A stretch of DNA of 64,000 nucleotides, from IMG/VR virus record IMGVR_UViG_3300038393_002515; one strand, written 5' to 3'. This document shows, piece after piece, positions 1 to 64,000 of this stretch. This DNA is from a virus. A program made the translations under genes and the position numbers. How positions within the stretch are numbered: position 1 is the stretch's first letter; each line of letters begins with the position of its first letter. A model generated the notes under the pieces. It saw nothing but the letters and a program-made list of their open reading frames with translations. It did not search any database and was not told the DNA's origin.

Positions 1-1
1 G

Positions 2-1021
2 CTGGCCGGTGCGTCCTCCGGTGAGACGTACGCGGCCGACGCCCTCAACCGCGACCTGGTCACGCAGATGCTGACCAGTTACCAGAACCTGATCTCCTCC
101 CACTACCGCCAGCGCGCCCTCGTCGTTGCCGAGGCCCAGGAGCACTTCGACTACGAAGAGCGCAACGGCAAGCGGTACGTGAAGATGGAGGAGATCTACG
201 AGGTCGACGAGGAGACCGGCGAGGGCCGGATCGTCGAGCAGCCCAAGCTCCTCATCCCCGACCTGCAGTTCAAGACGATGAGCCTCCAGGACGAGGCCGC
301 GCAGAACGAGTTCTTCGAGGCCCTGCGCGAGGCCGGTGTCCCGATCTCGGTCAAGACCCGCCTGCACAACGTCAACATCGACTTCGACGAGGAGATCGAG
401 AAGTCGCGCGACGAGGCCGTCGAGATGGCGGTCGCCGAACAGGAGACCCGCAAGGCCATCTACATCGCGCTCAAGGACAAGGGCCTGCCGATCCCGCAGG
501 ACCTGCGCTCTGACTTCGAGCCGCGCGCCCTGCCCGAGGATCAGGACCCGAACCAGATGCCGACGGCTCCGTCGCGCATCCCGATCCTCGGCATGGACCC
601 GGTCACCTCGCAGCCCACGCTCGCGCCGACCATGCAGGACCTGACCTCGATCCCGCCGGACGGCGGCGTGGCCATGCCTGGCGGCGTGCCGGAGCCGGTC
701 GACGCCGACCAGGGCGAGGGCGAGCAGCGGCCGGACGAGTCCGACGAGGCGCGAGGCGACATGCCCAAGGAGTCCTCGCTGATCCCGTACCCCCGGCCGC
801 GCCTGGACGACGCCACAGGCCTGTTCCAGAACCACGAGCGGATGAAGGCGCTGGCCGACGAGCACCGGCCCAAGGTCCTGGTGCCCGTCGCCCAGGAGGG
901 CGCGGAAAAGCCCGAGGCGATCCAGCGCAAGCAGGCCGTCGGCCTCTACCAGGGCCCGCGCCACCTCGGCATGCGCCGCCACATCCAGGAGGACGAGATC
1001 AACAAGGAGTTGCAGGCATGA
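2..1021 (+). CDS. Virion-module protein, 5'-partial (possibly the portal C-terminal part)
   Basis: The frame is open from the window edge (LAGASSGETYAADALNRDLVTQM...), so the listed ATG at 68 is internal. Acidic, disordered C-terminus. Stop overlaps the next start (ATGA at 1018-1021). The portal assignment rests on position only. Confidence 0.55.
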   Translation: MAGASSGETYAADALNRDLVTQMLTSYQNLISSHYRQRALVVAEAQEHFDYEERNGKRYVKMEEIYEVDEETGEGRIVEQPKLLIPDLQFKTMSLQDEAAQNEFFEALREAGVPISVKTRLHNVNIDFDEEIEKSRDEAVEMAVAEQETRKAIYIALKDKGLPIPQDLRSDFEPRALPEDQDPNQMPTAPSRIPILGMDPVTSQPTLAPTMQDLTSIPPDGGVAMPGGVPEPVDADQGEGEQRPDESDEARGDMPKESSLIPYPRPRLDDATGLFQNHERMKALADEHRPKVLVPVAQEGAEKPEAIQRKQAVGLYQGPRHLGMRRHIQEDEINKELQA

Positions 1022-3918
1022 CGTTCACCCTGGTCCCGATCACGCGGACCTACCTCGACGGCTCGGGGAACCCGCGTACCGGAACGGTTCGGCTGCAACT
1101 CGTCGGCGTGCTCACCAACAACGGGGAGATCGCCGACCGGCGGCCGTACAGCGCCACGCTGGACGCGCAGGGGAAGATATCCCTGAGCGTCCCGGCCACC
1201 AACGACCCGGACACGCTCCCGGTTGGGGGCGGCACCTACGAGGTGACCGAGACCCTGTCCGGGCTGGCCACGGCCACATACTTCATCGCCGTGCCGTACG
1301 ACGGAGGCCCGATCGACCTGGCGACGGCGCCCCGGCTCGCGCAGGCCCTCGCGCCGGGCATCTTCTTCCAGCCCATCAACCAGCGCGGTCTGCCCAACGG
1401 GTACGCGATCCTGGACGGCTCCGGCCGCGTCCCCTACAGCCAGCTGCCCACCGACATCGGCTCCGGCGGCGGGGGCGGCGGGGGCGCCACCCCGATCAGC
1501 GGCGACGACACCGACATCCAGTCCCTGGGCGTGCGGGCCGCTGGAGCCAGCGGCAAGGCCGCCGACGCCCGGCACGTCCACCAGATGCCGCTCCTGCACC
1601 AGGTGGGCAAGCCGACCTCGGACGTCGATCTGAACGGCAGGCGGATCACGAACGCCGCCGACGGCATCAACCCGCAGGACTACGCCACCGTAGCCCAGCT
1701 CGGCCAGTCTGTCCTCGGCTGGTTCAACGTCAAGGACAAGCAGTACGGCGCCAAGGGCGACGGCACCACGGACGACACGGCGGCCATCCAGGCCGCGATC
1801 GACGCGTGCCCGGCCGGTGGCGTCGTCTACCTGCCGCAGGGCATCTACCGCACCTCCTCGACGCTGTACCCGAAGCCGGGCATCGTCATCCAGGGAGCGC
1901 ACGCGTCCCTGATGTCCGGGGTCAACCTCACCGACCCGCCCTGCTACATCCAGCCGCTGACCTCGTTCACCGGCAACGCGCTGATCACCTTCAAGGACCA
2001 GGCCTCCGGGGGCTACGCGAACCTGCCCGCCGAGCACCGGCTGAACGACATCATGCTCGACGGCTCGACACTGGACGGCACCAAGCCGGTCGACGGCATC
2101 TACGCGGCCGGGAACATCCAGAACGTCGTCATGCGCAACGTGACGATCCGGAAGATGTCGAACAACGGCATCGTCACCGCCGGGATCGACAACGTCTTCC
2201 CCTACAGCTGGCGCCTGCACTCGGTGATGATCGACAACTGCCGTGGCAACGGCATGCTCATCACCCGCATGACCGACCTCACCATGATCGACTGTCAGGC
2301 GATCGGCTGCTGGGCCACCGGCTTCAAGTTCACGAACATCGCCAACTCCACCCTGTCGGTCTGCCGGGCCGAGTGGAACGGCAACCACGGCTTCTGGCTC
2401 ACCGGCTCCTGGGGTAACGCCGCCGGATCCGGCGGCGCCATCCTGTCCGCCTGCAGCACCGACCGCAACGGCTGGGACGGCGTACACGTGGACGCCACCG
2501 GCAACGGCCCGCTCACCATCAGCGCGCTCACCACGCGGCGCGACGGACGCAACGGCGGCTCCGGCGGCGGCGGGTATGCGGGCCTGGCCATCAAGAACGC
2601 CACGCTGCCCGTCGTCGTCGATGGCGTCACCTGCTACACCAGCACCGACGACGACGGTACCGGCGCCCCCTCCCCCGACTACGGCGCCAGCATCACCGGC
2701 AACACCAGCGTGCAGCTGTCCGTCGGCTACCTGCACGGCTTTCTCGGCGGTCTGCACGACGACAACACCAATGCCAGCCTCGTCCTCACCCCGGGCGTCA
2801 CCCTGGTCAGCGGCCCGACCACCAACCCGGCGCGTACGGTGAAGCCCTCACCGACGGACTGGATCAACGCCAAAGACCCCAAGTACGGCGCCAGGGGCGA
2901 CGGCGTCACCGACGACACGGCCGCGCTGCAGGCCGCAGTAAGCGCCGCCGCCGCCCTGAAGACCACCCTCTACATACCCAACGGCACCTACATCGTGTCC
3001 ACGCCCGTCGTCCTCCCGGCCGGAGAGGGCTACTCCATCGTCGGCTCCGGCTGGGGCACGTCCCTGAAGCTGAAGGCAGCCTCCAACTGCTTCATCCTAA
3101 AGATGACCGGCGCCGACACCCGGGTCACCATCCGCGACCTGACCCTCGACGGCAACTGCCTGGAGCAGGGCGCCACCGGCACCTCCGGCGGCATCGACGG
3201 CTCCGGCGCCGTCGCCTGCCGCATCGACAACGTGCACTTCACCGCCTGCCGCGACGACGGGCTCTACCTCGCCGGACAGACGGGCGGAGCGTTCGGGCAC
3301 AACAACCGCATCATCGGCTGCTTGTTCGACCAGTCCATGACGTCGACCGGCCCCGGCCGGGGCATCCAGATGAACAGCAACGACGAGAACCAGATCATCG
3401 GCTGTGACTTCGAGTTCCTCGGCGGCTCCGGCGGCACGGGTGCCGATACCGCCGTGTGCATCCTCGACAAGGCGGGCACGCAGTTCATCTCCGACTGCAA
3501 TTTCGTCGGCGGAGCCACGAACAACACCAAGGGCGTCCGCCTGCAGGACTGCAGCGCAACCAAGATCGAGGGATGCAACTTCGACGGCACCGCCGGTGAC
3601 TCGATCTTCGTCGCCGCCACCGGCAACGTCATCGTCGGCAACACCATCTTCAGCCCCGGCGAAGTCGGCACCCTCAGCGGCCAGGTCTCCGGCATCCACC
3701 TGGAATACGCCACCAAGAACAACCTGATCAGCGCCAACTCCATCGCCTCCTCGCCCACCAACGGCAAGACCCGCAGCCTCATCCGCGAGGAAGCAACAGG
3801 CAGCGCCGGACCCAACCTCATCACCAACAACGTCCTGATCACCAAGGGGACGCTCGCGGTGGCGGCCACCGAGTTCGCGGGCGCCGGATCCATCACGACC
3901 CCCAACCTCGGCGTCTGA
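1018..3918 (+). CDS. Tailspike/depolymerase-like protein with two tandem pectate-lyase-type beta-helix domains
   Basis: Two copies of the beta-helix N-cap signature (YGAKGDGTTDDTAAIQAAIDAC, YGARGDGVTDDTAALQAAV), each followed by Gly/Asn/Thr-rich repeats. Translationally coupled to the upstream ORF. Confidence 0.8.
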   Translation: MTFTLVPITRTYLDGSGNPRTGTVRLQLVGVLTNNGEIADRRPYSATLDAQGKISLSVPATNDPDTLPVGGGTYEVTETLSGLATATYFIAVPYDGGPIDLATAPRLAQALAPGIFFQPINQRGLPNGYAILDGSGRVPYSQLPTDIGSGGGGGGGATPISGDDTDIQSLGVRAAGASGKAADARHVHQMPLLHQVGKPTSDVDLNGRRITNAADGINPQDYATVAQLGQSVLGWFNVKDKQYGAKGDGTTDDTAAIQAAIDACPAGGVVYLPQGIYRTSSTLYPKPGIVIQGAHASLMSGVNLTDPPCYIQPLTSFTGNALITFKDQASGGYANLPAEHRLNDIMLDGSTLDGTKPVDGIYAAGNIQNVVMRNVTIRKMSNNGIVTAGIDNVFPYSWRLHSVMIDNCRGNGMLITRMTDLTMIDCQAIGCWATGFKFTNIANSTLSVCRAEWNGNHGFWLTGSWGNAAGSGGAILSACSTDRNGWDGVHVDATGNGPLTISALTTRRDGRNGGSGGGGYAGLAIKNATLPVVVDGVTCYTSTDDDGTGAPSPDYGASITGNTSVQLSVGYLHGFLGGLHDDNTNASLVLTPGVTLVSGPTTNPARTVKPSPTDWINAKDPKYGARGDGVTDDTAALQAAVSAAAALKTTLYIPNGTYIVSTPVVLPAGEGYSIVGSGWGTSLKLKAASNCFILKMTGADTRVTIRDLTLDGNCLEQGATGTSGGIDGSGAVACRIDNVHFTACRDDGLYLAGQTGGAFGHNNRIIGCLFDQSMTSTGPGRGIQMNSNDENQIIGCDFEFLGGSGGTGADTAVCILDKAGTQFISDCNFVGGATNNTKGVRLQDCSATKIEGCNFDGTAGDSIFVAATGNVIVGNTIFSPGEVGTLSGQVSGIHLEYATKNNLISANSIASSPTNGKTRSLIREEATGSAGPNLITNNVLITKGTLAVAATEFAGAGSITTPNLGV

Positions 3919-3920
3919 CT

Positions 3921-3956
3921 GCTGTCCCGGCCCGGCGGCTCCTCCCCAAGGGGTGA
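3921..3956 (+). promoter_or_regulatory. Bipartite late-gene element copy 1 (GCTGTC-N23-GGGGTGA)
   Basis: GCTGTC 3921-3926 and GGGGTGA 3950-3956. CCTCCC 3941-3946 can pair with the SD GGGAGG 3976-3981. Endolysin ATG is at 3989. Confidence 0.6.
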
Positions 3957-3988
3957 GATCTCACACCACCCCTTCGGGAGGGCACCCC

Positions 3989-4858
3989 ATGACCACGACC
4001 CCCGACTGGCGCCGCCTGGTCGACCACGTCCAGTCCATACCCGAGAAGATCTACGAGACCTGGAACAGCCGCGACGGCTGGGACAACCACACCATCTTCG
4101 GCAAGGAGTACGGCTGGGACGGTGTGGCCTGGTGCTGCATCTTCGACTGGGACATGTACCACGACTGCGGCCTCGACGCGATCGTCCCCAAGACCGCGTC
4201 CGTCGCGGGCATGACCGCCTGGGCCAAGCAGAAGGGCCAGTGGAGCGAGTACCCGAGCATCGGCGCCTGGGTCAACTTCTCCAACGGCGGCCACACCGAG
4301 ATCGTCGTCGGCTTCGACGAGACGTGGGTGTACACCAAGGGCGGCAACAGCATCCAGACCGGGTCCGAGGACAACGGCCAGGGCAACGGCGTCTGGTCCC
4401 ACACCACCGCCCGCCGCGCCACCAAGGTCGTCGGCTACTTCGCCCCGCACTTCCCCGACGGCGTCTGCCCTCCCACCGCCGACCCCAACGACCCGCGCGG
4501 CGGCAAGGCGGTCGCCTCCTGGCGCTGGTCGCCGCAGGTCACCCCCGCGCCGACCAAGCCGACCCCGTCCACCCCGGCGCCGACCAAGCCGAAGTGCCCG
4601 GCCTTCCCCGGCCGCCAGTACTTCAAGCTCGGCGCGAAGAACAAGTACGCCAAGCAGCTGCAGACCTGGCTCGACAAGGGCAACTGGGGCCCCAAGTACG
4701 TCATCGGCCCGTCCGACACCATGACCCAGAAGGACCTCGACAAGGTCAAGGCGCTGCAGGCGCACTACCTCTCCGCGCTCGGCCCGGCCGACGGCCTGTG
4801 CGGCCCGAAGACCTGGCAGTACGCCTTCGAGGTCGCCAACGGTCTGCGCAAGAAGTAG
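3989..4858 (+). CDS. Endolysin: N-terminal CHAP-type amidase/peptidase plus C-terminal peptidoglycan-binding domain
   Basis: Cys (GVAWCCIFDW) and His (GGHTEIVVGFDE) spacing typical of CHAP. Pro/Thr linker with a repeated APTKP. C-terminal LQ..L...GP.DG.CGPKT motif as in PG_binding_1. SD GGGAGGG lies 7 nt before ATG 3989; the listed GTG 3953 sits inside the repeat element. Confidence 0.85.
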   Translation: MTTTPDWRRLVDHVQSIPEKIYETWNSRDGWDNHTIFGKEYGWDGVAWCCIFDWDMYHDCGLDAIVPKTASVAGMTAWAKQKGQWSEYPSIGAWVNFSNGGHTEIVVGFDETWVYTKGGNSIQTGSEDNGQGNGVWSHTTARRATKVVGYFAPHFPDGVCPPTADPNDPRGGKAVASWRWSPQVTPAPTKPTPSTPAPTKPKCPAFPGRQYFKLGAKNKYAKQLQTWLDKGNWGPKYVIGPSDTMTQKDLDKVKALQAHYLSALGPADGLCGPKTWQYAFEVANGLRKK

Positions 4859-4868
4859 CACGCACGGT

Positions 4869-4906
4869 GAAGGCCCGGATTGTGATCATCCGCAATCCGG
4901 GCCTTC
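4869..4906 (+). terminator. Hairpin, intrinsic-terminator-like, after the endolysin gene
   Basis: GAAGGCCCGGATTG (4869-4882) / CAATCCGGGCCTTC (4893-4906): 14-bp perfect stem, 10-nt loop. Confidence 0.6.
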
Positions 4907-4909
4907 GCC

Positions 4910-4945
4910 CTGTCTGGCATGCACGCGGCTGCCGCCAAGGGGTGA
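4910..4945 (+). promoter_or_regulatory. Bipartite late-gene element copy 2 (CTGTC-N24-GGGGTGA)
   Basis: Starts 4 nt after hairpin 4869-4906. GGGGTGA 4939-4945. Next start is ATG 4987. Confidence 0.6.
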
Positions 4946-4986
4946 AGACGCCCCCACACCACCACCCTGAAGCAGGAGTTGCGCCC

Positions 4987-5337
4987 ATGGCCCAGCAGAC
5001 CGACCCCACCACCCTGGGGGACCTGTGGCGGATGATCGAGCGTGACTCGAACCTCACCCGCGAACAGGTCAGGCGTGAGATCGACGACGTCAAGGGTCGT
5101 CTGCAGAGCTTCGTGACACGCGACCACTTCGAGGCCGAGAAGCGGCTGCTGGAGGCCCGCATCGACCACCTGGAGCAGGTCGTCGAGCGCTGGGAGCAAG
5201 AGGCCGAGGAGCAGGCCAGGTCGACCGCCGCCCAGGCCGACTCCCGCAGGCAGAGCCGCCGCGAGTTCGTCTACAAGGGGATCATCCCGGTCCTCGCCCT
5301 CGTTATCGCGGTCGTCTCCATCGTCGCCTCCCGCTGA
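4987..5337 (+). CDS. Tail-anchored membrane protein with coiled-coil (candidate lysis accessory / holin-like)
   Basis: MAQQTDPTT... with a charged heptad-like middle part and one C-terminal hydrophobic helix (GIIPVLALVIAVVSIVA). Sits directly after the endolysin. Function inferred from position only. Confidence 0.6.
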   Translation: MAQQTDPTTLGDLWRMIERDSNLTREQVRREIDDVKGRLQSFVTRDHFEAEKRLLEARIDHLEQVVERWEQEAEEQARSTAAQADSRRQSRREFVYKGIIPVLALVIAVVSIVASR

Positions 5338-5343
5338 GCCCTT

Positions 5344-5379
5344 GCTGTCGCTCCACCGGCGGCAGACCCCAAGGGCTGA
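5344..5379 (+). promoter_or_regulatory. Bipartite late-gene element copy 3 (GCTGTC-N23-GGGCTGA)
   Basis: One mismatch in the 3' box. CCACCGGC 5353-5360 pairs with GCCGGTGG 5404-5411, enclosing the SD GAGGGAGG and the start GTG 5408. Confidence 0.55.
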
Positions 5380-5407
5380 AGGAAACAGGCCGTTGAGGGA
5401 GGCGCCG

Positions 5408-8236
5408 GTGGGCGGCAAGTTCGAGCGCGGCGAGCGCCTGGAGCACCAGACGCTGGGCGTGCAGCGGCTCGCGGTGCGCTCCGAGGACTACTGGGAGTAC
5501 AAGCCCGAGCAGCGCGTCCGGACGATCGACGGCGTCACCGGCGTTGTCAAGCACGTCGAGGACGGACCCTTCCCCGGTGCTGAGGAGTATCACGTCGTCC
5601 TGGACCGGGGCATGGGTGGCGGCCAGTACACCGCCTCGCAGCTCAGCCCGGCCCCCATCACCACCGAGGCCATGGAGCAGACGGCGGCCGCCGACTACCC
5701 CGAGCTCTCCCAGATCCTCGTCGAGCGCCCGGACCCGGCCCGCCAGTTCGTCACGGCGGGCAAGAACCCCTTCGCCGATGACGACAACGACGATGACTCC
5801 TCTGACGAGGGCGACGACTCTCATGACGACTCGCAAGACGACCCACATGACGAGGACGACGACTCCGACGAGGACGACTCGGACGACGACTCCGACGACA
5901 AGGACGCTGACGGCGACGACGCGCCTCCGTGGGCCAAGAAGGCGTCCTCCCTCTTCTCCGACCTGGTTGTGACGGCTGCCACCGATGTCGACTTCCGCTT
6001 CCACATCACGGCCGCCTGGCGCGACGTGGTGGCCAAGGCCAAGCGGATCCGTTCCGAGGGCCGCCTGCGCGTCACTCTCGCCTCCGACGGCTACGTGTTC
6101 GGCGAGGTCAAGGGTGACCACCACGTGTACGAGACCGGCCTGCAGCGCCTGCCTGGCCGGGTGGCCGCGCACTCCTGGTCCTGCGGCTGCAAGTGGGGCG
6201 CCTACCACTGGGGCGCCGACGACGACTTCTCCCGGTTCGCCGGGCGCATGTGCTCCCACGCCCTGGCCCTGCAGTACGAGGCCCAGTCGAGGGGGATGTT
6301 CGGCCGCGACATTCACGTGGACGAGCACAAGCCCACCTGGGTGCCCCGCAAGGTCGTCGTCCGCTACGACATCGACGCCGACACCAACCGGCTCGCGCCG
6401 TCGACCGCCCGCAAGCTCGCCTCGTGGGACGCCCCTGAACCCTCCATGTGGGACATGCATTACGGCGACGACCACGACCACGAAGCCGAGCGCCAGGCCA
6501 AGTCGGACGAGTGGGACAGCATTCACGAGGGACTGGGGGACATCCATCGAGGCGTGAACGTCCACCTGCGCCCCGAGGATCACGCGATCGTCCACGACGA
6601 GTCCCGGCCGCTACACGAGCGCGCCCAGCACCTGCTCAAGTCGCTCCCGCACAGCGACCTGGGCCGTGGCCGCGAGGGCCTGGGACGACACTGGACCGAC
6701 AACGAGGGCGTGGCTGAGTCCTTCGGTGACATGGACGACCGCCCGAACCGGCACGGCACGCACCCGACCTCGGTCATCTTCCACGCCGAGAAGCCCGACC
6801 GGCACGCGATCGACGAGGACCCGGACCAGTCGGACGGGATGATCTACGGCTACCACGACCACGGCGAGAGCGAGATCCCGCTCCACCCTGGGGCCGGGGT
6901 GAACCTCAAGGGCATCTCCTGGAAGAACATGGACACGCCCGACGAGGACTTTCGGACCTTCAAGGGCGACGGCCTCTTCGATCACTACTGGGAGCACCAG
7001 CGTCACGACTTCCCGGGCGGCCAGCACGCCTACGCGTCGCTGAGCAAGGCCCCGTTGTCCACCGTCGCGCGCGCTGCCGTGGCGGCCGGTGAGGACAGTG
7101 CCGAGGTCGAGTTGGCCATGCGCACGGTGGGTATTCGACGGACGGCCAGCAGCTGGGACGAGTACCACGAGGACGAAAACGGCCGCCGGTACACCCTCGA
7201 CGAGGACGGCGAGCCGAACTACACCTGCCACAACAAGTACTGCGACGAGGGCGGCGAGCACGGCGGCGACGGCGAGACCGCACAGCGGCACGACGACGTC
7301 TACACCGACTGGGACACCGTTCACCCGCACCTCGGTCCGCACCTCCACCGGGGCATGGCCGTCAGCCTGCCGGACGACGTGCACGGCGTCGTCCATGACG
7401 ACGGCAGGCCGGTAGAAGAGCGCGCGAGCGCGCTGGCCGACCACCTTCGCGAAGAGGGGCTCGGTACGCACTGGACCCCGAACCACGACCAGGCCAGGCA
7501 CTACTCGGGCATCACCGACGGCCGGGACCGCGACACACACGTCATCCTGCACGCCCACACCCCGGCCAAGGAGCACATCGAGACCGACCCCGACGAGCTG
7601 GCCCGCCAGGACGTCATCGCCATGGGCGACCACGACGACGCCGAGGTGCCTCTGCAGTCCGGCGCCCCGGTGAAACTGAAGGGCATTTCCTGGAGGCACC
7701 GTACCGACAAAAAGTGGACCCGGCACGACTTCCCTGGCGGCCTGCAGCACGAGGCCAACGCCAACGCGCCGTTCGGAGAGCCGTCGGGGACGTCGTACGT
7801 GCTGCCCAAGGCGCCGGGTGCGACGGCGCCGAAGAAGCCGTGGGAGAACCCGGCCTCCGCCGGGCCGCTGGCGGGCGCGGACCCGGCGGGCTGGAACCGG
7901 CAGCTGCCGCTGCAGTCGTACGCGGGCATGGACACCGCGCTGTTCGAGCCCGGCGGTACGGAGGCGACGCTGCACGACGAGCCGGAGGGGGCGCTGCCGT
8001 CCACGGACGGTGCGGTGCCGACGGACGAGGCGTCGGATCTGACGCCGTCGATGACGGCGGGTCTGAAGCGGCAGGCGCTGAAGGACTTCACCTTGGCTGA
8101 GCAGCAGGCGCTGATCAACGAGGGCGAGAACGTGCGGGCGGCGAACCTCGACCGCCTGGACATCAAGGGGACCCACTACGCCGACCTGGAGAGCGTCCTG
8201 GCGGCACAGGAGGAGGACACCACATGGCTGGCCTGA
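5408..8236 (+). CDS. Large SWIM zinc-finger protein with poly-Asp tract and two tandem ~120-aa repeats (polyvalent/ejected-protein-like)
   Basis: SWIM signature SCGCKWGAYHW...RMCSHALAL (nt 6182-6259). Asp-rich run nt 5777-5920. Internal repeat HRG..V.L..D.H..VHD..RP..ERA...GLG.HWT...LKGISW at nt 6545-6928 and 7346-7699. Start taken as GTG 5408 after SD GAGGGAGG. Confidence 0.75.
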   Translation: MGGKFERGERLEHQTLGVQRLAVRSEDYWEYKPEQRVRTIDGVTGVVKHVEDGPFPGAEEYHVVLDRGMGGGQYTASQLSPAPITTEAMEQTAAADYPELSQILVERPDPARQFVTAGKNPFADDDNDDDSSDEGDDSHDDSQDDPHDEDDDSDEDDSDDDSDDKDADGDDAPPWAKKASSLFSDLVVTAATDVDFRFHITAAWRDVVAKAKRIRSEGRLRVTLASDGYVFGEVKGDHHVYETGLQRLPGRVAAHSWSCGCKWGAYHWGADDDFSRFAGRMCSHALALQYEAQSRGMFGRDIHVDEHKPTWVPRKVVVRYDIDADTNRLAPSTARKLASWDAPEPSMWDMHYGDDHDHEAERQAKSDEWDSIHEGLGDIHRGVNVHLRPEDHAIVHDESRPLHERAQHLLKSLPHSDLGRGREGLGRHWTDNEGVAESFGDMDDRPNRHGTHPTSVIFHAEKPDRHAIDEDPDQSDGMIYGYHDHGESEIPLHPGAGVNLKGISWKNMDTPDEDFRTFKGDGLFDHYWEHQRHDFPGGQHAYASLSKAPLSTVARAAVAAGEDSAEVELAMRTVGIRRTASSWDEYHEDENGRRYTLDEDGEPNYTCHNKYCDEGGEHGGDGETAQRHDDVYTDWDTVHPHLGPHLHRGMAVSLPDDVHGVVHDDGRPVEERASALADHLREEGLGTHWTPNHDQARHYSGITDGRDRDTHVILHAHTPAKEHIETDPDELARQDVIAMGDHDDAEVPLQSGAPVKLKGISWRHRTDKKWTRHDFPGGLQHEANANAPFGEPSGTSYVLPKAPGATAPKKPWENPASAGPLAGADPAGWNRQLPLQSYAGMDTALFEPGGTEATLHDEPEGALPSTDGAVPTDEASDLTPSMTAGLKRQALKDFTLAEQQALINEGENVRAANLDRLDIKGTHYADLESVLAAQEEDTTWLA
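5777..5920 (+). repeat. GAC/GAT-rich low-complexity tract encoding ~48 mostly Asp/Ser/Glu residues
   Basis: DDDNDDDSSDEGDDSHDDSQDDPHDEDDDSDEDDSDDDSDDKDADGDD, read directly from the frame of the 5408-8236 CDS. Confidence 0.9.
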
Positions 8237-8658
8237 CGACCGACGACACCGAGTCGATGCCCGCCGAGGCGGCGGTCGACGGTACCGATCCGAAGTGCCC
8301 GTTCCTGGGTGACAGTCAGCGCTTCACCTGGTCCCGTGAGCTGGAGATGGGCCAGCTGCAGGACGAGGTCACCGAGGCCATGGGCTCGGCCGTCCGGCTG
8401 GCGGCGTTCTTCCCGCTCGATGACGAGGGGAACCGGCTCGGGGTGGACGCGCAAAATCCGGTCACCGTGTACGTCACGCCGTCCTCGGCGGACCTGGCGG
8501 CGGTGAAGCAGGTGCTGGCCGCGCACAGGCCGGATCCGTACTACGGCATGACGGACGAGGAGAAGGCGCAGGTGCAGCTGCGGGAGAAGATAGCGGCGGG
8601 CCAGGCGCTGTCTCCGGAGGAGATGACGCTGGCCCTGCAGATGCTGATCTCCGGCTGA
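8224..8658 (+). CDS. Hypothetical protein
   Basis: 144-aa ORF with G/C-rich third positions. Its ATG overlaps the end of the upstream CDS. Followed by a strong hairpin. Confidence 0.7.
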   Translation: MAGLTTDDTESMPAEAAVDGTDPKCPFLGDSQRFTWSRELEMGQLQDEVTEAMGSAVRLAAFFPLDDEGNRLGVDAQNPVTVYVTPSSADLAAVKQVLAAHRPDPYYGMTDEEKAQVQLREKIAAGQALSPEEMTLALQMLISG

Positions 8659-8670
8659 AAAACCGCATTT

Positions 8671-8708
8671 CCGTCGAGCCGCCTTTCCGTTGAAGGGCGG
8701 CTCGACGG
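8671..8708. terminator. Bidirectional terminator-like hairpin between convergent genes
   Basis: CCGTCGAGCCGCC (8671-8683) / GGCGGCTCGACGG (8696-8708): 13-bp perfect stem. Lies between the + gene ending at 8658 and the - gene ending at 8711. Confidence 0.65.
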
Positions 8709-8710
8709 CG

Positions 8711-9283
8711 TTACAGGCCCAGCATGAAAACGGGTCCGGCAACGACGGCGCCGAGGATGGCACCGGCGATCGTCTGGGGGACGGTGTGGTCCTTGAGGTG
8801 CTGCCGAGACCAGGCCACGAGCGGGATGAGCGCGGCGGAGAGAATCCACCAGGGGCCGTAGAGCAGGCCGAGCATGGCGAGTGCGCCCGACAGGACGGAC
8901 GTGTGGAAGCTGATCTTGGTGTACTTCGTGATGGGCCACAGAAGGGCGACGGTGGCCAGCATGGCGCCGACCATGGACAGGACCGGCTTCGGGGCCCCGC
9001 CGACGACCATGAGCGTCAGGCAGGTCAGGACGGACAGGACGATGACCGGGATGACGACCATCCGGCGGGACCGCTCGGGGACGTGCCGGTCGGCGAAGGT
9101 CTTCTTCTCGCCGGTGAGGACGATGAACATGATCGGTATGACGGCGCAGAAGACTATGGCCACCGCACCCCAGCCGAGGCCGGACCAGCCGTAGTTCACG
9201 CCGACGAGCATGCACAGGACGAAGATGACGTTCTTGGGGTCGACGAAGTCGGTCAGGGCTCGTGCGGCCTGGGTGCGGGTCAC
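8711..9283 (-). CDS. Integral membrane protein, PAP2-phosphatase-like
   Basis: About 6 hydrophobic helices. C-terminal half carries SFHTSV ... SRQHLKDH, resembling PAP2 motifs C2 (PSGH) and C3 (SRxxxxxHxxxD). GTGA overlap with the upstream gene. Confidence 0.6.
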   Translation of the reverse strand: MTRTQAARALTDFVDPKNVIFVLCMLVGVNYGWSGLGWGAVAIVFCAVIPIMFIVLTGEKKTFADRHVPERSRRMVVIPVIVLSVLTCLTLMVVGGAPKPVLSMVGAMLATVALLWPITKYTKISFHTSVLSGALAMLGLLYGPWWILSAALIPLVAWSRQHLKDHTVPQTIAGAILGAVVAGPVFMLGL

Positions 9284-10548
9284 GCGTGCACTCCGGTGGA
9301 AAGTCTGCGGTACATGAGCCCCAGCTGAGTCGTGTCGCGGATGGACCGGCCGACGGGGAGGAGCGTGTTCGTGGCGATGAAGGGGTCGGTGGTGCCGGTG
9401 AGAGTCGCCAGCGGCTGGATGGCCACCGGTTCGCCGTCGAACGGCTTCTCTCCGTTCCGCTTAAGCCGCATCGCTTCGCGGAGCAGGTAGGCGGCCACCG
9501 CGTGCTCCGGGAGCTTCAGCGCCCGGCCCGCAGCCCCGGCGCGGCTGTGGAGGTCCGGCGGCACGTAGTAGGCGAGGTTGAGGGCGGCATCGAGAATCTC
9601 GTTGACCCTCCTGCGAAGCCGGGTGTCCAGGTCTCGCCAGTCCCAGTACTCGCGCAGGTGGCTGGTCCGCTTGGGCCGCCGGTGTGCCGGGCAGTCGTAG
9701 ATGGCGGTGGGTACCGCGTCGGTGAGGACGGCCCACAGCGGGCGCAGGTCGTTGATGGCTCCGTGGGCCTTCACTATCTCGTTCAGACGCTCCCACTTCG
9801 GGGCCGCGCCTCCGACGACGACGAGGAGGATGCAGGTGACGAGGCAGAAGTTCGAGGTGAAGTCGACGAAGTGGTCGCCGCCGAGGAACGGTTTGTCGCA
9901 CAGGCGGGTGATCAGGTACCCGGAGCGGAGGATCCCGTACGCCGAGCCGATCGAGCAGCCGAGGGCGACGACCTGCATGCCGTACTTGAAGGGGCCCGGG
10001 GCGGCGGCGCGGGCGGCGTCGAGGCACATCAGGGTCGCGCAGATCAGGCCGAAGACGAGGTAGGCGTAGAAGAGCAGGAGGTGGAGGCTGCCCCAGAGGT
10101 GGCCTGCCTGGACGAAGATGAAGTCGGCGTCGTCCTGGTTTCCCGTCCGTCGCTGGGCGAGGGGGAAGATGGCGGTGATGACGGCGATGGCGGCCCAGGT
10201 GATGATGCGTCGGGGGTTGCTGCTGATGAGCTGCCGGTAGGTGGGCTCCCGGCGGCCGTCCAACCGGCCGGGGACGACATCGGTCACCCAGTGCAGAAGG
10301 AGGGCAACGGCGGCGATCCCCGTGAGGTGCTTGGCGAGGGTGGCGATGTCGTCCACGCCGGTGAGGTGGTAGAGGAAGTCCCCGACCGCCTGGATCTTGG
10401 TGACCATCGAGATGTCGAGGGCCAGGAAGACCATAAAGAGGGTCCGGGAGCGGGGGTTGCGGTAGGCGGCGGGTCCCCTGCGGATGACTTCCTCAGTGAG
10501 GAGGACGACGACGATCCAGGCGGGAAGATCGGAAGGTGTGGCGGGCAC
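9280..10548 (-). CDS. Multi-pass membrane protein with a soluble C-terminal domain (MAB_1171c-like putative transporter architecture)
   Basis: 422 aa. The N-terminal ~250 aa has about 7-8 hydrophobic helices and the C-terminal part is soluble. Lies directly downstream of an XRE + HExxH-protease pair, as known for that actinobacterial family. Family assignment is from memory, not a search. Confidence 0.6.
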   Translation of the reverse strand: MPATPSDLPAWIVVVLLTEEVIRRGPAAYRNPRSRTLFMVFLALDISMVTKIQAVGDFLYHLTGVDDIATLAKHLTGIAAVALLLHWVTDVVPGRLDGRREPTYRQLISSNPRRIITWAAIAVITAIFPLAQRRTGNQDDADFIFVQAGHLWGSLHLLLFYAYLVFGLICATLMCLDAARAAAPGPFKYGMQVVALGCSIGSAYGILRSGYLITRLCDKPFLGGDHFVDFTSNFCLVTCILLVVVGGAAPKWERLNEIVKAHGAINDLRPLWAVLTDAVPTAIYDCPAHRRPKRTSHLREYWDWRDLDTRLRRRVNEILDAALNLAYYVPPDLHSRAGAAGRALKLPEHAVAAYLLREAMRLKRNGEKPFDGEPVAIQPLATLTGTTDPFIATNTLLPVGRSIRDTTQLGLMYRRLSTGVHA

Positions 10549-10561
10549 CGGTTCTCATCTC

Positions 10562-11173
10562 TCAGGTGTCGAGACTTGCTCTCATGTTGTTTTCGAGGAG
10601 GGTTGCCCCACGGGGGGCGTGCTTGGCCATCCAGGTCTCGGCGTAGTACCCGAAGTCCTCGGCTTTGCGTTCGCGGTCCTCGTTGCTGGTGCCGTCGGCG
10701 CGGCACTGGACGCCAGCGGCCGCGAGGGAGTCTGACAGGAGGGCCGCCGATCCGCTGCACACCCCCCTCAGGAGGCGGAGGACGGCGGCGAGGTCGAGCC
10801 GGTTGGGCTCGTCTCCGTTGACCATGTGACCAAGCTCGTGACCGAGGACGTGGTGGTACTGCACAGGCGGGATCGTGGGGTGGGCCCACACCAGGTCGGC
10901 GTCCGGGGTGGGGTACCACATGCCGCTCGGCCCGTTCGGTGAGGTCATCCGGGAGTCGCGGCTCAGGATGAGCTTGCGGCCGCGTACCTGCTCTACATAA
11001 GCGCGCAGCAGGTCCTCAACGGTCCAGGGAGACGTGGGAAGCGCCAGTCCCGTCAGCGCCTGCCCCCAGGTCCCCTTCAGGCCGCTCCGGTTCCGCATCA
11101 GTCCCATCCAAGCCCCCAGTTGATCACTAAGGCCGCCATTTACGCCACTCAGCGTAAGGCAAGGGGCTGACAA
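10562..11173 (-). CDS. ImmA/IrrE-like zinc metalloprotease (HExxH)
   Basis: HHVLGHELGHMVNGDE motif. Sits 5 nt downstream of the XRE gene. Start is uncertain: TTG 11173 or the internal ATG at 11107. Confidence 0.7.
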   Translation of the reverse strand: MSAPCLTLSGVNGGLSDQLGAWMGLMRNRSGLKGTWGQALTGLALPTSPWTVEDLLRAYVEQVRGRKLILSRDSRMTSPNGPSGMWYPTPDADLVWAHPTIPPVQYHHVLGHELGHMVNGDEPNRLDLAAVLRLLRGVCSGSAALLSDSLAAAGVQCRADGTSNEDRERKAEDFGYYAETWMAKHAPRGATLLENNMRASLDT

Positions 11174-11178
11174 TGGCC

Positions 11179-11754
11179 CTACCCGGTCTGGTCCTCCTGG
11201 GCCCCCTGTAGGCCGAGCAGCGCGAGACGCAGGATGGCTCTTGCCTGCCCGGAGTCCGCCCCGTCGAGCCCTCGGAAGAGGGCGCCCATCAACGCCGTGC
11301 CCTGGGTACTCTCATCGCTACCCTCCGTAGTGCTGTCGAGCTTCTGGATGGCCTTGGCCGCTTGCACGCCGAGCTCGATGAGTTCCACTTCGCGCTCGAT
11401 CTGTCTGGTTCTCTCCGTGGCGTCGGTGCCGACGCGCCAGTAGTCCGTCTCGACCCCGAAGAACAGACTGAGCGCCTCGATGATGCTGAACGGCGGGTTC
11501 GTCCGCTTGCCGTCCTTCAGGTCGCTCAGGTACTGGCGGTTGACGGCGTCGGACTCTGCTCGAATCATCTCGCACGCCTGTGCGATTTCCTCCATACTGG
11601 CACCGGCGTCCTGGAGCTCCTGGGTCACCCGCGAAATCTTCTTGTCGCGGTACAACCCTGAGGCCCTCGCGGCGATCTCACTCAACGGGTACGTCTGCCC
11701 GTCCGGTCCGCGCTTGAGGTCACGCAACTTGCGGAACTTCTCACCGAGCGGCAT
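11179..11754 (-). CDS. XRE-family helix-turn-helix regulator (candidate prophage repressor, ImmR-like)
   Basis: N-terminal HTH (KFRKLRDLK...YPLSEIAARASG...ISRVTQ) and a second HTH-like segment (NRQYLSDLKDGKRTNPPFSIIEALSLFFGV). Strong SD GGAGGGGGGAGG before ATG 11754. Divergent from the + strand genes. Confidence 0.75.
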   Translation of the reverse strand: MPLGEKFRKLRDLKRGPDGQTYPLSEIAARASGLYRDKKISRVTQELQDAGASMEEIAQACEMIRAESDAVNRQYLSDLKDGKRTNPPFSIIEALSLFFGVETDYWRVGTDATERTRQIEREVELIELGVQAAKAIQKLDSTTEGSDESTQGTALMGALFRGLDGADSGQARAILRLALLGLQGAQEDQTG

Positions 11755-11870
11755 GGCCTCCCCCCTCCGTGTGTCTAGTTGAAAAAAGTCGGCCCATGGA
11801 GGCGATCCTAGCGCCGCCGTAAGGATTCATGACACCGGGAACCCGGAAACGAGCTGAAGCGTCAGAAAAG

Positions 11871-11901
11871 TTGACACCAGCACCACTTGGCGTCATACGA
11901 T
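11871..11901 (+). promoter_or_regulatory. Possible sigma70(HrdB)-type promoter in the divergent control region
   Basis: TTGACA 11871-11876, then a 19-nt spacer, then TACGAT 11896-11901. The spacer is longer than optimal, so this is tentative. Confidence 0.25.
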
Positions 11902-11992
11902 CAGCTCAACAAACTGACAGACCGCGAACTGACGGGGGTGACGGGGCATGGGCGCAGCGCCGACAACCGCACCGATCCCCTTCTCGTGGATC

Positions 11993-12027
11993 CTGTCCGG
12001 GCGCACCTGTACGTCGGCAAGGGGCGA
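11993..12027 (+). promoter_or_regulatory. Bipartite late-gene element copy 4 (CTGTC-N23-GGGGCGA)
   Basis: CTGTC 11993-11997 and GGGGCGA 12021-12027. Next start is GTG 12053, after SD GAGGAG. Confidence 0.55.
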
Positions 12028-12052
12028 AGAGTCCCCGGCCCGAGGAGACAAG

Positions 12053-12358
12053 GTGCTCACGCCCCCAGCCATCATCCGGACGATCGTCCCCTCGATCGTC
12101 GGCTTCATCCTGGCGTTCCTCGCCTCGCACAACATCCATGTCAGTGCCGAGGTCGAGACGTACCTGACCGGCCTGCTGACCGTGGGTCTCGGCGGCGTCT
12201 ACTACGTCGTCGCCTCTGCTCTGCAGTCGCGCTGGCCGCTCGCGGGCCTGCTCCTCGGCTCCACCGCTCGGCCGACCTACACGGGACGGCACCGCCTGAC
12301 CAGCGCCACCGATCCGACGACCGCCACGTCGGATCCCACTCCGGAAGACCGGCCGTAG
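12053..12358 (+). CDS. Small two-helix membrane protein (holin-like topology)
   Basis: VLTPPAIIRTIVPSIVGFILAFLAS ... LTGLLTVGLGGVYYVVASAL: two hydrophobic helices and a polar tail. SD GAGGAG lies 5 nt before GTG 12053; the listed ATG 11948 extension looks non-coding. Confidence 0.6.
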   Translation: MLTPPAIIRTIVPSIVGFILAFLASHNIHVSAEVETYLTGLLTVGLGGVYYVVASALQSRWPLAGLLLGSTARPTYTGRHRLTSATDPTTATSDPTPEDRP

Positions 12359-12390
12359 ACCGCCATCTACCGCTGACGAAGACCGGAGCC

Positions 12391-12437
12391 GAGCCCCGGC
12401 CGACCCACTTCCTCGCCAGGAAGGTCGGCCGGGGCTC
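12391..12437 (+). terminator. Strong terminator-like hairpin
   Basis: GAGCCCCGGCCGACC (12391-12405) / GGTCGGCCGGGGCTC (12423-12437): 15-bp perfect stem, followed by TCTCTGTATTG. Confidence 0.7.
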
Positions 12438-12494
12438 TCTGTATTGCCGGTCTGCGGGCGTCACGTTCTTCAACGACGCTTCGGGTGAACGGTA

Positions 12495-12525
12495 GCGACA
12501 AACTCTTAATAAGTCTATTTGTCGC
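12495..12525. repeat. AT-rich inverted repeat in a 400-bp non-coding gap
   Basis: GCGACAAA (12495-12502) / TTTGTCGC (12518-12525) around the loop CTCTTAATAAGTCTA. This is one of the most A+T-rich spots I noticed in the window. Confidence 0.8.
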
Positions 12526-12686
12526 CAAAGCGAGGTTCACGCCTCCGCTTCGGCAACAAACCGGTCGCCCAACCTGAATTGTGCCTCAACCCTTGGCCAC
12601 AGGTTCCCCCTTCACGAGGCCTATACAACTCCGTATCGAACCCGTTGCCGCCAACGCCCTCCTGCCCGCCCAGCGCACGAGACCTC

Positions 12687-12721
12687 CTGTTCGTCACACC
12701 CCCTCCGCCCCCAAGGAGCGA
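12687..12721 (+). promoter_or_regulatory. Bipartite late-gene element copy 5 (CTGTT-N23-GGAGCGA, degenerate)
   Basis: CCCTCCGC 12701-12708 can pair with GCGAGGG 12718-12724 (one bulge). Next start is GTG 12762. Confidence 0.45.
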
Positions 12722-12761
12722 GGGCGCACCATGCGCCGCCGCCCGCACAGGAGGACCCGGT

Positions 12762-15700
12762 GTGCTGAAGTTCGCCACGGCCCAGATCATCGCCGCGTCG
12801 CTCGGCGACCAACAGCGCATCACCAGGGCGGCCCACCGCGCGGTCTTCCAGTACGAAGCGCGCCCCGGCTTCTTGTACGTACGCAGCAGGGCCATCAGTT
12901 CACGCTGCAACGACAACTTCGACGAGTTCCCCGCCGAAGAGATCGAAAAGTCGTACAAGACCTTCGTCGGCAAGCCGGTCTTCGTGAACCACGTCAACGA
13001 CAACCACCGGCGCGCCCGGGGCGTCATCATCGACGCCGCCCTCCACCGAGACCGCAACCCCGACGGCACGCCGGACACATGGGCCGAAGTCCTCATGGAA
13101 ATCGACGCCGTCCGGTTCCCGAAGCTGGCCAAGGCGATCCTCGCCGGACACATCGACCGGACCTCCATGGGCTGCGACGTCGAGCGCTCCGTGTGCTCCG
13201 CCTGCGGCAACGAGGCCCGCACGCCCACCGAGTACTGCTCCCACATCCCGCACCTGAAGGGCAAGCGCATCTTCCGCGCCACCGCCAGCGGGAAGAAGGT
13301 CGGCGAGCTCGTCCGCGAGACCTGCTTCGGCCTCCGGTTCTTCGAGAACAGCGTGCTCGTCGAGCCCCCGGCGGACCCGACTGCTCATTTCCTCGGCGTG
13401 GACTCTTCCGGCCTCGGCAAGGCCGCCTCGAAGAGCGCCGCGATCGACTACTCCGCCTTCGAGGACAACGACGACCTGGAGGCGGACGACGACGGCGAGG
13501 ACACCGCGCCTCAGCCGAAGCCCGCCTACCCGGCCTCGCACGCCAAGTCGCCGGTGCCGCATGTCCCGTTCGAGGGCACCACGCACGACCACCAGCGCCG
13601 CCAGGACGCGGTGCAGCACGCCCGGCCCTTCACGCCGCTCAAGCCGAGCCTCAACGGCCTGCAGGCGACGGCGGCCGCGAAGAAGCCCGCGCCCAAGGCG
13701 GCCGAGCCCGAGGTGGACGAGTACGGCACCCCGAAGCCGAAGCGAGGCCAGCCGTACGAGCCTGCGGGAGACCACCCCTGGTACAAGCAGGTCCCGCTGC
13801 ACCACTCCAACATCGTCGACCACTGGGACAAGGCCACCGACGAGGAGAAGGACTCGGGCATGCGCTGGTACAGCGACGCCCACCACGTCGCCAAGGCCAT
13901 CGCCCGCCTCGACCCGCGCATCAAGACCGACGAGGAGGCCGCCCACAAGGGCGCCGGTGTCCTGTCGGCCTACAGCCCGCGCACCAACTGGCCGCAGAAC
14001 ATGTTCAACGCGGCCCACTCCTTCCACCGCCAGGCCGCCGTCCGCCCTCTCAAGGACGACCCGGACAAGCCCGCCCACGTCACCACCATGGGTATGCACG
14101 CCGACAAGGCGCAGCGCATCATGGACGGCGAGCACCACCAGCCGGTCCTGAACTCGCCCAAGACGCAGGACTTCGCCCACCTCATCGAGCACGGCGGCTA
14201 CGAGCCGCAGACCGAGGAGGAGAAGAAGTCCGGTGCCGAACGGCGGCACAGCGGCCGCGTGGTCATCGACCGCCACGCGCTGTCCGTGGCGGCCGGGCGC
14301 CGGATCACCGACGTCGAGAACGACGCCCACCAGGGCTTCCCCGGCGCCTCCAGCGGCAAGCACGCACGGCACTACTACGAGCACGCCGCCAACACCTACC
14401 GCAACGCGGCCGCCGCCATCTCCGAGAAGGAGGGCAAGCCGGTCGCCGCGCACCAGGTGCAGGCGGTGACCTGGCTGGTGCGCCAACGGCTCAACACCGC
14501 CGAGGACCAGGCCAACGCGAACGCCAGCGCGAAGAACCTGGGCGCGGGCCGCAACAAGGCCGAGGAGAACATCAAGGGCCACTGGAAGGACTTCGCGGGC
14601 GAGCACACGCCGGAGCTGAAGGAAAAGGGCAACTCCCACGTGGCCAGGCTCATTGACGCCACGTACATCAACGACGACGGCACGATCCGCGCCATCGCGT
14701 ACGGGGAGATCAAGGCACCGGCCGACGTCGACACGCTCCGCGAGGAGAACTGCCCGGTCTGCGGCGACAAGGACACCTTCGACGGTATCCAGTGCCAGAT
14801 CTGCGGGTTCATCAACCCGCCCGAGCAGTTCCGTGACCCCGACCTCGACAAGGCCAAGACCCTCGACCTGCGCAAGCAGATCGTCGACCCCAGCCTCGTC
14901 GACGACAACGGCGAGCTGCAGCGTGTCAACGACGACGGCACCGGCATGCCGCAGGAAGACGGCATGCCTGGCGACGAGGAACAGCAGCTGGGCCCCGACG
15001 GTCAGCCGCTCGACGAGGACGGCCCGCAGATGGTCGACCCCGAGCAGCTCGACGAGAACGGCCTGCCGCCCTCCCCGTGGGGCGACCAGACCCTCGACGG
15101 CACGATGCAGGGTGCCCCGACCTTCTCCGACCGCAACGGCGACGGCATGATCCAGCCGGACGAGATCGACCCCGACGGCAACGTCAACGTCCAGCAGAAC
15201 ATGATGGTCGACCCCGAGCAGGGCGGCCAGGCAGGCCCGCGCGAGCTGCCCGGCCGCGCCAGGGACCGCACGGGCGACCCGTTCACCCCCGGCCCCGACA
15301 TGCCCCGCCTCCAGGGCCCCGAAGGACCGGAAGACGGACTGGACGACGAAGACACCTTCCAGGCCGGTCCCGGCATGGGAGCTCCGCAGGAGCCGATCCT
15401 GGCGCACCCCGGCGACTACACCGGCGACGAGAGCGAGACGCCGCACTGGTCCTGGAACAGGGACGTGGACGAGGAACCCCAGGCGCCCAACGAGGACGAG
15501 GACCCGCAAGACCCGCGTCGCCGACGCCTTGGGATGTCGGCGGCCCCGCGCACCCCGAAGGACGGACAGCCGAACGACGGCGCGCCCGACCTGAGCTGCC
15601 CCCACTGCGGATTCGGAGCGGACGCCACCGCCCCGCAGACCCAGGACATGGGCAACCCGCAAGGCGCGACCGACGGCATCGTCGCCGGAGACGTCTGCCC

Positions 15701-15794
15701 GAACTGCCGCAAGGCCCAGCTGCTCACCCCCGCCGAGCTGCAGGGCGAGTCTTCCGTCCCTCCGCCTGCTGTCCCGCAGCTGTCCCGGAGCTGA
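12762..15794 (+). CDS. Giant head-module fusion protein: N-terminal prohead-protease-like domain, central helical domain, Asp/Glu/Pro/Gly-rich tract, two zinc ribbons
   Basis: Start at GTG 12762, 7 nt after AGGAGG; the upstream part of the listed ORF is low-complexity and non-coding-like. N-terminal region FVGKPVFVNHVNDNHRRARGVIIDA...TSMGCDVERSVCSACG. CxxC pairs at nt 14751-14804 and 15598-15707. Sits directly upstream of the scaffold-like and capsid genes. The protease call is positional and motif-level only. Confidence 0.7.
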   Translation: MLKFATAQIIAASLGDQQRITRAAHRAVFQYEARPGFLYVRSRAISSRCNDNFDEFPAEEIEKSYKTFVGKPVFVNHVNDNHRRARGVIIDAALHRDRNPDGTPDTWAEVLMEIDAVRFPKLAKAILAGHIDRTSMGCDVERSVCSACGNEARTPTEYCSHIPHLKGKRIFRATASGKKVGELVRETCFGLRFFENSVLVEPPADPTAHFLGVDSSGLGKAASKSAAIDYSAFEDNDDLEADDDGEDTAPQPKPAYPASHAKSPVPHVPFEGTTHDHQRRQDAVQHARPFTPLKPSLNGLQATAAAKKPAPKAAEPEVDEYGTPKPKRGQPYEPAGDHPWYKQVPLHHSNIVDHWDKATDEEKDSGMRWYSDAHHVAKAIARLDPRIKTDEEAAHKGAGVLSAYSPRTNWPQNMFNAAHSFHRQAAVRPLKDDPDKPAHVTTMGMHADKAQRIMDGEHHQPVLNSPKTQDFAHLIEHGGYEPQTEEEKKSGAERRHSGRVVIDRHALSVAAGRRITDVENDAHQGFPGASSGKHARHYYEHAANTYRNAAAAISEKEGKPVAAHQVQAVTWLVRQRLNTAEDQANANASAKNLGAGRNKAEENIKGHWKDFAGEHTPELKEKGNSHVARLIDATYINDDGTIRAIAYGEIKAPADVDTLREENCPVCGDKDTFDGIQCQICGFINPPEQFRDPDLDKAKTLDLRKQIVDPSLVDDNGELQRVNDDGTGMPQEDGMPGDEEQQLGPDGQPLDEDGPQMVDPEQLDENGLPPSPWGDQTLDGTMQGAPTFSDRNGDGMIQPDEIDPDGNVNVQQNMMVDPEQGGQAGPRELPGRARDRTGDPFTPGPDMPRLQGPEGPEDGLDDEDTFQAGPGMGAPQEPILAHPGDYTGDESETPHWSWNRDVDEEPQAPNEDEDPQDPRRRRLGMSAAPRTPKDGQPNDGAPDLSCPHCGFGADATAPQTQDMGNPQGATDGIVAGDVCPNCRKAQLLTPAELQGESSVPPPAVPQLSRS

Positions 15795-15859
15795 AGCGGT
15801 GAAAACCCGCCCACGGCAAGTCGTCGTGAGCTGAAACAGGCTTTGAAGGAGTAACCAGT

Positions 15860-16729
15860 ATGAGCCGACCGCTCATGACCGCCGTGGCCGCCCAGCAGGC
15901 CGTCATCGACGAGCAGCGCCAGCAGCTGGCCGCCGCCCACCGGCGACTGGCCGTCCAGGGGCAGCAGATCGCGCTGATCGCCCGGCTGGCCGGTGTCACC
16001 GACGAGGTCGAAGCCCTCGCCAAGACCGCCGACATCGCCAACCCCGCCCAGCCCATCCCGGACGGACCGGAGCAGGCGCCCTCGGAGACCACCGAGCAGG
16101 CCGCCACCCCCGAGACCAACGACGACGTCCGCTCCCCGGGCCAGACCGGCAACTCCACCCAGGGCGTCCCGGCCGCCGCGACCGACACCGCCCTCACCCC
16201 CGGCGGCACCATCCCGGCCGAGCCCTACGGCAACCTGCAGGACGTCACCTCCCCGGTCTCCGGCGTCAACACCGGCGAGATCCCGCTGGACGAAACCCGC
16301 ATCGAATCCGACGTCCGCGTCGGCAACCCGGCCAACTGGGACGTCGCCTTCCCCTGGACCATGGGCGACAACAAGTCCAACAGCAACCCGGTGACCACCG
16401 GCGAGATGGCCGGGGCATCGCCGTCGCGTACCCACGCCTGCCTCCGCCTGGCACGCCTGCAGATCCAGGCCGGACTCACCCCCGGCGCCGACGACCTGCA
16501 GCTGGCCGCGAGCCTGGAAGCCGACACCAACCGCACCGACACGATGATCAACCACGAGATCGGCGTCCTCACCGGAGTCGTCAAGGCCGCGACCGCCCGG
16601 ACCGCGCCGTCGGGCGCCCGCGTCGCAACCCGCAGCGCGGAGCGCGTCGCCCCCTCCCTGGCGTCCCAGGCGACCGCCTCGGCGGCCCCGCTCGCGGGCG
16701 ACGACGGACTCTCCGACCTGTTCGAGTGA
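15860..16729 (+). CDS. Scaffolding-like protein
   Basis: SD GAAGGAG before ATG 15860. N-terminal coiled-coil (QQAVIDEQRQQLAAAHRRLAVQGQQIALI) followed by a long Pro/Thr/Gly-rich region. Lies between the protease-like and capsid genes. Confidence 0.6.
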   Translation: MSRPLMTAVAAQQAVIDEQRQQLAAAHRRLAVQGQQIALIARLAGVTDEVEALAKTADIANPAQPIPDGPEQAPSETTEQAATPETNDDVRSPGQTGNSTQGVPAAATDTALTPGGTIPAEPYGNLQDVTSPVSGVNTGEIPLDETRIESDVRVGNPANWDVAFPWTMGDNKSNSNPVTTGEMAGASPSRTHACLRLARLQIQAGLTPGADDLQLAASLEADTNRTDTMINHEIGVLTGVVKAATARTAPSGARVATRSAERVAPSLASQATASAAPLAGDDGLSDLFE

Positions 16730-16741
16730 GCCACTGAGCGC

Positions 16742-16771
16742 AGAGGGCCTGGCACTTACGCCAGGCCCTCT
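16742..16771 (+). terminator. Terminator-like hairpin
   Basis: AGAGGGCCTGGC (16742-16753) / GCCAGGCCCTCT (16760-16771): 12-bp perfect stem, 6-nt loop. Confidence 0.65.
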
Positions 16772-16804
16772 CGCATGTCCCCAGAAATTCCTTGCGGTTC
16801 GGCA

Positions 16805-16840
16805 CTGTCTCCCACCCCATTGCCAGCGCCTAGGGGGTGA
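16805..16840 (+). promoter_or_regulatory. Bipartite late-gene element copy 6 (CTGTC-N24-GGGGTGA)
   Basis: Follows hairpin 16742-16771. GGGGTGA 16834-16840. Next start is ATG 16896. Confidence 0.6.
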
Positions 16841-16895
16841 AGACGGCCTGCCGGTCCCTCGGCGGCCAGCCGAGACCCACTGGAGGGCGGAACAC

Positions 16896-17408
16896 ATGAT
16901 CCGCGTGCGGGCAAACCTGGCCCACATCAAGCGCACCCTGCGCCCGCTGTACGCCTGGACCCAGGCAACTCCCGCGTCCGTGTTCCTTGACCCGGCGTGG
17001 GACCGCAGCATCCCGATCTACCCCGGCATGGTCCTGGCCCAGACCGCAGGCGAGACGGTCAGCCTCATCGGCGCCTCCGGCGTCCCCTACGGCCTCGCCG
17101 GTGACTACGTCGGCGGCGACGGCTTCGACCCGCTGCTCGACGTCGGCGTCAACGCCACCTCCGTGTGGATGCTCGGCTCGGACGCTCAGTTCGAGGTCCT
17201 CTCGCCCGCGTTCGACGACACCCAGACCTGGACCGAGCCGACCGGCACCACCGAGAAGCTCGTCTACGCGATCACCGCCGGTACCGGCCGAGGCAAGCTC
17301 GCGCTCGCCACCAACGGCGCCGTCGCCACCGCGATCTCCACGCTGCCGGTCGCCCGACTGGTCCGGGTCAACTCCCCGTCCAAGATCACCATCGGCGGCC
17401 TGCGCTGA
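16896..17408 (+). CDS. Head-associated protein (possible decoration/auxiliary capsid protein)
   Basis: 170-aa ORF immediately upstream of the major capsid gene. No recognisable enzymatic motif; the call is positional. Confidence 0.6.
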   Translation: MIRVRANLAHIKRTLRPLYAWTQATPASVFLDPAWDRSIPIYPGMVLAQTAGETVSLIGASGVPYGLAGDYVGGDGFDPLLDVGVNATSVWMLGSDAQFEVLSPAFDDTQTWTEPTGTTEKLVYAITAGTGRGKLALATNGAVATAISTLPVARLVRVNSPSKITIGGLR

Positions 17409-17442
17409 CGCGCCTGAGCCGAGCGAGAGGACTCAACTCACC

Positions 17443-18429
17443 ATGACCGCAGCGCCCGCCGCCACCGGCCACGTCCGCACCGCCAGGAAGTCGGACGACT
17501 ACGTCGCCGAGATCCTCGCCCGACGCGAGCAGCGCGGCAACCAGCCGCTCTCCTTCGAGGCCAAGCGCCAGCGCCTCCAGGCCGTCGCCAGCGACTCCGT
17601 CAACGGCATCAAGCGCCTCGGCGTCGGCATGATCGGCCCCATCCAGCTCAAGCTCCGCTACCAGGGCATCACCCGAAACGTCCTGGTCGAGGACCCCTGC
17701 ACCCCCGGCACCCCGGTCGAGTACGACGTCTGGGATGACCTCGGACAGGCCTACATCATGTCCGGCACGGACGGCGAAGTCCGCATCACGCCGTTCGAAG
17801 GCAAGCGCATCCAGGTGCGGTTCTTCCGCATCGCCAGCCGCCCGGCCATCCGCAAGGAAGACCTGCTCTACCTGCGCATCAACGCCGTCGAGCAGGCCCA
17901 GGACGAGACCAAGCAGGCCATCCTCAAGCAGGAAGACTCGCGCCTCGTTACCATCCTGCAGGCCGCGATCTCCGACTACGCGACCCGCTCCGACCACACG
18001 GTCACCCCGAACCACACGATCACCGAAGCGTCGGGCTACCTGACCCCGGGCTCGCTGTACTCGGCCGTCTCCATGACGGACATGCACGAGCTGCAGTCCA
18101 GCCGGATCCTCATCAACCCGATGGACTACCGGGACATGTACCGGTGGGACATCAACCAGACCGGCTGGGCGTTCAAGGACCGAGTCGTCGCAGGTGAGAC
18201 CATCACCAGCTTCGGCGAGTTCCAGATCCAGCGCTCCATCGTCATCCCGCAGAACAAGATCTTCCTGACGCCGGACCCGCAGTTCCTGGGCGTCTTCCCG
18301 GTCCTGTACTCGCTGGACGTCGAGGAAAACCACCGTGTCGAGTCCTTCTGGAAGGGCTGGGTGTTCGACGAGATGGTGAGCATGCTGATCCTCAATCCGC
18401 GCGGTTTGGCGGTCATTCAGAAGAGTTGA
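17443..18429 (+). CDS. Major capsid protein (HK97-fold type)
   Basis: 328 aa starting at ATG 17443. Position after the scaffold/decoration genes, typical length, and a C-terminal pattern (...FLGVFPVLYSLDVEENHRVESFWKGWVFDEMV...) resembling HK97-like/encapsulin-like shell proteins. Followed by strong hairpins. Confidence 0.8.
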   Translation: MTAAPAATGHVRTARKSDDYVAEILARREQRGNQPLSFEAKRQRLQAVASDSVNGIKRLGVGMIGPIQLKLRYQGITRNVLVEDPCTPGTPVEYDVWDDLGQAYIMSGTDGEVRITPFEGKRIQVRFFRIASRPAIRKEDLLYLRINAVEQAQDETKQAILKQEDSRLVTILQAAISDYATRSDHTVTPNHTITEASGYLTPGSLYSAVSMTDMHELQSSRILINPMDYRDMYRWDINQTGWAFKDRVVAGETITSFGEFQIQRSIVIPQNKIFLTPDPQFLGVFPVLYSLDVEENHRVESFWKGWVFDEMVSMLILNPRGLAVIQKS

Positions 18430-18476
18430 TCATGAACCCCTAACGGGGGATCGACTCCTGGATCTGGCATGATCAA

Positions 18477-18511
18477 CGAAGGCCCCCTCGGTCGCTGCGA
18501 GGGGGCCTTCG
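18477..18511 (+). terminator. Strong terminator-like hairpin after the capsid gene
   Basis: CGAAGGCCCCCTCG (18477-18490) / CGAGGGGGCCTTCG (18498-18511): 14-bp perfect stem, 7-nt loop. Confidence 0.7.
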
Positions 18512-18744
18512 TCATGCCCACTGGCTTCGGGGGCGCCGCCATAGGCTCTGGCCTTCCAGCTCGTGGGCGGTGGCTGGTGGCCATCGTGAGCCCTGGCCCC
18601 CGAAGGGGGACCAGGGTCACCGCCGGGCGTTGCGCTCGGTGTGTCGTCTGGCGGGTGACATATTCTCACCTTGGCACAGTCGGGGCGTAGTTGGAACCCC
18701 ACCTTCAGTAATTCTGGCCGCTGGAGAGAATTTTGGCCATGGTC

Positions 18745-18780
18745 GCTGTCTCCTGGCCCGCTGAGATCCTTAGGGGGTGA
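18745..18780 (+). promoter_or_regulatory. Bipartite late-gene element copy 7 (GCTGTC-N23-GGGGTGA), orphan copy inside the non-coding spacer
   Basis: GGGGTGA 18774-18780 followed by GGAGGG, but no convincing ORF. The next feature is hairpin 18832-18866. Confidence 0.55.
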
Positions 18781-18831
18781 GGAGGGTTTGTGGTGGGCCC
18801 TCTGTGCGGCTCCGTTCTCCGGCCGCTGGGC

Positions 18832-18866
18832 CTCGACCCCCGGGTTCCCCCTTCCCGGGGGTCGAG
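18832..18866 (+). terminator. Terminator-like hairpin
   Basis: CTCGACCCCCGG (18832-18843) / CCGGGGGTCGAG (18855-18866): 12-bp perfect stem. Confidence 0.6.
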
Positions 18867-18867
18867 T

Positions 18868-18903
18868 GCTGTCTGGGGTGGGGTTGGGCTGCTCAAGGGG
18901 TGA
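18868..18903 (+). promoter_or_regulatory. Bipartite late-gene element copy 8 (GCTGTC-N23-GGGGTGA)
   Basis: Begins 2 nt after hairpin 18832-18866. Next start is ATG 18937, after SD AGGAGG. Confidence 0.6.
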
Positions 18904-18936
18904 CGGAGGATCCGTCCCTTTGATCTAGGAGGCGTC

Positions 18937-19320
18937 ATGCCTGTCCAGCAGCTCCAGGTGTCCAACCCGTCGGATGGTGTCACGGTCGTGACTCCAGACC
19001 CTGACAAGCCGAAGTCGTACCTGCGTTTCGAGGGCAAGGGCGATGAAGCGGGTGGCGATGTCCTGTTCGTGTCCCGTGACACGGCGCTGCTGGCGCCTTT
19101 CGTGCGTGCGGTGCGCAACGGGACGCTGGTCATCGACGACGACATCTCGGCCGACCCGGAGCTGCTGCGTGTCCTCGGCACGGTCAAGGAGCGTCAGCCG
19201 GAGGCTCAGGCGCCGTTGACCGCGATCCGTGTGGTCAGCGAGTGGGACGAGGCTGACGAGTCTTACAAGTCTGTCGACAAGCCCCTCCGTGTCGTCATCG
19301 AACCCCTCTTCAAGGCGTGA
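18937..19320 (+). CDS. Hypothetical virion-module protein
   Basis: 127-aa ORF with SD TAGGAGG 6 nt upstream and G/C-rich third positions. Confidence 0.7.
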   Translation: MPVQQLQVSNPSDGVTVVTPDPDKPKSYLRFEGKGDEAGGDVLFVSRDTALLAPFVRAVRNGTLVIDDDISADPELLRVLGTVKERQPEAQAPLTAIRVVSEWDEADESYKSVDKPLRVVIEPLFKA

Positions 19321-19325
19321 GTCAC

Positions 19326-19610
19326 ATGAGCATGAGCGATCACGAGCGGGCGTTGCTGGTCACCGGCACGCTCGACACTTCCGGCGTCGGCGGCAGCCCG
19401 TACGCGCGCCTCGACATGGTCGCCGTGGCGTTCGGCGCCGAGACGGCCGAGGCTTCGGTGGCCGAGGAGGTCGCGGAGCCGGAGGAGAAGGCGGCCGAAA
19501 ACAGCCCCTCGGTGCCGGAGCCCAAGGTCGAGGAAAGGGCTCAGGCGCGTACCACGACCAAGCGTTCCCCGGCGAAGAAGGCGCAGGCGTCCGCGCCTGC
19601 TGAGAAGTAA
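19326..19610 (+). CDS. Hypothetical acidic/Ala-rich protein
   Basis: ORF in the gap between flanking genes. ATG 19326 is preferred over the listed GTG 19317, which overlaps the upstream stop. Confidence 0.55.
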   Translation: MSMSDHERALLVTGTLDTSGVGGSPYARLDMVAVAFGAETAEASVAEEVAEPEEKAAENSPSVPEPKVEERAQARTTTKRSPAKKAQASAPAEK

Positions 19611-19622
19611 AGGAGTGGGCTG

Positions 19623-20630
19623 ATGGCCGCATCTGACCAGACAGGCACCTACCAGACCGACGGGTCGATCGGCACCAAGGGTCTGCCGGGTGCGGCCCCC
19701 AGCCCGGTCACGGCGCCCGACACCAGTGGCGTGGCCCTTGGTACCTCCGCAGGCTGGGCGCCGACGTCGACCAATCTGTCGGGTACCAAGGACACGCTGT
19801 ACGGGCCGGTGGTCGACAAGTACCCGGCGCCGCATGCGCAGCCGGTGCCTTCGGCGGCGTCGAACGCGGACACCACGAAGACGGACTCGCCCGTGGGTAA
19901 CGGCATCACTCAGCCGATCAACCCGATCGTCTGGATGTCCGGTACGACGGACACTGCAGCGTTCGGCGCTGTTCCGGCGGGCACCACGACCGTACCGGCC
20001 GCACCCGCCGCGCCCACGGCTGTCGCTGGGGACCGCTACATTCAGGTGTCCTGGACGCCGGTTTCCAACCCGGGCGCGGACGCCAAGGTCACCCAGTACG
20101 TCATCGAGTCGGACACCGGCGGCCACGTCTTCGCGGCCGCCAATGCGACCTCTGTCCGGTTCGACAACGTCAAGGGCGGCCAGGCGTACAAGTTCCGTGT
20201 CTGCGCGGTCAACAAGAACGGCGACGGCCCGTTCAGCCCGTTCTCGGCGGCCGCCGTCGCGCCTGGCAACGAGGACGAGGTCCGTCCCGTGTCGCTGGCT
20301 GCCGACAACGCCGTGAACCCGATCTACAACCAGGACGGCTCGATCAAGCCGGGTTCGTACGGGGCACCGACCGCGCCCGGCAAGCCGACCGTGGCGGCCG
20401 GTGCAACGACCACCGCCAACGTCACTTGGACGGCGCCGTCCACTGGTCAGCCGTCTGGCGGCTACGACGTGAAGGCCTCCTCGGGCCAGACCGTCCACGT
20501 CGGTCCGGCCGTCCTGACGGTCAACGTGCCCGGTCTGACGGTGTCGCAGGTGATCACGTTCACCGTCACCGCGATCGGCCAGCTGCAGAACGCCACGTCG
20601 ACTCCGTCGAACAACTACACCGTGGTCTGA
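19623..20630 (+). CDS. Protein with two fibronectin type III-like domains (virion surface/decoration candidate)
   Basis: Two segments with the FN3 pattern (...IQVSWTPVSNPGADAKVTQYVIE...YKFRVCAVNKNGDGPFS and ...ANVTWTAPSTGQPSGGYDVKA...ITFTVTAIGQL). SD AAGGAG before the ATG. Confidence 0.75.
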   Translation: MAASDQTGTYQTDGSIGTKGLPGAAPSPVTAPDTSGVALGTSAGWAPTSTNLSGTKDTLYGPVVDKYPAPHAQPVPSAASNADTTKTDSPVGNGITQPINPIVWMSGTTDTAAFGAVPAGTTTVPAAPAAPTAVAGDRYIQVSWTPVSNPGADAKVTQYVIESDTGGHVFAAANATSVRFDNVKGGQAYKFRVCAVNKNGDGPFSPFSAAAVAPGNEDEVRPVSLAADNAVNPIYNQDGSIKPGSYGAPTAPGKPTVAAGATTTANVTWTAPSTGQPSGGYDVKASSGQTVHVGPAVLTVNVPGLTVSQVITFTVTAIGQLQNATSTPSNNYTVV

Positions 20631-20648
20631 GTTCAGCTGGTCTGGCGG

Positions 20649-20674
20649 CCCCGTCCCACGACTCCGGGACGGGG
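20649..20674 (+). terminator. Terminator-like hairpin
   Basis: CCCCGTCCC (20649-20657) / GGGACGGGG (20666-20674), followed by CTGCTTGCTGTT. Confidence 0.6.
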
Positions 20675-20680
20675 CTGCTT

Positions 20681-20716
20681 GCTGTTCGTGGCCCTCTCGC
20701 GGCCGCCAAGGGGCGA
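20681..20716 (+). promoter_or_regulatory. Bipartite late-gene element copy 9 (GCTGTT-N23-GGGGCGA)
   Basis: GCCCTCTC 20691-20698 pairs perfectly with GAGAGGGC 20729-20736, which is the SD of ATG 20741. Confidence 0.55.
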
Positions 20717-20740
20717 AGGCGACATGAGGAGAGGGCGGCG

Positions 20741-21400
20741 ATGTCCGGTACGACACCACGGCTGGGGCTGAAGACGTGGGATCAGTCCGATCCCTTCCTC
20801 CGCCAGGACTTCAACGACAACAACGGGCGCCTGGACGCCTATCCCGGTACCTACATCTGCACGTCTGGTTCCCGGCCCGCCTGGGGTGGCGCGCAGTCGG
20901 GCATGCGTATCTTCGAGACGGACACGCGGCGTGAGCTGATGTGGAACGGCACGGCGTGGCGGGAGCCTTTGGTCACGCCGCCGGTGTGGACGGGGTATAT
21001 CCAGCCCCAGGCCACGATGGGCAAGGACACGCACGTCTACTACAAGCTGGCGACGTTTCAGGTCAACCGGCCGGGTGCGCTTCTGGTGCACCTGGAGGTC
21101 GAGGTCACGGTCCAGTCTCTGTATACGGCGAACATGTCGGCGCGGCCGCAGGTGGATGGTGGTGACTGTCAGATCGGCAGTACGGCGTCGTACATGCGGG
21201 TGGCGCAGACGAACACTTCTGGCAGTGGTTGGCAGAGGCACTGGATGATGGGTGCGGTCGGCCTGCGTTCGGTTGGTGTGGGCTCGCACAACTTCGGTCT
21301 CCACTTCTACACGACGCCGACGTCGACCACGTCTTCGGTGTCGGTGATGCTGTCGTCGGTGCGTGGCTACGCAATGCTCGTCAACTCGCAGGACACCTGA
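20741..21400 (+). CDS. Minor tail/fibre-like protein
   Basis: N-terminus MSGTTPRLGLKTWDQSDPFLRQDFNDNNGRLD resembles the conserved N-terminal motif of actinophage minor tail proteins (from memory). Internal start in the listed ORF was chosen from the SD and repeat-element position. Confidence 0.6.
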   Translation: MSGTTPRLGLKTWDQSDPFLRQDFNDNNGRLDAYPGTYICTSGSRPAWGGAQSGMRIFETDTRRELMWNGTAWREPLVTPPVWTGYIQPQATMGKDTHVYYKLATFQVNRPGALLVHLEVEVTVQSLYTANMSARPQVDGGDCQIGSTASYMRVAQTNTSGSGWQRHWMMGAVGLRSVGVGSHNFGLHFYTTPTSTTSSVSVMLSSVRGYAMLVNSQDT

Positions 21401-22275
21401 TGGCGATCGACGAGTACACGGACCGGGCCTACGTCTCTCGTTATGCGGCGGCGGACTTCGGGCTGCAGGTCATGCGGGATGGCGTGCCGGGCGAGGCTGA
21501 CGGTGACGTCACGGTGGCGCTGCTGCACGACACCGATGCGCAGACGCAGGTGTTCTCCCGGGCGGCCGACCATCCTGGTGTCGGTCAGTACACGGTGCGC
21601 TTGTCGTCGAAGGAGACGGCTGCTCCGGGTCCGTACGTGCTGGTGTGGACGTACGCCGTGGCCGGGTCCGCCGAGGAGTGGCGGTACTGGCTGGAGGTCG
21701 GCAAGGCGGCTCCGGAGTACGACCGGCTGGCCGACTCGATGAAGGCGGTGATCGAGACCACGTGGAACCGGTTCAGCGACCTGTTCGACTACGCCACCGA
21801 AGGCCCGCACCTGCAGTCGTACGTCCAGTCGAACTTCGGCCGGAACCGTCTCGCTCAGCTGCTCAGGATCGCCGTCGGCCGCCTGAACACGGTGGCGCAG
21901 CCGTACCAGACGTACACCCTCGACGGTGACGGCGGCGCAACGTTCCCGGTGCAGCAGTGGGGCTCTCTGCTGGAGTCCGCGCTGTATGTGGAGTGTCTGA
22001 AGCACTTGATGCGCTCCTACGTCGAGCAGCCTGAGGTGCAGTCCGGTTCGGGGGTCTCGCGGCTGGACCGGCGGGACTACATGGATCGTTGGGGCACCGT
22101 GCTGCAGGGCGAGGACCAGGTCCTGAAGTCCCAGCTGGACACCTTCAAGATCGCCCACATGGGGCTCGGTACCGCCCGGGTCCTGGTCTCCGGCGGTGCC
22201 TATGGCAGGTGGGGTCCGACCCGGCTGCCGCTGTCTGAGGCCGCACGGCCTCGTTGGCTCACTCGGTTCTACTGA
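21400..22275 (+). CDS. Hypothetical virion protein (head-tail connector region)
   Basis: 291 aa. TGATG overlap with the upstream gene. No enzymatic motif. Confidence 0.65.
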   Translation: MAIDEYTDRAYVSRYAAADFGLQVMRDGVPGEADGDVTVALLHDTDAQTQVFSRAADHPGVGQYTVRLSSKETAAPGPYVLVWTYAVAGSAEEWRYWLEVGKAAPEYDRLADSMKAVIETTWNRFSDLFDYATEGPHLQSYVQSNFGRNRLAQLLRIAVGRLNTVAQPYQTYTLDGDGGATFPVQQWGSLLESALYVECLKHLMRSYVEQPEVQSGSGVSRLDRRDYMDRWGTVLQGEDQVLKSQLDTFKIAHMGLGTARVLVSGGAYGRWGPTRLPLSEAARPRWLTRFY

Positions 22276-22294
22276 TCGGTAACAAGGAGGGGCC

Positions 22295-22471
22295 ATGTCC
22301 GGTGGCGCCCAAGAAGGTCCTGCACCGTCCGTCGAATTCGACCTGGGTGTTCTCGCCCCGGGCCAGGTGGTGGTCTCGCACCGCACCTGCACCTACGGCG
22401 AGATCGTCGAGTCCCTCTACGACGCCGAGAAGTTCCGCATCCTGCACATCTGCCCCGGCCCGCAAGCCTGA
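22295..22471 (+). CDS. Small hypothetical protein (58 aa, not in the supplied ORF track)
   Basis: AAGGAGG lies 5 nt before ATG 22295. Reads MSGGAQEGPAPSVEFDLGVLAPGQVVVSHRTCTYGEIVESLYDAEKFRILHICPGPQA, with G/C-rich third positions. Fills an otherwise empty gap. Confidence 0.5.
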   Translation: MSGGAQEGPAPSVEFDLGVLAPGQVVVSHRTCTYGEIVESLYDAEKFRILHICPGPQA

Positions 22472-22482
22472 CGGGAGAACCC

Positions 22483-23040
22483 ATGTACAGCGTCACCCTC
22501 AAGGCCGGTCTGGTCGACGTCGTCCTGCCCAACGGCAACCGCTACCAGGGCGGCGACACCGTCGCCCTGTCCGACACGCACTACGGCCAGATGTCGGCGG
22601 CCACACGTGCGGCCGTATTCGCCACCGCGCCTTCGCCCGCCTCCTCGGCCACGCAGGAGCTGTTCCGGGCAACCGGGCTGACCCTGAACGCCAGTTCAGA
22701 CATCGTGACAGCGAATACCGTCAACCAGGCCACGGGCAAGACCGGCGTGATCGATGTGTCGGCCGTCCAGAACGGCCTCCTCGTCGTCAGCGTGGCCTCC
22801 GTATCCGGCACCACCCCTGGTCTGGCAGTCTTCTTCGACTGCCAGGACGCCGCCGGGAACTGGGTGCAGACCTCCGCGCCAACGTCGATCGGCGGAGTCG
22901 TCCTGAACGCCTCCGGCTACACCTACGGCGTCATCAACAACGGCTACCGCCTCACGCACAAGGGCCGTATCCGCTGGACCGTCACCGGCACCGGCAGCCC
23001 CACGTTCAACGGCGTCACCTTCAGCCTGTTCGGCAGCTGA
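22483..23040 (+). CDS. Hypothetical virion protein
   Basis: 185-aa ORF, SD GGGAGA, tightly packed with its neighbours. Confidence 0.65.
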   Translation: MYSVTLKAGLVDVVLPNGNRYQGGDTVALSDTHYGQMSAATRAAVFATAPSPASSATQELFRATGLTLNASSDIVTANTVNQATGKTGVIDVSAVQNGLLVVSVASVSGTTPGLAVFFDCQDAAGNWVQTSAPTSIGGVVLNASGYTYGVINNGYRLTHKGRIRWTVTGTGSPTFNGVTFSLFGS

Positions 23041-23042
23041 CG

Positions 23043-23708
23043 ATGAGAACGACCCGAGGCACGTACGTACGGGCCCAGCAGAACTGGGCCGTCGACCAGG
23101 AACGCCAGCGGCACGATCAAGCCCTGTGGGCTCTTGGAGAGAGCACTCTGTTCTGCCTGCTCTGGACGGCCCGGGACTACGACAACGGGCTCGTCGGCCT
23201 GTGCACGGTGTGCGCGTCCGACCGCATCTCCAAGGCGTACGGGCAGCCGACCCGGAACAAGTGCCCGAACTGCTTCGGCACCCGCTTCGAGGGTGGCTAC
23301 CGGGCGCTCATCGTCCGCCCGGCCATCTTCACGGACGCCGACGACGGCCAGTCCTTCACCGCCCGGGGTGTCGTCTCGCCGCAGGAGGTCCATCTGGAGA
23401 CCACCAGCGACTTCCGCGTCCACGGCGGCGACTACGCTATGCGCGCCACCGGTGAGCGCCTGCAGCTGCGCACCCCGCAGCGCACCACGCTGCGCACCGG
23501 CTTCGGGACCCCGCACCAGCGCGACGTCGGCACGGCGTACAACCTGACCCGGGCGGCCGTCGAGGACGAGGACTCCGTGGCCTACACGATCCCGCCGAAC
23601 ACCACCGACCTCATCACCATCCTGTCCCGTTCTGGGTCAACTCCTCCCAGTTGGTCCGACGTGGAAGTAATTCGGGCTCCGCTGATTCCGCTGTACGAGC
23701 GAGACTGA
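23043..23708 (+). CDS. Hypothetical virion protein with a CxxC...CxxC zinc-ribbon
   Basis: LCTVCASDRISKAYGQPTRNKCPNCFG. Internal ATG 23043 is 2 nt after the upstream stop. Confidence 0.65.
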   Translation: MRTTRGTYVRAQQNWAVDQERQRHDQALWALGESTLFCLLWTARDYDNGLVGLCTVCASDRISKAYGQPTRNKCPNCFGTRFEGGYRALIVRPAIFTDADDGQSFTARGVVSPQEVHLETTSDFRVHGGDYAMRATGERLQLRTPQRTTLRTGFGTPHQRDVGTAYNLTRAAVEDEDSVAYTIPPNTTDLITILSRSGSTPPSWSDVEVIRAPLIPLYERD

Positions 23709-23741
23709 GCCCGCCACACCACCACACCAAGGGGTACCGCC

Positions 23742-24461
23742 ATGCCCGAGCCCACCTTCCGCGACGACGTCACCGTCGAGCTGGTCAAGCACACCGCGTC
23801 CGACGCCGATGTTCTCTTCGCCGCCCGGGTATCCACCGGTACACCCACTGCTCTCGAAGAGATCGGCGCTCTCACAGACCGCGACACCGGCCTCATCAAC
23901 TACCTGATGAGAGACCGTCATGGCAGCCCCTTCGAGCACAACTCGATGACGTTCTTCGTCAGCGCGCCGATCTTCGTGTTCCGCGAGTTCATGCGCCACA
24001 GGGTCGGGTTCTCCTACAACGAGGAGAGCGGGAGGTACCGCGAACTGCAGCCGGTCTTCTACGTGCCCGGGGAGGACCGCAAGCTCGTTCAGACCGGCAA
24101 GCCGGGTGCGTACACCTTCCTCCCCGGCCCGAAGAGCCTGCACGAGCAGGTGTACCGCGAGATGGCCGAGGCCTACGACCGGTCGTACGCGCACTACGTG
24201 AGCCTGCTGGGCAAGGGCGTCGCCCGCGAGGTCGCCCGCGCCGTCCTGCCGGTGGGTCTGTTCTCGTCGATGTACGTCACCTGCAACGCGCGCTCGCTGA
24301 TGCACTTCCTCGGCCTGCGCACGACCCACCCGGACGCCAAGGTGCCCTCGTTCCCGCAGCGTGAGATCGAGATGGTGGCCGAGCAGATGGAGGCCGCCTG
24401 GGCCGAGCTGATGCCGGTCACCTACGCCGCCTTCAACGCCAACGGCCGCGTCGCACCGTAG
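23742..24461 (+). CDS. thyX: FAD-dependent thymidylate synthase ThyX
   Basis: ThyX signature RHRVGFSYNEESGRYRE (RHRxxSxNExSxRY) plus the second conserved Arg-rich C-terminal block (ARSLMHFLGLRT). SD AAGGGG 7 nt before the ATG. Confidence 0.9.
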   Translation: MPEPTFRDDVTVELVKHTASDADVLFAARVSTGTPTALEEIGALTDRDTGLINYLMRDRHGSPFEHNSMTFFVSAPIFVFREFMRHRVGFSYNEESGRYRELQPVFYVPGEDRKLVQTGKPGAYTFLPGPKSLHEQVYREMAEAYDRSYAHYVSLLGKGVAREVARAVLPVGLFSSMYVTCNARSLMHFLGLRTTHPDAKVPSFPQREIEMVAEQMEAAWAELMPVTYAAFNANGRVAP

Positions 24462-24495
24462 CGCTCTGGATAAAAATTGGGTACGATCTGGATTC

Positions 24496-24828
24496 ATGAC
24501 GGATATCAAGCGTGTTCGTACGTCCAGTGGGGATGTAGTCGACGTCAAGGAACGCATCCGCGAGGGCGTGCCTGAAGGCGATGTTGGTGACGCGGTGGCC
24601 GAGGTGGCCGAGCTGCGTGGCAGGAGTGGCGACGTACAGCTGCACACCAAGCTCGTCCCGGATGCCAACCAGGCCCTCGTCGAGGCGATCGTCCGAAGCG
24701 GTCTCGGCAAGTCGGAAGCGGTCAACCGACTCATCATGATCGGTGGCTTCTTCGACAAGATGAAGAGGCAGGGCTACGACCTGCTGCTCAGCAAGGACGG
24801 CGCGACCGAGAAGGTCCACATCGTCTGA
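24496..24828 (+). CDS. Ribbon-helix-helix-like small protein
   Basis: Segment VQLHTKLVPDANQALVEAIVRSGLGKSEAVNRLIMIG fits the strand-helix-helix pattern of CopG/Arc-type proteins. Preceded by an AT-rich patch and has no repeat element. Confidence 0.55.
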   Translation: MTDIKRVRTSSGDVVDVKERIREGVPEGDVGDAVAEVAELRGRSGDVQLHTKLVPDANQALVEAIVRSGLGKSEAVNRLIMIGGFFDKMKRQGYDLLLSKDGATEKVHIV

Positions 24829-24844
24829 TCATCTGAGCCCTGCA

Positions 24845-24879
24845 CTGTCCGCGCCTCCTCCGCCGCCCTCAAGGGGTGA
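24845..24879 (+). promoter_or_regulatory. Bipartite late-gene element copy 10 (CTGTC-N23-GGGGTGA)
   Basis: GCGCCTCCTC 24851-24860 pairs perfectly with GAGGAGGCGC 24883-24892 (SD). Start GTG 24894 follows directly. Confidence 0.65.
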
Positions 24880-24893
24880 GCAGAGGAGGCGCC

Positions 24894-25565
24894 GTGCTTG
24901 TTTCGTTGGCCGCGTGGTGGACGACAGATCCCGATGAGTACCGCGAGTACGAGAACATGCACGACCCGGACTACCGGCTGCGCGACCCCAAGGAGACGCC
25001 GGTAGCCCGGCGCAACCGGTTCATCAAGCACGTCTCCGACGCCCATGGCGTGGATGAGAAGGCGGCCACCAACGCCCTCAAGCACGTCGTCACGCGCGGC
25101 CTCGGCGGCTTCGACGACCCGGAGAGCTACGGCTTCGCCAGCTCGGCGAACCAGATGACGCACTACTCCCACAGCACTCGCCAGAAGCTGATGGACCCGA
25201 AGACCTGGGCGGGCAAGAAGGAGGAGAGCATCCCCCTTCACCAGGAGATTCACGCCAGCCAGAACTTCATCCGGCCGGACTCCGTGGCGCACAACCTCTT
25301 CCACCCTGGCAAGCGCCAGGCATATGACCACGAGGCCGTTGGCGACCCGGACTACGACCCGAGCTGGGACGAGGACTCACACCGCGAAGAGGACGAAGGG
25401 TCGGAGTCCACGCCCGAGGAGCGCGCTCTGCATGGCACCGCGCGGTTCATGCGGCGCAACAGCGGTCGCCTGGAGGTCGTGGACGGGCATCACCGGGTCG
25501 CTGCCGACATGCTGCTCGGCAAGCCCCACACCAAGGGTGTGATCATCCACGAGCGGGACCTGTAA
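24894..25565 (+). CDS. ParB/sulfiredoxin-like nuclease-domain protein
   Basis: C-terminal LEVVDGHHRVAADMLLG (the DGxHR core of the ParB/Srx fold), preceded by IPLHQEIHASQNFIRPDSV. Start chosen at GTG 24894 after SD GAGGAGG. Confidence 0.65.
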   Translation: MLVSLAAWWTTDPDEYREYENMHDPDYRLRDPKETPVARRNRFIKHVSDAHGVDEKAATNALKHVVTRGLGGFDDPESYGFASSANQMTHYSHSTRQKLMDPKTWAGKKEESIPLHQEIHASQNFIRPDSVAHNLFHPGKRQAYDHEAVGDPDYDPSWDEDSHREEDEGSESTPEERALHGTARFMRRNSGRLEVVDGHHRVAADMLLGKPHTKGVIIHERDL

Positions 25566-26290
25566 TGCTGGTCGAGGTCCCGGAGGTCCACCTGGTCACC
25601 CATCCCGACCGCATGATCATGGTCGAGAAGGGGCTGTCGCCGAAGCGCGCCCGTGCCGCCGCGCTGGAGGCCGTACGACAGGCCCGGCGCCGGATGCCGA
25701 AGCTCACCGGCGCCGCCGCGCGCGGGCTGCAGCCGCTGTACGGCAAGGGGTACTTCGGGCTCTCCTGGGCCACCGAGGTCGTCTGGTACCAGGACCACGG
25801 CACCAAGCCGTTCACCATGCGCTCGCTGGCCGGGCGGGTCATCCCGATGTGGATCGACGACCCGACCGGCCAGGAGCGGCGCGACAACCCCAAGGCCAAG
25901 ACGCGCACCACGGAGTCCGGGAAGGTGCAGGTGCTGATCTTCCGGCGCGCGGCCCGCATCGGGGAGCGGAAGAAGGTCTACCGCAAGGACCCGAAGACGG
26001 GTCTGAAGGTGCTGGTCTCCGACACCCCGGCCCACTACCCGGGCGCGCCGGGCCGCATCGGCTGGCGTGAGGCCAAGCAGCCCTGGACCAGGCCGGGAAA
26101 GCGGCCGGGCGCCATCCACCCGGGCAACATCGGCGTCTGGTGGCGCCACCCGGGCCTGAAGCCCCGGAGTTTTTTGAACACGTCCATGACCCTCGCGGCG
26201 CAGAAGAACGGCCTGGTGGCCGAGCGGGTCTACGTCGCCGACCGGTCCTGGAGAAACAGCGTCCGCCTGCACGGCGAGGAGTTCCGGTAG
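25565..26290 (+). CDS. HK97 gp10-like head-tail/tail-completion protein with a basic insertion
   Basis: RRMPKLTGAAARGLQPLYGKGYFGLSWATEVVWYQDHGTKPF resembles the gp10-family core (aP..TG.L..S...yGT). TAATG overlap with the upstream gene. Confidence 0.5.
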   Translation: MLVEVPEVHLVTHPDRMIMVEKGLSPKRARAAALEAVRQARRRMPKLTGAAARGLQPLYGKGYFGLSWATEVVWYQDHGTKPFTMRSLAGRVIPMWIDDPTGQERRDNPKAKTRTTESGKVQVLIFRRAARIGERKKVYRKDPKTGLKVLVSDTPAHYPGAPGRIGWREAKQPWTRPGKRPGAIHPGNIGVWWRHPGLKPRSFLNTSMTLAAQKNGLVAERVYVADRSWRNSVRLHGEEFR

Positions 26291-26293
26291 GGA

Positions 26294-26328
26294 GCTGTCC
26301 GGCCCGCCTCTCGCACCCCAAGGGGTGA
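26294..26328 (+). promoter_or_regulatory. Bipartite late-gene element copy 11 (GCTGTC-N22-GGGGTGA)
   Basis: GCCCGCCTC 26302-26310 / GAGGAGGGC 26331-26339 (one mismatch) sequesters the SD of ATG 26344. Confidence 0.6.
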
Positions 26329-26343
26329 CGGAGGAGGGCTGCC

Positions 26344-27099
26344 ATGACCTTGGTGTGGTCGCAGATCATTCGGCTGAGCCAGTGGGGCGACGACTGGGCG
26401 CCGAAGGACAGCGACGAGGACGTCCACCCGGGCGAGATCGAGAGTCACCGGGGCAGCTGGGAGCTGAACCAGCATCATGTCAACCGGCTGGCCGACTCCA
26501 TCCGGCAGCACGGCTACAGCCCGGAGCGGCACGGCGTGCTGGGGTGGAACTTCCACCAGGGCGGCGAGAACGTCTACAACCACGCCTCGGGCACCGAGAC
26601 CGACCCCAACGACCACCTGCACCACGAGCATCTGCTGCAGGCGCTCAAGGACGTCGGGCACGGCCCGGTACGGGTGCACATCCACGATCAAGACTCGGAC
26701 GAGCGCGGCAACTCGCCTCGGTACTACCACGGCACCACGGTCGAGGATCTCAAAGAGGTCAAGCCCAACCACAGCACGCGGGGCTCCTTCGGGAACAACG
26801 GAGCGATCCACGAGCCGGGCTACGCCTACGCCACCAGCCGCGAGAACGCTGAGAGCTACGCCGAGAGCAAGGCCGAAATCCATGGCGGTCGCCCTCTCGT
26901 CTACCGCGTCTCGCCGCTGGGTCCGGTCGAGAAGGACCCTTCGCACGACGCGCAGGGGCGCAGCAGGGCTAACTACGAATCGGACGTCCGGTCCAAGCAC
27001 GGCTTCCAGGTCCTGGACCACGTCTGGTCCGGCGAGCACCCGGACGGCGACGAGGCATGGCACGACGATGAGGATGATTACGACGGCGGGTGGCACTGA
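26344..27099 (+). CDS. Fusion protein: N-terminal ParB-like segment plus C-terminal Arr-type (rifampin-ADP-ribosyltransferase-like) domain
   Basis: The C-terminal half YYHGTTVEDL...GYAYATSRENAESYAE...GRPLVYRVSPLGPVEKDPSH aligns by eye with the Arr core (FYHGT...YFSA...A.WGAE...IYIVEPTGPFEDDPN). The N-terminal NQHHVNRLADSIRQHGYSPE is ParB-N-like. Confidence 0.65.
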   Translation: MTLVWSQIIRLSQWGDDWAPKDSDEDVHPGEIESHRGSWELNQHHVNRLADSIRQHGYSPERHGVLGWNFHQGGENVYNHASGTETDPNDHLHHEHLLQALKDVGHGPVRVHIHDQDSDERGNSPRYYHGTTVEDLKEVKPNHSTRGSFGNNGAIHEPGYAYATSRENAESYAESKAEIHGGRPLVYRVSPLGPVEKDPSHDAQGRSRANYESDVRSKHGFQVLDHVWSGEHPDGDEAWHDDEDDYDGGWH

Positions 27100-27734
27100 T
27101 GTACATCACCCGGGTCAAGGCCCTCGCCATCGAGGCGCTGCAGGCGGTCTTCGACAGCCAGTATCCCGTGACGGAGTTCCGGGGTCTGCACTGCTCGCTG
27201 GAGTACCCGGTCGAGAAGTCGTCGTTCCCCGAGGTCTGGGTGCGCTACAACGACACCGGCCCGCTGCGGCGGGCGGGCGTCTCACACGTCGAGGACACCG
27301 ATCCGGGTGACGGTGGCCGGGTGCCGCCGTACACGCGTTTCCGGTTCGAGGGCTCCTGGGAGTTCGTTGTCGTCGCGCTGTCGAGCGTGGAGCGGGACCG
27401 GGTCTACGACGAGCTGGTCGCGACGATCGCCTTCTCCGGCTTCGATCCGTTGCGCAGCCGGTTCCGGTCGTACCTGGAGAACAACGACCTGATCGACCTG
27501 ACAATCCGGACGGACGAGATCGAGTCGACCGGCGAGTCGGCTGAGCCGGGCACGCCGTGGGGGACGGACGAGGTCGTCTACGAGCGGACGTTGGCCATCG
27601 ACCTGATCGGGGACTTCACGCCGGACCCGATGCAGGCCGGAGTGATCGTGCCTCTGTCGAAGATCGTGGTCACGCCGACCGCCGACCCCACCCTCGACGA
27701 CCTCAGCGACAGCGGCTTCGACTCCTGGCACTGA
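27099..27734 (+). CDS. Tail-completion/terminator-type protein (positional)
   Basis: 211 aa. TGATG overlap with the upstream gene. Last + strand gene before the sheath gene. Confidence 0.55.
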   Translation: MYITRVKALAIEALQAVFDSQYPVTEFRGLHCSLEYPVEKSSFPEVWVRYNDTGPLRRAGVSHVEDTDPGDGGRVPPYTRFRFEGSWEFVVVALSSVERDRVYDELVATIAFSGFDPLRSRFRSYLENNDLIDLTIRTDEIESTGESAEPGTPWGTDEVVYERTLAIDLIGDFTPDPMQAGVIVPLSKIVVTPTADPTLDDLSDSGFDSWH

Positions 27735-27736
27735 GA

Positions 27737-27982
27737 TCAGGACCCTAGCGATCCGCCTTCGTTCTCCCAGACCTCCACCATCGTCCTCCAGGAGGCTTCC
27801 TTGCGCCTTCGCTTCGAGCGGTTCAGAGTGTGCCACCAGCCACATACGCACTGGTAGGGCTTGTGGACGTCGCCGTCCCTCTCGTGTAGCTCCTGGCACT
27901 TCAGGAGAGCCAAGTCCTTGCTGAACTTCCGCTTCTTCGTCGGGCATGGAACGTACCGCCTGCGCCCACCTCTCCTCGCCAT
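27737..27982 (-). CDS. Small basic Cys/His-containing protein on the opposite strand
   Basis: 81 aa, Arg/Lys-rich, with C..(x)..C..H and YQCVCGWWH motifs (possible zinc-binding nucleic-acid binder). It is the only reverse-strand ORF wedged between the tail-completion and sheath genes. Third-position G/C is moderately high. Confidence 0.45.
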   Translation of the reverse strand: MARRGGRRRYVPCPTKKRKFSKDLALLKCQELHERDGDVHKPYQCVCGWWHTLNRSKRRRKEASWRTMVEVWENEGGSLGS

Positions 27983-28005
27983 GCCAGGACTCTAGCGATC
28001 CGCTC

Positions 28006-28039
28006 CTGTCCACCGCCGCCCCGTCAGCCCAAGGGGTGA
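28006..28039 (+). promoter_or_regulatory. Bipartite late-gene element copy 12 (CTGTC-N22-GGGGTGA)
   Basis: GTCAGC 28023-28028 / GCTGAC 28042-28047 places CCAAGGGGTGACA in a loop. Sheath ATG is at 28068. Confidence 0.6.
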
Positions 28040-28067
28040 CAGCTGACCGACGCGACTGGTGGGTGGC

Positions 28068-29594
28068 ATGCCCGACATCTCTTCTGCGACGTACACGCCG
28101 CCCGGCGTGTACGTCAGCGACGAATCGACTCCCACGGTCACCCCGCGCGGTGTGTCGACCACGACCGTCACGGTGATCGGCCCGGCCCTGGGCTACCAGA
28201 CGACCAGCGAGGTCGTCACCGTCAACTCCGCCTCGGCGACCGCGCTGTCGCAGCGCGGCGTGTACACCACGGCCGTCGTGGGCCCGCCTGCCATCGCGGC
28301 GCCCGTGGTCACGACCCTGTCGGGCACGGCCATGGTCTACAACACCGACTACACCTTCGTGGTGACCGCCGGTTCCGGCGGTGCGGCGACGGCGGTCACC
28401 TCGATCAAGCGGCTGTCGGCCAGCCAGAGTGACCTGACCCAGCCGTCGCCGAACGGTCTGAAGGACGGCGACCAGGTCCGGGTGACGTACGCGTTCACCA
28501 ACGCGACGTACTACGAGCCGACCGAGTTCGAGGACTACGACCAGATCGTGGCCACGTACGGGCAGGCGATGGTGACGACCGCGCCGACGAGCCCGACCGC
28601 GTCGCAGGTCGCCTCGGCGCTGACGCTGGCGGCGAAGATCGCCCTGGAGAACGGCGCGGCCAGCGTCCTGTGCGTCGCCACCAACCCGTCGGCCGGGGAC
28701 TACAGGGCGCAGCTGCAGGCGGCGTACAGCAAGCTGGAGGCGGACTACCGGGCGCAGATCCTGGTGCCGCTGTTCGTGGACGGTGCGTACAACGCGCACA
28801 CGCCGACGAACGTGGCGAACCTGCTGGCCGACGTCAAGAATCACTGCGAGACGGCGGCGGCCGACGGCTACGGGCGCCTGGCGTTCACCGGCCTGGCCAC
28901 GAACTACGACAACACGGTCGGTCACGACCAGCTGGCGCTGGCGCAGGCCAGCAAGCGGCTGGTGCTGTGTTACCCGAACCGGCTGTTGGCCTTCAACTCG
29001 GCTGTGAACGCCTCTACGGAGGTCGACGGCTTCTACCTGGCCGCCGCGATGGCCGGGCGTCTGGCGCGGAACGCGGTCGCGCGTGGGCTGACGAACCAGT
29101 CGCTGACGTCGTTCACCGGTCTGCCCGCGACGATCGCGCAGGCCATGACCCGGACCTTCCGTAACAACCTGTCGAAGTCCGGTGTGAACGTCGCGGAGAT
29201 CAACCAGAACGGCCAGCTGGTCGCCCGGCACGGCGTCTCGACGAACATGTCGTCGATCCTGACGCAGGAGATCTCGCTGACCCGGATCGGCGACGTCCTG
29301 CTGCAGATGATCCAGGTCGGCATGTCCAACGCCGGGCTGATCGGTGAGCCGATCACGGCCGAGACAACGATCAACGTGAAGTCGGCGCTGATCGGCCTGC
29401 TGGAGCAGGCGGTCTCCGACTCGATCATCGTCTCCTACGCGAACGCGCAGGTGCGGCAGCAGTCGGCGGACCCCTCGGTGATCGAGGGGACCTTCAGCTA
29501 CAAGCCCCCGATCCCGATGAACTACGTCGTCGTGAAGTTCGCCGTCGACCTGACAACCGGCGACACGACCACGGAGACGGACCAGAACGCCTGA
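28068..29594 (+). CDS. Tail sheath protein
   Basis: N-terminus MPDISSATYTPPGVYVSDE carries the PGVYV motif typical of contractile-tail sheath proteins. 508 aa, followed by the tube and chaperone genes. Confidence 0.85.
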   Translation: MPDISSATYTPPGVYVSDESTPTVTPRGVSTTTVTVIGPALGYQTTSEVVTVNSASATALSQRGVYTTAVVGPPAIAAPVVTTLSGTAMVYNTDYTFVVTAGSGGAATAVTSIKRLSASQSDLTQPSPNGLKDGDQVRVTYAFTNATYYEPTEFEDYDQIVATYGQAMVTTAPTSPTASQVASALTLAAKIALENGAASVLCVATNPSAGDYRAQLQAAYSKLEADYRAQILVPLFVDGAYNAHTPTNVANLLADVKNHCETAAADGYGRLAFTGLATNYDNTVGHDQLALAQASKRLVLCYPNRLLAFNSAVNASTEVDGFYLAAAMAGRLARNAVARGLTNQSLTSFTGLPATIAQAMTRTFRNNLSKSGVNVAEINQNGQLVARHGVSTNMSSILTQEISLTRIGDVLLQMIQVGMSNAGLIGEPITAETTINVKSALIGLLEQAVSDSIIVSYANAQVRQQSADPSVIEGTFSYKPPIPMNYVVVKFAVDLTTGDTTTETDQNA

Positions 29595-29640
29595 GCCCGC
29601 GCGACAGGCGCTGTGACGGGCCGCCTGCCGCGCTCTTGGA

Positions 29641-29670
29641 GGACCCCCGGTGTGAGGGCGCCGGGGGTCC
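29641..29670 (+). terminator. Terminator-like hairpin after the sheath gene
   Basis: GGACCCCCGG (29641-29650) / CCGGGGGTCC (29661-29670): 10-bp perfect stem, followed by TCTGCTGT. Confidence 0.65.
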
Positions 29671-29673
29671 TCT

Positions 29674-29709
29674 GCTGTCCGTGGTCGCCCTCCCCGCCGT
29701 AGGGGGTGA
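29674..29709 (+). promoter_or_regulatory. Bipartite late-gene element copy 13 (GCTGTC-N23-GGGGTGA)
   Basis: Begins 4 nt after hairpin 29641-29670. CCGTAGG 29697-29703 / CCTACGG 29712-29718. Tube ATG is at 29734. Confidence 0.6.
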
Positions 29710-29733
29710 GACCTACGGATGGGGTGGTGAGCA

Positions 29734-30237
29734 ATGCCTGCAGGCAAGGTCCGCGTCACCGGCTCCGGCTACAGCACGTTCGTGTACGCCGGTAAGCCGA
29801 TCGCGTTCCTCAACTCGGTGGAGGACTCCGGCCAGCGGGCGTGGAGCGACAAGGGGCAGGCGTACAGCTTCATCCAGCCCCTCGGCTCGCGCACGCCGGT
29901 GGAGATCGCGACCTCCCGCGTTCTGGGCGGCGGCACGCTGCAGCTGACGATCCAGGAGCTGTGGAACCAGGCGATCTGGGAGCAGCTGGCCGGTCTGGCC
30001 GGAACGAACAACATCGTCGAGATCTTCGACCGCCTGGCGCGGACGCCGAACTACGTCACCGCGCAGACGATCATCAAGCCGCCGGGCACCGAGGCAACCC
30101 CCTCGAAGTGGCGCGGCAAGATCTATCACAACGTCACCGTGGTCGACATCGCCGACGGCGACACCTTGACGGTCGGCGGCCTGGACGTCGCCAAGCCCGT
30201 GGTCTGCGCCTACACCCACACATCCCGACTGCGCTGA
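29734..30237 (+). CDS. Tail tube protein
   Basis: 167-aa ORF directly after the sheath gene and before the frameshifted chaperone pair. Confidence 0.7.
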   Translation: MPAGKVRVTGSGYSTFVYAGKPIAFLNSVEDSGQRAWSDKGQAYSFIQPLGSRTPVEIATSRVLGGGTLQLTIQELWNQAIWEQLAGLAGTNNIVEIFDRLARTPNYVTAQTIIKPPGTEATPSKWRGKIYHNVTVVDIADGDTLTVGGLDVAKPVVCAYTHTSRLR

Positions 30238-30251
30238 CCAGGAGCGACGCG

Positions 30252-30767
30252 ATGACGGACACCTACGGCACCTTCGACCCCGCCGACCGGCCGGGCCGTA
30301 AGGCCGCCATGCCGGAGGCCAAGCCGAGCCTGAAGGCCGAGGACGGCACGGAGCTGCCCGGCTTCGACCCGCGCTACACCGAGGCGTTCGAGGGGCTCGC
30401 TTTCCTGGGCTCGCTGACCGAGAGCTTCTCCTGGCTCGGGCACGAGTTCGTGATCCGCACCCTCGGCGTGGACGAGCAGCTCGCCGTCGCCCAGGTCACC
30501 GCCCGGTACAAAGACGGCGGCGAGCAACTCGCCTACGTCGCGGCCGTGGTGGCCATGTCGATCGTGACGGTCGACGGCGAGGAGCTGCCTACGCCGATCG
30601 GTGAGGACCAGCAGCTGGCGGAATGGGCGCACCGGCGGTTCGCCTACGTCAAGGCCAACTGGTTCCAGCCGACGATCAACGAGGTGTTCCAGCGCTACCT
30701 GAAGCTGGAGGACACGGTCGCCCAGGTCGTCGAGGCCATGGGAAAAGCGTTCGCCCCGGCCGCATAG
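30252..30767 (+). CDS. Tail assembly chaperone (G-like, zero-frame product)
   Basis: 171 aa, located between the tube and tape-measure genes. Has a slippery heptamer 21 nt before its stop. Confidence 0.8.
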   Translation: MTDTYGTFDPADRPGRKAAMPEAKPSLKAEDGTELPGFDPRYTEAFEGLAFLGSLTESFSWLGHEFVIRTLGVDEQLAVAQVTARYKDGGEQLAYVAAVVAMSIVTVDGEELPTPIGEDQQLAEWAHRRFAYVKANWFQPTINEVFQRYLKLEDTVAQVVEAMGKAFAPAA

Positions 30768-31180
30768 ATCCGTGGCTGGAGCGCCGTCTGCGGATCGCTG
30801 AGCGGCGGGGGCTGCTGTCGGGGCGGCACCTGTCTCGGGTGCAGGAGTTCGGCCTGGAGCTGCTCATCCTCGCCGACGGCTGGAAGGCGGCCGAGCAGGA
30901 CGAGAAGGCGTTCGAGGACCAGCTGAAGTTCGCCCTGGTGGCTGCGGGCGTGGACGCGCCCGATCTGTGGCCGAGGGACGCCGCCGACGTCCCGGACGAC
31001 GAGGACGTCGACTACGACTACTCCGCCGTCGACTGGCAGCAGGGGTCGACGGACGACTGGGAGCGCATGCAGCAGGCTCTCTCGGCCTCGCGGGTGCAGG
31101 TGTCCGGGGACCGGCAGGAGCCGGAGGACGAGCCGCCGGTGCCGGACATGGACGACGGATTCGATCGGGAGTGGCAGTAG
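30252..31180 (+). CDS. Tail assembly chaperone, -1 frameshift fusion product (G-T-like)
   Basis: After G_GGA_AAA (30740-30746) the -1 frame reads GKSVRPGRIDPWLERRL... and stays open to 31180, ending 1 nt before the tape-measure ATG. Confidence 0.7.
30740..30746 (+). other. -1 programmed ribosomal frameshift slippery site G_GGA_AAA
   Basis: Fits the X_XXY_YYZ pattern in the zero frame (atG GGA AAA Gcg). The canonical position is conserved in tailed phages between the tube and tape-measure genes. Confidence 0.7.
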
Positions 31181-33313
31181 ATGGCGACCCCTCCGCCGCC
31201 CCCTCCGGGTGGCAGCACTCCGCCGGGCGGCCTGACGGGCGCCCTGCAGTCGTTGGCCATGCAGCTGCAGGCGCTGCTGCACCAGAACCAGACGTTGCAG
31301 AACCTGCCGTCCAGCACGGCCAACGCGCTGCGACAGGCGCGACAGAACATCCTGAACCCGCAGGCGCTGATGGGCGGCCAGGTGCCTGCTCCCGTCGCGC
31401 CGAACGCGCAGTGGCTGCAGCAGACGGCCGCGCAGTTCCTGAGCCAGGTGGTGCTCAACCAGCCTCAGCGTTCGACGGGATCGGGGCCGACGCCGCCTGG
31501 GCCGACGCCTCCGACCACACCGCCTCCGCCCGCGCCCTTGGGTATGCCGTACCCGTACCCCTTCCCGTACGTGAGCCCGTATGGGCACCCGCACATGCCG
31601 TACACCGGCCCCATGCCGGGCTACGGCGGCCCTCTCGTTGCGCCGTCGCACCCGGGCAGCAGCGGCGGCCACTCCTCGGGCATCGGCTCGTGGACGAAGT
31701 CGATGCTGCCCCGTGTCGGCGCGGCCATCGGCGGCCCCTGGGGCGCCGTCGCGGGTGCCGCTGTCGCTGCGGCCACGGACATCCCGGCAGAGATCCGCAG
31801 CCAGCGCGACAAGAACGCCTACTACCAGTCGATCGAGGGCGGCTCGAACTTCGACGGCTTCGGCGAGCGCCTCCACGAGGAGGCGTACCGGTGGACGACG
31901 TTCGGTGTGCTCTCCTCCGACGAGGCCCGCCAGGCATTCAAGGGCGTCACGAAGTTGGGCTACAACTCCAAGGTGGAGGGCGGCATCGGCCGCCAGGACG
32001 CGCTGAACTTCATCTATCACGGCAAGACCCGGCGCGGTGAGACCGTCGGCGAGTCCCTGCAGCAGCTGCAGGTGAACTCGAAGAACGCCCTGGGGTCGCT
32101 CAACGATCTCAACGATGCCCTGAACGCGGTCTCCGACAGCGCGGGCAAGGCCGGGGTCAACGCGCAGCAGGCGCGCGCCGAGTTCACCCAGCTGATGGAC
32201 CAGGCGATCAAGAGCGGCTACGGCTCGTCATCGACGGACGTGGCACGCCAGGAACAGGACCTGAAGAACAGCTACGGCCGGTCGTTCCAGGACATCGACG
32301 CCTCGGGCCGTCTGTCGCAGTCGCACGCCTACATGGCGGCTTCCCTCAGCGGGATCTCCGTCTCTCAGTACCTCACTGGAGGGGTGGAGACGAAGGCGCA
32401 CGCCGATCAGGTCCTGGACCGGGCCACGGTGAAGGCCGCACTGAAGCCGGGCGTCGAGGACTGGATCAAGGCGCACGTCAAGGCTGCCGGAGGGAAGCTC
32501 GACGAGCAGGCGGCGACCCAGCTCGGCCAGGAGATGCTCCAGCAGTTCTACCCCAACGACCCTTACGCTCTCTCGGCTGTCGTGGCGTCGCTGTCCGGGT
32601 ACTCGAACCTGGGAAGCGACCCGGTCAAGGCCGCTACGTGGCTCGTTCAGCAGTACAACGGCAAGGGTGCGCTGGCCACGGCCAAGGCGGACGAGAAGAA
32701 GACCAGCAAGTCGAACGCGGTCAAGACCGGGCTGACCAGCATCAGCTACCCGGACCAGGAGAAGCACGGCGGCTTCCTGGGCTTCGGCGCCAGCAACTCC
32801 AAGGCGTGGGACGCCTACTCGAAGTGGGTGCACGAGAAGGGCCACGGCAAGCTGCAGGACGACCCTGTCATCGACAGCCTGCTCAACAAGATCAAGGGCG
32901 ACGACAAGACGAAGGTCGCCGTCACCACGAAGTCCGGCAAGCGGGTGGTGTCGCTGGCCGACGCGATCAAGAACCACCGCAACGAGCTGGCGTCCGGCAA
33001 GGCCGTCATCGTCGAGGGAGACCAGGCGGGCAAGTCCGTCGCCGACATCCTCGGCAAGGGCGGTGTCGACCCGCTGCGCGACTTCTCCAAGGAGGCCAAG
33101 GCCACCGACAAGTCCGGCGAGTCGTACGCCAAGTGGGAGCAGGGCAGCAACGCCAAGGAGAGGAAGGCGCGGCAGAACCTGCAGCTCACTCTGACGCCGG
33201 AGGCGCGGCGCCTGCTGACCGTCCTGGACTCCACCGGTGTGGCCGGGTCCTCCGCGACCGCCACGCCGCCGCTGAGCCCGTACGCCTCGAACCCCAGCTA
33301 CGGCGGGGAGTAG
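31181..33313 (+). CDS. Tape measure protein
   Basis: 710 aa directly after the G/G-T pair. Pro/Gly-rich N-terminus, then long helical Ala/Gln/Lys-rich segments. Confidence 0.8.
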   Translation: MATPPPPPPGGSTPPGGLTGALQSLAMQLQALLHQNQTLQNLPSSTANALRQARQNILNPQALMGGQVPAPVAPNAQWLQQTAAQFLSQVVLNQPQRSTGSGPTPPGPTPPTTPPPPAPLGMPYPYPFPYVSPYGHPHMPYTGPMPGYGGPLVAPSHPGSSGGHSSGIGSWTKSMLPRVGAAIGGPWGAVAGAAVAAATDIPAEIRSQRDKNAYYQSIEGGSNFDGFGERLHEEAYRWTTFGVLSSDEARQAFKGVTKLGYNSKVEGGIGRQDALNFIYHGKTRRGETVGESLQQLQVNSKNALGSLNDLNDALNAVSDSAGKAGVNAQQARAEFTQLMDQAIKSGYGSSSTDVARQEQDLKNSYGRSFQDIDASGRLSQSHAYMAASLSGISVSQYLTGGVETKAHADQVLDRATVKAALKPGVEDWIKAHVKAAGGKLDEQAATQLGQEMLQQFYPNDPYALSAVVASLSGYSNLGSDPVKAATWLVQQYNGKGALATAKADEKKTSKSNAVKTGLTSISYPDQEKHGGFLGFGASNSKAWDAYSKWVHEKGHGKLQDDPVIDSLLNKIKGDDKTKVAVTTKSGKRVVSLADAIKNHRNELASGKAVIVEGDQAGKSVADILGKGGVDPLRDFSKEAKATDKSGESYAKWEQGSNAKERKARQNLQLTLTPEARRLLTVLDSTGVAGSSATATPPLSPYASNPSYGGE

Positions 33314-33316
33314 GCC

Positions 33317-33976
33317 ATGGCTCTCGCGTCCCTGGGCTTCGCGGGCGGCCCGCAGATCACGTTCCGGATCAACCCCACGTCGATCGACTGGGGGTTCGAC
33401 ATCCACACCTCGGTCACCCCGACCGTAGGCGGCAGGGTCGTGCAGATCACCGGCGCGACCCTGCGGGACGTGACGGTCGTCGGCTACCTCGGCGAAAACC
33501 GGAAGGCAGGAGCGGCCCCACGCGGCCAGGACCACCACGGGGCCAGCTGGCGCCTGCACGAGGCCTTCATCGCCAAGTGCCGAGCCATCATGGAGCACCA
33601 GTCCCGGGACTCCCGTACGCCCGGCAAGATGCACGCCCCGGCGGTCTTCAACTACCCGCCGCACGGCTGGCGCTGGCAGGTCTACCTCACCGAGGTCTCC
33701 GACATCGACGGCCAGGCCTCGATCGAGCACCGCACCGGGAAGTACTCCCACGGCTACCAGCTGAGGCTGTTCATCGTGCAGGTCGGCTCCGACTCGCTGG
33801 TCAAGGCGGGCACCTCGAAGAACGCGGTCGACGCCGCCCAGGAGAAGGCCATCGCCTCCTACATCGCCCGCATCAGTGAGGGCATCGGCTGGCGCCAGAC
33901 CGAGTACAACGGCGGCCTCATCGACGACGGCCAGACCAGCAAGGAAAGCGACAAAGGCCAGAAGGAGGACAAGTAG
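33317..33976 (+). CDS. Baseplate/tail assembly protein
   Basis: 219-aa ORF between the tape-measure and hub genes. Positional call. Confidence 0.6.
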   Translation: MALASLGFAGGPQITFRINPTSIDWGFDIHTSVTPTVGGRVVQITGATLRDVTVVGYLGENRKAGAAPRGQDHHGASWRLHEAFIAKCRAIMEHQSRDSRTPGKMHAPAVFNYPPHGWRWQVYLTEVSDIDGQASIEHRTGKYSHGYQLRLFIVQVGSDSLVKAGTSKNAVDAAQEKAIASYIARISEGIGWRQTEYNGGLIDDGQTSKESDKGQKEDK

Positions 33977-34197
33977 TGGCCAACCAGTGGGGCGCCGACG
34001 TGCCCGTCTCCATGCCGCAGCCGCTGCGCGCCGACCAGAAGGCCATCGTGCCCATGGGCGGCTTCGTGATGACCCTCGACGGCCTCTTCCCGGACATGTC
34101 CGCCGCCGACCACGAGCGGCTCGCCACGCCCTCCTACGCCCCCTACAACCCGCACCGGCCGGTCCAGGAGACGATCCCCGACCCCGAGGAGGAGTGA
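33976..34197 (+). CDS. Small hypothetical tail-module protein
   Basis: 73 aa. GTG overlaps the upstream TAG. SD GAAGGAGG 7 nt upstream. Confidence 0.55.
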   Translation: MANQWGADVPVSMPQPLRADQKAIVPMGGFVMTLDGLFPDMSAADHERLATPSYAPYNPHRPVQETIPDPEEE

Positions 34198-34200
34198 GCC

Positions 34201-34854
34201 GTGGCCGACACCCGCAAGGGCCTGAACTGCACGCTCACCTACCCCAAGGACGGAACGAACCACACCTTCCGGGTGCGCGCCGACGTCCTCGGCCACGGCA
34301 TGACGATGGTCGCCGACTCCTCCAGCGCACGGAACGCGCGCGCGTACTACCCGCACCGGCCGACCCCGTCCCGCTTCTACCTGCGGGTGCTGCTCAAGGG
34401 GTACAGCGAACGGAAGGCGTTCGCCGACTGGATGCAGGGCTACGCGAACTTCGTCATGAACCCCGGCCTGCCCGCCGGAGACAAGTTCCCCGACATGCGA
34501 GTACTCCTCCCCGCCCGGGGCTTCGACCGGGAAGGTGTGCCGCTGTCGGGCTTCGAGTGGGGCAACACGGTGGGAGCCATGGTGTGGACGCCGGTCATCA
34601 CGTTCGAGTGCACCCGGGAGCCGCAGGACACCGAGTCCTGGGCGCCGAGCAAGTTCGTGGACGCCAAGGACCCGGACATGAAGTACTTCTGGCCCATGGG
34701 CACACAGCTCGGCGGCAACGCGGTCCCGTCCGGCAACTACCAGACCATCGACCCCAGCAGCGACGGCGGCTCCGACCCCGGCCAGACCGAGCCCAGCACC
34801 CCAATGCCCAACGAGGGCACCCCGCCGAACGAGCGGTACGACTACGGGAACTAG
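34201..34854 (+). CDS. Hypothetical tail-module protein
   Basis: 217 aa. GTG 34201 after SD GAGGAGGAG. Confidence 0.65.
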   Translation: MADTRKGLNCTLTYPKDGTNHTFRVRADVLGHGMTMVADSSSARNARAYYPHRPTPSRFYLRVLLKGYSERKAFADWMQGYANFVMNPGLPAGDKFPDMRVLLPARGFDREGVPLSGFEWGNTVGAMVWTPVITFECTREPQDTESWAPSKFVDAKDPDMKYFWPMGTQLGGNAVPSGNYQTIDPSSDGGSDPGQTEPSTPMPNEGTPPNERYDYGN

Positions 34855-34903
34855 GCCTTGACGGGAATAGGCCGACACACTGGTCATCCTTCCAGAAGCC
34901 TCA

Positions 34904-34938
34904 CTGTGAAGAGACCTCTTTCGCCCACCAAGGGGCGG
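34904..34938 (+). promoter_or_regulatory. Bipartite late-gene element copy 14 (CTGTG-N23-GGGGCGG)
   Basis: CCACC 34925-34929 / GGTGG 34940-34944, plus outer GAGA/TCTC pairing. Start is GTG 34949. Confidence 0.5.
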
Positions 34939-34948
34939 AGGTGGTCTC

Positions 34949-37432
34949 GTGCCGAATTTCGTCCTGGCCCCGGGCGTGAAGGCATACATCGCGACGGAGA
35001 AGCACGGAATCATCGACGTCTCGGACGACCTTGTCGAGGGCTCGATGACGCGCCGGTCGGACGGCGTCAGCTCATTCAATTTCAGCCTGCAGAACACCCG
35101 GCGGAAGTACGACGGCGTGCTCACCCCGAACGACCGCATCTCGGTGCAGATGAAGCGGCTGAAGTGGGTGCAGGTCTTCACCGGCTACCTGAACAAGGTG
35201 CCGCTCGTGACGGCCTGGCCGCGTGTCGTCCACCTGACCGCTTCGTGCTCGCTGAAGCGGCTGCAGTACTGGTACTGGGACTCCCACGCCGAGGCGTCGC
35301 AGGCCATGGTGCGCCAGGCCCTGGAGGACGCGGGGAAGGACACCGGTGTCTCCGACGGCGGCATGACGAATGTCGCGCTCACCGTGCTGAAGAAGGTCGT
35401 CGGCTGGCCCGAGTCGAAGGTCCACATCGCCCGTATCCCGGGCACCTGGTTCTCCGTCGTCGAGACCCTGGCCAAGCAGATCAACGCCCAGCTCGACGAC
35501 GCCGACGAGATCGCGCGTGCCCTGTTCGAGCAGCTTGGCACCGCGTCCGTCGGCGGTACGGGCGGTGCCGACGCCAGCTCGCTGAACGGCACCTACGGCG
35601 GGTTCAACAACCCGGACCAGAAGGCCAACGCCGCGATCATCTACAACGTCGGCAAGGAGAAGGGCGGCTCCGGCCGCGACTGCATCATCGCGATCATGGT
35701 GGCGATGCAGGAGTCAGGCCTGCGCAACCTCAAGGGGGGCGACCGGGACAGCGCAGGCCTGTTCCAGCAGCGGCCCTCACAGGGCTGGGGTACGTACGAG
35801 CAGGTGACGGACCCTCGGTACGCGTCGGGGAAGTTCTTCGACGCCCTCTTCGAGGTCAAGAACCGCAACAGCATGGAGCTGTGGCAGGCATGCCAGGCCG
35901 TGCAGCGCTCCGGGGTCCCGAGGGCGTACGCGAAGCGCGAGAAGCCTGCGACCGCCATGGTGCGCGACCTGGAAAAGGGCGGCGGGAAGTACGGGGACCT
36001 CAAGTCGAAGCCCCAGGGCACCATCTCCGGCGTCGACCTGGCCCAGCTCGCGGTGAACTTCTGCCAGAAGTACCCGAACATCCCGTACACCCAGAAGTAC
36101 GGCGGCACCCAGCTCGACGTACTCTCGCAGAACCCCCCGCCCGGCCTGGACTGCTCCAGCTTCGTGCAGGCCATGTACCTGCGCGCGTTGGGCTCGCTGT
36201 ACGGCCTGCCGCGCGTGGCGTCCGCGCAGTACGACGCCTGCAAGAAGGTGTCGGTGGAGAAGGCGCTGAAGACGCCCGGGGCGCTCGTCTTCAAGGGGTC
36301 CTCGCCGGACGGCATCTACCACGTCGAGATGAGCCTGGGTGACGGCAAGAGCACGATCGGCGCGCACCGCGCCGGGGCCAAGCCGCACGACGTCGGCATC
36401 AACCCGCCGTCGGCGCCGTCGTACTGGGACTACGGCGGCTTCCTGCCTCGCGTCGCGTACACCACCGGCGCGGGCACGGTCATCTTCGAGGGGTCGGACG
36501 GCACCAGCGGCGGCGTCAACGACATGAGCGGCGATCCCGGGGTCGAGCTGTCCACCGGCGCCGACGCGCCTGGGTACAACCCCAAGGACCCGTTCGACAA
36601 GATGTTCGGCGACAACGCCTGGGCGCCGATCTCGACGGCGGAGAACGACCCGAACTACTTCCTGGCCCAGGCTCTGGCCGGACCGCGTGCGCTGCTGAAC
36701 GACCAGCCGCTGCTGCCTTACCTGAAGAACCTGTTCAACTCGACGATGCGGAGCTTCTGCAGCGCACCGAATGGTGACCTGATCGCCTGGTACCCGGACT
36801 ACTACGGGATGTGGGGCACGGCCGCCAAGATGGTCATCCAGCCCATCGAGGTGCAGGACTTCGAGGTGTCCTGGTCGGACGACTACATGGTCACCCACCA
36901 GTTCGTCGTCACCTCGCCGCAGACGCGAAACCTCTTCGACCCGGCGACTGGAACCGTGCAGCAGTCCGTCGCTGACTCCGTCCTGGCGAACATGGCCGTC
37001 TTCACCACGGGCGTCGTCACCGTCGACTTCCCGGGCGTGTGGAAGGCCCTGTTCGGGATGGACATGACGGAGAAGCAGGCGAAGGCGTACGCGGACTCGA
37101 TCAAGCAGCGGTTCGGTGCCCGGCCGGACTACCAGCAGCTCCCTGGTCTCGTCGGCCCGAAGGCGCAGCTGTTCACTGCGATCTTCCTGTTCATGCGGCA
37201 GTTCGCCTTCCAGTACCAGGCGTCCATTCCGTTGACCTTCATGCCGGAGCTGTGGCCGGGCATGCTGCTGCAGTTCCCGGCCTTCAACTTCCAGGCGTAC
37301 GTCACGACGGTGACGCACAGCTTCAAGTTCGGCGAGGGCGGTTACTTCAACACCTCGGTCAGCATCGCGGCCCCGGCCCGTCTCACCGGTGACAAGAAGC
37401 TGCTCGGCCTGCCGATGGCGGGAGGCAACTGA
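34949..37432 (+). CDS. Baseplate hub (gpD/gp27-like N-terminus) carrying two cell-wall hydrolase domains including NlpC/P60
   Basis: N-terminus resembles late-control-D/hub proteins. Middle region has ...MVAMQESGLRNLKGGDRDSAGLFQQRPSQGWGT (muralytic-domain-like). NlpC/P60 signature GLDCSSFVQAMY...GIYHVEMSLGDGKSTIGAH. Confidence 0.8.
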   Translation: MPNFVLAPGVKAYIATEKHGIIDVSDDLVEGSMTRRSDGVSSFNFSLQNTRRKYDGVLTPNDRISVQMKRLKWVQVFTGYLNKVPLVTAWPRVVHLTASCSLKRLQYWYWDSHAEASQAMVRQALEDAGKDTGVSDGGMTNVALTVLKKVVGWPESKVHIARIPGTWFSVVETLAKQINAQLDDADEIARALFEQLGTASVGGTGGADASSLNGTYGGFNNPDQKANAAIIYNVGKEKGGSGRDCIIAIMVAMQESGLRNLKGGDRDSAGLFQQRPSQGWGTYEQVTDPRYASGKFFDALFEVKNRNSMELWQACQAVQRSGVPRAYAKREKPATAMVRDLEKGGGKYGDLKSKPQGTISGVDLAQLAVNFCQKYPNIPYTQKYGGTQLDVLSQNPPPGLDCSSFVQAMYLRALGSLYGLPRVASAQYDACKKVSVEKALKTPGALVFKGSSPDGIYHVEMSLGDGKSTIGAHRAGAKPHDVGINPPSAPSYWDYGGFLPRVAYTTGAGTVIFEGSDGTSGGVNDMSGDPGVELSTGADAPGYNPKDPFDKMFGDNAWAPISTAENDPNYFLAQALAGPRALLNDQPLLPYLKNLFNSTMRSFCSAPNGDLIAWYPDYYGMWGTAAKMVIQPIEVQDFEVSWSDDYMVTHQFVVTSPQTRNLFDPATGTVQQSVADSVLANMAVFTTGVVTVDFPGVWKALFGMDMTEKQAKAYADSIKQRFGARPDYQQLPGLVGPKAQLFTAIFLFMRQFAFQYQASIPLTFMPELWPGMLLQFPAFNFQAYVTTVTHSFKFGEGGYFNTSVSIAAPARLTGDKKLLGLPMAGGN

Positions 37433-37665
37433 TGATGGGTCCGGGGAACGCCGCTACGCACGGGATCGGCTGGACGGTCAAGCAGGTCCGGGTCCGCGAG
37501 CTGATAGCGGGCAAGAAGCTCGCTCTGTGCGTGGACACCGAGGGCACGCAGATCGAGGTCACCACGGCCATCCACCGCACCGGCATCACGCCGGTTGTCG
37601 GTCAGGACTGGCTGGTCGACCGCACATACGGGGTATGGAGCTTCGCCGCCTGGCTGGACGTGTAA
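37432..37665 (+). CDS. Small baseplate-associated protein (spike/OB-fold-like, positional)
   Basis: 77 aa. TGATG overlap with the hub gene. Confidence 0.55.
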   Translation: MMGPGNAATHGIGWTVKQVRVRELIAGKKLALCVDTEGTQIEVTTAIHRTGITPVVGQDWLVDRTYGVWSFAAWLDV

Positions 37666-37686
37666 AAAACTGACGGCCCGGAAACC

Positions 37687-37702
37687 GTGACATGCATGTC
37701 AC
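37687..37702. repeat. Palindrome copy 1: GTGACATGCATGTCAC (parS-like candidate)
   Basis: 16-bp perfect palindrome, 22 nt after the + gene stop (37665). Confidence 0.9.
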
Positions 37703-37720
37703 AGAATCCGAGCCGTCCAA

Positions 37721-37744
37721 ATCTGTGACATGCATGTCACAGAT
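37721..37744. repeat. Palindrome copy 2: ATCTGTGACATGCATGTCACAGAT (parS-like candidate)
   Basis: 24-bp perfect palindrome with the same 16-bp core, 7 nt beyond the parB-like stop (37751). Confidence 0.9.
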
Positions 37745-37750
37745 CCTGAG

Positions 37751-38635
37751 TCAGCCGGTGAGCAGGCCTTCGGCCTCGGCCACCCTCTTCTTCATGTCCT
37801 CGACGTACTCCTCGGCGGACTGCCGGTCGACCTTGACCAGCTCCTGGAGGAGCGCCAGGTCGATCTTCCCGGCGGCACGGGCCTCCTTCAGGCGGACGTC
37901 GACAGGACGCGGCTGGCGAGCGGTGATCTCCTTGGGCCCTTTGGCGGCCAGGGCGGTGGCCTCCATGAGGCGGCGGAGGTGCCTCACCGCCGAGATGGTC
38001 ACCGGGCCCTCCTTTGCCAGCTCGGTGTACTTGGCGCGGAGGAGGTCGTGGTCGTCCTTGCCAATGGTGTACAGCTCGTCCACGACGTTCTGGGCCAGCG
38101 GCTCGGTCAGCAGGCCATCGAGCGCGGTGTAGACGACGTGATGCTTGATCGCGCGGTAGTAGGTGTGCCGCTCGATGCCGATGGAGTGGGCGAACTTCTC
38201 GACGGACTTGTGGCCGCCCGCCTTGTAGCTGCCCTTGGCCTGGACCTCGGCGAGCCAGCGGCCGGTGAGGGTCCAGTAGTTCTTCTCGATCTCGGCGAAC
38301 CCGCTGCCAGCCGCCTCGCCGATCTTGCGGATCTGGCGTTCCGCGTGCGCGAGGTGCTGCAGGTCGCTGATGTCGTCCGGCGCGGGGACGTACTGGAAGG
38401 GGTCGGCGGGCTCCGGGGAGTGGACGATCCCTTCAAGAGGCGCCTGAGCGACCTGGTGGGGCACCTGCGGCTCATCGGCCGGTTCGCTCACAGCGGCGGC
38501 GGCAGCGGCTTCCAGCTCATCGTCCTCGCCTCGGCGGGCCTGAGAGCTGACGGCCTGAGCGGCGGCCAGCGCCGCTGCGGCCCGCTTCTGGGCGGCGGTC
38601 TGCTTCGGCTTCGGTGCGACAGTCACTCGGCCCAT
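37751..38635 (-). CDS. Partition-operon partner protein (ParB-analogue/centromere-binding candidate) with an HTH
   Basis: Translationally coupled to the ParA gene (TGATG at 38633-38637). Ala-rich acidic N-terminus and an HTH-like segment KSVEKFAHSIGIERHTYYRAIKH. No classical ParB GxxRxxA box seen. Confidence 0.6.
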   Translation of the reverse strand: MGRVTVAPKPKQTAAQKRAAAALAAAQAVSSQARRGEDDELEAAAAAAVSEPADEPQVPHQVAQAPLEGIVHSPEPADPFQYVPAPDDISDLQHLAHAERQIRKIGEAAGSGFAEIEKNYWTLTGRWLAEVQAKGSYKAGGHKSVEKFAHSIGIERHTYYRAIKHHVVYTALDGLLTEPLAQNVVDELYTIGKDDHDLLRAKYTELAKEGPVTISAVRHLRRLMEATALAAKGPKEITARQPRPVDVRLKEARAAGKIDLALLQELVKVDRQSAEEYVEDMKKRVAEAEGLLTG

Positions 38636-39432
38636 CAGGCGGCCAGTCCCTTCATGAGGTGGCGGAACAGCAGGCCGAACTCTTCGAGGTGGCCTCGCTT
38701 CGGGGTGGTCTCCCAGGCGCGCGGGTAGTCCGGGGAACCGCTGATCTGGAACTCCTTCGGCACGACGGCTGCCTTAACCCGGGAGGGGTCCTCGGCTTTG
38801 ACGATGGCCTCCAGGACGGGGCGCTGCTCGTCGGCGAGCGTGTTGTTGCCGGAGCACTTCACCAGGAAGACCGAGACGGCGAGATCCGGGTTGGCCTTGG
38901 TGCCCTTGGCTGCCTGGCGGATCGACGCCTTGATGCGGGAGATCTCGAAGCCGGACGGGGCGACGGGGAGGATCACCATGTTGGCGACCTTGCACATCTC
39001 CCAGTACGTCTCCTTGCCTGCGCCGCCGATGTCGACGATGACGACCTGGTAGGACTTCTTGAGTTCCTCGATCACGTCGTCGAGGTCCGGTCCGTCTTCG
39101 TCCTTGGGGTCGTAGTTGACGAGGTCGAAGGGGACGTGCTCGGGGGCGGGGTTCCCCTCGTCGTCGACTCGGTTCTCGCGGATCCGGTACCAGTTGTCGA
39201 CCGTCTGGGAGTTGTCGTCGGTGTCGACCACCGCAACCTTCAGGCCGAGGAGGATGGACAGGTACAGCGCCAGGAAGATCGCGCTGGTCGTCTTGCCGGT
39301 GCCTCCCTTGAGGACGCCGATCCCGATGACGAGGCAGCCGTTCTCGTCGAGCCACGCGAAGATCTCCTCGCGCGACGCGGCCTGTGCCATCACCTTCTTG
39401 TGCTGTTGTCTGGGGAGCGTAGAAGTCTTCAC
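38635..39432 (-). CDS. parA: ParA/Soj-family partition ATPase
   Basis: Deviant Walker A VLKGGTGKTTSAIFLA, then VVDTDDNSQ and VIVDIGGAG boxes. Start placed at GTG 39432 (SD AGGAAGG 6 nt upstream); ATG 39390 is an alternative. The listed start 39552 would overlap the divergent gene. Confidence 0.8.
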   Translation of the reverse strand: MKTSTLPRQQHKKVMAQAASREEIFAWLDENGCLVIGIGVLKGGTGKTTSAIFLALYLSILLGLKVAVVDTDDNSQTVDNWYRIRENRVDDEGNPAPEHVPFDLVNYDPKDEDGPDLDDVIEELKKSYQVVIVDIGGAGKETYWEMCKVANMVILPVAPSGFEISRIKASIRQAAKGTKANPDLAVSVFLVKCSGNNTLADEQRPVLEAIVKAEDPSRVKAAVVPKEFQISGSPDYPRAWETTPKRGHLEEFGLLFRHLMKGLAA

Positions 39433-39504
39433 TCCGGGTCCCTTCCTAGGCGGTTGTCGCCCCACATCTTGCCGCACCGGCGTTGCCCGGGTGCGCAGGA
39501 CCCC

Positions 39505-39539
39505 GTGTTTCACCCCCGATTTGAAGCGGAAGGGGGTGA
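39505..39539 (+). promoter_or_regulatory. Bipartite late-gene element copy 15 (GTGTT-N23-GGGGTGA, degenerate 5' box)
   Basis: TCACCCCC 39510-39517 pairs with GGGGGTGA 39532-39539. SD GGAGGTGG and ATG 39551 follow. Confidence 0.45.
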
Positions 39540-39550
39540 GGAGGTGGCTC

Positions 39551-39979
39551 ATGAAGACGCTGGCTCTCGTCGGCGGTGACCTGGCACTGGGGGATGGCGG
39601 CTACCGGACGCTCACCGGCGCGGCCCGCATCCGGCAGGACCTGGCGCTCGCGCTCGCCGAGCCGTACGGCCACGACACCTACCACCCGCAGTTCGGGTCG
39701 GTGCTGGCCGCGCACATCGGTGAGCCGCTGACGCCGGAATTGGAGCTGCTGGTCCGCGCGGAGGTCGTGCGGGTGGTCCAGCAGTACGTGGACGGCCAGC
39801 AGGCTCAGATCGCAGCCGACGCCCTGTCCGGTTCCCGGTCACGGTTCAGCTTCCAGGATGTGGTGCAGTCGGTGCAGTCCATCAGTACGGACATCCAGTA
39901 CGACACGATCAAGGTGACCATCGCGCTGAAGACGCAGTCCGGCGGTACGGTCCGAGTGCTGCGGACGGTGAGCACCTGA
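39551..39979 (+). CDS. Baseplate wedge protein, gp25/GPW-like
   Basis: 142 aa. MKTLALVGGDLALGDGGY...IRQDLALAL...G...P.FGS pattern typical of the GPW/gp25 family. Precedes the J-like gene. Confidence 0.7.
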   Translation: MKTLALVGGDLALGDGGYRTLTGAARIRQDLALALAEPYGHDTYHPQFGSVLAAHIGEPLTPELELLVRAEVVRVVQQYVDGQQAQIAADALSGSRSRFSFQDVVQSVQSISTDIQYDTIKVTIALKTQSGGTVRVLRTVST

Positions 39980-39981
39980 TT

Positions 39982-40001
39982 CTGTGACATGCATGTCACA
40001 G
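39982..40001. repeat. Palindrome copy 3: CTGTGACATGCATGTCACAG (parS-like candidate)
   Basis: 20-bp perfect palindrome identical to the core of copy 2, 3 nt after the gp25-like stop. Confidence 0.9.
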
Positions 40002-40135
40002 GTCCGCTGAATCGGTATGGTGGTGCGCCTCGGGCGACGCGCGTCCGATTCAGCAGAAGACCTCACCGCTCCGAACCGGGTGACGCCGGGGAGCACCGGG
40101 GTCGGCGCGGCCCCCAGTTCCAGCTGGAGGCAGAA

Positions 40136-40172
40136 GGCGGAGTCCACCCATAGGGACTCCGCCTTCATTTTT
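40136..40172 (+). terminator. Canonical rho-independent terminator
   Basis: GGCGGAGTCC (40136-40145) / GGACTCCGCC (40154-40163), followed by TTCATTTTT. Confidence 0.75.
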
Positions 40173-40208
40173 GCTGTGCGGTGCCTTCCTCTCGTCCTCA
40201 AGGGGTGA
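40173..40208 (+). promoter_or_regulatory. Bipartite late-gene element copy 16 (GCTGTG-N23-GGGGTGA)
   Basis: Abuts the terminator's T-tract. GCCTTCCTCTCGTC 40183-40196 pairs with GACGAGAAGGAGGGC 40207-40221 (one bulged A), burying the SD AAGGAGG. ATG is at 40227. Confidence 0.65.
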
Positions 40209-40226
40209 CGAGAAGGAGGGCGCCGC

Positions 40227-42077
40227 ATGGGTGTTTCCAGGGACGACATCGTCTCGCAGATGCGTGACGCGCTGCTGGTGTCCGACCCGGAGCTGGACAC
40301 GTCCATCGGCACCCCGGTGCGGAAGATCCTGGACGCGGTCGCAGCGTCGCTGGCCGACGCCTACGTCGAGAACCACCTGCTGTCGTACGCCTACGACATC
40401 GACAGCAAGACGGACGCCGACCTGGACTCCTTCTGCCAACTGTTCGGCATCGCGCGGATCGCGGCCCGGCGCTCGGTCGGCACGGTGACCTTCTCCCGGA
40501 CCGGCGACCTGACCCCGACCGTGTTCATCCCGGTCGGCACGGAGATCGCGTCCTCGTCGGACTCCTCGGTCGTGGTCACCACGGTGGTCGGCGGCACGCT
40601 CATGCCGGGCGCCTCGTCGGTCACGGTGCCAGTCCAGGCCGTGACGGCCGGTCCGGAGGGCAACCTGGGTGCGGGGATGGCCACCCAGATCACCTCCCCG
40701 ATCCAGGGCGTCAACACCGTCACGAACACGGCTGCCTTGACCGGTGGCCTGTCCCGGGAGACCGACTCGGAGCTGCGGACCCGCTGGAAGTCGACCGTGT
40801 TCCGGTCGCTTGCCGGTACGGAGCAGATGTACCGGGGCGTGGCCCTGGACGACACCGACTGCTACGCGGTGTCCGTCGTCGGCTCCTCCCGGACACGATC
40901 GGAGATCCTGCAGGTGCCCGCGACCGGCAACACGGTCTGCCAGATCACGGACGCCCGCTACATCTACTCCTCGCCGGTGCAGGTGACGAAGTCCGACGGC
41001 ACGCCGCTGATCAAGGACTACGACTACACGTGGATCCCGTCGAATCCGCCCGCCATCGCCGGACTGTCGGCGTCGTTCCCTGCGGCCGGTGAGCTGCTCA
41101 CGGTCGAGTACCAGTACCTGCCGGTAGTGAGCCGGAACGACCCGGCGAACAACATCACGAACCGGGTGGACATTTTCGTCGGCGGCACCCGGGCGCAGTC
41201 GGCCCAGACGTCGCTGGTGTTCAAGCAGACGAAGAGGTTCCAGACCGTCTCGACTGTGGACCTGTACACCGGGGCGTGGCTGCGGTCGGACCAGACACGG
41301 CCGGACGCGAACAACGTCTTCGTGCCGCTGCCGTTCGGGCCGATCGTGACCGTGCCGTCCACGATGTCGGTCGCGGGCACGACGTACGGTCTGGCTACGA
41401 CGGCACACCCGCTGGGTACGGTGGCCAACGGCGTGACGTACGCGTACACGGTTGTCCATGAGGACACGGTGGACGGCTGGACGCCGACCTCGCGCTTCGG
41501 CCTGGAGTGGCACCGCACCTACCTGCCCGCCGACAACTCGCCGGTCTCCGTCGGCGGTAACGGCGACTACACCTACAACGAGGTACCCGCCTCGGTGCAG
41601 GACGCGGTCAACCGGTGGCGGTTGACAGGGATCGACGCCCAGGTTCACCAGGCAAAACAGCGCTGGCTGCGGTTCGCGCTGGGCGTGATGTACACGGCGT
41701 CGTCGACTGGGTCGGTTGACTCGGTCCAGGACGCCATCCGGTCCGCCTTGAGTGACTACCTGAACCGGATGGACTTCAACTCCAACGTCCAGATCAGCGA
41801 CGTCCTCACAGTCATCCACCAGGTACCCGGCGTGGACAACTGCCGCCTGCTCAACGGCGCGGACGTGACCGGCTACACCTCGGCCAACCCGAACGCGTCG
41901 ATCGTGGGCGTCCAGCAGATCGCTCCGAACGCGGCTCCGAACTCCGCCGCGCTGTTCTCCCACGTCGACCCGGCAACCGGCCGGGCCAAGGACATCTACT
42001 TCCGCGACGACGAACTGCCCGTGCTCGGAGGCGTGGTCTTCAAGACCCTCGCCCGCAACTCCTTCGGGGTGCTGTGA
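40227..42077 (+). CDS. Baseplate J-like protein
   Basis: 616 aa. N-terminal third matches the Baseplate_J pattern (...GTPVRKILDAVA...DLDSFCQLFGIARI.A..SVGTVTF...VPVQAVTAGPEGN...ALTGG...ETDSELR.R). Confidence 0.8.
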   Translation: MGVSRDDIVSQMRDALLVSDPELDTSIGTPVRKILDAVAASLADAYVENHLLSYAYDIDSKTDADLDSFCQLFGIARIAARRSVGTVTFSRTGDLTPTVFIPVGTEIASSSDSSVVVTTVVGGTLMPGASSVTVPVQAVTAGPEGNLGAGMATQITSPIQGVNTVTNTAALTGGLSRETDSELRTRWKSTVFRSLAGTEQMYRGVALDDTDCYAVSVVGSSRTRSEILQVPATGNTVCQITDARYIYSSPVQVTKSDGTPLIKDYDYTWIPSNPPAIAGLSASFPAAGELLTVEYQYLPVVSRNDPANNITNRVDIFVGGTRAQSAQTSLVFKQTKRFQTVSTVDLYTGAWLRSDQTRPDANNVFVPLPFGPIVTVPSTMSVAGTTYGLATTAHPLGTVANGVTYAYTVVHEDTVDGWTPTSRFGLEWHRTYLPADNSPVSVGGNGDYTYNEVPASVQDAVNRWRLTGIDAQVHQAKQRWLRFALGVMYTASSTGSVDSVQDAIRSALSDYLNRMDFNSNVQISDVLTVIHQVPGVDNCRLLNGADVTGYTSANPNASIVGVQQIAPNAAPNSAALFSHVDPATGRAKDIYFRDDELPVLGGVVFKTLARNSFGVL

Positions 42078-43411
42078 TGGCAGACGACCAGCTCCACCAA
42101 GGCGACGGAACCTTCGGAACGGCCGTCATCTCCGGCGGCCTGATCCCGTTGCAGGCCGACGTCACCGTGCCGCAGTCCACCGCGCTGGCCAGCGGCACGG
42201 GCATGCTCGTGGCCGACACGGCCGTCGCCGAGCAGCTGCGGCACTTCCCCGAGGAGGTCTACGACCTCCGGCCCACCTCGCACCTGGTCCGTCTGATGCA
42301 GGCTCTCCTCGGGGACTCGGGCGTCGGCCAGCTCCGCAAGCGGCTGCTGGTGGCCCAGATGCAGAGCCTGTCCGCCTCCGGGGCAAGGTTTTTCGATCTC
42401 GACCGGTTCTACGGGGCGATCTTCAACGCCACCCGGAACGACGCCGAGGTCCTGCCGATCAACCCCATGGAGACGTCGGCCGCCACGGCCGCCGAGTGGG
42501 ACTCGATCGAGGCCGCCGATGCCTCCTTCCGGGACCGGATGACCGCGCTGGCCAAGGCAATTGCCATGGGCGGCACCGTGCCGGGCCTCAAGGCGGCCGC
42601 CGAGGCCATCACCGGCGTCGAGGCCGACGTCTACGAGTCCTGGGCCCTGATCGACGCCGCCGGAGACACCGACGAGACCGCACACACCTGGGAGTGGATG
42701 GAGGGCGGCACCTGGGGGGACTACGAGGGCGAGATCTGGGGTGCGCTGGAGGGCACACCGTTCTACGGCCGCTCCGGCTCCCTGACCCGCAGCGAGGTCC
42801 TGGTCCGGGTCAACCGCGACTACCCGACCACTCCGGAGGGCCGGGCGCAGCAGGCCAGCGACGAGTCGGCGCTGGTGCGCGTCCTTGAGCGGCTCAAGCC
42901 CGCTCACCTGCTTCTCACGGTGGACACGCAGGGCACCTCGGCCCTCGTGGCACGCGGAATCGCCGGTGTGCGCGCGGACAGCGAGAACTGGGAGATCGTC
43001 CCTCAGGTCACCCCGAGCCAGGTGCCGACCAGCACGAACCCCTACCCGCTGTCGGCGATCCAACAGCAGGACGGCGTGGACCCGAGTTCTCCCCGCGTGC
43101 TGCCGCGCCCGCCACTGACCGCCCGGCTCGGAGACCAGTGGTCCTACGGACAGCAGGTCCCCACCTGCCGCTCCTACGCAGTCGCCCCGGATGACACGGC
43201 CGACTTCACTACGCCCGGAACCGTCCCGGACGCCGACCTCGGCTCGATTGACCAGACGGTTGTCTGGCGCGACGGCACCTCGACCGTCTACCGGGCCTCG
43301 CTCGGCGCGCTCGACCCGCTGCTGAGCCATGCCGCCCGCGCCGGAGGCGACGGCGTGCTGATCGCCAATCCGTACTCCGGCGACCGGCGGACGGTCCTTA
43401 CCACTGACTGA
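42074..43411 (+). CDS. Baseplate protein (gpI-like position)
   Basis: 445 aa, overlapping the J-like stop (GTGATG). Start is GTG 42074 or ATG 42077. Confidence 0.65.
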   Translation: MMADDQLHQGDGTFGTAVISGGLIPLQADVTVPQSTALASGTGMLVADTAVAEQLRHFPEEVYDLRPTSHLVRLMQALLGDSGVGQLRKRLLVAQMQSLSASGARFFDLDRFYGAIFNATRNDAEVLPINPMETSAATAAEWDSIEAADASFRDRMTALAKAIAMGGTVPGLKAAAEAITGVEADVYESWALIDAAGDTDETAHTWEWMEGGTWGDYEGEIWGALEGTPFYGRSGSLTRSEVLVRVNRDYPTTPEGRAQQASDESALVRVLERLKPAHLLLTVDTQGTSALVARGIAGVRADSENWEIVPQVTPSQVPTSTNPYPLSAIQQQDGVDPSSPRVLPRPPLTARLGDQWSYGQQVPTCRSYAVAPDDTADFTTPGTVPDADLGSIDQTVVWRDGTSTVYRASLGALDPLLSHAARAGGDGVLIANPYSGDRRTVLTTD

Positions 43412-43423
43412 CAGACTGGCGCG

Positions 43424-43693
43424 GTGAAGAAGTTCAACGGCTCCGCTAAACAGCGGAGAAAGGCGAAGTCGCAGGTCTATCACCTTCAGGAGGGGCGCTG
43501 CGCCGAGTGTCGGCGCTCCCTTGTGATCGAGCAGATGCGAATCACGCGCATCGACAACAGCACGAAGTCGTGCGCACGGGCGAACCTGCGCGTGGTGTGC
43601 GAGCTGTGCCTGGAGTTCATCGACCGAGAGCGCCACGAAGCGGCGATGGCACGGCGTGCGGCACGTGAGCAGGAAGCCGTACCTCCCGCGTAG
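43424..43693 (+). CDS. Small HNH-like zinc-ribbon protein (catalytic His apparently missing)
   Basis: CAEC...NLRVVCELC spacing as in HNH ββα-Me fingers, but RITRID sits where H-x-x-H is expected. Visibly more A/T-ending codons than its neighbours. Weak SD. Confidence 0.45.
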   Translation: MKKFNGSAKQRRKAKSQVYHLQEGRCAECRRSLVIEQMRITRIDNSTKSCARANLRVVCELCLEFIDRERHEAAMARRAAREQEAVPPA

Positions 43694-43697
43694 GCCT

Positions 43698-43733
43698 GCT
43701 GTTCTTCAACCCTCCGGCGTCACCAAGGGGTGC
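43698..43733 (+). promoter_or_regulatory. Bipartite late-gene element copy 17 (GCTGTT-N23-GGGGTGC)
   Basis: CCCTCCGGCGTC 43710-43721 pairs perfectly (12 bp) with GACGCCGGAGGG 43739-43750, which contains the SD. The loop is ACCAAGGGGTGCAAGGA. ATG is at 43763. Confidence 0.65.
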
Positions 43734-43762
43734 AAGGAGACGCCGGAGGGAGCCACACCGAC

Positions 43763-46700
43763 ATGGCCGACCTGTACGCCAACTACGCCGCGCTGGCCGC
43801 CGCGCGGCAGATCGGTGTGGACTACCGGATCCTGGTCCGTACGCCTCCGGGCTCCCGGCTGGCGCACATCGCCATCCACGGTGGCGGCATCGAGCCGGGC
43901 ACCACGGAGGTCGCGGACTACCTGGCCGGGTCAGCCAGCCGGTTCTACTCCTTCGACGGCATGCTGACGTCGGGAAACAGCGACCTACACATCACCTCGA
44001 CGAACTTCGACGAGCCGCAGGCCCTGGACCTGGTCGCGGCCGCCGACTACGTCATCTCCTGGCACGGCGCGGCCGGGGCCGAGCCGATCACTTACGTCGG
44101 CGGCCTGGACACAGAGACGGCTGAGCGGATCAAGGAGGCTCTGGAGCAGGCAGGATTCACGGTGTCGCCTGCCAGCGAGGAGCTGAACGGCGGCGACCCG
44201 GCGAACATCTGCAACAAGGGCACCCGGCTCATGGGCGTGCAGATGGAGCTGTCGCTGGGCCTGCGGCAGTCCTTCTTCGAGGACTTCACCCGGCCCGGCC
44301 GGGACAGCGGCGCGCGCACCTCGGTCTTCTACGCCTACATGGTCGCGATCCAGACGGCACTCAACGGCCTGGACGTGCCGGGCAAGGCGATCGGGTCGGC
44401 GTGGAAGGGCCGGGTTGCCCAGCCCGTGACCGGCACCGGGTCGGCGTCCGGAGACTTCGGTATTCCGGCCCTGGCGCCGTTGACCGTGGACGGCATGCCG
44501 CTTGACTCGCTCAAGGACGCGTTGCGCCTGTCAACTCAGCGGCAGGCGTCGGGCAACATGGAGCGGTTCTGGTCAAGTGCCCCCCGCGACAACGGTGACC
44601 CGGTGCGGGAGGTGTTCGAGTTCTCGCTGGCCACGGCCCGGCCGGTCAACCGCGTCTCGTTCTCTCTCGCGCGGTTCCCGCAGCGGGCCTGGGTGCAGTA
44701 CCGCGACGCCGACGGGCTGTGGCGGCCGCTGCAGAACGCGCGCCTGGGCGGCCCGGTCCAGATCAGCATCCTGGACTCGGTCCCGGCGGTGATCCCGGCC
44801 GGTGTGGCCGACGACGTGAAGCTGCACCCGCAGCACTTCGGTGCCGGGCACTGGATGGCGCAGGAGGTCGACGTCCAGCCGGTCACGGCGAGCCGGTTCC
44901 GGATCGTCATGACCCGGCTGCCGTCGTCGGCGTACCCGCGCGGCTCGGACAACCAGCCGGTTGCCTACTCACTCGGGGTCAAGGACGCGCTGGTGTCCTA
45001 CCGCGCCTCCAGCTTGACCGACCTGCCGTGGCTGCCGCAGCAGGACGCCGAGCACACGGTGCCGATTGCCGGGTCAACCGACCTGCTCGGCTCCCAGGTT
45101 GACTACCTGCTCCGGCGCAACCGGGCGGACAACCTGGTACCACCCGCGAGCGGCGTGTGGCGTTGCGCACCGCAGCCGGTCCCGAACGCCGTGGTGAGCC
45201 TGTACCTGGACCTGCGGACCTCGGACGGCAGCGCTCAGGTCGTGGACCGGCTCTACGTTGACCCGGTCACGTCGGGTGTGTCGTGCAACCTGTACTACAC
45301 CGACGCCACGGTGGTGCCTGAGCGGTTCGAGCCGTCCGACGCGCCCTTGACCTTGCCTCTTGTCCGGGCAAGCACGGACACCCCGGTCGTTGACAGCGAG
45401 GGCGTGCTCTTTGACTCGGCCGACTCCTACCTCGACGTGGACAACAGGGCCTGCCAGTTCGACCCGGGCCAGCCGTTCCTGATGGGCATGGTGGTCTACC
45501 CCCAGTTCACCTCCGGCGACACCGGTCAATTCACCGTCCTGGACACCCCGGCCATGACCATCTGGTTCGAGGCCGGGTCGGTCAAGGTGCGCCTGGGTGA
45601 CCGCACAGTGGAGATGGACCCGGTCACGTTCGGAGTCAACGAGCGGATCCCGCTGGCGGTTGCCTACGACGGGTCGACGTTGACCGTGCGCACCCCGTGG
45701 TCAACCCGGATTCAGGAGGCAACTCACGTCGTTGCCCAGGCACCGCCGAACGTGATCCGGCTCGGCGGCCCGCTCTCGGGTCCGGGCGGCTCGATCCGGT
45801 TGCGCAACCTCTTCCTCGCGCTCGGGCGCGCCGCCGACGTCGACACCATCGAGGCCTACTGGGACGACCCGGCGGCCTACGCCCTCAGCCCCGGCTACGG
45901 GCAGGACGGGACCGCGCACACCAGCGCCAGCGCGATCTTGCGGATGGACCCCAGCCTGATCACGGCTGGGCAGGAGTCGGTGTGTCCGTGGGGGCTGATC
46001 GGTGGCCCGCCGGTCGCTCTGGACGACCTGGTGTGGACACCGGTCCCCGGGGACTTCACCCTGCGCAAGGGGCTGATGAAGTTCCGGCCGATCAAAGCCC
46101 GGCATCTGAAGATGGAGTTCACCAACCTCCAGCCGATGGTGCTGACGCCGTCGCAGGCCTCGCCGCTGGTGGAGACCAGGCTGTTCCCGGCCGACACCGG
46201 GCAGGGGTCCAGCATCGTCGCGTCCGGCGCGACCGTCTCCGGCGCGGCCCCGGCGGGCGCCCGGGTCGCCACCGAGCAGGGCGCGGTCTACCAGTACGTG
46301 GACGCCAACCGGATCGTGTCCTCCACGTCCAGCAGCGCCCCGTACCTGCCCACGGAGGCCCTGTACGCGCCGGATCCGCTCGCAGCGCAGCAGCTGCGCC
46401 GCTCGGGCCAGCGGTTCCCGTACATGCCGCTGCCGGGCACCAAGGCGCCGCGCTTCACCAGCACGGGAGTGCACCGCTACCACGTGGTCCAGCTGGCCAT
46501 GGACACCAAGGTCGGCTACACCGTCGCTCTGTCCCAGGTCCTGGCCTACCTGGCCGACCCGGTCGCGCAGCGCGACACCGAGCAGTACGTCGAGCTGTTC
46601 CACGACACGGCCTACCTGTCCGGCTACGACGCGTCCCAGCAGGGCGGATGGAAGCACACCGGCACTGCGATGGTCACCACCGATCAGCCGCCGTCCCAGG

Positions 46701-47944
46701 GTGCGCAGGCCGTCTCCAAGACGTTCGTCAGCAAGCGCCGTGTCCTGGCGGTGCAGTTCGCCGCGCAGACCTCCCAGCCCAAGCAGCTGGTCGCCGATCC
46801 GGACTTCGACGACCCGAGCCTGCACTTCTGGCGGCCGGTCGGTGACGCCACGGCGGAGTCCTCGACCCAGTACGCCTCCACGATCGGCCGCATGGCCAAG
46901 GTCACGCGTGGCCACGCGGCGTCCTCCTGGGGCTCCCTGGAGTCCCGCTTCCCCACCTGGGGGGACATCGAGGACTCCGACCCGCTGCCGAACCGGCCGC
47001 TGTGGTGGGAGATCGAGAACGCCACCAGCTCGGCCGACTTCGGCGGCATCGAGTCGCTGTGGCCGGTGAACCCGGCGCCGCGCGGCCGCCTGTACGCGGC
47101 GGCCCGGGTCTACACCGACGCCCCGCTGGCCGCCCCACTGCTGCTGCAGCTCGTCAACGGCGACGGCCGGATCATCGCCTCGACCGCGCGCAGCTTCGAC
47201 TCGGCGCAGGTCGGCGAGTGGTACGTCGGCGCCACCATCGACACCAGTCCGCCCAACCCGCTCACCTGGGACACCGTGTCGGCCCACGACACTCGCACGT
47301 GGTCGGACATGGAAGCCCTCGGCATGTGGGGTGACGTCGCCCAGGACTGGGACGTGGATGACGTCCACGATGTCCGCGTCCGCGTCATCCAGGAGGGCAG
47401 CGCGGGCACCGGCGTGTGGCACGTCGACAGCCTCGCCATCTTCAACGACCCGATCGTCTGGGAGATCTCCCGCGACGGCGGCGTGAACTGGTACGAGATG
47501 ATCGACATCAAGAACAACCCGCGCGGCGTGTTCCAGTTCCCGGATCTGCCCAACACCGACCGCTCCGGCGGCACTCAGCTGCGGTGGAGGGCCACCGGCT
47601 ACGCCCCGGGTCTCTCGCTGTCCTCGGTCGTCCTGCGGCCGTGGTACGCCACGCTGACCGGCGCGGTCCCGTACCAGGACACCCTGCAGGCGGCTGGGGC
47701 GGCGAGTTCGCTGGCCGACTACTACCCGCCGGTCGATTCCGATCCGCTGTTCCAGGGGTGGAAGAGCCCTATCCCCGAGGACTGGTGGCTGGCGTTCCGC
47801 CAGTGGATGCAGCAGAACGCCCCGAAGACCGACCCGCTGCCCGCGATCACTCTGCCCGAGGCGGTGGCCGAGGGCACCAACGAGGGCGCTCCGCCCGCGC
47901 TGGCTCGCCACGTCCTGTCCGACGCCTTCGTCCTCAACCGCTAA
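43763..47944 (+). CDS. Giant tail fibre/host-recognition protein with an N-terminal poly-gamma-glutamate-hydrolase-like (DUF867/PghP-type) domain
   Basis: N-terminal ~175 aa: IHGGGIEPGTTEVA...LHITSTNFDEP...ISWHG...VGGLD...LNGGDPANICN...GVQMELS..LRQSFF matches the PghP/UPF0714 signature blocks. The remaining ~1200 aa are beta-rich. Confidence 0.8.
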   Translation: MADLYANYAALAAARQIGVDYRILVRTPPGSRLAHIAIHGGGIEPGTTEVADYLAGSASRFYSFDGMLTSGNSDLHITSTNFDEPQALDLVAAADYVISWHGAAGAEPITYVGGLDTETAERIKEALEQAGFTVSPASEELNGGDPANICNKGTRLMGVQMELSLGLRQSFFEDFTRPGRDSGARTSVFYAYMVAIQTALNGLDVPGKAIGSAWKGRVAQPVTGTGSASGDFGIPALAPLTVDGMPLDSLKDALRLSTQRQASGNMERFWSSAPRDNGDPVREVFEFSLATARPVNRVSFSLARFPQRAWVQYRDADGLWRPLQNARLGGPVQISILDSVPAVIPAGVADDVKLHPQHFGAGHWMAQEVDVQPVTASRFRIVMTRLPSSAYPRGSDNQPVAYSLGVKDALVSYRASSLTDLPWLPQQDAEHTVPIAGSTDLLGSQVDYLLRRNRADNLVPPASGVWRCAPQPVPNAVVSLYLDLRTSDGSAQVVDRLYVDPVTSGVSCNLYYTDATVVPERFEPSDAPLTLPLVRASTDTPVVDSEGVLFDSADSYLDVDNRACQFDPGQPFLMGMVVYPQFTSGDTGQFTVLDTPAMTIWFEAGSVKVRLGDRTVEMDPVTFGVNERIPLAVAYDGSTLTVRTPWSTRIQEATHVVAQAPPNVIRLGGPLSGPGGSIRLRNLFLALGRAADVDTIEAYWDDPAAYALSPGYGQDGTAHTSASAILRMDPSLITAGQESVCPWGLIGGPPVALDDLVWTPVPGDFTLRKGLMKFRPIKARHLKMEFTNLQPMVLTPSQASPLVETRLFPADTGQGSSIVASGATVSGAAPAGARVATEQGAVYQYVDANRIVSSTSSSAPYLPTEALYAPDPLAAQQLRRSGQRFPYMPLPGTKAPRFTSTGVHRYHVVQLAMDTKVGYTVALSQVLAYLADPVAQRDTEQYVELFHDTAYLSGYDASQQGGWKHTGTAMVTTDQPPSQGAQAVSKTFVSKRRVLAVQFAAQTSQPKQLVADPDFDDPSLHFWRPVGDATAESSTQYASTIGRMAKVTRGHAASSWGSLESRFPTWGDIEDSDPLPNRPLWWEIENATSSADFGGIESLWPVNPAPRGRLYAAARVYTDAPLAAPLLLQLVNGDGRIIASTARSFDSAQVGEWYVGATIDTSPPNPLTWDTVSAHDTRTWSDMEALGMWGDVAQDWDVDDVHDVRVRVIQEGSAGTGVWHVDSLAIFNDPIVWEISRDGGVNWYEMIDIKNNPRGVFQFPDLPNTDRSGGTQLRWRATGYAPGLSLSSVVLRPWYATLTGAVPYQDTLQAAGAASSLADYYPPVDSDPLFQGWKSPIPEDWWLAFRQWMQQNAPKTDPLPAITLPEAVAEGTNEGAPPALARHVLSDAFVLNR

Positions 47945-47953
47945 GGAGCCTCT

Positions 47954-48775
47954 GTGCGCGCGCACTTCAACCGCGCCCTGCTCGACCTGCAGGGCAACCA
48001 GGTCCCCACCGCCACGGTGCGGCTCCTGGCCCCTGGCACCACCACGCCGTACGGCCAGACCATCTACGCCGACGCGACCAGCGGTACGACCCGCACCAAC
48101 CCGTGGACGACCACGACCGGCGAGGTGGACTTCTACCTCGACGCCCCGGACCGCGTACGGATCGGTGTCCAGGTCGGCACAGACCCGGAGGAGTTCTGGG
48201 ACAACGTCGATGTGACGGCCGTCGGTACCGACTCCACCCATCCCGGCTCGGGCAACCAATCCCTGCAGATCGGTGTCGGCGCGGCCGCCACCGGTGTGCA
48301 CTCCGCCGCGCTGGGGCAGGGCGCCCAGGCCACCGCTGACTCCACCGTGGCGGTGGGCGAGCAGGCGACGGCCTCCGGCGTCGGGGCTGTCGCCACAGGC
48401 TCCCAGGCGGACGCCACGGCGCCCGGCGCGGTTGCGCTCGGCCAGTCGGCGCTGGCGCAGGGCACCCAGGCCACGGCCATCGGCGATGCCGCGAAGTCGC
48501 AGTGGAACCATTCCACCGCCGTCGGCGCGGGCGCCCAGACCGACCGCCCCCACCAGGTCGTCATCGGCACGTCGGCCGAGACTGTCTTCTTGCCCGGCGG
48601 GATCGCGCTGCAGAGCCCCAACGGCAGCACCTTCATGGTCGGCGTCACGAACGACGGTCTGCTGTACACCCAGCAGCTGCCCACCTACGTGCCGCCGCCG
48701 GTACCGGACGAGGGCTCGGGCGAGAGCACGGGAGACGGCGGGGACACGCTCCCGGGCGACGTCAGCGGGGGCTGA
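47954..48775 (+). CDS. Tail fibre protein with Ala/Gly-rich YadA-head-like repeats
   Basis: SD AAGGAG before GTG 47954. Repeats of the form S.A.G..A.A....(S/T)VAVG. N-terminal domain is paralogous to those of the 48843 and 51790 products. Confidence 0.7.
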   Translation: MRAHFNRALLDLQGNQVPTATVRLLAPGTTTPYGQTIYADATSGTTRTNPWTTTTGEVDFYLDAPDRVRIGVQVGTDPEEFWDNVDVTAVGTDSTHPGSGNQSLQIGVGAAATGVHSAALGQGAQATADSTVAVGEQATASGVGAVATGSQADATAPGAVALGQSALAQGTQATAIGDAAKSQWNHSTAVGAGAQTDRPHQVVIGTSAETVFLPGGIALQSPNGSTFMVGVTNDGLLYTQQLPTYVPPPVPDEGSGESTGDGGDTLPGDVSGG

Positions 48776-48794
48776 CGCCGGTTATCTACTCCTT

Positions 48795-48829
48795 GCTGTG
48801 CCGCGCCTCCCTCGTGACTGAAGAGGTGA
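48795..48829 (+). promoter_or_regulatory. Bipartite late-gene element copy 18 (GCTGTG-N22-GAGGTGA)
   Basis: CCTCCCTCGT 48806-48815 pairs perfectly with ACGAGGGAGG 48829-48838 (SD). Start is GTG 48843. Confidence 0.55.
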
Positions 48830-48842
48830 CGAGGGAGGCGAA

Positions 48843-50456
48843 GTGGCGCGAGCACATGTGATGCGGCCGATCATCGGTGACACGGGCGACCTGTTGTACG
48901 GCGCGCAGGTCACCGTGCGCGAGGCCGGACAGTCGGTGAAGGTGGCTCAGCCGATGTATGCGGGGCCCACCGGTGAAGAGCAGCTGACGAACCCGTTCAT
49001 CACCGCCAACGGCGTGATCGACTTCTGGATGGACACCCCGCAGCGGGTGTCGGTCCTGGTCCAGAAGGACGGCTTCTCCGACATCCTGGTCTACCTCGAC
49101 GCCGCGCCGCCGCCGGAGGAGACCGCCCGGACCGACAGTCCGCTGCTGATCGTCGGCGACCAGGTACCGGGTAACGTGCTGCTCGCCGGTGACACTCCTG
49201 GGCAGGCCGTGTGGGGGCCGGTCCCGGCCAACTCCGGCGTCACCCCGAGGGTCACCGTCATCAACGAGGACTTCGACCTCGCCCGTGACCCGGCAGGCTG
49301 GACATTCACTCAGGCCGCGACCAGCACCCGCGACTACCCGGCCGAAGCACCCACCGACTGGGGCTACAGCCGGTCTCTGCACGGCAAGCACACCGGCAAC
49401 GCGGGCGACCTCGTCGTCGTCACGCCGGGCTTCACCCTCACCGAGGCAGGCTTCGTCTCCCTGTGGGTGCGGCCGACCCTGGCCACCGGAGAGAGCGTCA
49501 TCATCGCCGCCACCACCCAGGGCGGCACGAAGACCGTGCTGGAGACGCTCACGCAGACCCGGCCGTGGGGCTTCTACCGGTACCCGCTCGCCGCTGGCAC
49601 CTACCAGTCGGTCTCTGTCGAGTTCAAGGGCGCGGCCGCCTTCGTGGCGGGCTCCGGCCACGAGATGTGGACAACCGGCCTGCAGGTCCTGTACGGCGGC
49701 ACGGTTCCCACGCACACCCACTCCGGCTCCGGCACCGGCTCCGTCGCACTGGGCACTTCGGCCGCCGCCTCCGGTGTCGCCTCCGTCGCCATCGGCACCT
49801 CCGCTCAGGCCACTGCCAGCAACGCCACCGCGTTCGGAGCCCGCGCGCAGGCCACCGCCACCGATGCCGTTGCCGTCGGCCCGGACTCCAAGGCGCTGTC
49901 CCAGAACGGCGTCGCGGTCGGGGCACGGGCCAACGGTTCGCTGGCGGCCACCGGATGGACGGCTGTCGGCGCGGACGCCTACGTCGACTCCACCGACGGC
50001 ACCGCGATCGGCCGCCAGGCCAAGGTGTACGGGCAGTCCGGGGCCGCGATCGGTCCCACCGCGTATGTCGGCCCCAGCGCGACCGGCGCCGTCGCGCTGG
50101 GGCAGAACGCGCAGGCCCTGGCCAGTGGCGGCGTGGCGCTCGGGCCGAACTCCGTCGTGGGGTCCACCCACAGCAACGCCACGGCGATCGGCAGCAACGC
50201 CAAGACCAGCGCGGCCCTGCAGACGATGTTCGGCAACCCCAGCGTCACCAGCGGTGCCGTGATCTTCTGCGGCAAGCTCTACGCCCTCTCCGCCGTCAAC
50301 CTGGGCACCGACGCCAGCTCCAGGCTGGGCTTCTTCGGCGCGGAGGGCACCGTCAAGCCCACCGTGACCGGCTCGGACGGCAGCAACCTCGCGCTGCGCA
50401 ACCTCATCTCCGCGCTGGCCGGACTCGGCCTGCTGATCAACAACACCACGAGCTGA
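48843..50456 (+). CDS. Tail fibre protein (paralogue 2) with YadA-head-like repeats
   Basis: N-terminal domain similar to the 47954 and 51790 products. Long run of (A/S).A.G..A.A repeats. C-terminal FFGAEGTVKPTVTGSDGSNLALRNLISALAGLGLL motif. Confidence 0.7.
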   Translation: MARAHVMRPIIGDTGDLLYGAQVTVREAGQSVKVAQPMYAGPTGEEQLTNPFITANGVIDFWMDTPQRVSVLVQKDGFSDILVYLDAAPPPEETARTDSPLLIVGDQVPGNVLLAGDTPGQAVWGPVPANSGVTPRVTVINEDFDLARDPAGWTFTQAATSTRDYPAEAPTDWGYSRSLHGKHTGNAGDLVVVTPGFTLTEAGFVSLWVRPTLATGESVIIAATTQGGTKTVLETLTQTRPWGFYRYPLAAGTYQSVSVEFKGAAAFVAGSGHEMWTTGLQVLYGGTVPTHTHSGSGTGSVALGTSAAASGVASVAIGTSAQATASNATAFGARAQATATDAVAVGPDSKALSQNGVAVGARANGSLAATGWTAVGADAYVDSTDGTAIGRQAKVYGQSGAAIGPTAYVGPSATGAVALGQNAQALASGGVALGPNSVVGSTHSNATAIGSNAKTSAALQTMFGNPSVTSGAVIFCGKLYALSAVNLGTDASSRLGFFGAEGTVKPTVTGSDGSNLALRNLISALAGLGLLINNTTS

Positions 50457-50463
50457 GCGAGAC

Positions 50464-51780
50464 ATGGCCACGAACTCCGTACCTGGGCAGGTCGCCGCCG
50501 GACTCATCGACGGCTACCTCCGCGACGACGCAGACGACGGCACCCTCGGCCTGCCCGACTACTCCCCGGTCCCGTACACGTACTCCCAGATGCTCGGGGA
50601 CGTCAGCTCCAGCCCCCAGTGGTTCGTCACCCAGTACAAGTCCACGTCGTTCGCCGGGTTCAAGGGCAGCCCGGACGGCTACGGCGCGCTGCGGGACACC
50701 GGCGGGGTGCGGGGCGCGGCCAGCATCACCGTCGTTCCGCAGGCCACGGGCACCCTCACGTCCAGTCCGGACGGCAGCCGTGCACCGGACTACACCTGGG
50801 GGCCTCGCGACTTCGCCTTCGCCGTGAGACACCCGGGCACACTGTGGACGTCGGCCAGCGTGGCCCGTACCTACGTAGCTCTCACCCAGGGCACCAACAC
50901 CGTCGGTATCCGGCAGACCGTCCCCAGCTCCGCGCTGGGCCCGTGGGACGCAGAGAAGGCCGACTCGGCGGCCGTGGCCCTTCCCTCGGCGATCAACGTG
51001 TGGGACGGCAACCCGCACGTCTTCACCCTAGGGACCTTCGGCCAGAACGTCTTCTGCCTCGTGGACGGCGCCTTCTGCGTACCGTTCCGCTCGCCCAGGG
51101 CCTACAAGCGCAACGCCGACGGCTCGACGAACACCGGCGTGTTCTCGGACATGTCGTCGACCGGCAGCTTCGTCGGCGTCGACTGGCGAGGCTCGGACAC
51201 CAACCTCTACGAGTGGGTCGCGCACCAGCAGCCCAGCGGCGACTTCTTCCTGCACGACATGGGCCCGACCACGGTGCAGGCCGCCCCGAGCACGACCTAC
51301 ACGCCGACCACCACGGCGTCCGGCGAGACCTGGTCGCTGTCCGGCACCGTCACCGGCAGCAAGGACGGCATCCTGCTCGCCGCCAATGCCACGGCCTCGT
51401 TCAACGTGCCCTGGCCGTACGGCATCCTGTGCACCCGCTGGGGCACGGCCACGGCCGAGGGCGGCCTGGTCTTCCGCAAGCAAGATGCAAACAACTTCTA
51501 CCAAATCACCTCGACCGGCATCTACAGCTGCATCGGCGGCACGCTGACGAAGTTCTTCACCTTCACCACGGCGCTGACCTCCGGCTCCCACGTCGCCGCC
51601 AAGGTCAGCCCCACCAACCTCCGGGTGTTCAACAACGGCGTCCTGATCGCGAACGTCACCATCTCCAGCTTCCAGACGGCCACCGGAATCGGGTTCCGCA
51701 GCCCCTCCACCGGTACCTCGCAGTGGCGCTACATCACCTACCTGCCGCTGGTCTCCGACATCGTCCTGCCCACTTCCTGA
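50464..51780 (+). CDS. Tail fibre-associated / receptor-binding candidate
   Basis: 438-aa beta-rich ORF between two fibre paralogues. No enzymatic motif recognised. Confidence 0.6.
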   Translation: MATNSVPGQVAAGLIDGYLRDDADDGTLGLPDYSPVPYTYSQMLGDVSSSPQWFVTQYKSTSFAGFKGSPDGYGALRDTGGVRGAASITVVPQATGTLTSSPDGSRAPDYTWGPRDFAFAVRHPGTLWTSASVARTYVALTQGTNTVGIRQTVPSSALGPWDAEKADSAAVALPSAINVWDGNPHVFTLGTFGQNVFCLVDGAFCVPFRSPRAYKRNADGSTNTGVFSDMSSTGSFVGVDWRGSDTNLYEWVAHQQPSGDFFLHDMGPTTVQAAPSTTYTPTTTASGETWSLSGTVTGSKDGILLAANATASFNVPWPYGILCTRWGTATAEGGLVFRKQDANNFYQITSTGIYSCIGGTLTKFFTFTTALTSGSHVAAKVSPTNLRVFNNGVLIANVTISSFQTATGIGFRSPSTGTSQWRYITYLPLVSDIVLPTS

Positions 51781-51789
51781 GAGGCCATC

Positions 51790-53385
51790 GTGGACCGCTG
51801 CCACCTGTACCTGCCACTGGTCGACTCCTCCGGCGTCACCTATCCGTACGCGGAGGTGACACTGCTCGACCTGGAGACGGGGAACCCGATCGACGAGCCG
51901 GTCTATCTCGACCCGTACGGCGGCGCACCGCAGGGGTGGCCCATCCTGATCGACCCGGCCGTCATCAGCTTCTGGACGGACAACCCGCTGCGGGTGACCG
52001 TGCAGGCGCTGCTGCCCGGTGGCGTGACCTACACCCGGTCCGGCGTCGACATCGTCCCGGCTCCGGCCGCCAGTGTGCGCAGCAAGGACCCGGTGCACAT
52101 CGGGTCGGCCGACGGACTGTCCGGCGATGCCATGCTGGCCGTCTCCCCGGACGGCTCGGCCGTCTGGCAGGTGCTGGATGTTCTGCGCTTCCACGAGCAC
52201 GAGGGTGACGCCCCGGACTCCACGGTGCTGGGCAGCCCCGACCTCACCGACATCTACCCGGGTCAGACGTGGCTCGGCAGGACCCCCTCCGGCGCACAGG
52301 GCGAGGACACGGCGGTCCTCGGCGCCGACGCTCACCCTGGCGGAGACGACGCGGTCGCCCTCGGCCGGGCCACCGCCGGACCCAACGCGGTCGCCGCCGG
52401 TGCCACGGCCAACGCCACCGACTCCAGCGTCGCCCTCGGCGCAGCAACCAACACTGGCCAGCCCGAGCAGGTCGTCCTCGGCCGCGCCGCCACGGCGGCC
52501 GCAGCACCCGCCGGAGCCATGGTGATCGGCGCGGGCATCACCGCGCCCGCTGCCAACCTCGCCAACGTCGGCTCCGGCATCCAGATCACCGCCGACGGAA
52601 AGATCATCATCGGGCAGGGCACCCTGCCCGACCTGAGCTGGGCCACCTGGGCGGCCGCCGTCCTCGGCAGCGGCGTCATCCCCCGGTACTGCGGTGTCCG
52701 CGCGGACGCAGTCCTCGGCTCGACGACCGGCACTCTCGGCGCGTACGGCGCAGCCGGGACCGTCCAACCGCTGGTGGACAGCAGCGGCGTCACCACGTCC
52801 ACACCGGGCCGGGCCGCTCTGCTGTCCTTGCTGTCCGCCCTCGACCAGCTCGGGCTCGTCTACCTGACCGACGGCGCGGTCGACGACCAGCTCGCCGACT
52901 TCACGAAGTCGTTCGCCCACGACAGCAACCTGATCCTGGAGACCGGTGACGCCGACGGCTCGAAGGCGGGCGACCTGAACCGGGCCCGGCGCAACGCCGC
53001 CGGTACGGGCTCGGTCACCTACCAGCGCACCACCGGGCTCCGGGACTTCCGTGCCCGGATCTTCGCATTGCAGCCGAGCGGGCCGGACCTGGCCGCCCTC
53101 GCCAACGAGGTGGTCGCCGACGTCTCCCCGGACAACACGGTCTGGACTCGTATCCCGCTGGGCTTCCAGACGATGACGGCAACGACGAACTCCTGGTACC
53201 AGACCTGGGTGGCCAACGCGCGCCCGCTGCCGACCGGAATGAAGTACCTGCGCCTGACAGTCCAGGTGAACACCACCGTCTCCACCCCACAGATCGGCCG
53301 GGTCATCGTCCGCGCCGTCGATCCTGCCTCTCCCGCTGGCTTCGGTAACAGCGGCTTCGGCACCGGCCCCTTCGGAGGTAGCTAG
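51790..53385 (+). CDS. Tail fibre protein (paralogue 3)
   Basis: SD GAGAGG before GTG 51790. N-terminal anchor domain and Ala/Gly repeats as in the 47954 and 48843 products. Has a YGAAGTVQPLVDSSG...ALLSLLSALDQLGLV motif. Confidence 0.7.
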   Translation: MDRCHLYLPLVDSSGVTYPYAEVTLLDLETGNPIDEPVYLDPYGGAPQGWPILIDPAVISFWTDNPLRVTVQALLPGGVTYTRSGVDIVPAPAASVRSKDPVHIGSADGLSGDAMLAVSPDGSAVWQVLDVLRFHEHEGDAPDSTVLGSPDLTDIYPGQTWLGRTPSGAQGEDTAVLGADAHPGGDDAVALGRATAGPNAVAAGATANATDSSVALGAATNTGQPEQVVLGRAATAAAAPAGAMVIGAGITAPAANLANVGSGIQITADGKIIIGQGTLPDLSWATWAAAVLGSGVIPRYCGVRADAVLGSTTGTLGAYGAAGTVQPLVDSSGVTTSTPGRAALLSLLSALDQLGLVYLTDGAVDDQLADFTKSFAHDSNLILETGDADGSKAGDLNRARRNAAGTGSVTYQRTTGLRDFRARIFALQPSGPDLAALANEVVADVSPDNTVWTRIPLGFQTMTATTNSWYQTWVANARPLPTGMKYLRLTVQVNTTVSTPQIGRVIVRAVDPASPAGFGNSGFGTGPFGGS

Positions 53386-53387
53386 TC

Positions 53388-55028
53388 ATGTTCGTCAAGA
53401 TCCCCAGAGGCCAGACCCCATGGGACGACTCGGTCAACAACGCCTTCACGGATCTGCAGAGCCAGATCACGGCGCTGCAGACCAAGTCGGGCAACCTGCC
53501 CTTCATCTCCGTGCTGGACTACGGCGCCAAGGGCGACGGCACCACGGACGACATGGCCGCCATCCAGTCGGCGCTCGACGCGGTGTTCACGGCGGGCGGC
53601 GGCACGGTGTACTTCCCGCCCGGCCGCACCTACGCCCTCAGCGACTACCTGCACATCCTGACCGGCACCACCGTCATCGCCTACGGGGCAACGATCAAGG
53701 GGATAGCCAACCGGGGCCTGGTCAAGCTGTACAAGGACTCTGACACGACGTTCACCGGGTACACCGGGCACTCCCGGATCCGCGTGTTCGGCGGCGTCTG
53801 GGACGCCAACGCGGCGGACGCAGGCGTCGGCACGGTGACTGCGATCGTGGACGCCTTCCTGCTGTCCCACAACAACGACGTCGTGTTCGAGCACGTCACC
53901 TTCCGAAACGTCTCCAGTGGCCACGCCCTCGACATAGTCGGCTCGCAGAACGTGCGCATCCTGGACTGCCGGTTCGAGGGGTTCAAGGACAACACCTCTG
54001 ACCAGTCCAGCAGCTTCCGCGAGGCCATCCAGGTCGACTTCGCCATCTCCGGCTCGGGCAGCAACGGCGCCTTCGACAACACCCCCTGCAAGAACATCCG
54101 CGTCCAGGGCTGCTGGTTCGGCGCCTCCGTCCGGCTGGGCGGCTTCGGCCGGGCCGTCGGCTCCCACACCAGCGCCAACGCCACCACCTGGGCCGACGGC
54201 ATCCAGATCCTCGGCAACAGGATCGAGGCCACGCTGCAGGAGGGCATCCGAGCCTACGCCTGGCGCAACGCCACCATCGCCGACAACAACATCTCCGGCA
54301 CCGGCCTGTCCGGCATCATGGTCACCGGCCCGGACCCGGCCGTCGCCGGATACGCCATCGCCTGCCAGAACATCTCCGTCCACGACAACACGGTCGCCGC
54401 CCCGGCCTCCGCCTCCGCCAGCCCGATCCGCGTGATCGGCTTCGCCACCGCCCGGCCCACTGGCGTGACGATCACGAAGAACACGGTCTCCGGCTCGCTG
54501 TCGACCGGCATCTACGTCTCGCAGGCCGACACCCCCCAGATCTCCGTCAACCGGGTCCTGGCGTGCACGACGTCCAGCATCTACGCGATCACCTGCGTGT
54601 CCCCGGCCATCACCGGCAACCACGTCAACAGCGCGGGCGGGGCCAGCATCGGCGCCGACACCTGCACCGGAGGCCACGTCTCCGCCAACAACGTCGAGAA
54701 CGCAGGCGGCCACGGGATCCTCGTGACGGCCGGGTCGGACGTCATGGTCTCCGCCAACCGGGTCTACGCCGCGAACAACTCCGGCATCCGCGCAACCACC
54801 AGCACCGCGCGGGCCCGGATCATGGGCAACACGATCATCCGGGGTGGGACCACCGACATCGGCCTGGACGTCACGGCGTCCGCCACCGACTGCCTGATCG
54901 TGAACAACGACCTCACCGGCGGCGGCTGGACGGCTGCCGGAGCGCAGGCGTACAACCTGGTCGGCACCCGCCAGATCACCGACTTTGCCGGGGGCTCCGC
55001 CGTCCCGGGCCAGAACATCGCCAACTGA
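53388..55028 (+). CDS. Beta-helix tailspike/depolymerase (pectate-lyase superfamily)
   Basis: YGAKGDGTTDDMAAIQSALDAV...GGGTVYFPPG N-cap signature. Repeated N-I-x-I/V beta-helix rungs (NVRILDCRF, NIRVQGCWF, NISVHDN...). Confidence 0.8.
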   Translation: MFVKIPRGQTPWDDSVNNAFTDLQSQITALQTKSGNLPFISVLDYGAKGDGTTDDMAAIQSALDAVFTAGGGTVYFPPGRTYALSDYLHILTGTTVIAYGATIKGIANRGLVKLYKDSDTTFTGYTGHSRIRVFGGVWDANAADAGVGTVTAIVDAFLLSHNNDVVFEHVTFRNVSSGHALDIVGSQNVRILDCRFEGFKDNTSDQSSSFREAIQVDFAISGSGSNGAFDNTPCKNIRVQGCWFGASVRLGGFGRAVGSHTSANATTWADGIQILGNRIEATLQEGIRAYAWRNATIADNNISGTGLSGIMVTGPDPAVAGYAIACQNISVHDNTVAAPASASASPIRVIGFATARPTGVTITKNTVSGSLSTGIYVSQADTPQISVNRVLACTTSSIYAITCVSPAITGNHVNSAGGASIGADTCTGGHVSANNVENAGGHGILVTAGSDVMVSANRVYAANNSGIRATTSTARARIMGNTIIRGGTTDIGLDVTASATDCLIVNNDLTGGGWTAAGAQAYNLVGTRQITDFAGGSAVPGQNIAN

Positions 55029-55031
55029 GAA

Positions 55032-55057
55032 GCCGCATCAACGGAAATGCGGTTTTC
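55032..55057 (+). terminator. Rho-independent terminator at the end of the tail module
   Basis: GCCGCAT (55032-55038) / ATGCGGT (55047-55053, one G·U pair) followed by TTTTC. Confidence 0.6.
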
Positions 55058-55126
55058 TCGATGGATCGGCAGATGGATAAATCTCCTAATCCATCCCGGT
55101 CCGCCCTGGTGGCTACGGTGACCTGC

Positions 55127-56677
55127 ATGGATGCCCCGGTCTTCCACAGCCCGCACGGCCTCTTCCCGTGCCAGCAGGAAGGCACCGCGTTCGCCTACAT
55201 GCAGCGCTCCGGCCTGCTCGTGGCCGACACCGGCATCGGCAAGTCCGTCATCGCCATGGCGCTCGCCGCCCTGCTCTCCGAGGACGGCGCCGAGGACCTC
55301 GTGCTGCTCGTGTGCAAGCAGAACAAGATCGCCGAGTGGCACGAGGACTTCGGCTCCTTCACCACGCTGGCGGCCGCCGTCCACCACGGCCCCAGCCGGA
55401 TGAAGGCCCTGCAGCGCGGCCTGCCTCACGTCGTGATCAGCACCTACGAGACGCTCCGCGCCGACCTGGCCCGCTTCTCCATCCCACCGGGCAAGCGCAC
55501 CAAGGTCGCCACCCCCGGGCCGTTCCTGGAGGCCCTGCTGGCCGCCCAGGCCGACGGCCGCCGCGTCCTCGTGGTCTACGACGAGATGTCCGACAAGCTG
55601 CGCAACCGCTCCAGCCAGCTCTACAAGGCCCACGGCTTCGCCCTCGCCCAGCTGCGCCGACGCCAGAAGGACCTACGGGTCGTCGGCCTGACCGCCACCC
55701 CGATCAGCCGCTCTTACGAGGACGGCTTCAACCTGCTCCGGCTCGCGGTCCCGGCCGCCATGCCGACGGTGAAGGCGTTCGAGGACACGGTGATCAGGAG
55801 CCGGGACGACTACGGCCGCCCGCGCTACGACGACGCCGGGGTCGAGTGGTTCGTCTCTCTGGCCCAGCCGCACATCTGGCGCAAGCGCAAGACCGACCCG
55901 GACGTCCGCGACCTGTTCCCCCGCCGTATCGAGGAGTTCCGCACGCTGCAGATGGGCCGGGAGCAGGAGCGGTTCTACGCCGAAGTGGCGTCCCTCCAGG
56001 GCGGCTTCGAGGAGCCCGTTCCCGGCCTGCACGCGGCCCTGAGGCAGATCGCCGCCCACCCGATGGCCCTGGCCCACTCGGCGGCCGCAGGGACCTCCCG
56101 GCTGGCCATGGAGCTCGTCGAGGCGTACGGCGTGGACCACCTGCGGTCGCTGCCCTCGCGGAAGACCGAAGAGCTTGTCGAGTACCTGTCATCCATCGTG
56201 CACGGGCAAGGCGACAAGGCCGTGGTCTTCTCCCAGTTCGGGCCATCCGTCCTGCCACTGCTGGAGGAGGCCCTGCGCAAGGAGGGCATCCGCTCCTACC
56301 TCTACACCGGCGCCCTCGACGGCGCCGACCGCGAGCGCGCCCGCACCGGCTTCCGCGCCGACCCCGACCCCTGCGTGTTCCTGACCTCGGACGCGGGCAA
56401 GGACGGCATCAACCTGCCCGAGGCAACCTACCTGGTCGAGTACGAGTCGGCCCTGACCTACGAAACCCGCACCCAGCGCCTCGGCCGGATCGACCGCATC
56501 ACCTCACAGGCCGCCTCCATCACCTGCACCACGTTCGTCCTGCAGGACACCGTGGAGGAGGGCATCGTCGAGTCCATGCTGGCTCGGAACGAGATGGCCG
56601 ATCGGTTCCTCGGTGACACCGGCGCGGACGGTCACGTGGGGGCCCTGCAACGGCGTCGAAGCTACCTGGTGGCGTAA
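55127..56677 (+). CDS. SNF2/Rad54-family helicase
   Basis: Motif I LVADTGIGKSV, motif II VVYDEMSDKL, motif III GLTATPISRS, C-terminal helicase motifs FLTSDAGKDGINLP and RTQRLGRIDRITSQ. Start ATG 55127 chosen; the in-frame ATG 55061 and GTGs at 55109/55118 are possible alternatives. Confidence 0.8.
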   Translation: MDAPVFHSPHGLFPCQQEGTAFAYMQRSGLLVADTGIGKSVIAMALAALLSEDGAEDLVLLVCKQNKIAEWHEDFGSFTTLAAAVHHGPSRMKALQRGLPHVVISTYETLRADLARFSIPPGKRTKVATPGPFLEALLAAQADGRRVLVVYDEMSDKLRNRSSQLYKAHGFALAQLRRRQKDLRVVGLTATPISRSYEDGFNLLRLAVPAAMPTVKAFEDTVIRSRDDYGRPRYDDAGVEWFVSLAQPHIWRKRKTDPDVRDLFPRRIEEFRTLQMGREQERFYAEVASLQGGFEEPVPGLHAALRQIAAHPMALAHSAAAGTSRLAMELVEAYGVDHLRSLPSRKTEELVEYLSSIVHGQGDKAVVFSQFGPSVLPLLEEALRKEGIRSYLYTGALDGADRERARTGFRADPDPCVFLTSDAGKDGINLPEATYLVEYESALTYETRTQRLGRIDRITSQAASITCTTFVLQDTVEEGIVESMLARNEMADRFLGDTGADGHVGALQRRRSYLVA

Positions 56678-56695
56678 GAGCTACTTTCTCAGCAA

Positions 56696-56743
56696 CGACA
56701 CACCCCCAGGGGGCGCAGCCTGGGGGGTCACATTGAATGTGTC
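56696..56743. repeat. Inverted-repeat element copy A (~48 nt, internally self-complementary)
   Basis: CGACACACCCCCAGGGGGCGCAGCCTGGGGGGTCACATTGAATGTGTC. Inner hairpin is CCCCCAGG 56703-56710 / CCTGGGGG 56719-56726; outer pairing is GACACA/TGTGTC. Sits between convergent genes. Confidence 0.85.
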
Positions 56744-57006
56744 AGAGCTGAGAATCCCCAGTTCAGAGGGTTGTTGCTGGGCTTCTTGGCGGCTATCTCC
56801 AGCGCGGCGAGGGCCCTGGGGAGGTCGGCATCGGGCTGGAACCCGACGTATACCGCGAAGCCTTGGCCGTAGGAGTCGATCTTGGCGCACATTTCGTAGG
56901 GCTTCCTGAAAAACCCTTGGCGCTTCATGTCCTTGCGTATGCGTGTGAGGGCTGCCTTGGCTTCAGCGCGGGGCAGGCTCCGAGTGGCGGGGATCGGTCG
57001 CTGCAT
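56728..57006 (-). CDS. Hypothetical small protein, probably leaderless
   Basis: 92-aa ORF with no SD. A TTGTCA-N18-TAGTGT promoter-like pair ends 6 nt before the ATG. The 3' end runs into repeat copy A. Confidence 0.5.
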   Translation of the reverse strand: MQRPIPATRSLPRAEAKAALTRIRKDMKRQGFFRKPYEMCAKIDSYGQGFAVYVGFQPDADLPRALAALEIAAKKPSNNPLNWGFSALTHSM

Positions 57007-57012
57007 GTCGGC

Positions 57013-57042
57013 ACACTAAGCGCACCGAAAACAAGCTGACAA
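57013..57042 (-). promoter_or_regulatory. Sigma70(HrdB)-like promoter candidate giving a leaderless transcript
   Basis: On the minus strand: TTGTCA (57042-57037), 18-nt spacer, TAGTGT (57018-57013), then 6 nt to ATG 57006. Confidence 0.35.
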
Positions 57043-57088
57043 GACCACGTATCGGCTCTGACCAGCGGAAAGATCGCCACATGAGGGG

Positions 57089-58321
57089 TCAGGCTGCGCA
57101 GGCGAGGGCATTCCGACGAAGCAGCTCGTCGTAGTCCGGCTCGTCAACCACCAGCAGGAACCGGCCATCTGACGCCACGACCAGGTCCTCGATGATCTCG
57201 CCGGTGGCCGGATTGAACGCGCAGCCGTCGACCACCCAGCTCTCCTGAACCTCATCCCCCCGGATCGGCACCACGTCGGGCATCCGGCGCTCCCGCAGGC
57301 GGGGGACGACCATGCCGCGCCAGACCGCCCGCTGGTCCTTGTGGGCCTGCTGACGGCGCCAGGCGGTCCCGTACGTGCCGATCTCGGCCGCCACGGTGTC
57401 CCAGCCCTCCCAGGCCCCCGCGAGGGCCTCAGCGGCCGTCTCAGTGAGCGCCCACAGGCCGTCCTCACGAGCAACCAGGCCGTACTCGGCAAGGCGCTTG
57501 AGGTGCCGGTACGCGGTCGCCTGGCTGACCATGGCGGTCTCGGTCAGCTCTGCCACGGACTGGGGATCCCGCAGGTGAAGGGCGGCCAGCATCTTCAGGG
57601 AGGAGGCACCCAGGCCCCGGTGGGCGAAGGCGTCCAGGCTCATCAGACGCTCGATGACGGCACCGTCCAGTTCACCGTTTCTCACCGTCGACACATTCGA
57701 CTGTGCCCCCCCAGGCTGCGCCCCCCTGAGGGTGTGTCGCTCGTGAGAACCGTCTCGCAGGCACCAGGTGGAGCCCTTGTCGGCGGTGCCGACCTCAACG
57801 AGACGGAGCCAGGCCCAGGAGACCAGGCGCTTGGCGGCCAGGTAGGCCGTGCGGGCGGTGCACCCGGCGATCTCGGCCGCCTCACGGTGAGACAGGGTGT
57901 ACATCCGCCCACCGGCCTTCTTCGCGGCGTGCCAGTGAGCCATCAGCACACGCAGAGCGGTGGAACCAGCCAGGCCACGCCAGCAGTTGGCGGAGGCGAT
58001 CTTGTCGCGGAGGGCAACGAGATCGACAATCGCGTCCTGACGGGAGCCGATCGGGGTGCTGTAGCGAACGTGTCGGCGGGCGCGCTCCCAGATCTTGTCC
58101 AGGCGCCGGTGGGCCGAGGTCATGCTCATCCCGCGCACGAAGCTGCCGGGACGCGAGGGCCAGTCGATCATGGCCTCGATGAACTGCTTACGGGTCCAGC
58201 CGTAGCGGACGCATCCAGCGGCAGCGGCGGCCAGGACGGCGTGCTGGTGCTGGGCCTTGGTCCTCTTGCTGGACTTCGAGGTGGAGGAGCCGTAGCGCAG
58301 GCCGGTGTCGCCGTCGGTCAT
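57089..58321 (-). CDS. DNA-binding protein with two winged-helix (MarR/ArsR-like) modules; candidate replication initiator or regulator
   Basis: HTH segments LSHREAAEIAGCTARTAYLAAKRLVSWAWL and SVAELTETAMVSQATAYRHLKRLAEYGLV. Start set at ATG 58321 because codons upstream (to 58609) lose the G/C third-position bias. Repeat copy B lies in-frame in the linker. Confidence 0.6.
   Translation of the reverse strand: MTDGDTGLRYGSSTSKSSKRTKAQHQHAVLAAAAAGCVRYGWTRKQFIEAMIDWPSRPGSFVRGMSMTSAHRRLDKIWERARRHVRYSTPIGSRQDAIVDLVALRDKIASANCWRGLAGSTALRVLMAHWHAAKKAGGRMYTLSHREAAEIAGCTARTAYLAAKRLVSWAWLRLVEVGTADKGSTWCLRDGSHERHTLRGAQPGGAQSNVSTVRNGELDGAVIERLMSLDAFAHRGLGASSLKMLAALHLRDPQSVAELTETAMVSQATAYRHLKRLAEYGLVAREDGLWALTETAAEALAGAWEGWDTVAAEIGTYGTAWRRQQAHKDQRAVWRGMVVPRLRERRMPDVVPIRGDEVQESWVVDGCAFNPATGEIIEDLVVASDGRFLLVVDEPDYDELLRRNALACAA
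57689..57739. repeat. Inverted-repeat element copy B (reverse orientation, inside a CDS)
   Basis: The reverse complement CGACACACCCTCAGGGGGGCGCAGCCTGGGGGGGCACAGTCGAATGTGTCG is ~90% identical to copy A. Translated as ...HTLRGAQPGGAQSNVSTV... in the winged-helix protein. Confidence 0.85.
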
Positions 58322-59340
58322 CAGCGTCGTGATGTGCGCCGAGAGCGCAGGAAAGCGGCGGAGCCAGTGCTGCGGGTGAAGATTCGGTAGAGACGCGCAG
58401 GACAGCGGCGCGGTTGCCCCAACATTGGCGAGATTTTCGCCATGGGTGGCGTGCGGCACGGGCAGGTGGCCCGTAGACTGACGTGGCACGGCGGGGGTGC
58501 CCTTTCCTGGAGGTTGTGGGCCGAACCAACACCGTGCTGGCGGCGGTCTGGCCGAATAGGTCGCGTCGCCTGGCGGAAGAACTTGCACTGTTCTTCCCGG
58601 GAGGTCCACTCGTGGCGGAGAGAACCTCCCACGGCCCAGGCAGGGCCGTTATGCGGCGAGGGGCGTCGCGGAGATGGCGATCTCCGGGCGCCCCTCAAGC
58701 CTTTCTGCAGGAAGTTCGTAAGCCATCGTCAGCCCCCTTGGCGGGTTCGGGCACGCGTGTGCCCGGGGGTGGTTCGTGGTGGTGGTGCCAGGCTGGCGGG
58801 CCCGGTCTGGAAGACATTGAACATCATCGACGGCGGAAAAGGACAGCCGCGCTCCGAACGGGTTGCGGGCGCTGGCCTGCGGCGGCGTGTCGTCACCTCG
58901 GGTCGTGTACACCGAGGGCAGTTCTTGGGTAGGCTGGCCCATGCCAGCGACCTCCAGAGGCGTAGCTCGATCTGATGGGTATGAGGTTGTTGGCCCCACC
59001 GACAGATCGACCGGCCAAAGTTTCTCTGTCGGAAGGCCGCCAAGGGATCAAGATCCCGAGGGCGGCCGTGGTGTTTCTGGAGCCAGGTGAAGCGGACGCG
59101 ACCCTCGGTGGGCGGAACCGACGATGGTCGCGTGGGTCACCCTAGTACCTTCCGAGTGCTCGATGCACGGACCCCGCGCACGAAATCTGCGAGCGCGCCT
59201 CCACCTGACGGCCCGTCGCCCCCCGGCAAATCCGTCGGACGAAAAACGCGACTTCGCCCGGAGTGCTGTGTAGCGTCGCGAACGCCGCAAGGAACTTCCT
59301 GCTCACCGCCATGAGCATCACCACCCTCAAGGGGCCCATC

Positions 59341-61431
59341 ATGTCGTCCGCGACGTCTGCGACCTTTTTGTCCCTGCAAGAGCTGTTCGCGAAACACCTC
59401 CCGGGTTACCGCCGTCGCCCGCAGCAGGAACACCTGGCACAGGCCGTCGAGCTGACACTGACCCAGGACCTCACCGAGCACGACCCCATGCACCTGCTCG
59501 CCGAGGCGGGCACCGGGACCGGCAAGTCGTACGCCGCCCTCGTCGCCGCGATCCTCGCCAGCCGGGCCGGGGGAGAGGGCCGGAAGCGGTTCGTCGTCGC
59601 CACGGCCACGAACGCCCTGCTGACCCAGTACACGAAGAAGGACCTCCCGTGGCTGGAGGAGGTCCTGGCCGAGGTCGGCATCGACTTCACCTGGGCCCCG
59701 CTCAAGGGCGTCGCCAACTTCGTCTGTCTGGCCAAGATGCACGACCAGCCCAAGATCGAGAACGTCCTGGGCCTGATGAAGGAGATCAGCGTCGAGGGCC
59801 ACACCGGCGACCGCGACGACGTCACCACCCCGGTCGACCAGCGACGCGAGTGGCCCCTGGTCTCCTCCACCAGCGACGAGTGCCCCGGCCGGGGGAAGTG
59901 CTCCTTCGCCGACCAGTGCTTCGCCCTGAAGCACAAGGAGGCCGCCATGGGGGCCGACATCGTCGCGACCAATATGGCCGTCCTGCTCACCGACACCAAG
60001 ATCGCCCGGGAGACCGCCGGAGAGGACGGCGAGGGCCCCCGTCAGCACCTTCTCCTCGGAGACTACGACGGTCTCATCATCGACGAGGCCCACGAGCTGG
60101 AGGACCAGGCCACTAGCCACCTCGGCTTCGACATCAAGCAGGGCGGCCTGCTCAAGTGGGCCGACCAGGCCATGAGCTTCCTCGCCGTCCACGAGGGCGT
60201 GGACGAGCAGCGCGCAGGGAAGAGCTACGACGCCCACCAGGACGTCCTGAACGCCATCGACGCCCTCACCCAGCCGATCGCCGACCAGCTGGAGCACGAC
60301 CAGACCGGCGGCATCGACGCCGACTTCATCAGCACCCACGCCGACAAGTTCGTCGCGCTGTGGATGAACCTCGAAGTCCTGCGCCAGCGCGTCATCAAGC
60401 GGAAGATCGCCGACTCCTCCGACCAGGAGAAGGAGGAGGCCATCCGGAACCGGATCATCACCGTCGGCCGGAACTTCCTCGCCAACATCAAGGCCGTCCT
60501 CCTCGCCGACCCCAACGAGATGGTCCGCTGGGCCGAGATGTACGGCCACGAGCGCATGACCATCGGCAAGCGCTGGATGATCAAGACCGCGCCCATCAAC
60601 GTCGGCCCGTACCTGCGCGAGGAGCTCTGGAGCCGCTACCCGGCCGTCCTGATGTCCGCCACCCTCAGCGCGGGCACCGGCGAGCACCGCTTCGACTACA
60701 TCGCCGGACGCCTCGGCCTGAAGGACACCGCCGCCACCCTCGACGTCGGCAGCCCCTTCGACTACCGCCACCAGGCCCTCACCTTCCACCCCGACAAGTC
60801 CGTCCCCGCCCCGGCCGGACAGACCCGCAGCGAGTGGGAGAACTGGGTCACCGCCGCCACCCTCGAACTCGTCCGCGCCGCCGGAGGAGGAGCCCTCCTC
60901 CTCTACACCTCCCGCAAGGCCATGAACGAGGCCTACGACGTCATCGGCCGCCAGCTGCGCGCCGACGGCATCAACTCCTTCGTCCAGGGCGGCGACATGA
61001 GCGTCAAGGAGATGGCCGACCGCTTCCGAGCCGACAAGGACAGCGTCCTGTTCGGCCTGCGCTCCTTCATGACCGGCATGGACTTCCCCGGCAACACCTG
61101 CCGCCTGGTCGTCGTCGACAAGCTCCCCTTCGCCGTCCCCACCGACCCCATCCACAAGGCCCGCGCCGAGGCCATCGAGCGCCAGGGCGGCAACGCCTTC
61201 GCCGACCTGGTCGTGCCGTCCATGACCCTCACGCTCCTGCAGGCCTACGGCCGCCTCATCCGCAGCGTGGGTGACTCCGGCGTCGTCGCCCTCATGGACC
61301 CGCGCCTGGCCAGCAAGGGCTACGGCCGGGGCATCGTCAAGGCGCTCCCGCCCGCGCCTGTCACCACGGCACTGGCCGACGTCGTCGACTTCTACAAGGG
61401 GTTCCAGGTCGAGCTGACCGCCGCCGCTTGA
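59341..61431 (+). CDS. DinG/XPD(Rad3)-family Fe-S DNA helicase
   Basis: Walker A AEAGTGTGKSYA, DEAH box IIDEAHELED, Cys cluster (FVCLAKM...SDECPGRGKCSFADQCF), C-terminal helicase motifs (LLYTSRKAM..., FGLRSFMTGMDFPG, QAYGRLIRS). ATG 59341 follows AAGGGG by 6 nt; ATG 59311 is an alternative. Confidence 0.85.
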   Translation: MSSATSATFLSLQELFAKHLPGYRRRPQQEHLAQAVELTLTQDLTEHDPMHLLAEAGTGTGKSYAALVAAILASRAGGEGRKRFVVATATNALLTQYTKKDLPWLEEVLAEVGIDFTWAPLKGVANFVCLAKMHDQPKIENVLGLMKEISVEGHTGDRDDVTTPVDQRREWPLVSSTSDECPGRGKCSFADQCFALKHKEAAMGADIVATNMAVLLTDTKIARETAGEDGEGPRQHLLLGDYDGLIIDEAHELEDQATSHLGFDIKQGGLLKWADQAMSFLAVHEGVDEQRAGKSYDAHQDVLNAIDALTQPIADQLEHDQTGGIDADFISTHADKFVALWMNLEVLRQRVIKRKIADSSDQEKEEAIRNRIITVGRNFLANIKAVLLADPNEMVRWAEMYGHERMTIGKRWMIKTAPINVGPYLREELWSRYPAVLMSATLSAGTGEHRFDYIAGRLGLKDTAATLDVGSPFDYRHQALTFHPDKSVPAPAGQTRSEWENWVTAATLELVRAAGGGALLLYTSRKAMNEAYDVIGRQLRADGINSFVQGGDMSVKEMADRFRADKDSVLFGLRSFMTGMDFPGNTCRLVVVDKLPFAVPTDPIHKARAEAIERQGGNAFADLVVPSMTLTLLQAYGRLIRSVGDSGVVALMDPRLASKGYGRGIVKALPPAPVTTALADVVDFYKGFQVELTAAA

Positions 61432-61450
61432 GAATTCCGAATTTCTTGCG

Positions 61451-61472
61451 CTTACCCCATCAGTGGGGTAAG
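61451..61472 (+). terminator. Terminator-like hairpin after the helicase gene
   Basis: CTTACCCCA (61451-61459) / TGGGGTAAG (61464-61472), 4-nt loop. Confidence 0.55.
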
Positions 61473-61527
61473 TTGAGATCACGCTCTCCGCCAAGAGCGC
61501 ACAACCTCACACGCACAGGAGCATCAC

Positions 61528-62280
61528 GTGACTTCCGCCCCCGCTACGGAAACCACCAGCACCGAACTCGTCCCGACCTTCGACTTCAGCAAGGCCATCT
61601 CCGTCCTCGAAAAGGACGAGAGCGTCAACCTCTCCGACGTGCTGGCCCAGCTGGCCACCATCCCGGTCGTCGCACCCCCCGCCGTCAAGAAGAAGGTCGA
61701 CAAGGACGCCGTCGCCCGCAAGCTCGAAGAGGACCGTGCAGCCCTCACTGCCCTCCCGGACGCCTTCGGCGTCGTCGAAGAGCCCGCTTCCCGTCGCCTC
61801 CTCAGCAAAGCAGAACTGGCTCAGGCGATGAAGGAGAAGACCGCCCTCTCCGAGGCGAAGAAGGCCGTCACCGCGCGCGAGGCAAAGCTGAACGAGTGGC
61901 TCTCCACCCACTTCGACGTGTACGCCGAAAAGCTGAATCTGGTCGACCCGGAGAAGACGCCCAAGGACGCCAAGGGGCATTACCTGATCGGCGCCATGGG
62001 CAACCGGCTGGAGCAGGCCGTCGAGGGAGCGGACAAGATCTTCACCCGCGAGAAGGACGCGGACAAGGCTCCCATGAGCCACGAACTCCTGCTCGCCGCC
62101 TTCGAGGACGGGAAGATCACTCGCGCTGAGTACCTCGCGTTCACGACGACCGTTCGCGTCCTCGACGAGAAGAAGATCCGCACGGCGATGCTCTCGAAGG
62201 CCAGGCGCGAGCGGGCCCAGGAGATCATCGCGATGATCACTCAGGTCAAGCCGGGCAGGCTCAGCGTCCACGTGCGCTAG
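61528..62280 (+). CDS. Hypothetical coiled-coil protein (early/recombination module)
   Basis: 250 aa. GTG 61528 lies 7 nt after AGGAG. The central Lys/Glu/Ala-rich helix is followed by a globular C-terminus. Function not assigned. Confidence 0.65.
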   Translation: MTSAPATETTSTELVPTFDFSKAISVLEKDESVNLSDVLAQLATIPVVAPPAVKKKVDKDAVARKLEEDRAALTALPDAFGVVEEPASRRLLSKAELAQAMKEKTALSEAKKAVTAREAKLNEWLSTHFDVYAEKLNLVDPEKTPKDAKGHYLIGAMGNRLEQAVEGADKIFTREKDADKAPMSHELLLAAFEDGKITRAEYLAFTTTVRVLDEKKIRTAMLSKARRERAQEIIAMITQVKPGRLSVHVR

Positions 62281-62320
62281 GAATCACGCGATCTCTACGA
62301 CAACATTGCAACCCCGCCAC

Positions 62321-62341
62321 CTCCGCCCCGCCAGGGCGGAG
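62321..62341 (+). terminator. Terminator-like hairpin
   Basis: CTCCGCCC (62321-62328) / GGGCGGAG (62334-62341), extended by CCAC/GTGG with a 2-nt bulge. Confidence 0.5.
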
Positions 62342-62365
62342 GTAGTGGCATGTGGAAGGACGAAT

Positions 62366-62833
62366 ATGCCTCCCCTGACCATGGAGCCCATCATCGTCGA
62401 GCCCGAGCGCCAGCAAAGAGACCACCTGGCCAGCTGCCAGGCAGGACAATTCTCGCTGCACGACTACGACTTCCCCGTGGAGAAGGACCCGAGGTACAAG
62501 GTGCCATCGGGCATGCCACCACTGCGCCGTCCGCACTTCCAGCCGGGAGTGGTCGCCGAGGTGTTCTTCGGACGGACCCCGGAATGGATGAAGGAACGGC
62601 TCAAGGGACCGCCCTACCAGAAGACCCCCCTGATGGTGGACGACGAGACCCCGCTGGTGATCCGCATTGTCCCCCGGGGCAAGACCGGCGAACGCCGCTT
62701 CACCCTGGCAGACATCGAGCGACTCGCCTGGGCCCTCTACCAACGCGGCGACATCGACGGCCACACCCTCCAGGGCGCCTGCGAGATCCTGCACGCGGTC
62801 GCTGAACTGCACAAGCGGAAGCCGACGTCCTGA
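62366..62833 (+). CDS. Protein with a C-terminal MerR/excisionase-type HTH
   Basis: ATG 62366 after GGAAGGA. Segment RRFTLADIERLAWALYQRGDID resembles excisionase/MerR-family DNA-binding helices. Confidence 0.55.
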   Translation: MPPLTMEPIIVEPERQQRDHLASCQAGQFSLHDYDFPVEKDPRYKVPSGMPPLRRPHFQPGVVAEVFFGRTPEWMKERLKGPPYQKTPLMVDDETPLVIRIVPRGKTGERRFTLADIERLAWALYQRGDIDGHTLQGACEILHAVAELHKRKPTS

Positions 62834-63711
62834 TGCGACCCACCCTGCTCATCGACGGCAACAACATCCTGATACGCGCCGTCGAGGCCACACGCCGAAC
62901 CTCCATGCACAGCGACGACGGCACCGACACCAGCGGCCTCGTCGTCTTCATCAACACCATCTCCCGCTACATACGCGAGGTGAAGCCCTTCCGCGTCATG
63001 GTGCTCTGGGACAGCGGCCCGGACTGGCGCAAGCAGATCTACCCGGCCTACAAGGCCAACCGGCCCCAGGTCACCGACGAGTACCGCAGCGTCACGCGCC
63101 GACTCGTCCGCCAGTTCCTCTCCCTCGCCCGCGTCCCCTGGACCTACCTCCCCGGGTACGAAGCCGACGACCTCATCGCTGCCCACTGGCGCCACGCCTA
63201 CGCGCCGGTCGTCATCCTCTCCAGCGACAAGGACCTCCTGCAGCTCGTCGGCGAGACCCCAAACGGGTACGAGTGCACGCAGATCCGCGTCTCCAGCGCC
63301 AACACCCCCACCGACCGATGGGACGAGGCCAAGGTCATCGAGCACTACGGCTGCACGCCCGCCCAACGCCCCCTCGTGATGTCCCTGACCGGCGACGCCA
63401 CCGACGGCATCCCCGGCGTCAAGGGCATCGGCGACGTCTACGCCCTCAAGCACCTCACGGCCGCCGACTGGGACCTGGACTCCGTCGAGCACCAGGCCAT
63501 CGCCGAGGCCCGCGACAAGGGCGAGATCGCCGTCTACCGCCAGCTCGTCGACCTCCGCGACGCCCCCTACGAGATCATCCCCACCGGCCCCGGCCCGTTC
63601 ATGCCCGTCACCCCCGGCACGGACGCCGCCTGGCAGGCCCTGTGGAAGTTCCTGAACGAACTCCAGCTCCGCGACATCCAACGCCGTCTGATGGCCGGAG
63701 AACTCTGGTAG
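62833..63711 (+). CDS. 5'-3' exonuclease (FEN/Pol I N-terminal domain family)
   Basis: LLIDGNNILIRA, YKANR, GYEADDLIA, SSDKDLLQLV and TGDATDGIPGVKGIGDV motifs. TGATG overlap with the upstream gene. Confidence 0.9.
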   Translation: MRPTLLIDGNNILIRAVEATRRTSMHSDDGTDTSGLVVFINTISRYIREVKPFRVMVLWDSGPDWRKQIYPAYKANRPQVTDEYRSVTRRLVRQFLSLARVPWTYLPGYEADDLIAAHWRHAYAPVVILSSDKDLLQLVGETPNGYECTQIRVSSANTPTDRWDEAKVIEHYGCTPAQRPLVMSLTGDATDGIPGVKGIGDVYALKHLTAADWDLDSVEHQAIAEARDKGEIAVYRQLVDLRDAPYEIIPTGPGPFMPVTPGTDAAWQALWKFLNELQLRDIQRRLMAGELW

Positions 63712-63834
63712 GCCACTTTCTTGCTCTCGACCTGGACCGGCGGTTAGCGTCAAAACGCCTCACCGCCAAGAGGCCCTCTTCCACGGCAGACCGCCATCTT
63801 GCCGTGCCCAGCCACCGCCAGGTTGGAGACCCCT

Positions 63835-64000
63835 GTGCTCGACTTCTCTGCTGCTGCCTACGGCAAGGCCGCCATGGCGTCCGCGCCGCTGGCGACCATC
63901 CGTCCCGCCACTGCGCCCGGCCCCGTGTCCATGGCCGCCACCGACCTCCTCGACGCCCCCATGGACTGGTCCTGGGAGCAGCTGCGCGACTACGTCATGC
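63835..64000 (+). CDS. Hypothetical protein, 3'-partial
   Basis: GTG 63835 lies 5 nt after GGAGA. The frame stays open to the window end with strongly G/C-rich third positions (VLDFSAAAYGKAAMASAPLATIRP...). Confidence 0.45.
   Translation, partial: MLDFSAAAYGKAAMASAPLATIRPATAPGPVSMAATDLLDAPMDWSWEQLRDYVM

Follow-up and report, generated by a model that had tools for sequence, protein, structure and literature searches.

The window, by which we mean the whole 64-kb stretch of viral DNA analyzed, contains lysis genes, virion genes, and a replication block. An element made of two boxes, with the consensus CTGTC-N21-(A/T)AGGGG(G)TGA, recurs ~19 times across it, always on the + strand. The copies end 9–57 nt 5′ of the start codons of lysis and virion genes, which are the gene class bearing the element in the window, and every start codon so preceded also has its own GGAGG. 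The copies, with CTGTC referred to as box 1 and the G-rich sequence as box 2, were located as follows.

3922..3956, + strand: element, CTGTC-N21-AAGGGGTGA; precedes the endolysin gene 3989-4858
4910..4945, + strand: element; precedes the gene for a 116-aa membrane protein, 4987-5337
5345..5379, + strand: element, box 2 AAGGGCTGA; precedes a 940-aa gene
11993..12027, + strand: element, AAGGGGCGA; in a divergent gap; precedes gene 12053-12358
12687..12721, + strand: element, CTGTT-N21-AAGGAGCGA; precedes the prohead-protease-like gene 12762-15794
15769..15802, + strand: element, AAGCGGTGA; overlaps the end of the upstream gene; precedes gene 15860-16729
16805..16840, + strand: element, TAGGGGGTGA; precedes gene 16896-17408 and the capsid gene
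18746..18780, + strand: element; putative driver of the candidate small RNA that it precedes
18869..18903, + strand: element; precedes gene 18937-19320
20682..20716, + strand: element, CTGTT...AAGGGGCGA; precedes gene 20741-21400
24845..24879, + strand: element; precedes gene 24894-25565
26295..26328, + strand: element; precedes gene 26344-27099
28006..28039, + strand: element; precedes the tail sheath gene 28068-29594
29675..29709, + strand: element, TAGGGGGTGA; precedes the tube-like gene 29734-30237
34904..34939, + strand: element, CTGTG...AAGGGGCGGA; precedes the gene for an 827-aa virion protein, 34949-37432
39505..39539, + strand: weak element, GTGTT...AAGGGGGTGA; in a divergent gap; precedes the baseplate gene 39551-39979
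40174..40208, + strand: element; precedes the baseplate wedge gene 40227-42077
43699..43733, + strand: element, AAGGGGTGC; precedes the gene for a 1393-aa tail protein
48796..48829, + strand: element, AAGAGGTGA; precedes gene 48858-50456

The preliminary description of this DNA had placed copies at, or within 1 nt of, 4910, 16805, 18746, 18869, 20682, 29675, and 40174, and an element was present at each. Approximately 12 more copies, an eighth post-gene hairpin (12388-12437), and stems enclosing box 2 go beyond that description. The copy at 39505..39539 is uncertain, as its box 1 is imperfect and its box 2 overlaps the ribosome-binding site (RBS).

A strict version of the pattern matched the window nine times, where 0.28 matches were expected, and every match was on the + strand. 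From 3.9 to 49 kb, the element fills 16 of the 19 same-strand gaps of ≥50 nt, and the gaps of the replication block hold no copy. Both divergent gaps in the same region also carry the element, and because each of these needs a new promoter, its presence there supports reading it as one. Single boxes were common and unbiased between the two strands (GGGGTGA, 14 vs 14; CTGTC, 78 vs 48), so specificity resides only in the spaced pair. Across 137 unique copies, sequence information was limited to the two boxes, with spacer and flanks free, and the distance from CTGT to GTGA was 26 nt in 102 of them (range 25–28).

Several features count against a promoter. The 21-nt gap between the boxes exceeds the canonical 17 ± 1 spacing of sigma-70 promoters. 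The window boxes, CTGTC and AAGGGGTGA, are unlike the consensus of the host principal sigma factor (TTGACA / TAnnnT), and a sigma-70 scan gave no match at the element sites; a phage-specific or alternative factor would therefore be required to read them. We detected no AT peak around the element beyond box 2 itself, which is G-rich rather than AT-rich. Read from the sequence, box 2 is close to the complement of the anti-Shine-Dalgarno (AGGAGGTGA apart from an A-to-G change, which preserves a G.U pair). The motif itself appears to be undescribed so far.

Hairpins downstream of genes

Several copies of the element lie behind a hairpin that follows the preceding gene. The hairpins in the window were as follows.

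4866..4909, + strand: hairpin after the endolysin gene, abutting box 1; -39.2 kcal/mol, z -8.4; tail CTGTCTGG
12388..12437, + strand: hairpin after gene 12053-12358; 15-bp stem, 17-nt loop; tail TCTGTATT
16742..16771, + strand: hairpin after gene 15860-16729; -33.0 kcal/mol, z -8.1
18476..18512, + strand: hairpin after the major capsid gene 17443-18429; -33.2 kcal/mol, z -7.5
18832..18866, + strand: hairpin abutting the next element; -33.8 kcal/mol, z -5.1; tail TGCTGTCTGG
20644..20679, + strand: hairpin after the gene for an fn3-domain protein, 19623-20630; -32.6 kcal/mol, z -6.4
29600-29632 and 29637-29674, + strand: two tandem hairpins after the sheath gene; z -5.1 for the pair
40133..40172, + strand: hairpin and T-tract, stem 40133-40166; -27.6 kcal/mol, z -6.6

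The seven strong hairpins reported in the preliminary description are real, with z-scores of -5 to -8.4 and, at all seven loci, none of 200 dinucleotide shuffles folding as well. The eight hairpins lie 7–155 nt after stop codons, most within ~50 nt, with that at 40133 at 153 nt. Five pairs have 0–7 nt between the hairpin end and CTGT, and the pair at 16805 has 33 nt. The claim that hairpin and element follow each other within 0–60 nt thus holds for six pairs, whereas the seventh (18476-18512 and 18746) is separated by 234 nt. For four or five hairpins, the tail position is indeed taken up by CTGT, and TCTGT also follows the hairpin at 12437, where there is no box 2.

The stem at 40133-40166, which had been called a canonical terminator cutting the baseplate operon, has the sole canonical T-tract (ATTTTTG; ATTTTTGC) and was the sole hairpin flagged by a terminator scan. 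With a criterion of ≥5 U in the 8 nt directly 3′ of the stem, 12388-12437 nominally passes (5 T in 8), though the scan left it unflagged because of its 17-nt loop; the remaining hairpins have 1–4 T in 8. Six of the seven originally described hairpins therefore have no U-tract, and "terminator," which had been applied to all seven, is for these six a putative label. Terminators poor in U-tracts have been reported in actinobacteria, where their efficiency is disputed, and the hairpins here may be leaky terminators or 3′ stabilizers.

An upstream hairpin was present at only 6–7 of the ~19 copies in the window and, among relatives, at 23% of copies compared to 2.9% of control sites (8-fold), so "terminator, element, gene" does not describe a general unit. 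We consider it possible, though on balance doubtful, that the adjacency has no function of its own: very short intergenic gaps would bring a terminator into contact with the promoter that follows, and compaction of the genome would leave CTGT in the "U-tract position." Most gaps are indeed 53–166 nt, the majority of copies have no hairpin, and box 1 carries the same flanking TG equally in hairpin-free copies. The hairpin at 16805 stands 33 nt off, and this distance is kept in orthologues. Compaction does not, however, readily account for the enrichment that persists within intergenic space, where six of the eight hairpins lie ≤40 nt upstream of an element (p ~2e-4). Nor does it account for distances that pile up at 0–3 nt in 23 of 48 hairpin-bearing copies from diverged relatives, or for the recurrence of "hairpin + (T)TGCTGT" behind the capsid gene both in ScottMcG and in distant clades. 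The capsid-gene hairpin is retained as a structure in at least 54 of 78 relatives, with >45 distinct stem sequences.

Downstream of the capsid gene, we also observed a candidate non-coding RNA.

18781..18868, + strand: candidate ~85-nt non-coding RNA; three stem-loops, ending in hairpin 18832-18866

It is highly conserved, with frame-breaking indels only in linkers and one compensatory pair; in hairpin 18832 itself, a compensatory G-C/A-U change was seen. Rfam gave no match at the gathering threshold anywhere in the window and only chance-level matches within 18400-18950.

Stems formed by the spacer

A second kind of structure was found downstream of box 1. In 7–8 copies, the spacer pairs with the Shine-Dalgarno (SD) region of the downstream gene itself (z -4 to -7).

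5349..5414, + strand: stem, spacer paired with the downstream leader/RBS; z -5.1
24851..24892, + strand: stem, GCGCCTCCTC paired with GAGGAGGCGC (SD), box 2 at the apex; z -5.2
26300..26341, + strand: stem covering the SD GGAGGAGGG; z -4.0
34911..34948, + strand: stem; z -4.4
40178..40226, + strand: stem, spacer paired with GACGAGAAGGAGGGCGCCGC up to the ATG; -39.7 kcal/mol, z -7.0
43710..43750, + strand: stem, CCCTCCGGCGTC paired with GACGCCGGAGGG; z -4.1
48800..48847, + strand: stem, CGCCTCCCTCG paired with CGAGGGAGGCG; z -5.2

The stem begins just 3′ of box 1, with the spacer as its 5′ arm and box 2 at its apex; its 3′ arm includes GGAGG and extends to the start codon. The arm sequences differ from copy to copy, each matching the leader of its own gene. 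This specificity was clear in duplex energies, which averaged -26.1 kcal/mol for spacers with their own leaders vs -21.4 kcal/mol for mismatched pairs (permutation p <5e-5). The stems include G.U pairs and are more stable on the sense than on the antisense strand. In orthologue sets, pairs were kept in 97–98% of cells vs 40–65% in slid controls. Covariation did not beat its control, with one two-sided change per set and shuffles doing as well in 115/500 and 214/500 trials. In E3, the same stem design surrounds a different box, GCATCAATWGG, which is not SD-like and occupies the same positions.

These stems raise an alternative in which the element acts in RNA, on long read-through late transcripts, as a processing, stability, or translation-control module. 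Single-stranded CUGUC by or between stem-loops, together with the SD-like AAGGGGUGA at a stem tip, could be an endonuclease site at which the polycistron is cut into gene-sized units with protective hairpins; it could instead serve as a standby or "STAB-SD" site for ribosomes, or be bound by a phage translational activator able to open a masked RBS. An RNA-level role is conceivable given that box 2 is near the anti-SD complement and sits at the apex of significant, sense-biased stems whose 3′ arm is the real SD. The G.U pairs, the occurrence of CTGT in the linker between an upstream hairpin and a downstream stem (for example, 40166-40178), the TCTGT behind the hairpin at 12437, and the lack of resemblance of either box to a known host promoter all fit such a role. 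We nevertheless judge it unlikely. Spacing held to ±1 nt over a free spacer is typical of one protein complex on duplex DNA, and an RNA site has no obvious need of it. Half of the copies form no stem around box 2 (e.g., 16805, 28006, 18869, and 15769), so the element does not include the stem, and the box of E3 stands at the same positions without being SD-like. At both divergent junctions, no upstream gene on the same strand could supply the RNA. Finally, expression of the structural genes would be crippled if every transcript carried a mask of -35 to -40 kcal/mol over its SD.

The layout also resembles the start-associated sequences (SAS/ESAS) of cluster K mycobacteriophages, which are conserved and asymmetric, contain an SD, and precede many genes of these actinobacteriophages in one orientation, about half with inverted repeats. 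SAS is a 13-mer, GGGATAGGAGCCC, immediately before the start codon, and the function of SAS and ESAS is unknown (PMC3203893). SAS was ruled out here, as box 2 stands 9–57 nt away from the start codons and the GGAGG of each gene is a separate sequence; ESAS was ruled out since its 17-bp repeats are conserved, whereas the arms here differ for each copy.

The element in related phages

Across 1.17 Mb of sequence from relatives, the element occurred 167 times on the gene strand and twice on the opposite strand, with the box spacing fixed and the spacer not conserved. The complete relative pRLB1-9.1, deposited as a Streptomyces plasmid, contains 12 strict copies (12 vs 0 by strand), 10 of them within its contiguous late block, whereas its ~65 kb of small early genes has none. 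Diverged clades carry cognate boxes at the same places (AAGAGGTGA, AAGAAGTGA, and AAGGAGTGA), as does ScottMcG (TAATAGGTGA and GAATAGATGA). In L007, an insertion displaced the CTGTC of the hairpin tail, and a second CTGTC stands at the correct spacing.

Some relatives persist in Streptomyces assemblies as stand-alone replicons of ~151–157 kb, one of them the deposited plasmid, and they encode ParA, a ParB-domain protein, two tyrosine recombinases, and several HTH regulators. Such persistence would also suit operator-like sites at which a phage regulator keeps the late genes of a phage-plasmid prophage silent or gated, the copies then not being promoters. The model would be the one-orientation intergenic "stoperators" of cluster A mycobacteriophages, at which a bound repressor blocks elongation. 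Stoperators (the sites of L5 gp71) are each one contiguous 13–14-mer bound by the immunity repressor. One-orientation intergenic 13-mers have been described in clusters A and CA, with a proposed role in repressor binding (PMC10986025). The copies here are likewise numerous, intergenic, and of one orientation relative to transcription units. We regard this as very improbable, however. Here there are two short boxes (5–7 and 9–10 nt) with 21 free bases between them, ~2.5 helical turns, a layout that fits the footprint of a polymerase better than that of a repressor and does not match a cluster A-type stoperator. The copies keep to late genes and are not distributed across both arms, they stand at a promoter-like distance before each gene and at divergent junctions, and no repressor is linked to them.

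A candidate late promoter

We consider it probable that the bipartite element is a phage-specific late promoter, a reading built on strand specificity, fixed spacing around a free spacer, position, gene class, the divergent junctions, and conservation across the family. The same features favor the suggestion in the preliminary description that each block is re-initiated at its own element. Antitermination or RNA processing, which had been offered as the other option, is not needed to explain the layout, though either may still operate.

The scheme we infer covers promoter activity, start position, termination, and translational masking. In it, (T)GCTGTC would serve as a -35-like box and (A/T)AGGGG(G)TGA, at its fixed distance, as a -10-like box, both read by host RNA polymerase redirected by a putative phage-encoded specificity factor. 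Transcription would start a few bases after box 2, and each late mRNA would then begin just upstream of its own RBS; for the shortest leaders (34904 and 39505), such a start leaves little or no room for the SD. The hairpins upstream of approximately a quarter to a third of the copies would belong to the preceding gene as intrinsic terminators and/or 3′-end stabilizers, shielding the next promoter from read-through. These putative terminators follow the endolysin gene, genes for the most abundant virion proteins (capsid and sheath), and the gene for the fn3-domain protein. As they are mostly poor in U-tracts, they would probably be leaky. In the 7–8 copies with a spacer complementary to the SD, this spacer would hide the downstream RBS in read-through RNA, and RNA started at the element would lack the 5′ arm and be translatable.

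This is the logic of T4 genes e, soc, 49, and I-TevI, in which the promoter lies inside the DNA encoding the 5′ strand or loop of a helix that sequesters the SD or start, so that read-through RNA is untranslatable and promoter-initiated RNA is translated (PMC3014915). In their geometry, 7–8 copies here fit that design if transcription starts after box 2, but the putative masking extends to virion genes and is not confined to lysis or accessory genes as in T4, and the phage infects a high-GC actinobacterium. Late promoters are numerous in T4, and the candidate promoters here are likewise many, short, phage-specific, and placed before individual late genes. The T4 late promoter is, however, a single -10 box, TATAAATA, read by gp55 together with gp33 and the sliding clamp, as opposed to two G/C-rich boxes 21 nt apart, and no protein resembling gp55 was identified.

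In Staphylococcus Kayvirus, 12 late promoters stand alongside 42 terminators, and a promoter directly follows a terminator that late transcription of vB_SauM-515A1 largely reads through (PMC7698491). For the phiKZ-like phage 201phi2-1, the counts are 67 promoters and 132 terminators (PMC11512511). As in these phages, we see a phage-specific late consensus in the structural region, many hairpins, and candidate promoters directly behind candidate terminators. The Kayvirus late promoter differs in having a long -10 box and no -35 box and in being read by a phage sigma factor that has been annotated; poly-T tails mark the Kayvirus terminators, whereas six of seven hairpins here have no T-tract. 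The punctuation of the structural genes had been called unusual, which does not hold for large lytic-type myoviruses, since T4, Kayvirus, and phiKZ-like phages are alike in this respect. Use of the element by this large Streptomyces phage, often behind a terminator-like hairpin, is neat but essentially an ordinary late-gene layout for big phages.

A search for a full-length sigma factor found none. The candidate factors, which come from the complete relative, are a 130-aa sigma-70 region 4 protein that narrowly passed its Pfam threshold (26.6 vs 25.7 bits) and has no recognizable sigma-2 domain, a 201-aa WhiB-family protein with a C-terminal extension, and a LuxR/GerE HTH protein. At WhiA/WhiB promoters of Streptomyces, WhiB docks on region 4 of sigma-A and a sigma-4-like HTH reads the 5-nt asymmetric GACAC near the -35 position, on either strand and with variable spacing (PMC10243135). 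The phage family similarly encodes WhiB-family and sigma-4-domain proteins, though nothing ties them to the element; CTGTC differs from GACAC in sequence and stands on one strand at fixed spacing. A more specific proposal, which we would regard as a long shot, is that the host sigma-A polymerase has its -35 recognition taken over by the region-4-only and/or WhiB-family protein, with the spacer acting in addition as an RBS mask. Such a takeover, if true, would parallel in actinobacteria the "sigma appropriation" by T4 AsiA/MotA, and together with the mask would make the late proteins of a Streptomyces phage-plasmid hang on one transcriptional and translational switch.

The principle of phage late transcription is unchanged by these results. 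If the element is a late promoter, the recurring stems over the RBS would suggest that T4-style dependence of late translation on the late promoter had an independent origin in a high-GC Gram-positive system. The element would then point to a small phage protein that retargets the host polymerase and would supply parts (promoter, terminators, and RBS mask) for engineering Streptomyces phages. It would also be the first candidate late-promoter consensus for a large, poorly studied, and mostly metagenomic group, the ~155-kb actinobacterial myoviruses related to Bxz1/Myrna, some of which are stand-alone replicons in Streptomyces, and would allow late transcription units to be annotated from sequence alone in hundreds of contigs.

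Gene content, relatives and host

The window has a G+C content of 68%, and almost all of its genes lie on the + strand. Gene products were named from PHROG and Pfam scans of the window, and gene starts are our own GC3-based estimates, which are approximate.

Genes named in the window
1018-3918, tail-spike-like protein
3989-4858, endolysin
12762-15794, prohead-protease-like protein
17443-18429, major capsid protein
28068-29594, tail sheath
29734-30237, tube-like protein
39551-39979 and 40227-42077, baseplate proteins
up to ~55 kb, further tail proteins
55-64 kb, helicases and exonuclease

The capsid protein shares ~59% identity with its counterparts in Bxz1/Myrna-type mycobacteriophages, Rhodococcus phage E3, and Gordonia phage Skog, and no close DNA relative of the window was found among deposited phages. 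Close relatives, with 78–98% capsid identity, are ~155-kb IMG/VR contigs; others are stand-alone contigs of 151–157 kb within Streptomyces genome assemblies (loci L116–L121), and one is deposited as the circular Streptomyces plasmid pRLB1-9.1 (NZ_CP041653.1, loci L122–L124). Streptomyces sp. RLB1-9 and cg35 both have the replicon, at 151–154 kb. As these relatives occur as stand-alone contigs or a plasmid in Streptomyces assemblies, the host of the window phage is Streptomyces. Four relatives (L054, L057, L118, and L120) have a G+C content of only 46–50%, yet their capsid proteins are 76–82% identical to that of the 68% G+C window phage, so the hosts of this family differ widely in base composition.

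Plasmid pRLB1-9.1 encodes two tyrosine recombinases and ParA (window orthologue 38635-39393, minus strand), and a ParB-domain annotation sits on its orthologue of window gene 12762-15794. Stand-alone replicons with this gene content suggest a phage-plasmid or carrier state; we found no published description of them as such, and in one paper on strain RLB1-9, pRLB1-9.1 is not presented as a phage. Within the virion gene block of the window lies a ThyX-type thymidylate synthase gene (23742-24461), and nowhere else does the window show DNA similarity to cultured Streptomyces phages. The 251-aa product of 26344-27099 is possibly an ADP-ribosyltransferase, judging by a sub-threshold match to Arr-ms of the rifampin ADP-ribosyltransferase family (21.6 bits against a cut-off of 25).

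A two-box element upstream of late genes

The element has the consensus (T)GCTGTC, 20–22 free bases, and (A/T)AGGGG(G)TGA. In the window we counted 9 matches to the strict pattern where 0.28 were expected, and a relaxed scan yielded ~19 distinct copies, all on the + strand, with 39505 (weak box 1), 12687, and 15769 as weak members.

Start coordinates of element copies in the window (relaxed scan)
3922, 4910, 5345, 11993, 12687, 15769, 16805, 18746, 18869, 20682, all +
24845, 26295, 28006, 29675, 34904, 39505, 40174, 43699, 48796, all +

The region from 3.9 to 49 kb has 19 same-strand gaps of 50 nt or more, and 16 of them contain the element. The element also fills both divergent gaps (11755-12052 and 39394-39550), sites that require a promoter of their own, and no copy was found in the gaps of the replication block. 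Copies lie 9–57 nt upstream of the start codon, and each such gene has a separate GGAGG-type ribosome-binding site, for which reasons we rejected box 2 as the actual ribosome-binding site. Taken singly, both boxes are frequent in the window and were judged not strand-biased (GGGGTGA, 14 versus 14 by strand; CTGTC, 78 versus 48); specificity therefore resides in the spaced pair.

The late block is broken by two minus-strand cassettes, 8711-11754 and 37751-39393. One encodes a DUF6545/MAB_1171c-type putative transporter and a weak PAP2-like protein, and the second ParA and a gene without assigned function. In both, the convergent boundary carries a hairpin (8671-8708 and 37719-37746) and the divergent boundary a copy of the element.

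Across 1.17 Mb of related loci, hits to the pattern numbered 167 on the gene strand and 2 on the opposite strand; here, as in all counts across loci, many relatives are near-duplicates and do not represent independent events. Of 137 unique copies, 102 have a CTGT-to-GTGA distance of 26 nt (overall range, 25–28). Information content is limited to the two boxes, with spacer and flanks free, and a mobile or duplicated intergenic repeat was rejected on this ground. At the sheath-to-tube junction, relatives retain the boxes and the hairpin while the spacer drifts, and in relative L007, where an insertion moved the CTGTC of the hairpin tail away, a second CTGTC stands at the proper spacing. All 12 strict copies in the complete relative pRLB1-9.1 lie on the gene strand, 10 of them inside a contiguous lysis/virion block and the others at 39.5 and 56.2 kb. 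The small early genes, ~65 kb in total, contain none.

Diverged clades carry the box forms AAGAGGTGA, AAGAAGTGA, or AAGGAGTGA, and box 2 variants across the family include AAGGGGTGA, AAGAAGTGA, and GCATCAATWGG. In Bxz1-type phage ScottMcG, TAATAGGTGA and GAATAGATGA occupy equivalent gaps, and the capsid terminator is followed by TTTCTGCTGTT. The E3 form, GCATCAATWGG, has no consistent upstream box and is found intergenically on the gene strand before structural genes (14838, 22819, 25678, 26738, 34313, and 35975 of locus L001). Some of these copies stand behind hairpins, and one lies within an inverted repeat masking a ribosome-binding site. GCATCAATWGG is probably the cognate late promoter of E3.

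Of the two options left by the preliminary description, re-initiation at each element, or antitermination or RNA processing, the evidence favors the first. From a box spacing constant to ±1 nt, an unconserved spacer, a single orientation, placement just upstream of one functional gene class and at divergent junctions, and family-wide conservation, we infer that the element is, on balance, a phage-specific late promoter read on duplex DNA. Transcription would start a few bases past box 2, such that late mRNA would begin at or just before the Shine-Dalgarno sequence. A scan for host-type sigma-70 promoters gave 0–1 per 20 kb, not above shuffles, with none at elements. Sigma-B/F-type (GGGTA -10 box) and ECF-type motifs misfit in spacing and boxes. 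In known WhiA/WhiB promoters, GACAC can lie on either strand and its spacing varies (PMC10243135), so the element, which also differs in sequence, is not of that type. A stoperator-like regulator site would suit a family that resembles phage-plasmids, yet the two-part motif and its confinement to late genes make it very improbable. Direct comparison also rejected identity with stoperators and with the cluster K SAS/ESAS motifs.

No sigma factor was found encoded within the window, and a wHTH protein (57089-58609, minus strand) is its one clear DNA-binding product. Three proteins of pRLB1-9.1 are candidates only for reading the element, whose recognition mechanism is possibly unusual.

Candidate recognition factors in pRLB1-9.1
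L123 1744-2136 (pRLB1-9.1 51744-52136), 130-aa protein with sigma-70 region 4 only (Pfam 26.6 versus a threshold of 25.7 bits) and no recognizable sigma-2 domain
L122 37436-38008, WhiB-family protein, 190–201 aa, with a ~140-aa C-terminal extension
L122 35899-36138, LuxR/GerE HTH protein, 79 aa

Hairpins and stems around the element

All seven hairpins named in the preliminary description exist, and none of 200 dinucleotide shuffles folded as well.

Hairpins of the + strand named in the preliminary description
4866-4909, z -8.4
16742-16771, z -8.1
18476-18512, z -7.5
18832-18866, z -5.1
20644-20679, z -6.4
29637-29674, with a second just upstream at 29600-29632, z -5.1 for the pair
40133-40166, z -6.6

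Six adjoin an element as proposed, and the seventh (18476-18512) is separated from the copy at 18746 by 234 nt. With hairpin 12388-12437, which had been missed, these class A hairpins follow the endolysin gene, a small gene (12388-12437), a 289-aa gene (15860-16729), the capsid gene, a candidate small RNA, an fn3-domain protein gene, the sheath gene (tandem pair), and a gp25-like baseplate gene. Among the ten strongest + strand hairpins of the window (≤ -25 kcal/mol), six end 0–33 nt before an element copy; the others lie at a convergent junction (one), after the capsid gene (18476-18512), and within genes (two). Counting intergenic bases only, the position of six of eight intergenic hairpins ≤40 nt upstream of an element has p ~2e-4. 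In relatives, a hairpin of ≤ -25 kcal/mol occurs in the 45 nt upstream of 23% of element copies versus 2.9% of control CTGT sites. Upstream hairpins are thus a minority feature, and "hairpin, then element, then gene" does not hold as a general unit.

CTGT was indeed seen in the tail position after hairpins 4866, 18832, 20644, 29637, and 40133, and 23 of 48 hairpin-bearing copies in relatives have the hairpin end 0–3 nt from CTGT; in orthologues of 16805 the distance is ~33 nt. This tight abutment may arise largely from compaction; that it has no function of its own is possible though rather doubtful, and is compatible with the late-promoter explanation. Of 78 loci, at least 54 preserve the capsid-gene hairpin as a structure, through more than 45 different stem sequences, and it directly precedes CTGTCTGG in several clades. 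Stem sequence differs in each hairpin, and protein-binding palindromes were rejected accordingly.

A reading as canonical intrinsic terminator fits only 40133-40166, which has a real T-tract and was the sole report of a terminator scan. Tails elsewhere are T-poor (1–4 T in 8, except 40133 and, nominally, 12388, TCTGTATT), so the hairpins would be at best weak intrinsic terminators or 3′-end protectors. They may terminate or stabilize the preceding message and shield the next promoter, placed after genes whose products would be needed in greatest amount.

The 500-nt post-capsid gap is conserved in close relatives. Region 18430-18745 holds the capsid terminator and a further hairpin at 18591-18616 (CCCTGGCCCCCGAAGGGGGACCAGGG), as well as a conserved GGTGACATATTCTCACC at ~18655-18672; in more distant relatives, this position is taken instead by tRNAs, HNH genes, or reverse-strand genes. 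In L054, a sequence resembling tRNA genes directly follows the capsid terminator, which there has a proper T-tract. Between two tandem element copies, 18781-18868 is a candidate non-coding RNA of ~85 nt, highly conserved in relatives, folding into three stem-loops of which the last is hairpin 18832-18866. It shows one compensatory A-U/G-C pair, and 1–3 nt indels that would break any reading frame fall in linkers only; there was no Rfam match. A 37-aa ORF here (18790-18903) was rejected for low GC3 by eye and frame-breaking indels in orthologues. The 250 nt between hairpin 12388-12437 and element 12687 (12438-12686) appear by eye A+T-richer than their surroundings (e.g., AAACTCTTAATAAGTCTATTTGTCGCC) and contain no convincing ORF.

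Gap-by-gap folding revealed a second class of structure, class B, that the preliminary description had not noticed: the strongest fold in many gaps spans the element itself. The inter-box spacer is complementary to the leader just past box 2, including the Shine-Dalgarno sequence.

Class B stems in the window, by element copy
40174, z -7.0
24845, z -5.2
48796, z -5.2
5345, z -5.1
34904, z -4.4
43699, z -4.1
26295, z -4.0
29675, z -3.3

Folding gave no stem around 16805 or 28006. Evidence for these stems comes from comparison among different copies within the window, where pairing of a spacer with its own leader averages -26.1 kcal/mol versus -21.4 when mismatched (permutation p < 5e-5). Orthologues retain the pairs in 97–98% of cells versus 40–65% for slid controls, with only one two-sided change per orthologue set, which did not beat the shuffle control. 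Among element copies near the capsid and sheath genes of relatives, the signal is weak (-16.8 versus -15.5 kcal/mol), because long-leader copies dominate these loci. E3 shows the same stem design around its own box (CTGCCTCCCGC, box, GCGGGAGGCAG-TTTTG). G.U pairs are present and the sense strand is mostly more stable than the antisense, which points to a role in sense RNA containing the spacer.

Such features could also fit an element acting in RNA, through processing, stability, or translational control: box 2 is almost an anti-Shine-Dalgarno complement and forms the tip of these sense-biased stems, CTGT falls in single-stranded linkers, and a hairpin with TCTGT occurs without box 2 at 12388-12437. 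However, box spacing is fixed, some copies have no stem, the E3 box is not Shine-Dalgarno-like, and copies stand at divergent junctions, so we consider an RNA-level role unlikely. Under the late-promoter reading, we infer masking: class B stems would form solely in read-through RNA from upstream and hide the ribosome-binding site, and element-started RNA would lack the 5′ arm. This layout matches that of T4 genes e, soc, 49, and I-TevI, for which masking of the ribosome-binding site in read-through RNA is documented (PMC3014915).

Known systems and gene calling

No published description of the motif, or of transcription in this phage group, was found; the Rhodococcus phage WC1 transcriptome concerns the unrelated cluster CA. 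Neither the element nor the window matched known RNA families, and no tRNAs were found. Large virulent-type myoviruses normally have multiple late promoters alternating with terminators, and late promoters are numerous in T4. In Kayvirus there are 12 late promoters and 42 terminators, with one promoter directly after a terminator that late transcription reads through (PMC7698491), and 201phi2-1 has 67 promoters and 132 terminators (PMC11512511). The suggestion that such punctuation is unusual is therefore not supported.

Calls of the first start in an ORF at 3953, 24876, and 28059 begin at the GTG within box 2 (AAGGG-GTG-A) or just after it and over-extend the genes, and the TGA of box 2 terminates short spurious ORFs (18790-18903 and 40080-40208). 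We class the element and its surroundings as a putative phage-specific late promoter with terminators and T4-like masks of the ribosome-binding site, an arrangement whose overall kind is already known. Across this phage family, automatic annotation will tend to mis-call starts at box 2.

Follow-up and report, generated by a model that had tools for sequence, protein, structure and literature searches.

Several described systems pair a helix-turn-helix (HTH) regulator with an IrrE/M78-type HExxH metallopeptidase, including ImmR/ImmA of ICEBs1 and phi105, DdrO/IrrE of Deinococcus, and CapH/CapP of CBASS. The triggers known for them act inside the cytoplasm, namely RecA or RapI, zinc or oxidative stress, and single-stranded DNA. 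CapH/CapP pairs govern neighbouring operons by repressor cleavage (bioRxiv 10.1101/2022.04.27.489752). In BlaR1/BlaI and MecR1/MecI, a membrane sensor acts through a gluzincin-type zinc protease, and the repressor is removed. M48 proteases share a peptidase clan with the M56 domain of BlaR1. EspR (Rv3849) of Mycobacterium tuberculosis is an autoregulated, nucleoid-associated chromosomal regulator with at least 165 binding loci, which are enriched for cell-wall functions (PMC3315491).

We analysed a four-gene cassette in a 64-kb stretch of viral DNA (hereafter, the window), and refer to its genes as X, P, D and A. Like the first three systems, the cassette combines an HTH regulator (X) and an HExxH metallopeptidase (P) on a mobile element, and by analogy derepression through cleavage of the regulator would be expected. 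It differs from them in that P belongs to a divergent subfamily, and in that the regulator is of the EspR type and not the CI/ImmR type; moreover, none of them has a dedicated protein with seven transmembrane (TM) helices, which is here an obligate third partner (D). The analogy to BlaR1/BlaI and MecR1/MecI would lie in the chain from membrane sensor to zinc protease to repressor removal. By contrast with those systems, putative sensor and protease are separate polypeptides in the cassette, there is no penicillin-binding sensor domain, and X is unrelated to BlaI; no homology was detected between D and BlaR1. We tentatively propose that the cassette is an unstudied switch in which membrane-gated proteolysis controls an EspR-like repressor, and that it is the phage-plasmid copy of an actinobacterial module.

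A four-gene transcription unit between virion genes

Four co-directional minus-strand ORFs occupy positions 8711-11754, in the 5' to 3' order X, P, D, A (Table 1). GC3 is of the coding type in all four (0.81-0.93), and because dozens of independent elements hold intact homologues, we conclude that the ORFs are real genes and did not arise by chance. As an earlier note on this DNA had claimed, the cassette is embedded among virion genes, with portal and tailspike on one side and prohead protease and capsid on the other, and it is a single operon, with a promoter region at the 5' end and a terminator hairpin at the 3' end. The hairpin (dG -42.1 kcal/mol, z -4.28 relative to shuffles) lies in a 52-nt gap common to A and the convergent gene 8224-8658. 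Together, the hairpin and the divergent intergenic region 5' of X make the cassette an autonomous transcription unit. The same note was right about the 13-nt gap and about an overlap between genes, which measures 4 nt; the 5-nt gap that it gave for X and P requires P to start at TTG 11173 (203 aa, the longest ORF), whereas independent gene callers start P at ATG 11107 (181 aa) or ATG 11098 (178 aa), leaving a gap of 71-80 nt.

Table 1. Coordinates of the cassette genes, candidate regulatory elements and flanking virion genes in the window.
Feature	Position	Strand	Description
Portal	68-1021		Flanking virion gene
Tailspike	1018-3918		Flanking virion gene
Terminator-like hairpin	8671-8708	-	Immediately 3' of the A stop codon; stem of at least 13 bp, then U-run
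A	8711-9283	-	190 aa; small PAP2-like membrane protein, accessory module member
D	9280-10548	-	422 aa; DUF6545/MAB_1171c-family membrane protein
P	10562-11107	-	181 aa from ATG 11107; ImmA/IrrE-like zinc metallopeptidase with HELGH
X	11179-11754	-	191 aa; EspR-family HTH DNA-binding protein; GGAGG ribosome-binding site ahead of ATG
Divergent promoter region	11755-12052		298 nt, between X and plus-strand gene 12053-12358
-10-like hexamer for X	11805-11810	-	TAGGAT; within the divergent region
Deeply conserved block	11871-11901	+	Reads TTGACA-N19-TACGAT
Candidate X operator	12496-12524		Palindrome CGACAAA-N15-TTTGTCG; intergenic, ~240 nt 5' of start 12762
Prohead-protease/DUF7178 protein	ends 15794		Flanking virion gene; gene-caller start 12762
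Major capsid protein	ends 18429		Flanking virion gene

The cassette in a phage-plasmid lineage

The window carries ParA and is 88% identical to pRLB1-9.1, a circular 154-kb Streptomyces plasmid. The virus, a large Streptomyces phage-plasmid, is therefore temperate, in agreement with the lysogeny that had been assumed for it. The cassette had also been described as the only obvious immunity locus; this is incorrect, since a second minus-strand regulator, of the winged-helix type, lies at 57089-58609 in the window. Beyond the range of the window, pRLB1-9.1 has more HTH regulators and two tyrosine recombinases. These other candidate regulators on the phage-plasmid are a point against the proposed switch.

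The cassette was found at the same site in every member of the lineage seen, including one whose A is only 48% identical. It also occurs, adjoining ParA, in unrelated Gilgamesh-type phage-plasmids, which favours the switch. The portal-to-capsid region of Rhodococcus phage Finch, a phage relative with a shared capsid protein, lacks it. The fixed site, the Gilgamesh-type copies and the absence from Finch tie the cassette to a temperate lifestyle. Between the window and pRLB1-9.1, X and D are 58% and 60% identical, compared with 74-97% for most of the virion and replication proteins compared; other proteins of low identity are ParA (36%), the tailspike (47%) and a 964-aa acidic protein (53%). This set of divergent proteins would fit genes that determine specificity, consistent with a switch.

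The X-P-D trio in other actinobacterial elements

The trio of X, P and D is widespread in actinobacterial chromosomes, as the earlier note had stated. Of 87 DUF6545 loci, picked by similarity to D alone and including phage and metagenome copies, 73 have X and P as same-strand neighbours of D. Starting from P instead, three homologues were looked up independently, and the trio was present at each, with a DUF6545 gene downstream of P. The loci are mostly chromosomal (Streptomyces, Kitasatospora, Actinomadura, Amycolatopsis and Chloroflexota), and among those with the trio are chromosomes, conjugative plasmids and phage-plasmids of two unrelated lineages. In gene-caller annotations, P and D overlap by up to 8 nt or are separated by up to 33 nt. 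Rhodococcus and Arthrobacter plasmids have the order P-D-A, with X adjacent on the opposite strand. The A gene is missing from pRLB1-9.1 and from two further relatives (L105 and L106), and is therefore dispensable within the lineage. The core module is X, P and D, with A optional.

The adjacency of X and P to D at most loci supports the switch. Two observations in Streptomyces count against it. Where the order is D-X-P, P is not directly adjacent to D. In many Streptomyces, the module occupies a conserved, non-mobile chromosomal site beside a TetR regulator and a PKS gene, and its ancestral role was therefore not prophage control.

Predicted properties of the four proteins

In HMM searches, the earlier assignment of D to MAB_1171c/DUF6545 passed outright, whereas the HTH, protease and PAP2 assignments held at the family level, with the window's own matches all below the Pfam curated thresholds. 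For X on its own, the score against HTH_3 is 15.6 bits (cut-off 23), and 34 of 39 X-family members match HTH_3. That X and P from the window are each sub-threshold in Pfam is a point against the switch.

The regulator is an HTH protein, as had been claimed; profile and solved-structure matches place it in the EspR family and not among repressors of the ImmR/CI type. Among solved structures, X matches M. tuberculosis EspR best, over residues 41-107 (E 2e-4). The X family profile (alignment A8) matches EspR over its full length (E 6e-35), across the HTH and C-terminal dimerisation domains, and X from the Streptomyces core locus matches EspR with an E of 5e-21. The recognition helices are almost identical (X, YLSDLKDGKRTNP; EspR, YLSQLRSGNRTNP). 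The window's X differs from EspR in being only ~25-30% identical to it, and in a lineage-specific insertion of ~35 aa in the HTH turn of the phage protein (alignment A8), which might change or abolish DNA binding and thus counts against the switch.

P has HELGH at residues 112-116 of the 203-aa ORF, and D93, H112, E113, H116, E168, A171 and E172 are invariant across its family, corresponding to a predicted catalytic signature HExxH...ExxAE. Pfam Peptidase_M78 is matched by 28 of 37 family members (best E 3.3e-5). The window's own copy had no Peptidase_M78 match in the Pfam search, and matches only phrog_87 "metallo-protease" (1e-4) and M48 (0.013); among solved structures, its best matches are M48 proteases, with BepA at the top (E 0.01). 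PGAP labels a Rhodococcus homologue "ImmA/IrrE family metallo-endopeptidase". The invariant residues and the family-level M78 matches bear out the earlier claim of an ImmA/IrrE-like protease beside the HTH regulator, and favour the switch; P is predicted to be a divergent metallopeptidase of this type, at the family level only.

D matches NCBIfam NF042915 with 135.8 bits (cut-off 100) and the Pfam family with an E of 1e-18. Its AlphaFold model (pLDDT 86.8) has seven TM helices, not the eight previously counted; behind them lies a cytoplasmic helical domain of ~175 aa (about residues 249-419). The predicted topology is N-out/C-in, with which the loop charges agree, and conserved positions include the cytoplasmic motifs LRPLW and RRxxEIxDA. 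The top Foldseek matches of the model are GPCRs and rhodopsins (E 0.03-0.3, target-normalised TM-scores 0.19-0.53); no transporter structures were among the matches, and no sequence relative of D was found among solved structures. D thus looks receptor-like and not transporter-like in the model, in favour of the switch; these receptor matches are marginal (E above 0.02, rmsd 6-8 Angstrom in the best-superposed matches), which counts against it. A Mycobacterium abscessus transposon mutant in the namesake gene of the family is viable, forms ~50% less biofilm, has altered MICs, and was grouped with transport genes (PMC8707978).

A appears to be a marginal relative of PAP2. The PAP2-like assignment stands at the family level, with six homologues exceeding the Pfam cut-off of 27.2 bits (27.5-31.5 bits), and falls short for the window's copy (18.7 bits). 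Three motifs are invariant: H67-x6-R74, K123-x-S125-x-H127 and S159-R160-x5-H166-x3-Q170. Their order and spacing, within a five-helix arrangement C1-TM-TM-C2-TM-TM-C3-TM, are shared with PAP2 enzymes (the undecaprenyl-pyrophosphate and lipid phosphatases YbjG, PgpB and BcrC) and with glucose-6-phosphatase. With Escherichia coli YbjG, the third motif aligns at an hhalign E of 4e-4 (probability 35%); it also aligns with glucose-6-phosphatase, in which Q likewise replaces D in the SRx5Hx3 motif. By contrast, the first motif is Kx6RP in PAP2 enzymes and Hx6R in A, and the second is PSGH in PAP2 enzymes and KxSxH in A. By a simple positive-inside count, the motif side of A is predicted with low confidence to be cytoplasmic (6.7 Lys+Arg per sequence on the motif side vs 0.75), opposite to that of known bacterial PAP2 enzymes. 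Foldseek with the AlphaFold model of A (pLDDT 94) matched no solved PAP2 structure. In Gilgamesh-type phage-plasmids, uppS lies directly downstream of the cassette, which indirectly supports a tie of the cassette to undecaprenyl-phosphate chemistry.

Candidate regulatory DNA

In the divergent region, ATCGTATG and GTGTCAA do not vary across an alignment of four relatives, among them the distant L004; the terminator scan also picked inverted TGAC/GTCA arms there, at 11872-11895. The region upstream of X itself yielded no clear operator, which counts against the switch. A candidate operator lies upstream of the prohead-protease/capsid operon. This palindrome occurs once in the window, compared with an expectation of 0.1, and resembles the inverted-repeat operator of EspR; the EspR consensus is TTTGC[TC][GA], and the site at the espR promoter is CAGCAAA<16>TTTGCTC (PMC3315491). 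Both pRLB1-9.1 and L012 have it at the corresponding position, with the half-site TTTGCCG, and L004 has only a half-site there. We infer that X may bind the palindrome, in favour of the switch. Against it, the more distant L105, L106 and L004 showed no full palindrome. The single occurrence on the phage differs from the many chromosomal sites of EspR.

A possible membrane-gated switch and its alternatives

EspR binds at least 165 loci, and the outputs of such a regulator therefore extend past the neighbouring genes, so that P and D are more likely to be controllers of X than cargo. In the switch that we propose, X would occupy its own divergent promoter region and the capsid-operon palindrome in the plasmid-prophage state, keeping genes off. 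P would then cleave and inactivate X, as ImmA does ImmR, IrrE does DdrO, and CapP does CapH. D would be the membrane-side partner, with its receptor-like 7-TM bundle sensing an envelope or membrane-lipid cue and its conserved cytoplasmic domain holding, releasing or activating P; together, D and P would be akin to a split BlaR1 sensor-protease. A, a putative PAP2-like lipid-phosphate phosphatase, would act on polyprenyl (di)phosphate, together with UppS in Gilgamesh-type elements, tuning or generating the cue. We infer all of these steps, from cleavage of X and contact between P and D to palindrome binding and the envelope signal.

It is possible, if rather unlikely, that X and P instead form a stress switch (responding to DNA damage, for example) with cargo, as in CapH/CapP, and that D and A are membrane effectors made on demand to exclude superinfecting phages or to remodel the envelope by changing the polyprenyl-phosphate pool or surface glycopolymers. 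This reading is the nearest to the idea in the earlier note. The four genes are one transcription unit, such that loss of X would raise D and A together, and X weakly matches capH in PADLOC (E 4.9e-4), consistent with the known control of adjacent operons by CapH/CapP pairs. The PAP2-like character of A, the adjoining uppS in Gilgamesh-type elements and the presence of the A family on 75 actinobacterial plasmids point in the same direction. However, the cargo of CapH/CapP-type pairs varies, whereas here D is constant and A optional; the related EspR controls genes across the genome rather than repressing a single operon; P, D and A match no known defence family in PADLOC; and D has no pore, transporter or enzyme signature.

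We consider it improbable that the cassette is a maintenance or conflict module (addiction, incompatibility/exclusion or abortive infection) in which D is a membrane toxin restrained by X and P. Plasmids and phage-plasmids do hold the module, with ParA adjoining in Gilgamesh-type and Arthrobacter plasmids; X and D keep pace with ParA in their divergence between sister elements; and one database source labels one P homologue "Toxin". Makarova, Wolf and Koonin reportedly predicted in 2009 that Xre-COG2856 pairs are toxin-antitoxin-like, which would also favour such a module. The syntenic copy at one core locus in many Streptomyces chromosomes is, however, unusual for addiction modules, there is no match in PADLOC, and the M. 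abscessus mutant is viable and altered only in antibiotic susceptibility and biofilm formation.

Very improbable is the database reading of D as a small-molecule transporter and A as a substrate-processing phosphatase, with X and P as local regulators only: it draws on the NCBIfam name "MAB_1171c family putative transporter", which is itself a prediction, and on the grouping and phenotypes of the M. abscessus mutant (PMC8707978), whereas Foldseek found no transporter similarity, D has no sequence relative in solved structures, and a 7-TM bundle with a big conserved cytoplasmic helical domain is atypical of transporters.

The proposed switch on an EspR-like repressor has a parallel in gene order at the EspR locus itself, where the published order rv3848, espR, rv3850 resembles the D-X-P order of Streptomyces. 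Judging by gene order and protein size, Rv3848 may be a DUF6545 protein and Rv3850 a member of the P family.

A compact operon among virion genes

We found four co-directional minus-strand ORFs within window positions 8711–11754, exactly where the earlier note had placed them. They encode the regulator X, the putative metallopeptidase P, the membrane protein D and the PAP2-like protein A. Third-position GC of the four ORFs (0.81–0.93, against a window GC of 68%) is coding-like, and the set is closed by a hairpin, in agreement with the claim of a single operon. The tight packing described earlier holds for two junctions, a 13-nt gap between P and D and a 4-nt overlap between D and A. The 5-nt gap reported between X and P requires a TTG start for P; by contrast, in gene calls for related or identical contigs P begins at ATG 11107 or 11098, leaving 71–80 nt. 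The cassette is flanked by virion genes for a portal, a pectate-lyase-like tailspike, a prohead-protease/DUF7178 fusion and the major capsid protein. The homologue of the fusion protein (window 12519–15794) on the sister plasmid pRLB1-9.1 is named “ParB/RepB/Spo0J family partition protein” by PGAP, and gene callers start the window's own gene at ~12762 rather than 12519.

Coordinates of the cassette genes and associated features (window positions unless another sequence is named)
Feature	Position	Strand	Size or sequence	Remarks
X gene	11179–11754	minus	191 aa	
P gene	10562–11173	minus	203 aa as longest ORF	HELGH
D gene	9280–10548	minus	422 aa	
A gene	8711–9283	minus	190 aa	
Hairpin and U-run	8671–8708			closes operon; ΔG −42 kcal/mol, z −4.3
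Divergent intergenic region			298 nt	precedes X; opens operon
Palindrome	12496–12524		CGACAAA-N15-TTTGTCG	intergenic, before prohead-protease/capsid operon; ~740 nt from X
ParA gene	38635–39552	minus		with partner gene, among tail genes
uppS, phage Gilgamesh (L001)	6879–7598			
uppS, NZ_CP107934.1 (L094)	6866–7585			

The window derives from a Streptomyces phage-plasmid

The element carrying the window is temperate and extrachromosomal, despite its kinship with myoviruses. The window encodes portal, capsid, sheath and baseplate proteins as well as a helicase, and its capsid protein is 57–60% identical to those of large actinobacterial myoviruses such as Finch and E3 (Rhodococcus) and Myrna (Mycobacterium). 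These three phages are regarded as lytic, and we considered a strictly lytic host phage on the strength of the capsid likeness; this was overruled by the plasmid evidence. Across 88% of its length, a 25-kb query (window 28000–52999) aligned at 88% nucleotide identity to pRLB1-9.1 (NZ_CP041653.1), a complete circular plasmid of 154,158 bp from Streptomyces sp. RLB1-9 in which the gene order is unchanged. The virion gene set, a partition gene and an autonomous plasmid relative in a cultured host are together the marks of a phage-plasmid, and D or A homologues occur on single contigs of 150.6–158 kb in approximately 20 or more Streptomyces isolate assemblies. We conclude that the lineage belongs to the myovirus-like Streptomyces phage-plasmids of ~150–158 kb. 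The link to lysogeny proposed in the earlier note is thus borne out by the match to a circular plasmid and by ParA. A literature search found no description of this lineage, papers on strain RLB1-9 nowhere discuss its plasmid as a phage, and a megablast search of phage genomes with the cassette returned zero matches. A JGI contig of 309,833 bp is nearly double the unit length of this family.

The cassette is not the only obvious immunity locus of the element, as had been supposed. A 506-aa winged-helix HTH protein (HTH_20, 5e-8) is encoded on the minus strand at 57089–58609, divergent from the helicase and replication genes, and has a pRLB1-9.1 homologue with 77% identity; this protein is a candidate second regulator of lysogeny or replication. 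HTH and recombinase genes are also present on pRLB1-9.1, where positions 66000–78000, outside the range of the window, carry two tyrosine recombinases, an ATP-grasp RiPP pair (tgmA and an MvdC/MvdD-family protein) and a module of a WhiJ-like HTH protein, a DUF397 protein and an ATP-binding protein.

X, P and D form the core of a mobile actinobacterial module

We scanned 185,579 species genomes with a five-sequence DUF6545 alignment, two broader alignments being too diverse for a genome scan, and obtained 80 loci, which were analysed by ORF calling and iterated HMMs. With phage and metagenome loci included, X and P lie on the same strand beside D at 73 of 87 DUF6545 genes, in the orders X-P-D(-A) and D-X-P; in the window, X is directly upstream of P. 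The wide chromosomal distribution that the earlier note ascribed to the trio is supported, as is its idea of a regulator/protease switch. The order D-X-P occupies one conserved site in Streptomyces chromosomes, beside a TetR regulator gene and a PKS-aminotransferase gene. When we approached the module from the protease side, a DUF6545 gene followed all three of the P homologues looked up, and one Streptomyces chromosome carried the full X-P-D-A set.

The module is also found on other mobile elements. The A family is present on 75 actinobacterial plasmids. At three Rhodococcus and Arthrobacter plasmid loci the module is shorter: P (~160 aa), a D-like protein (321–359 aa) and A make up the operon, and an X-family gene comes immediately after it on the opposite strand. 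These plasmids are conjugative or mobilisable, and the set lies near cell-wall hydrolase and ParA genes. Streptomyces phage Gilgamesh (129 kb), which is not among the phages sharing the window's capsid protein, and similar circular plasmids of 125–130 kb carry X-P-D-A, with uppS and ParA next in line. All members of the lineage to which the window belongs have X-P-D at one site, even where the A protein is 48% identical, and A is missing from pRLB1-9.1 and from two further relatives (L105 and L106). The portal-to-capsid region of phage Finch contains no such cassette. This distribution indicates that the trio is the core and A an accessory, and that the module moves among chromosomes, plasmids and phage-plasmids. 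It fits best among the HTH-regulator/IrrE-protease systems, as a new form with three components organised around an EspR-family protein.

The regulator belongs by sequence to the EspR family

The earlier note had taken X for an XRE regulator of the ImmR type. Our profile comparisons place it in the EspR family, with a C-terminal dimerisation domain of its own, and not among the classical XRE repressors of the CI/ImmR type. The X-family profile matched EspR along its full length: positions 13–143 aligned to residues 4–132 of the EspR chains 3r1f, 3qf3 and 4ndw with an E-value of 6e-35, as against 0.003 for an immunity repressor among the solved structures. Individual sequences agree: EspR is the best PDB match of window X (E 2e-4, residues 41–107), with a near-identical recognition helix, and a Streptomyces chromosomal X matches EspR at 5e-21. 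HTH_3 is matched by 34 of 39 X-family members. Window X alone scores only 15.6 bits, over the second half of the domain, because of a lineage-specific insertion of ~35 aa within the turn of the HTH.

EspR controls its own gene and has at least 165 binding loci, many with cell-wall functions (PMC3315491). An early model of EspR control by secretion feedback was contradicted by a later study, in which EspR was never found secreted (PMC3315491). The order and strands published for the M. tuberculosis genes rv3848, espR and rv3850 mirror the Streptomyces order D-X-P. A search for Rv3848 and Rv3850 as members of the D and P families, through the literature and the cluster names of ten representatives, returned zero mycobacterial entries.

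Cassette proteins have diverged faster from their pRLB1-9.1 counterparts (X 58%, D 60% and P 73% identical) than most of the virion and replication proteins compared (74–97%), the pattern expected of specificity determinants. Other fast-diverging genes encode ParA (36%), the tailspike (47%; window 1018–3918) and a 964-aa acidic protein (53%; window 5342–8236), which bears a long Asp/Ser/Glu-rich tract. The parA gene and its 294-aa partner gene (window 37751–39552, minus strand) are inserted amid plus-strand tail genes, with neighbours that are 79–94% identical to those of pRLB1-9.1; this looks like the swap of a partition/incompatibility cassette.

A family-level protease, a seven-helix membrane protein and a marginal PAP2 relative

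The P family has the invariant residues D93, H112-E113-x-x-H116 and E168-x-x-A171-E172, that is, HExxH and ExxAE motifs. Peptidase_M78, the IrrE N-terminal-like domain of Pfam, is matched by 28 of 37 members at E ≤0.1 (best 3.3e-5), and a Rhodococcus homologue is named ImmA/IrrE by PGAP. The proposed ImmA-like protease beside the regulator has support at family level; window P itself gave no M78 match, only M48 (0.013) and phrog_87 (1e-4), and among solved structures M48 proteases come closest. We left two fusion-like proteins out of the evidence. An apparent protease-membrane-protein fusion at locus L035 lacks HExxH and is a degenerate remnant. A 323-aa Streptomyces gobiensis protein (P0290), in which a P domain is joined to the DUF6545 cytoplasmic domain and the transmembrane region is missing, is most likely a deletion product and a single case.

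D scores above both curated cut-offs (NF042915, 135.8 bits against 100; PF20182, 68.5 bits against 24.4), making secure the MAB_1171c assignment of the earlier note. The eight transmembrane helices counted there become seven in an AlphaFold model (pLDDT 86.8), in which a helical domain of ~175 aa comes next. Judged by loop charges, the N-terminus is outside and the C-terminal domain cytoplasmic. The best Foldseek matches of D in the PDB were of borderline significance and fell on GPCRs and microbial rhodopsins, with no transporter among the matches. A profile search of solved-structure sequences gave nothing significant, the best hit being a vacuolar calcium transporter at E 0.53. Our literature search found no functional study of DUF6545/MAB_1171c: among the papers searched, none named DUF6545 and one named MAB_1171c, and the sole account was of an M. 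abscessus transposon mutant.

A is a marginal PAP2 relative. Six homologues, 26–48% identical to window A, score 27.5–31.5 bits against PF01569, above the gathering score of 27.2, whereas window A scores 18.7. The family has invariant motifs Hx6R, KxSxH and SRx5Hx3Q, variant forms of the superfamily's Kx6RP, PSGH and SRx5Hx3D. In hhalign comparisons A did not match E. coli PgpB and aligned to YbjG through the third motif only, which is also the one motif that aligns to glucose-6-phosphatase. A Foldseek search of the PDB with a model of A (pLDDT 94) returned no PAP2 entry (best E 0.39, TM-score <0.36). Because Foldseek performs poorly with small all-helical membrane proteins, this result weakens the PAP2 assignment without overturning it.

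A candidate operator precedes the capsid operon

The divergent region 5′ of X contains TTGACA-N19-TACGAT (plus strand), in a block kept even in the most distant relative. We found no convincing and conserved operator palindrome directly upstream of X among the inverted repeats searched. The EspR consensus is TTTGC[TC][GA], and the site at its own promoter is CAGCAAA<16>TTTGCTC (PMC3315491). The half-site TTTGYYR, a loosened form of this consensus, is not enriched across the window (13 matches against 16.9 expected), and only one paired site stands out, the palindrome ahead of the prohead-protease/capsid operon. It is the sole such site in 64 kb, where 0.1 would be expected, and it resembles the EspR inverted-repeat operator in sequence. 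Its position is kept in pRLB1-9.1 and in the relative L012, both with TTTGCCG half-sites, and the relative L004 retains a half-site. We regard the palindrome as a candidate operator of X, and as indirect evidence that cleavage of X may derepress lytic or transfer genes of the element. Ahead of it, just 3′ of a 101-aa gene (12053–12358), GAGCCCCGGCCGACC / GGTCGGCCGGGGCTC form a perfect inverted repeat of 15 nt around a 17-nt loop (12391–12437), probably a terminator between two plus-strand units.

A membrane-gated switch is tentatively favoured

In the ImmR/ImmA and DdrO/IrrE systems, an HTH regulator and an IrrE-type protease act by regulated cleavage. CapH/CapP, likewise an HTH regulator with an IrrE-type protease, also works by regulated cleavage (bioRxiv 10.1101/2022.04.27.489752). 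EspR is autoregulated and has a large set of target loci, so an X-family regulator has outputs of its own, and its constant neighbours P and D are for that reason more likely to be controllers than cargo. This reasoning is why we favour, tentatively, a membrane-gated proteolytic switch as the function of the cassette. D would sense an envelope or lipid cue and govern P, which would then remove X; during the plasmid-prophage state X would silence the capsid operon and probably also the operon that encodes it; and A, with UppS where present, might adjust the polyprenyl-phosphate side.

The main rival, which we judge the less probable of the two, keeps the X-P switch and has D and A induced as effectors that exclude other phages or remodel the envelope; in essence it is what the earlier note proposed. 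Both are ahead of the remaining readings. An addiction or abortive-infection role seems improbable: PADLOC 2.0 made no defence-system assignment for the four proteins, its sole match being X to capH (E 4.9e-4). A plain transporter, the role implied by the family name of D, is the least credible, since the Foldseek and solved-structure sequence searches both argue against it.

If the membrane-gated switch is correct, a lysogeny-linked switch would be driven from the membrane and not by RecA and DNA damage, and it would sit in a family of ~155-kb myovirus-like Streptomyces phage-plasmids. A defined partnership with X and P would also be the first mechanistic hypothesis for DUF6545/MAB_1171c. A wider proposal, which we consider unlikely, concerns EspR-family regulators in general, M. 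tuberculosis EspR and its neighbours Rv3848 and Rv3850 among them. Such regulators would answer to a dedicated 7-TM DUF6545 receptor and ImmA/IrrE-like protease, a split, BlaR1-like and hitherto unnoticed route from envelope to DNA. Large phage-plasmids of Streptomyces and conjugative plasmids of actinobacteria would have co-opted it, so that the state of the polyprenyl-phosphate and cell-wall cycle sets the timing of lytic or transfer genes. Should the conserved neighbours of EspR prove to be a protease together with a membrane receptor, the control of EspR activity could be tested directly in fast-growing, non-pathogenic Streptomyces.

Mobile elements may sense or modify the host lipid-carrier cycle, as the link between the PAP2-like protein and UppS suggests. 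In Gilgamesh-type elements the UppS, a cis-prenyltransferase (Prenyltransf, 8e-48), is encoded directly after A and before ParA. A positive-inside count puts the motif side of A in the cytoplasm with low confidence, and a side possibility within the wider proposal is that A has its active side there and uses freshly synthesised polyprenyl diphosphate as substrate. A solitary A homologue, 46–49% identical and without X, P or D, is found in a Kitasatospora chromosome (L003, 8001–8666), where it adjoins enoyl-CoA hydratase and acyl-CoA dehydrogenase genes.
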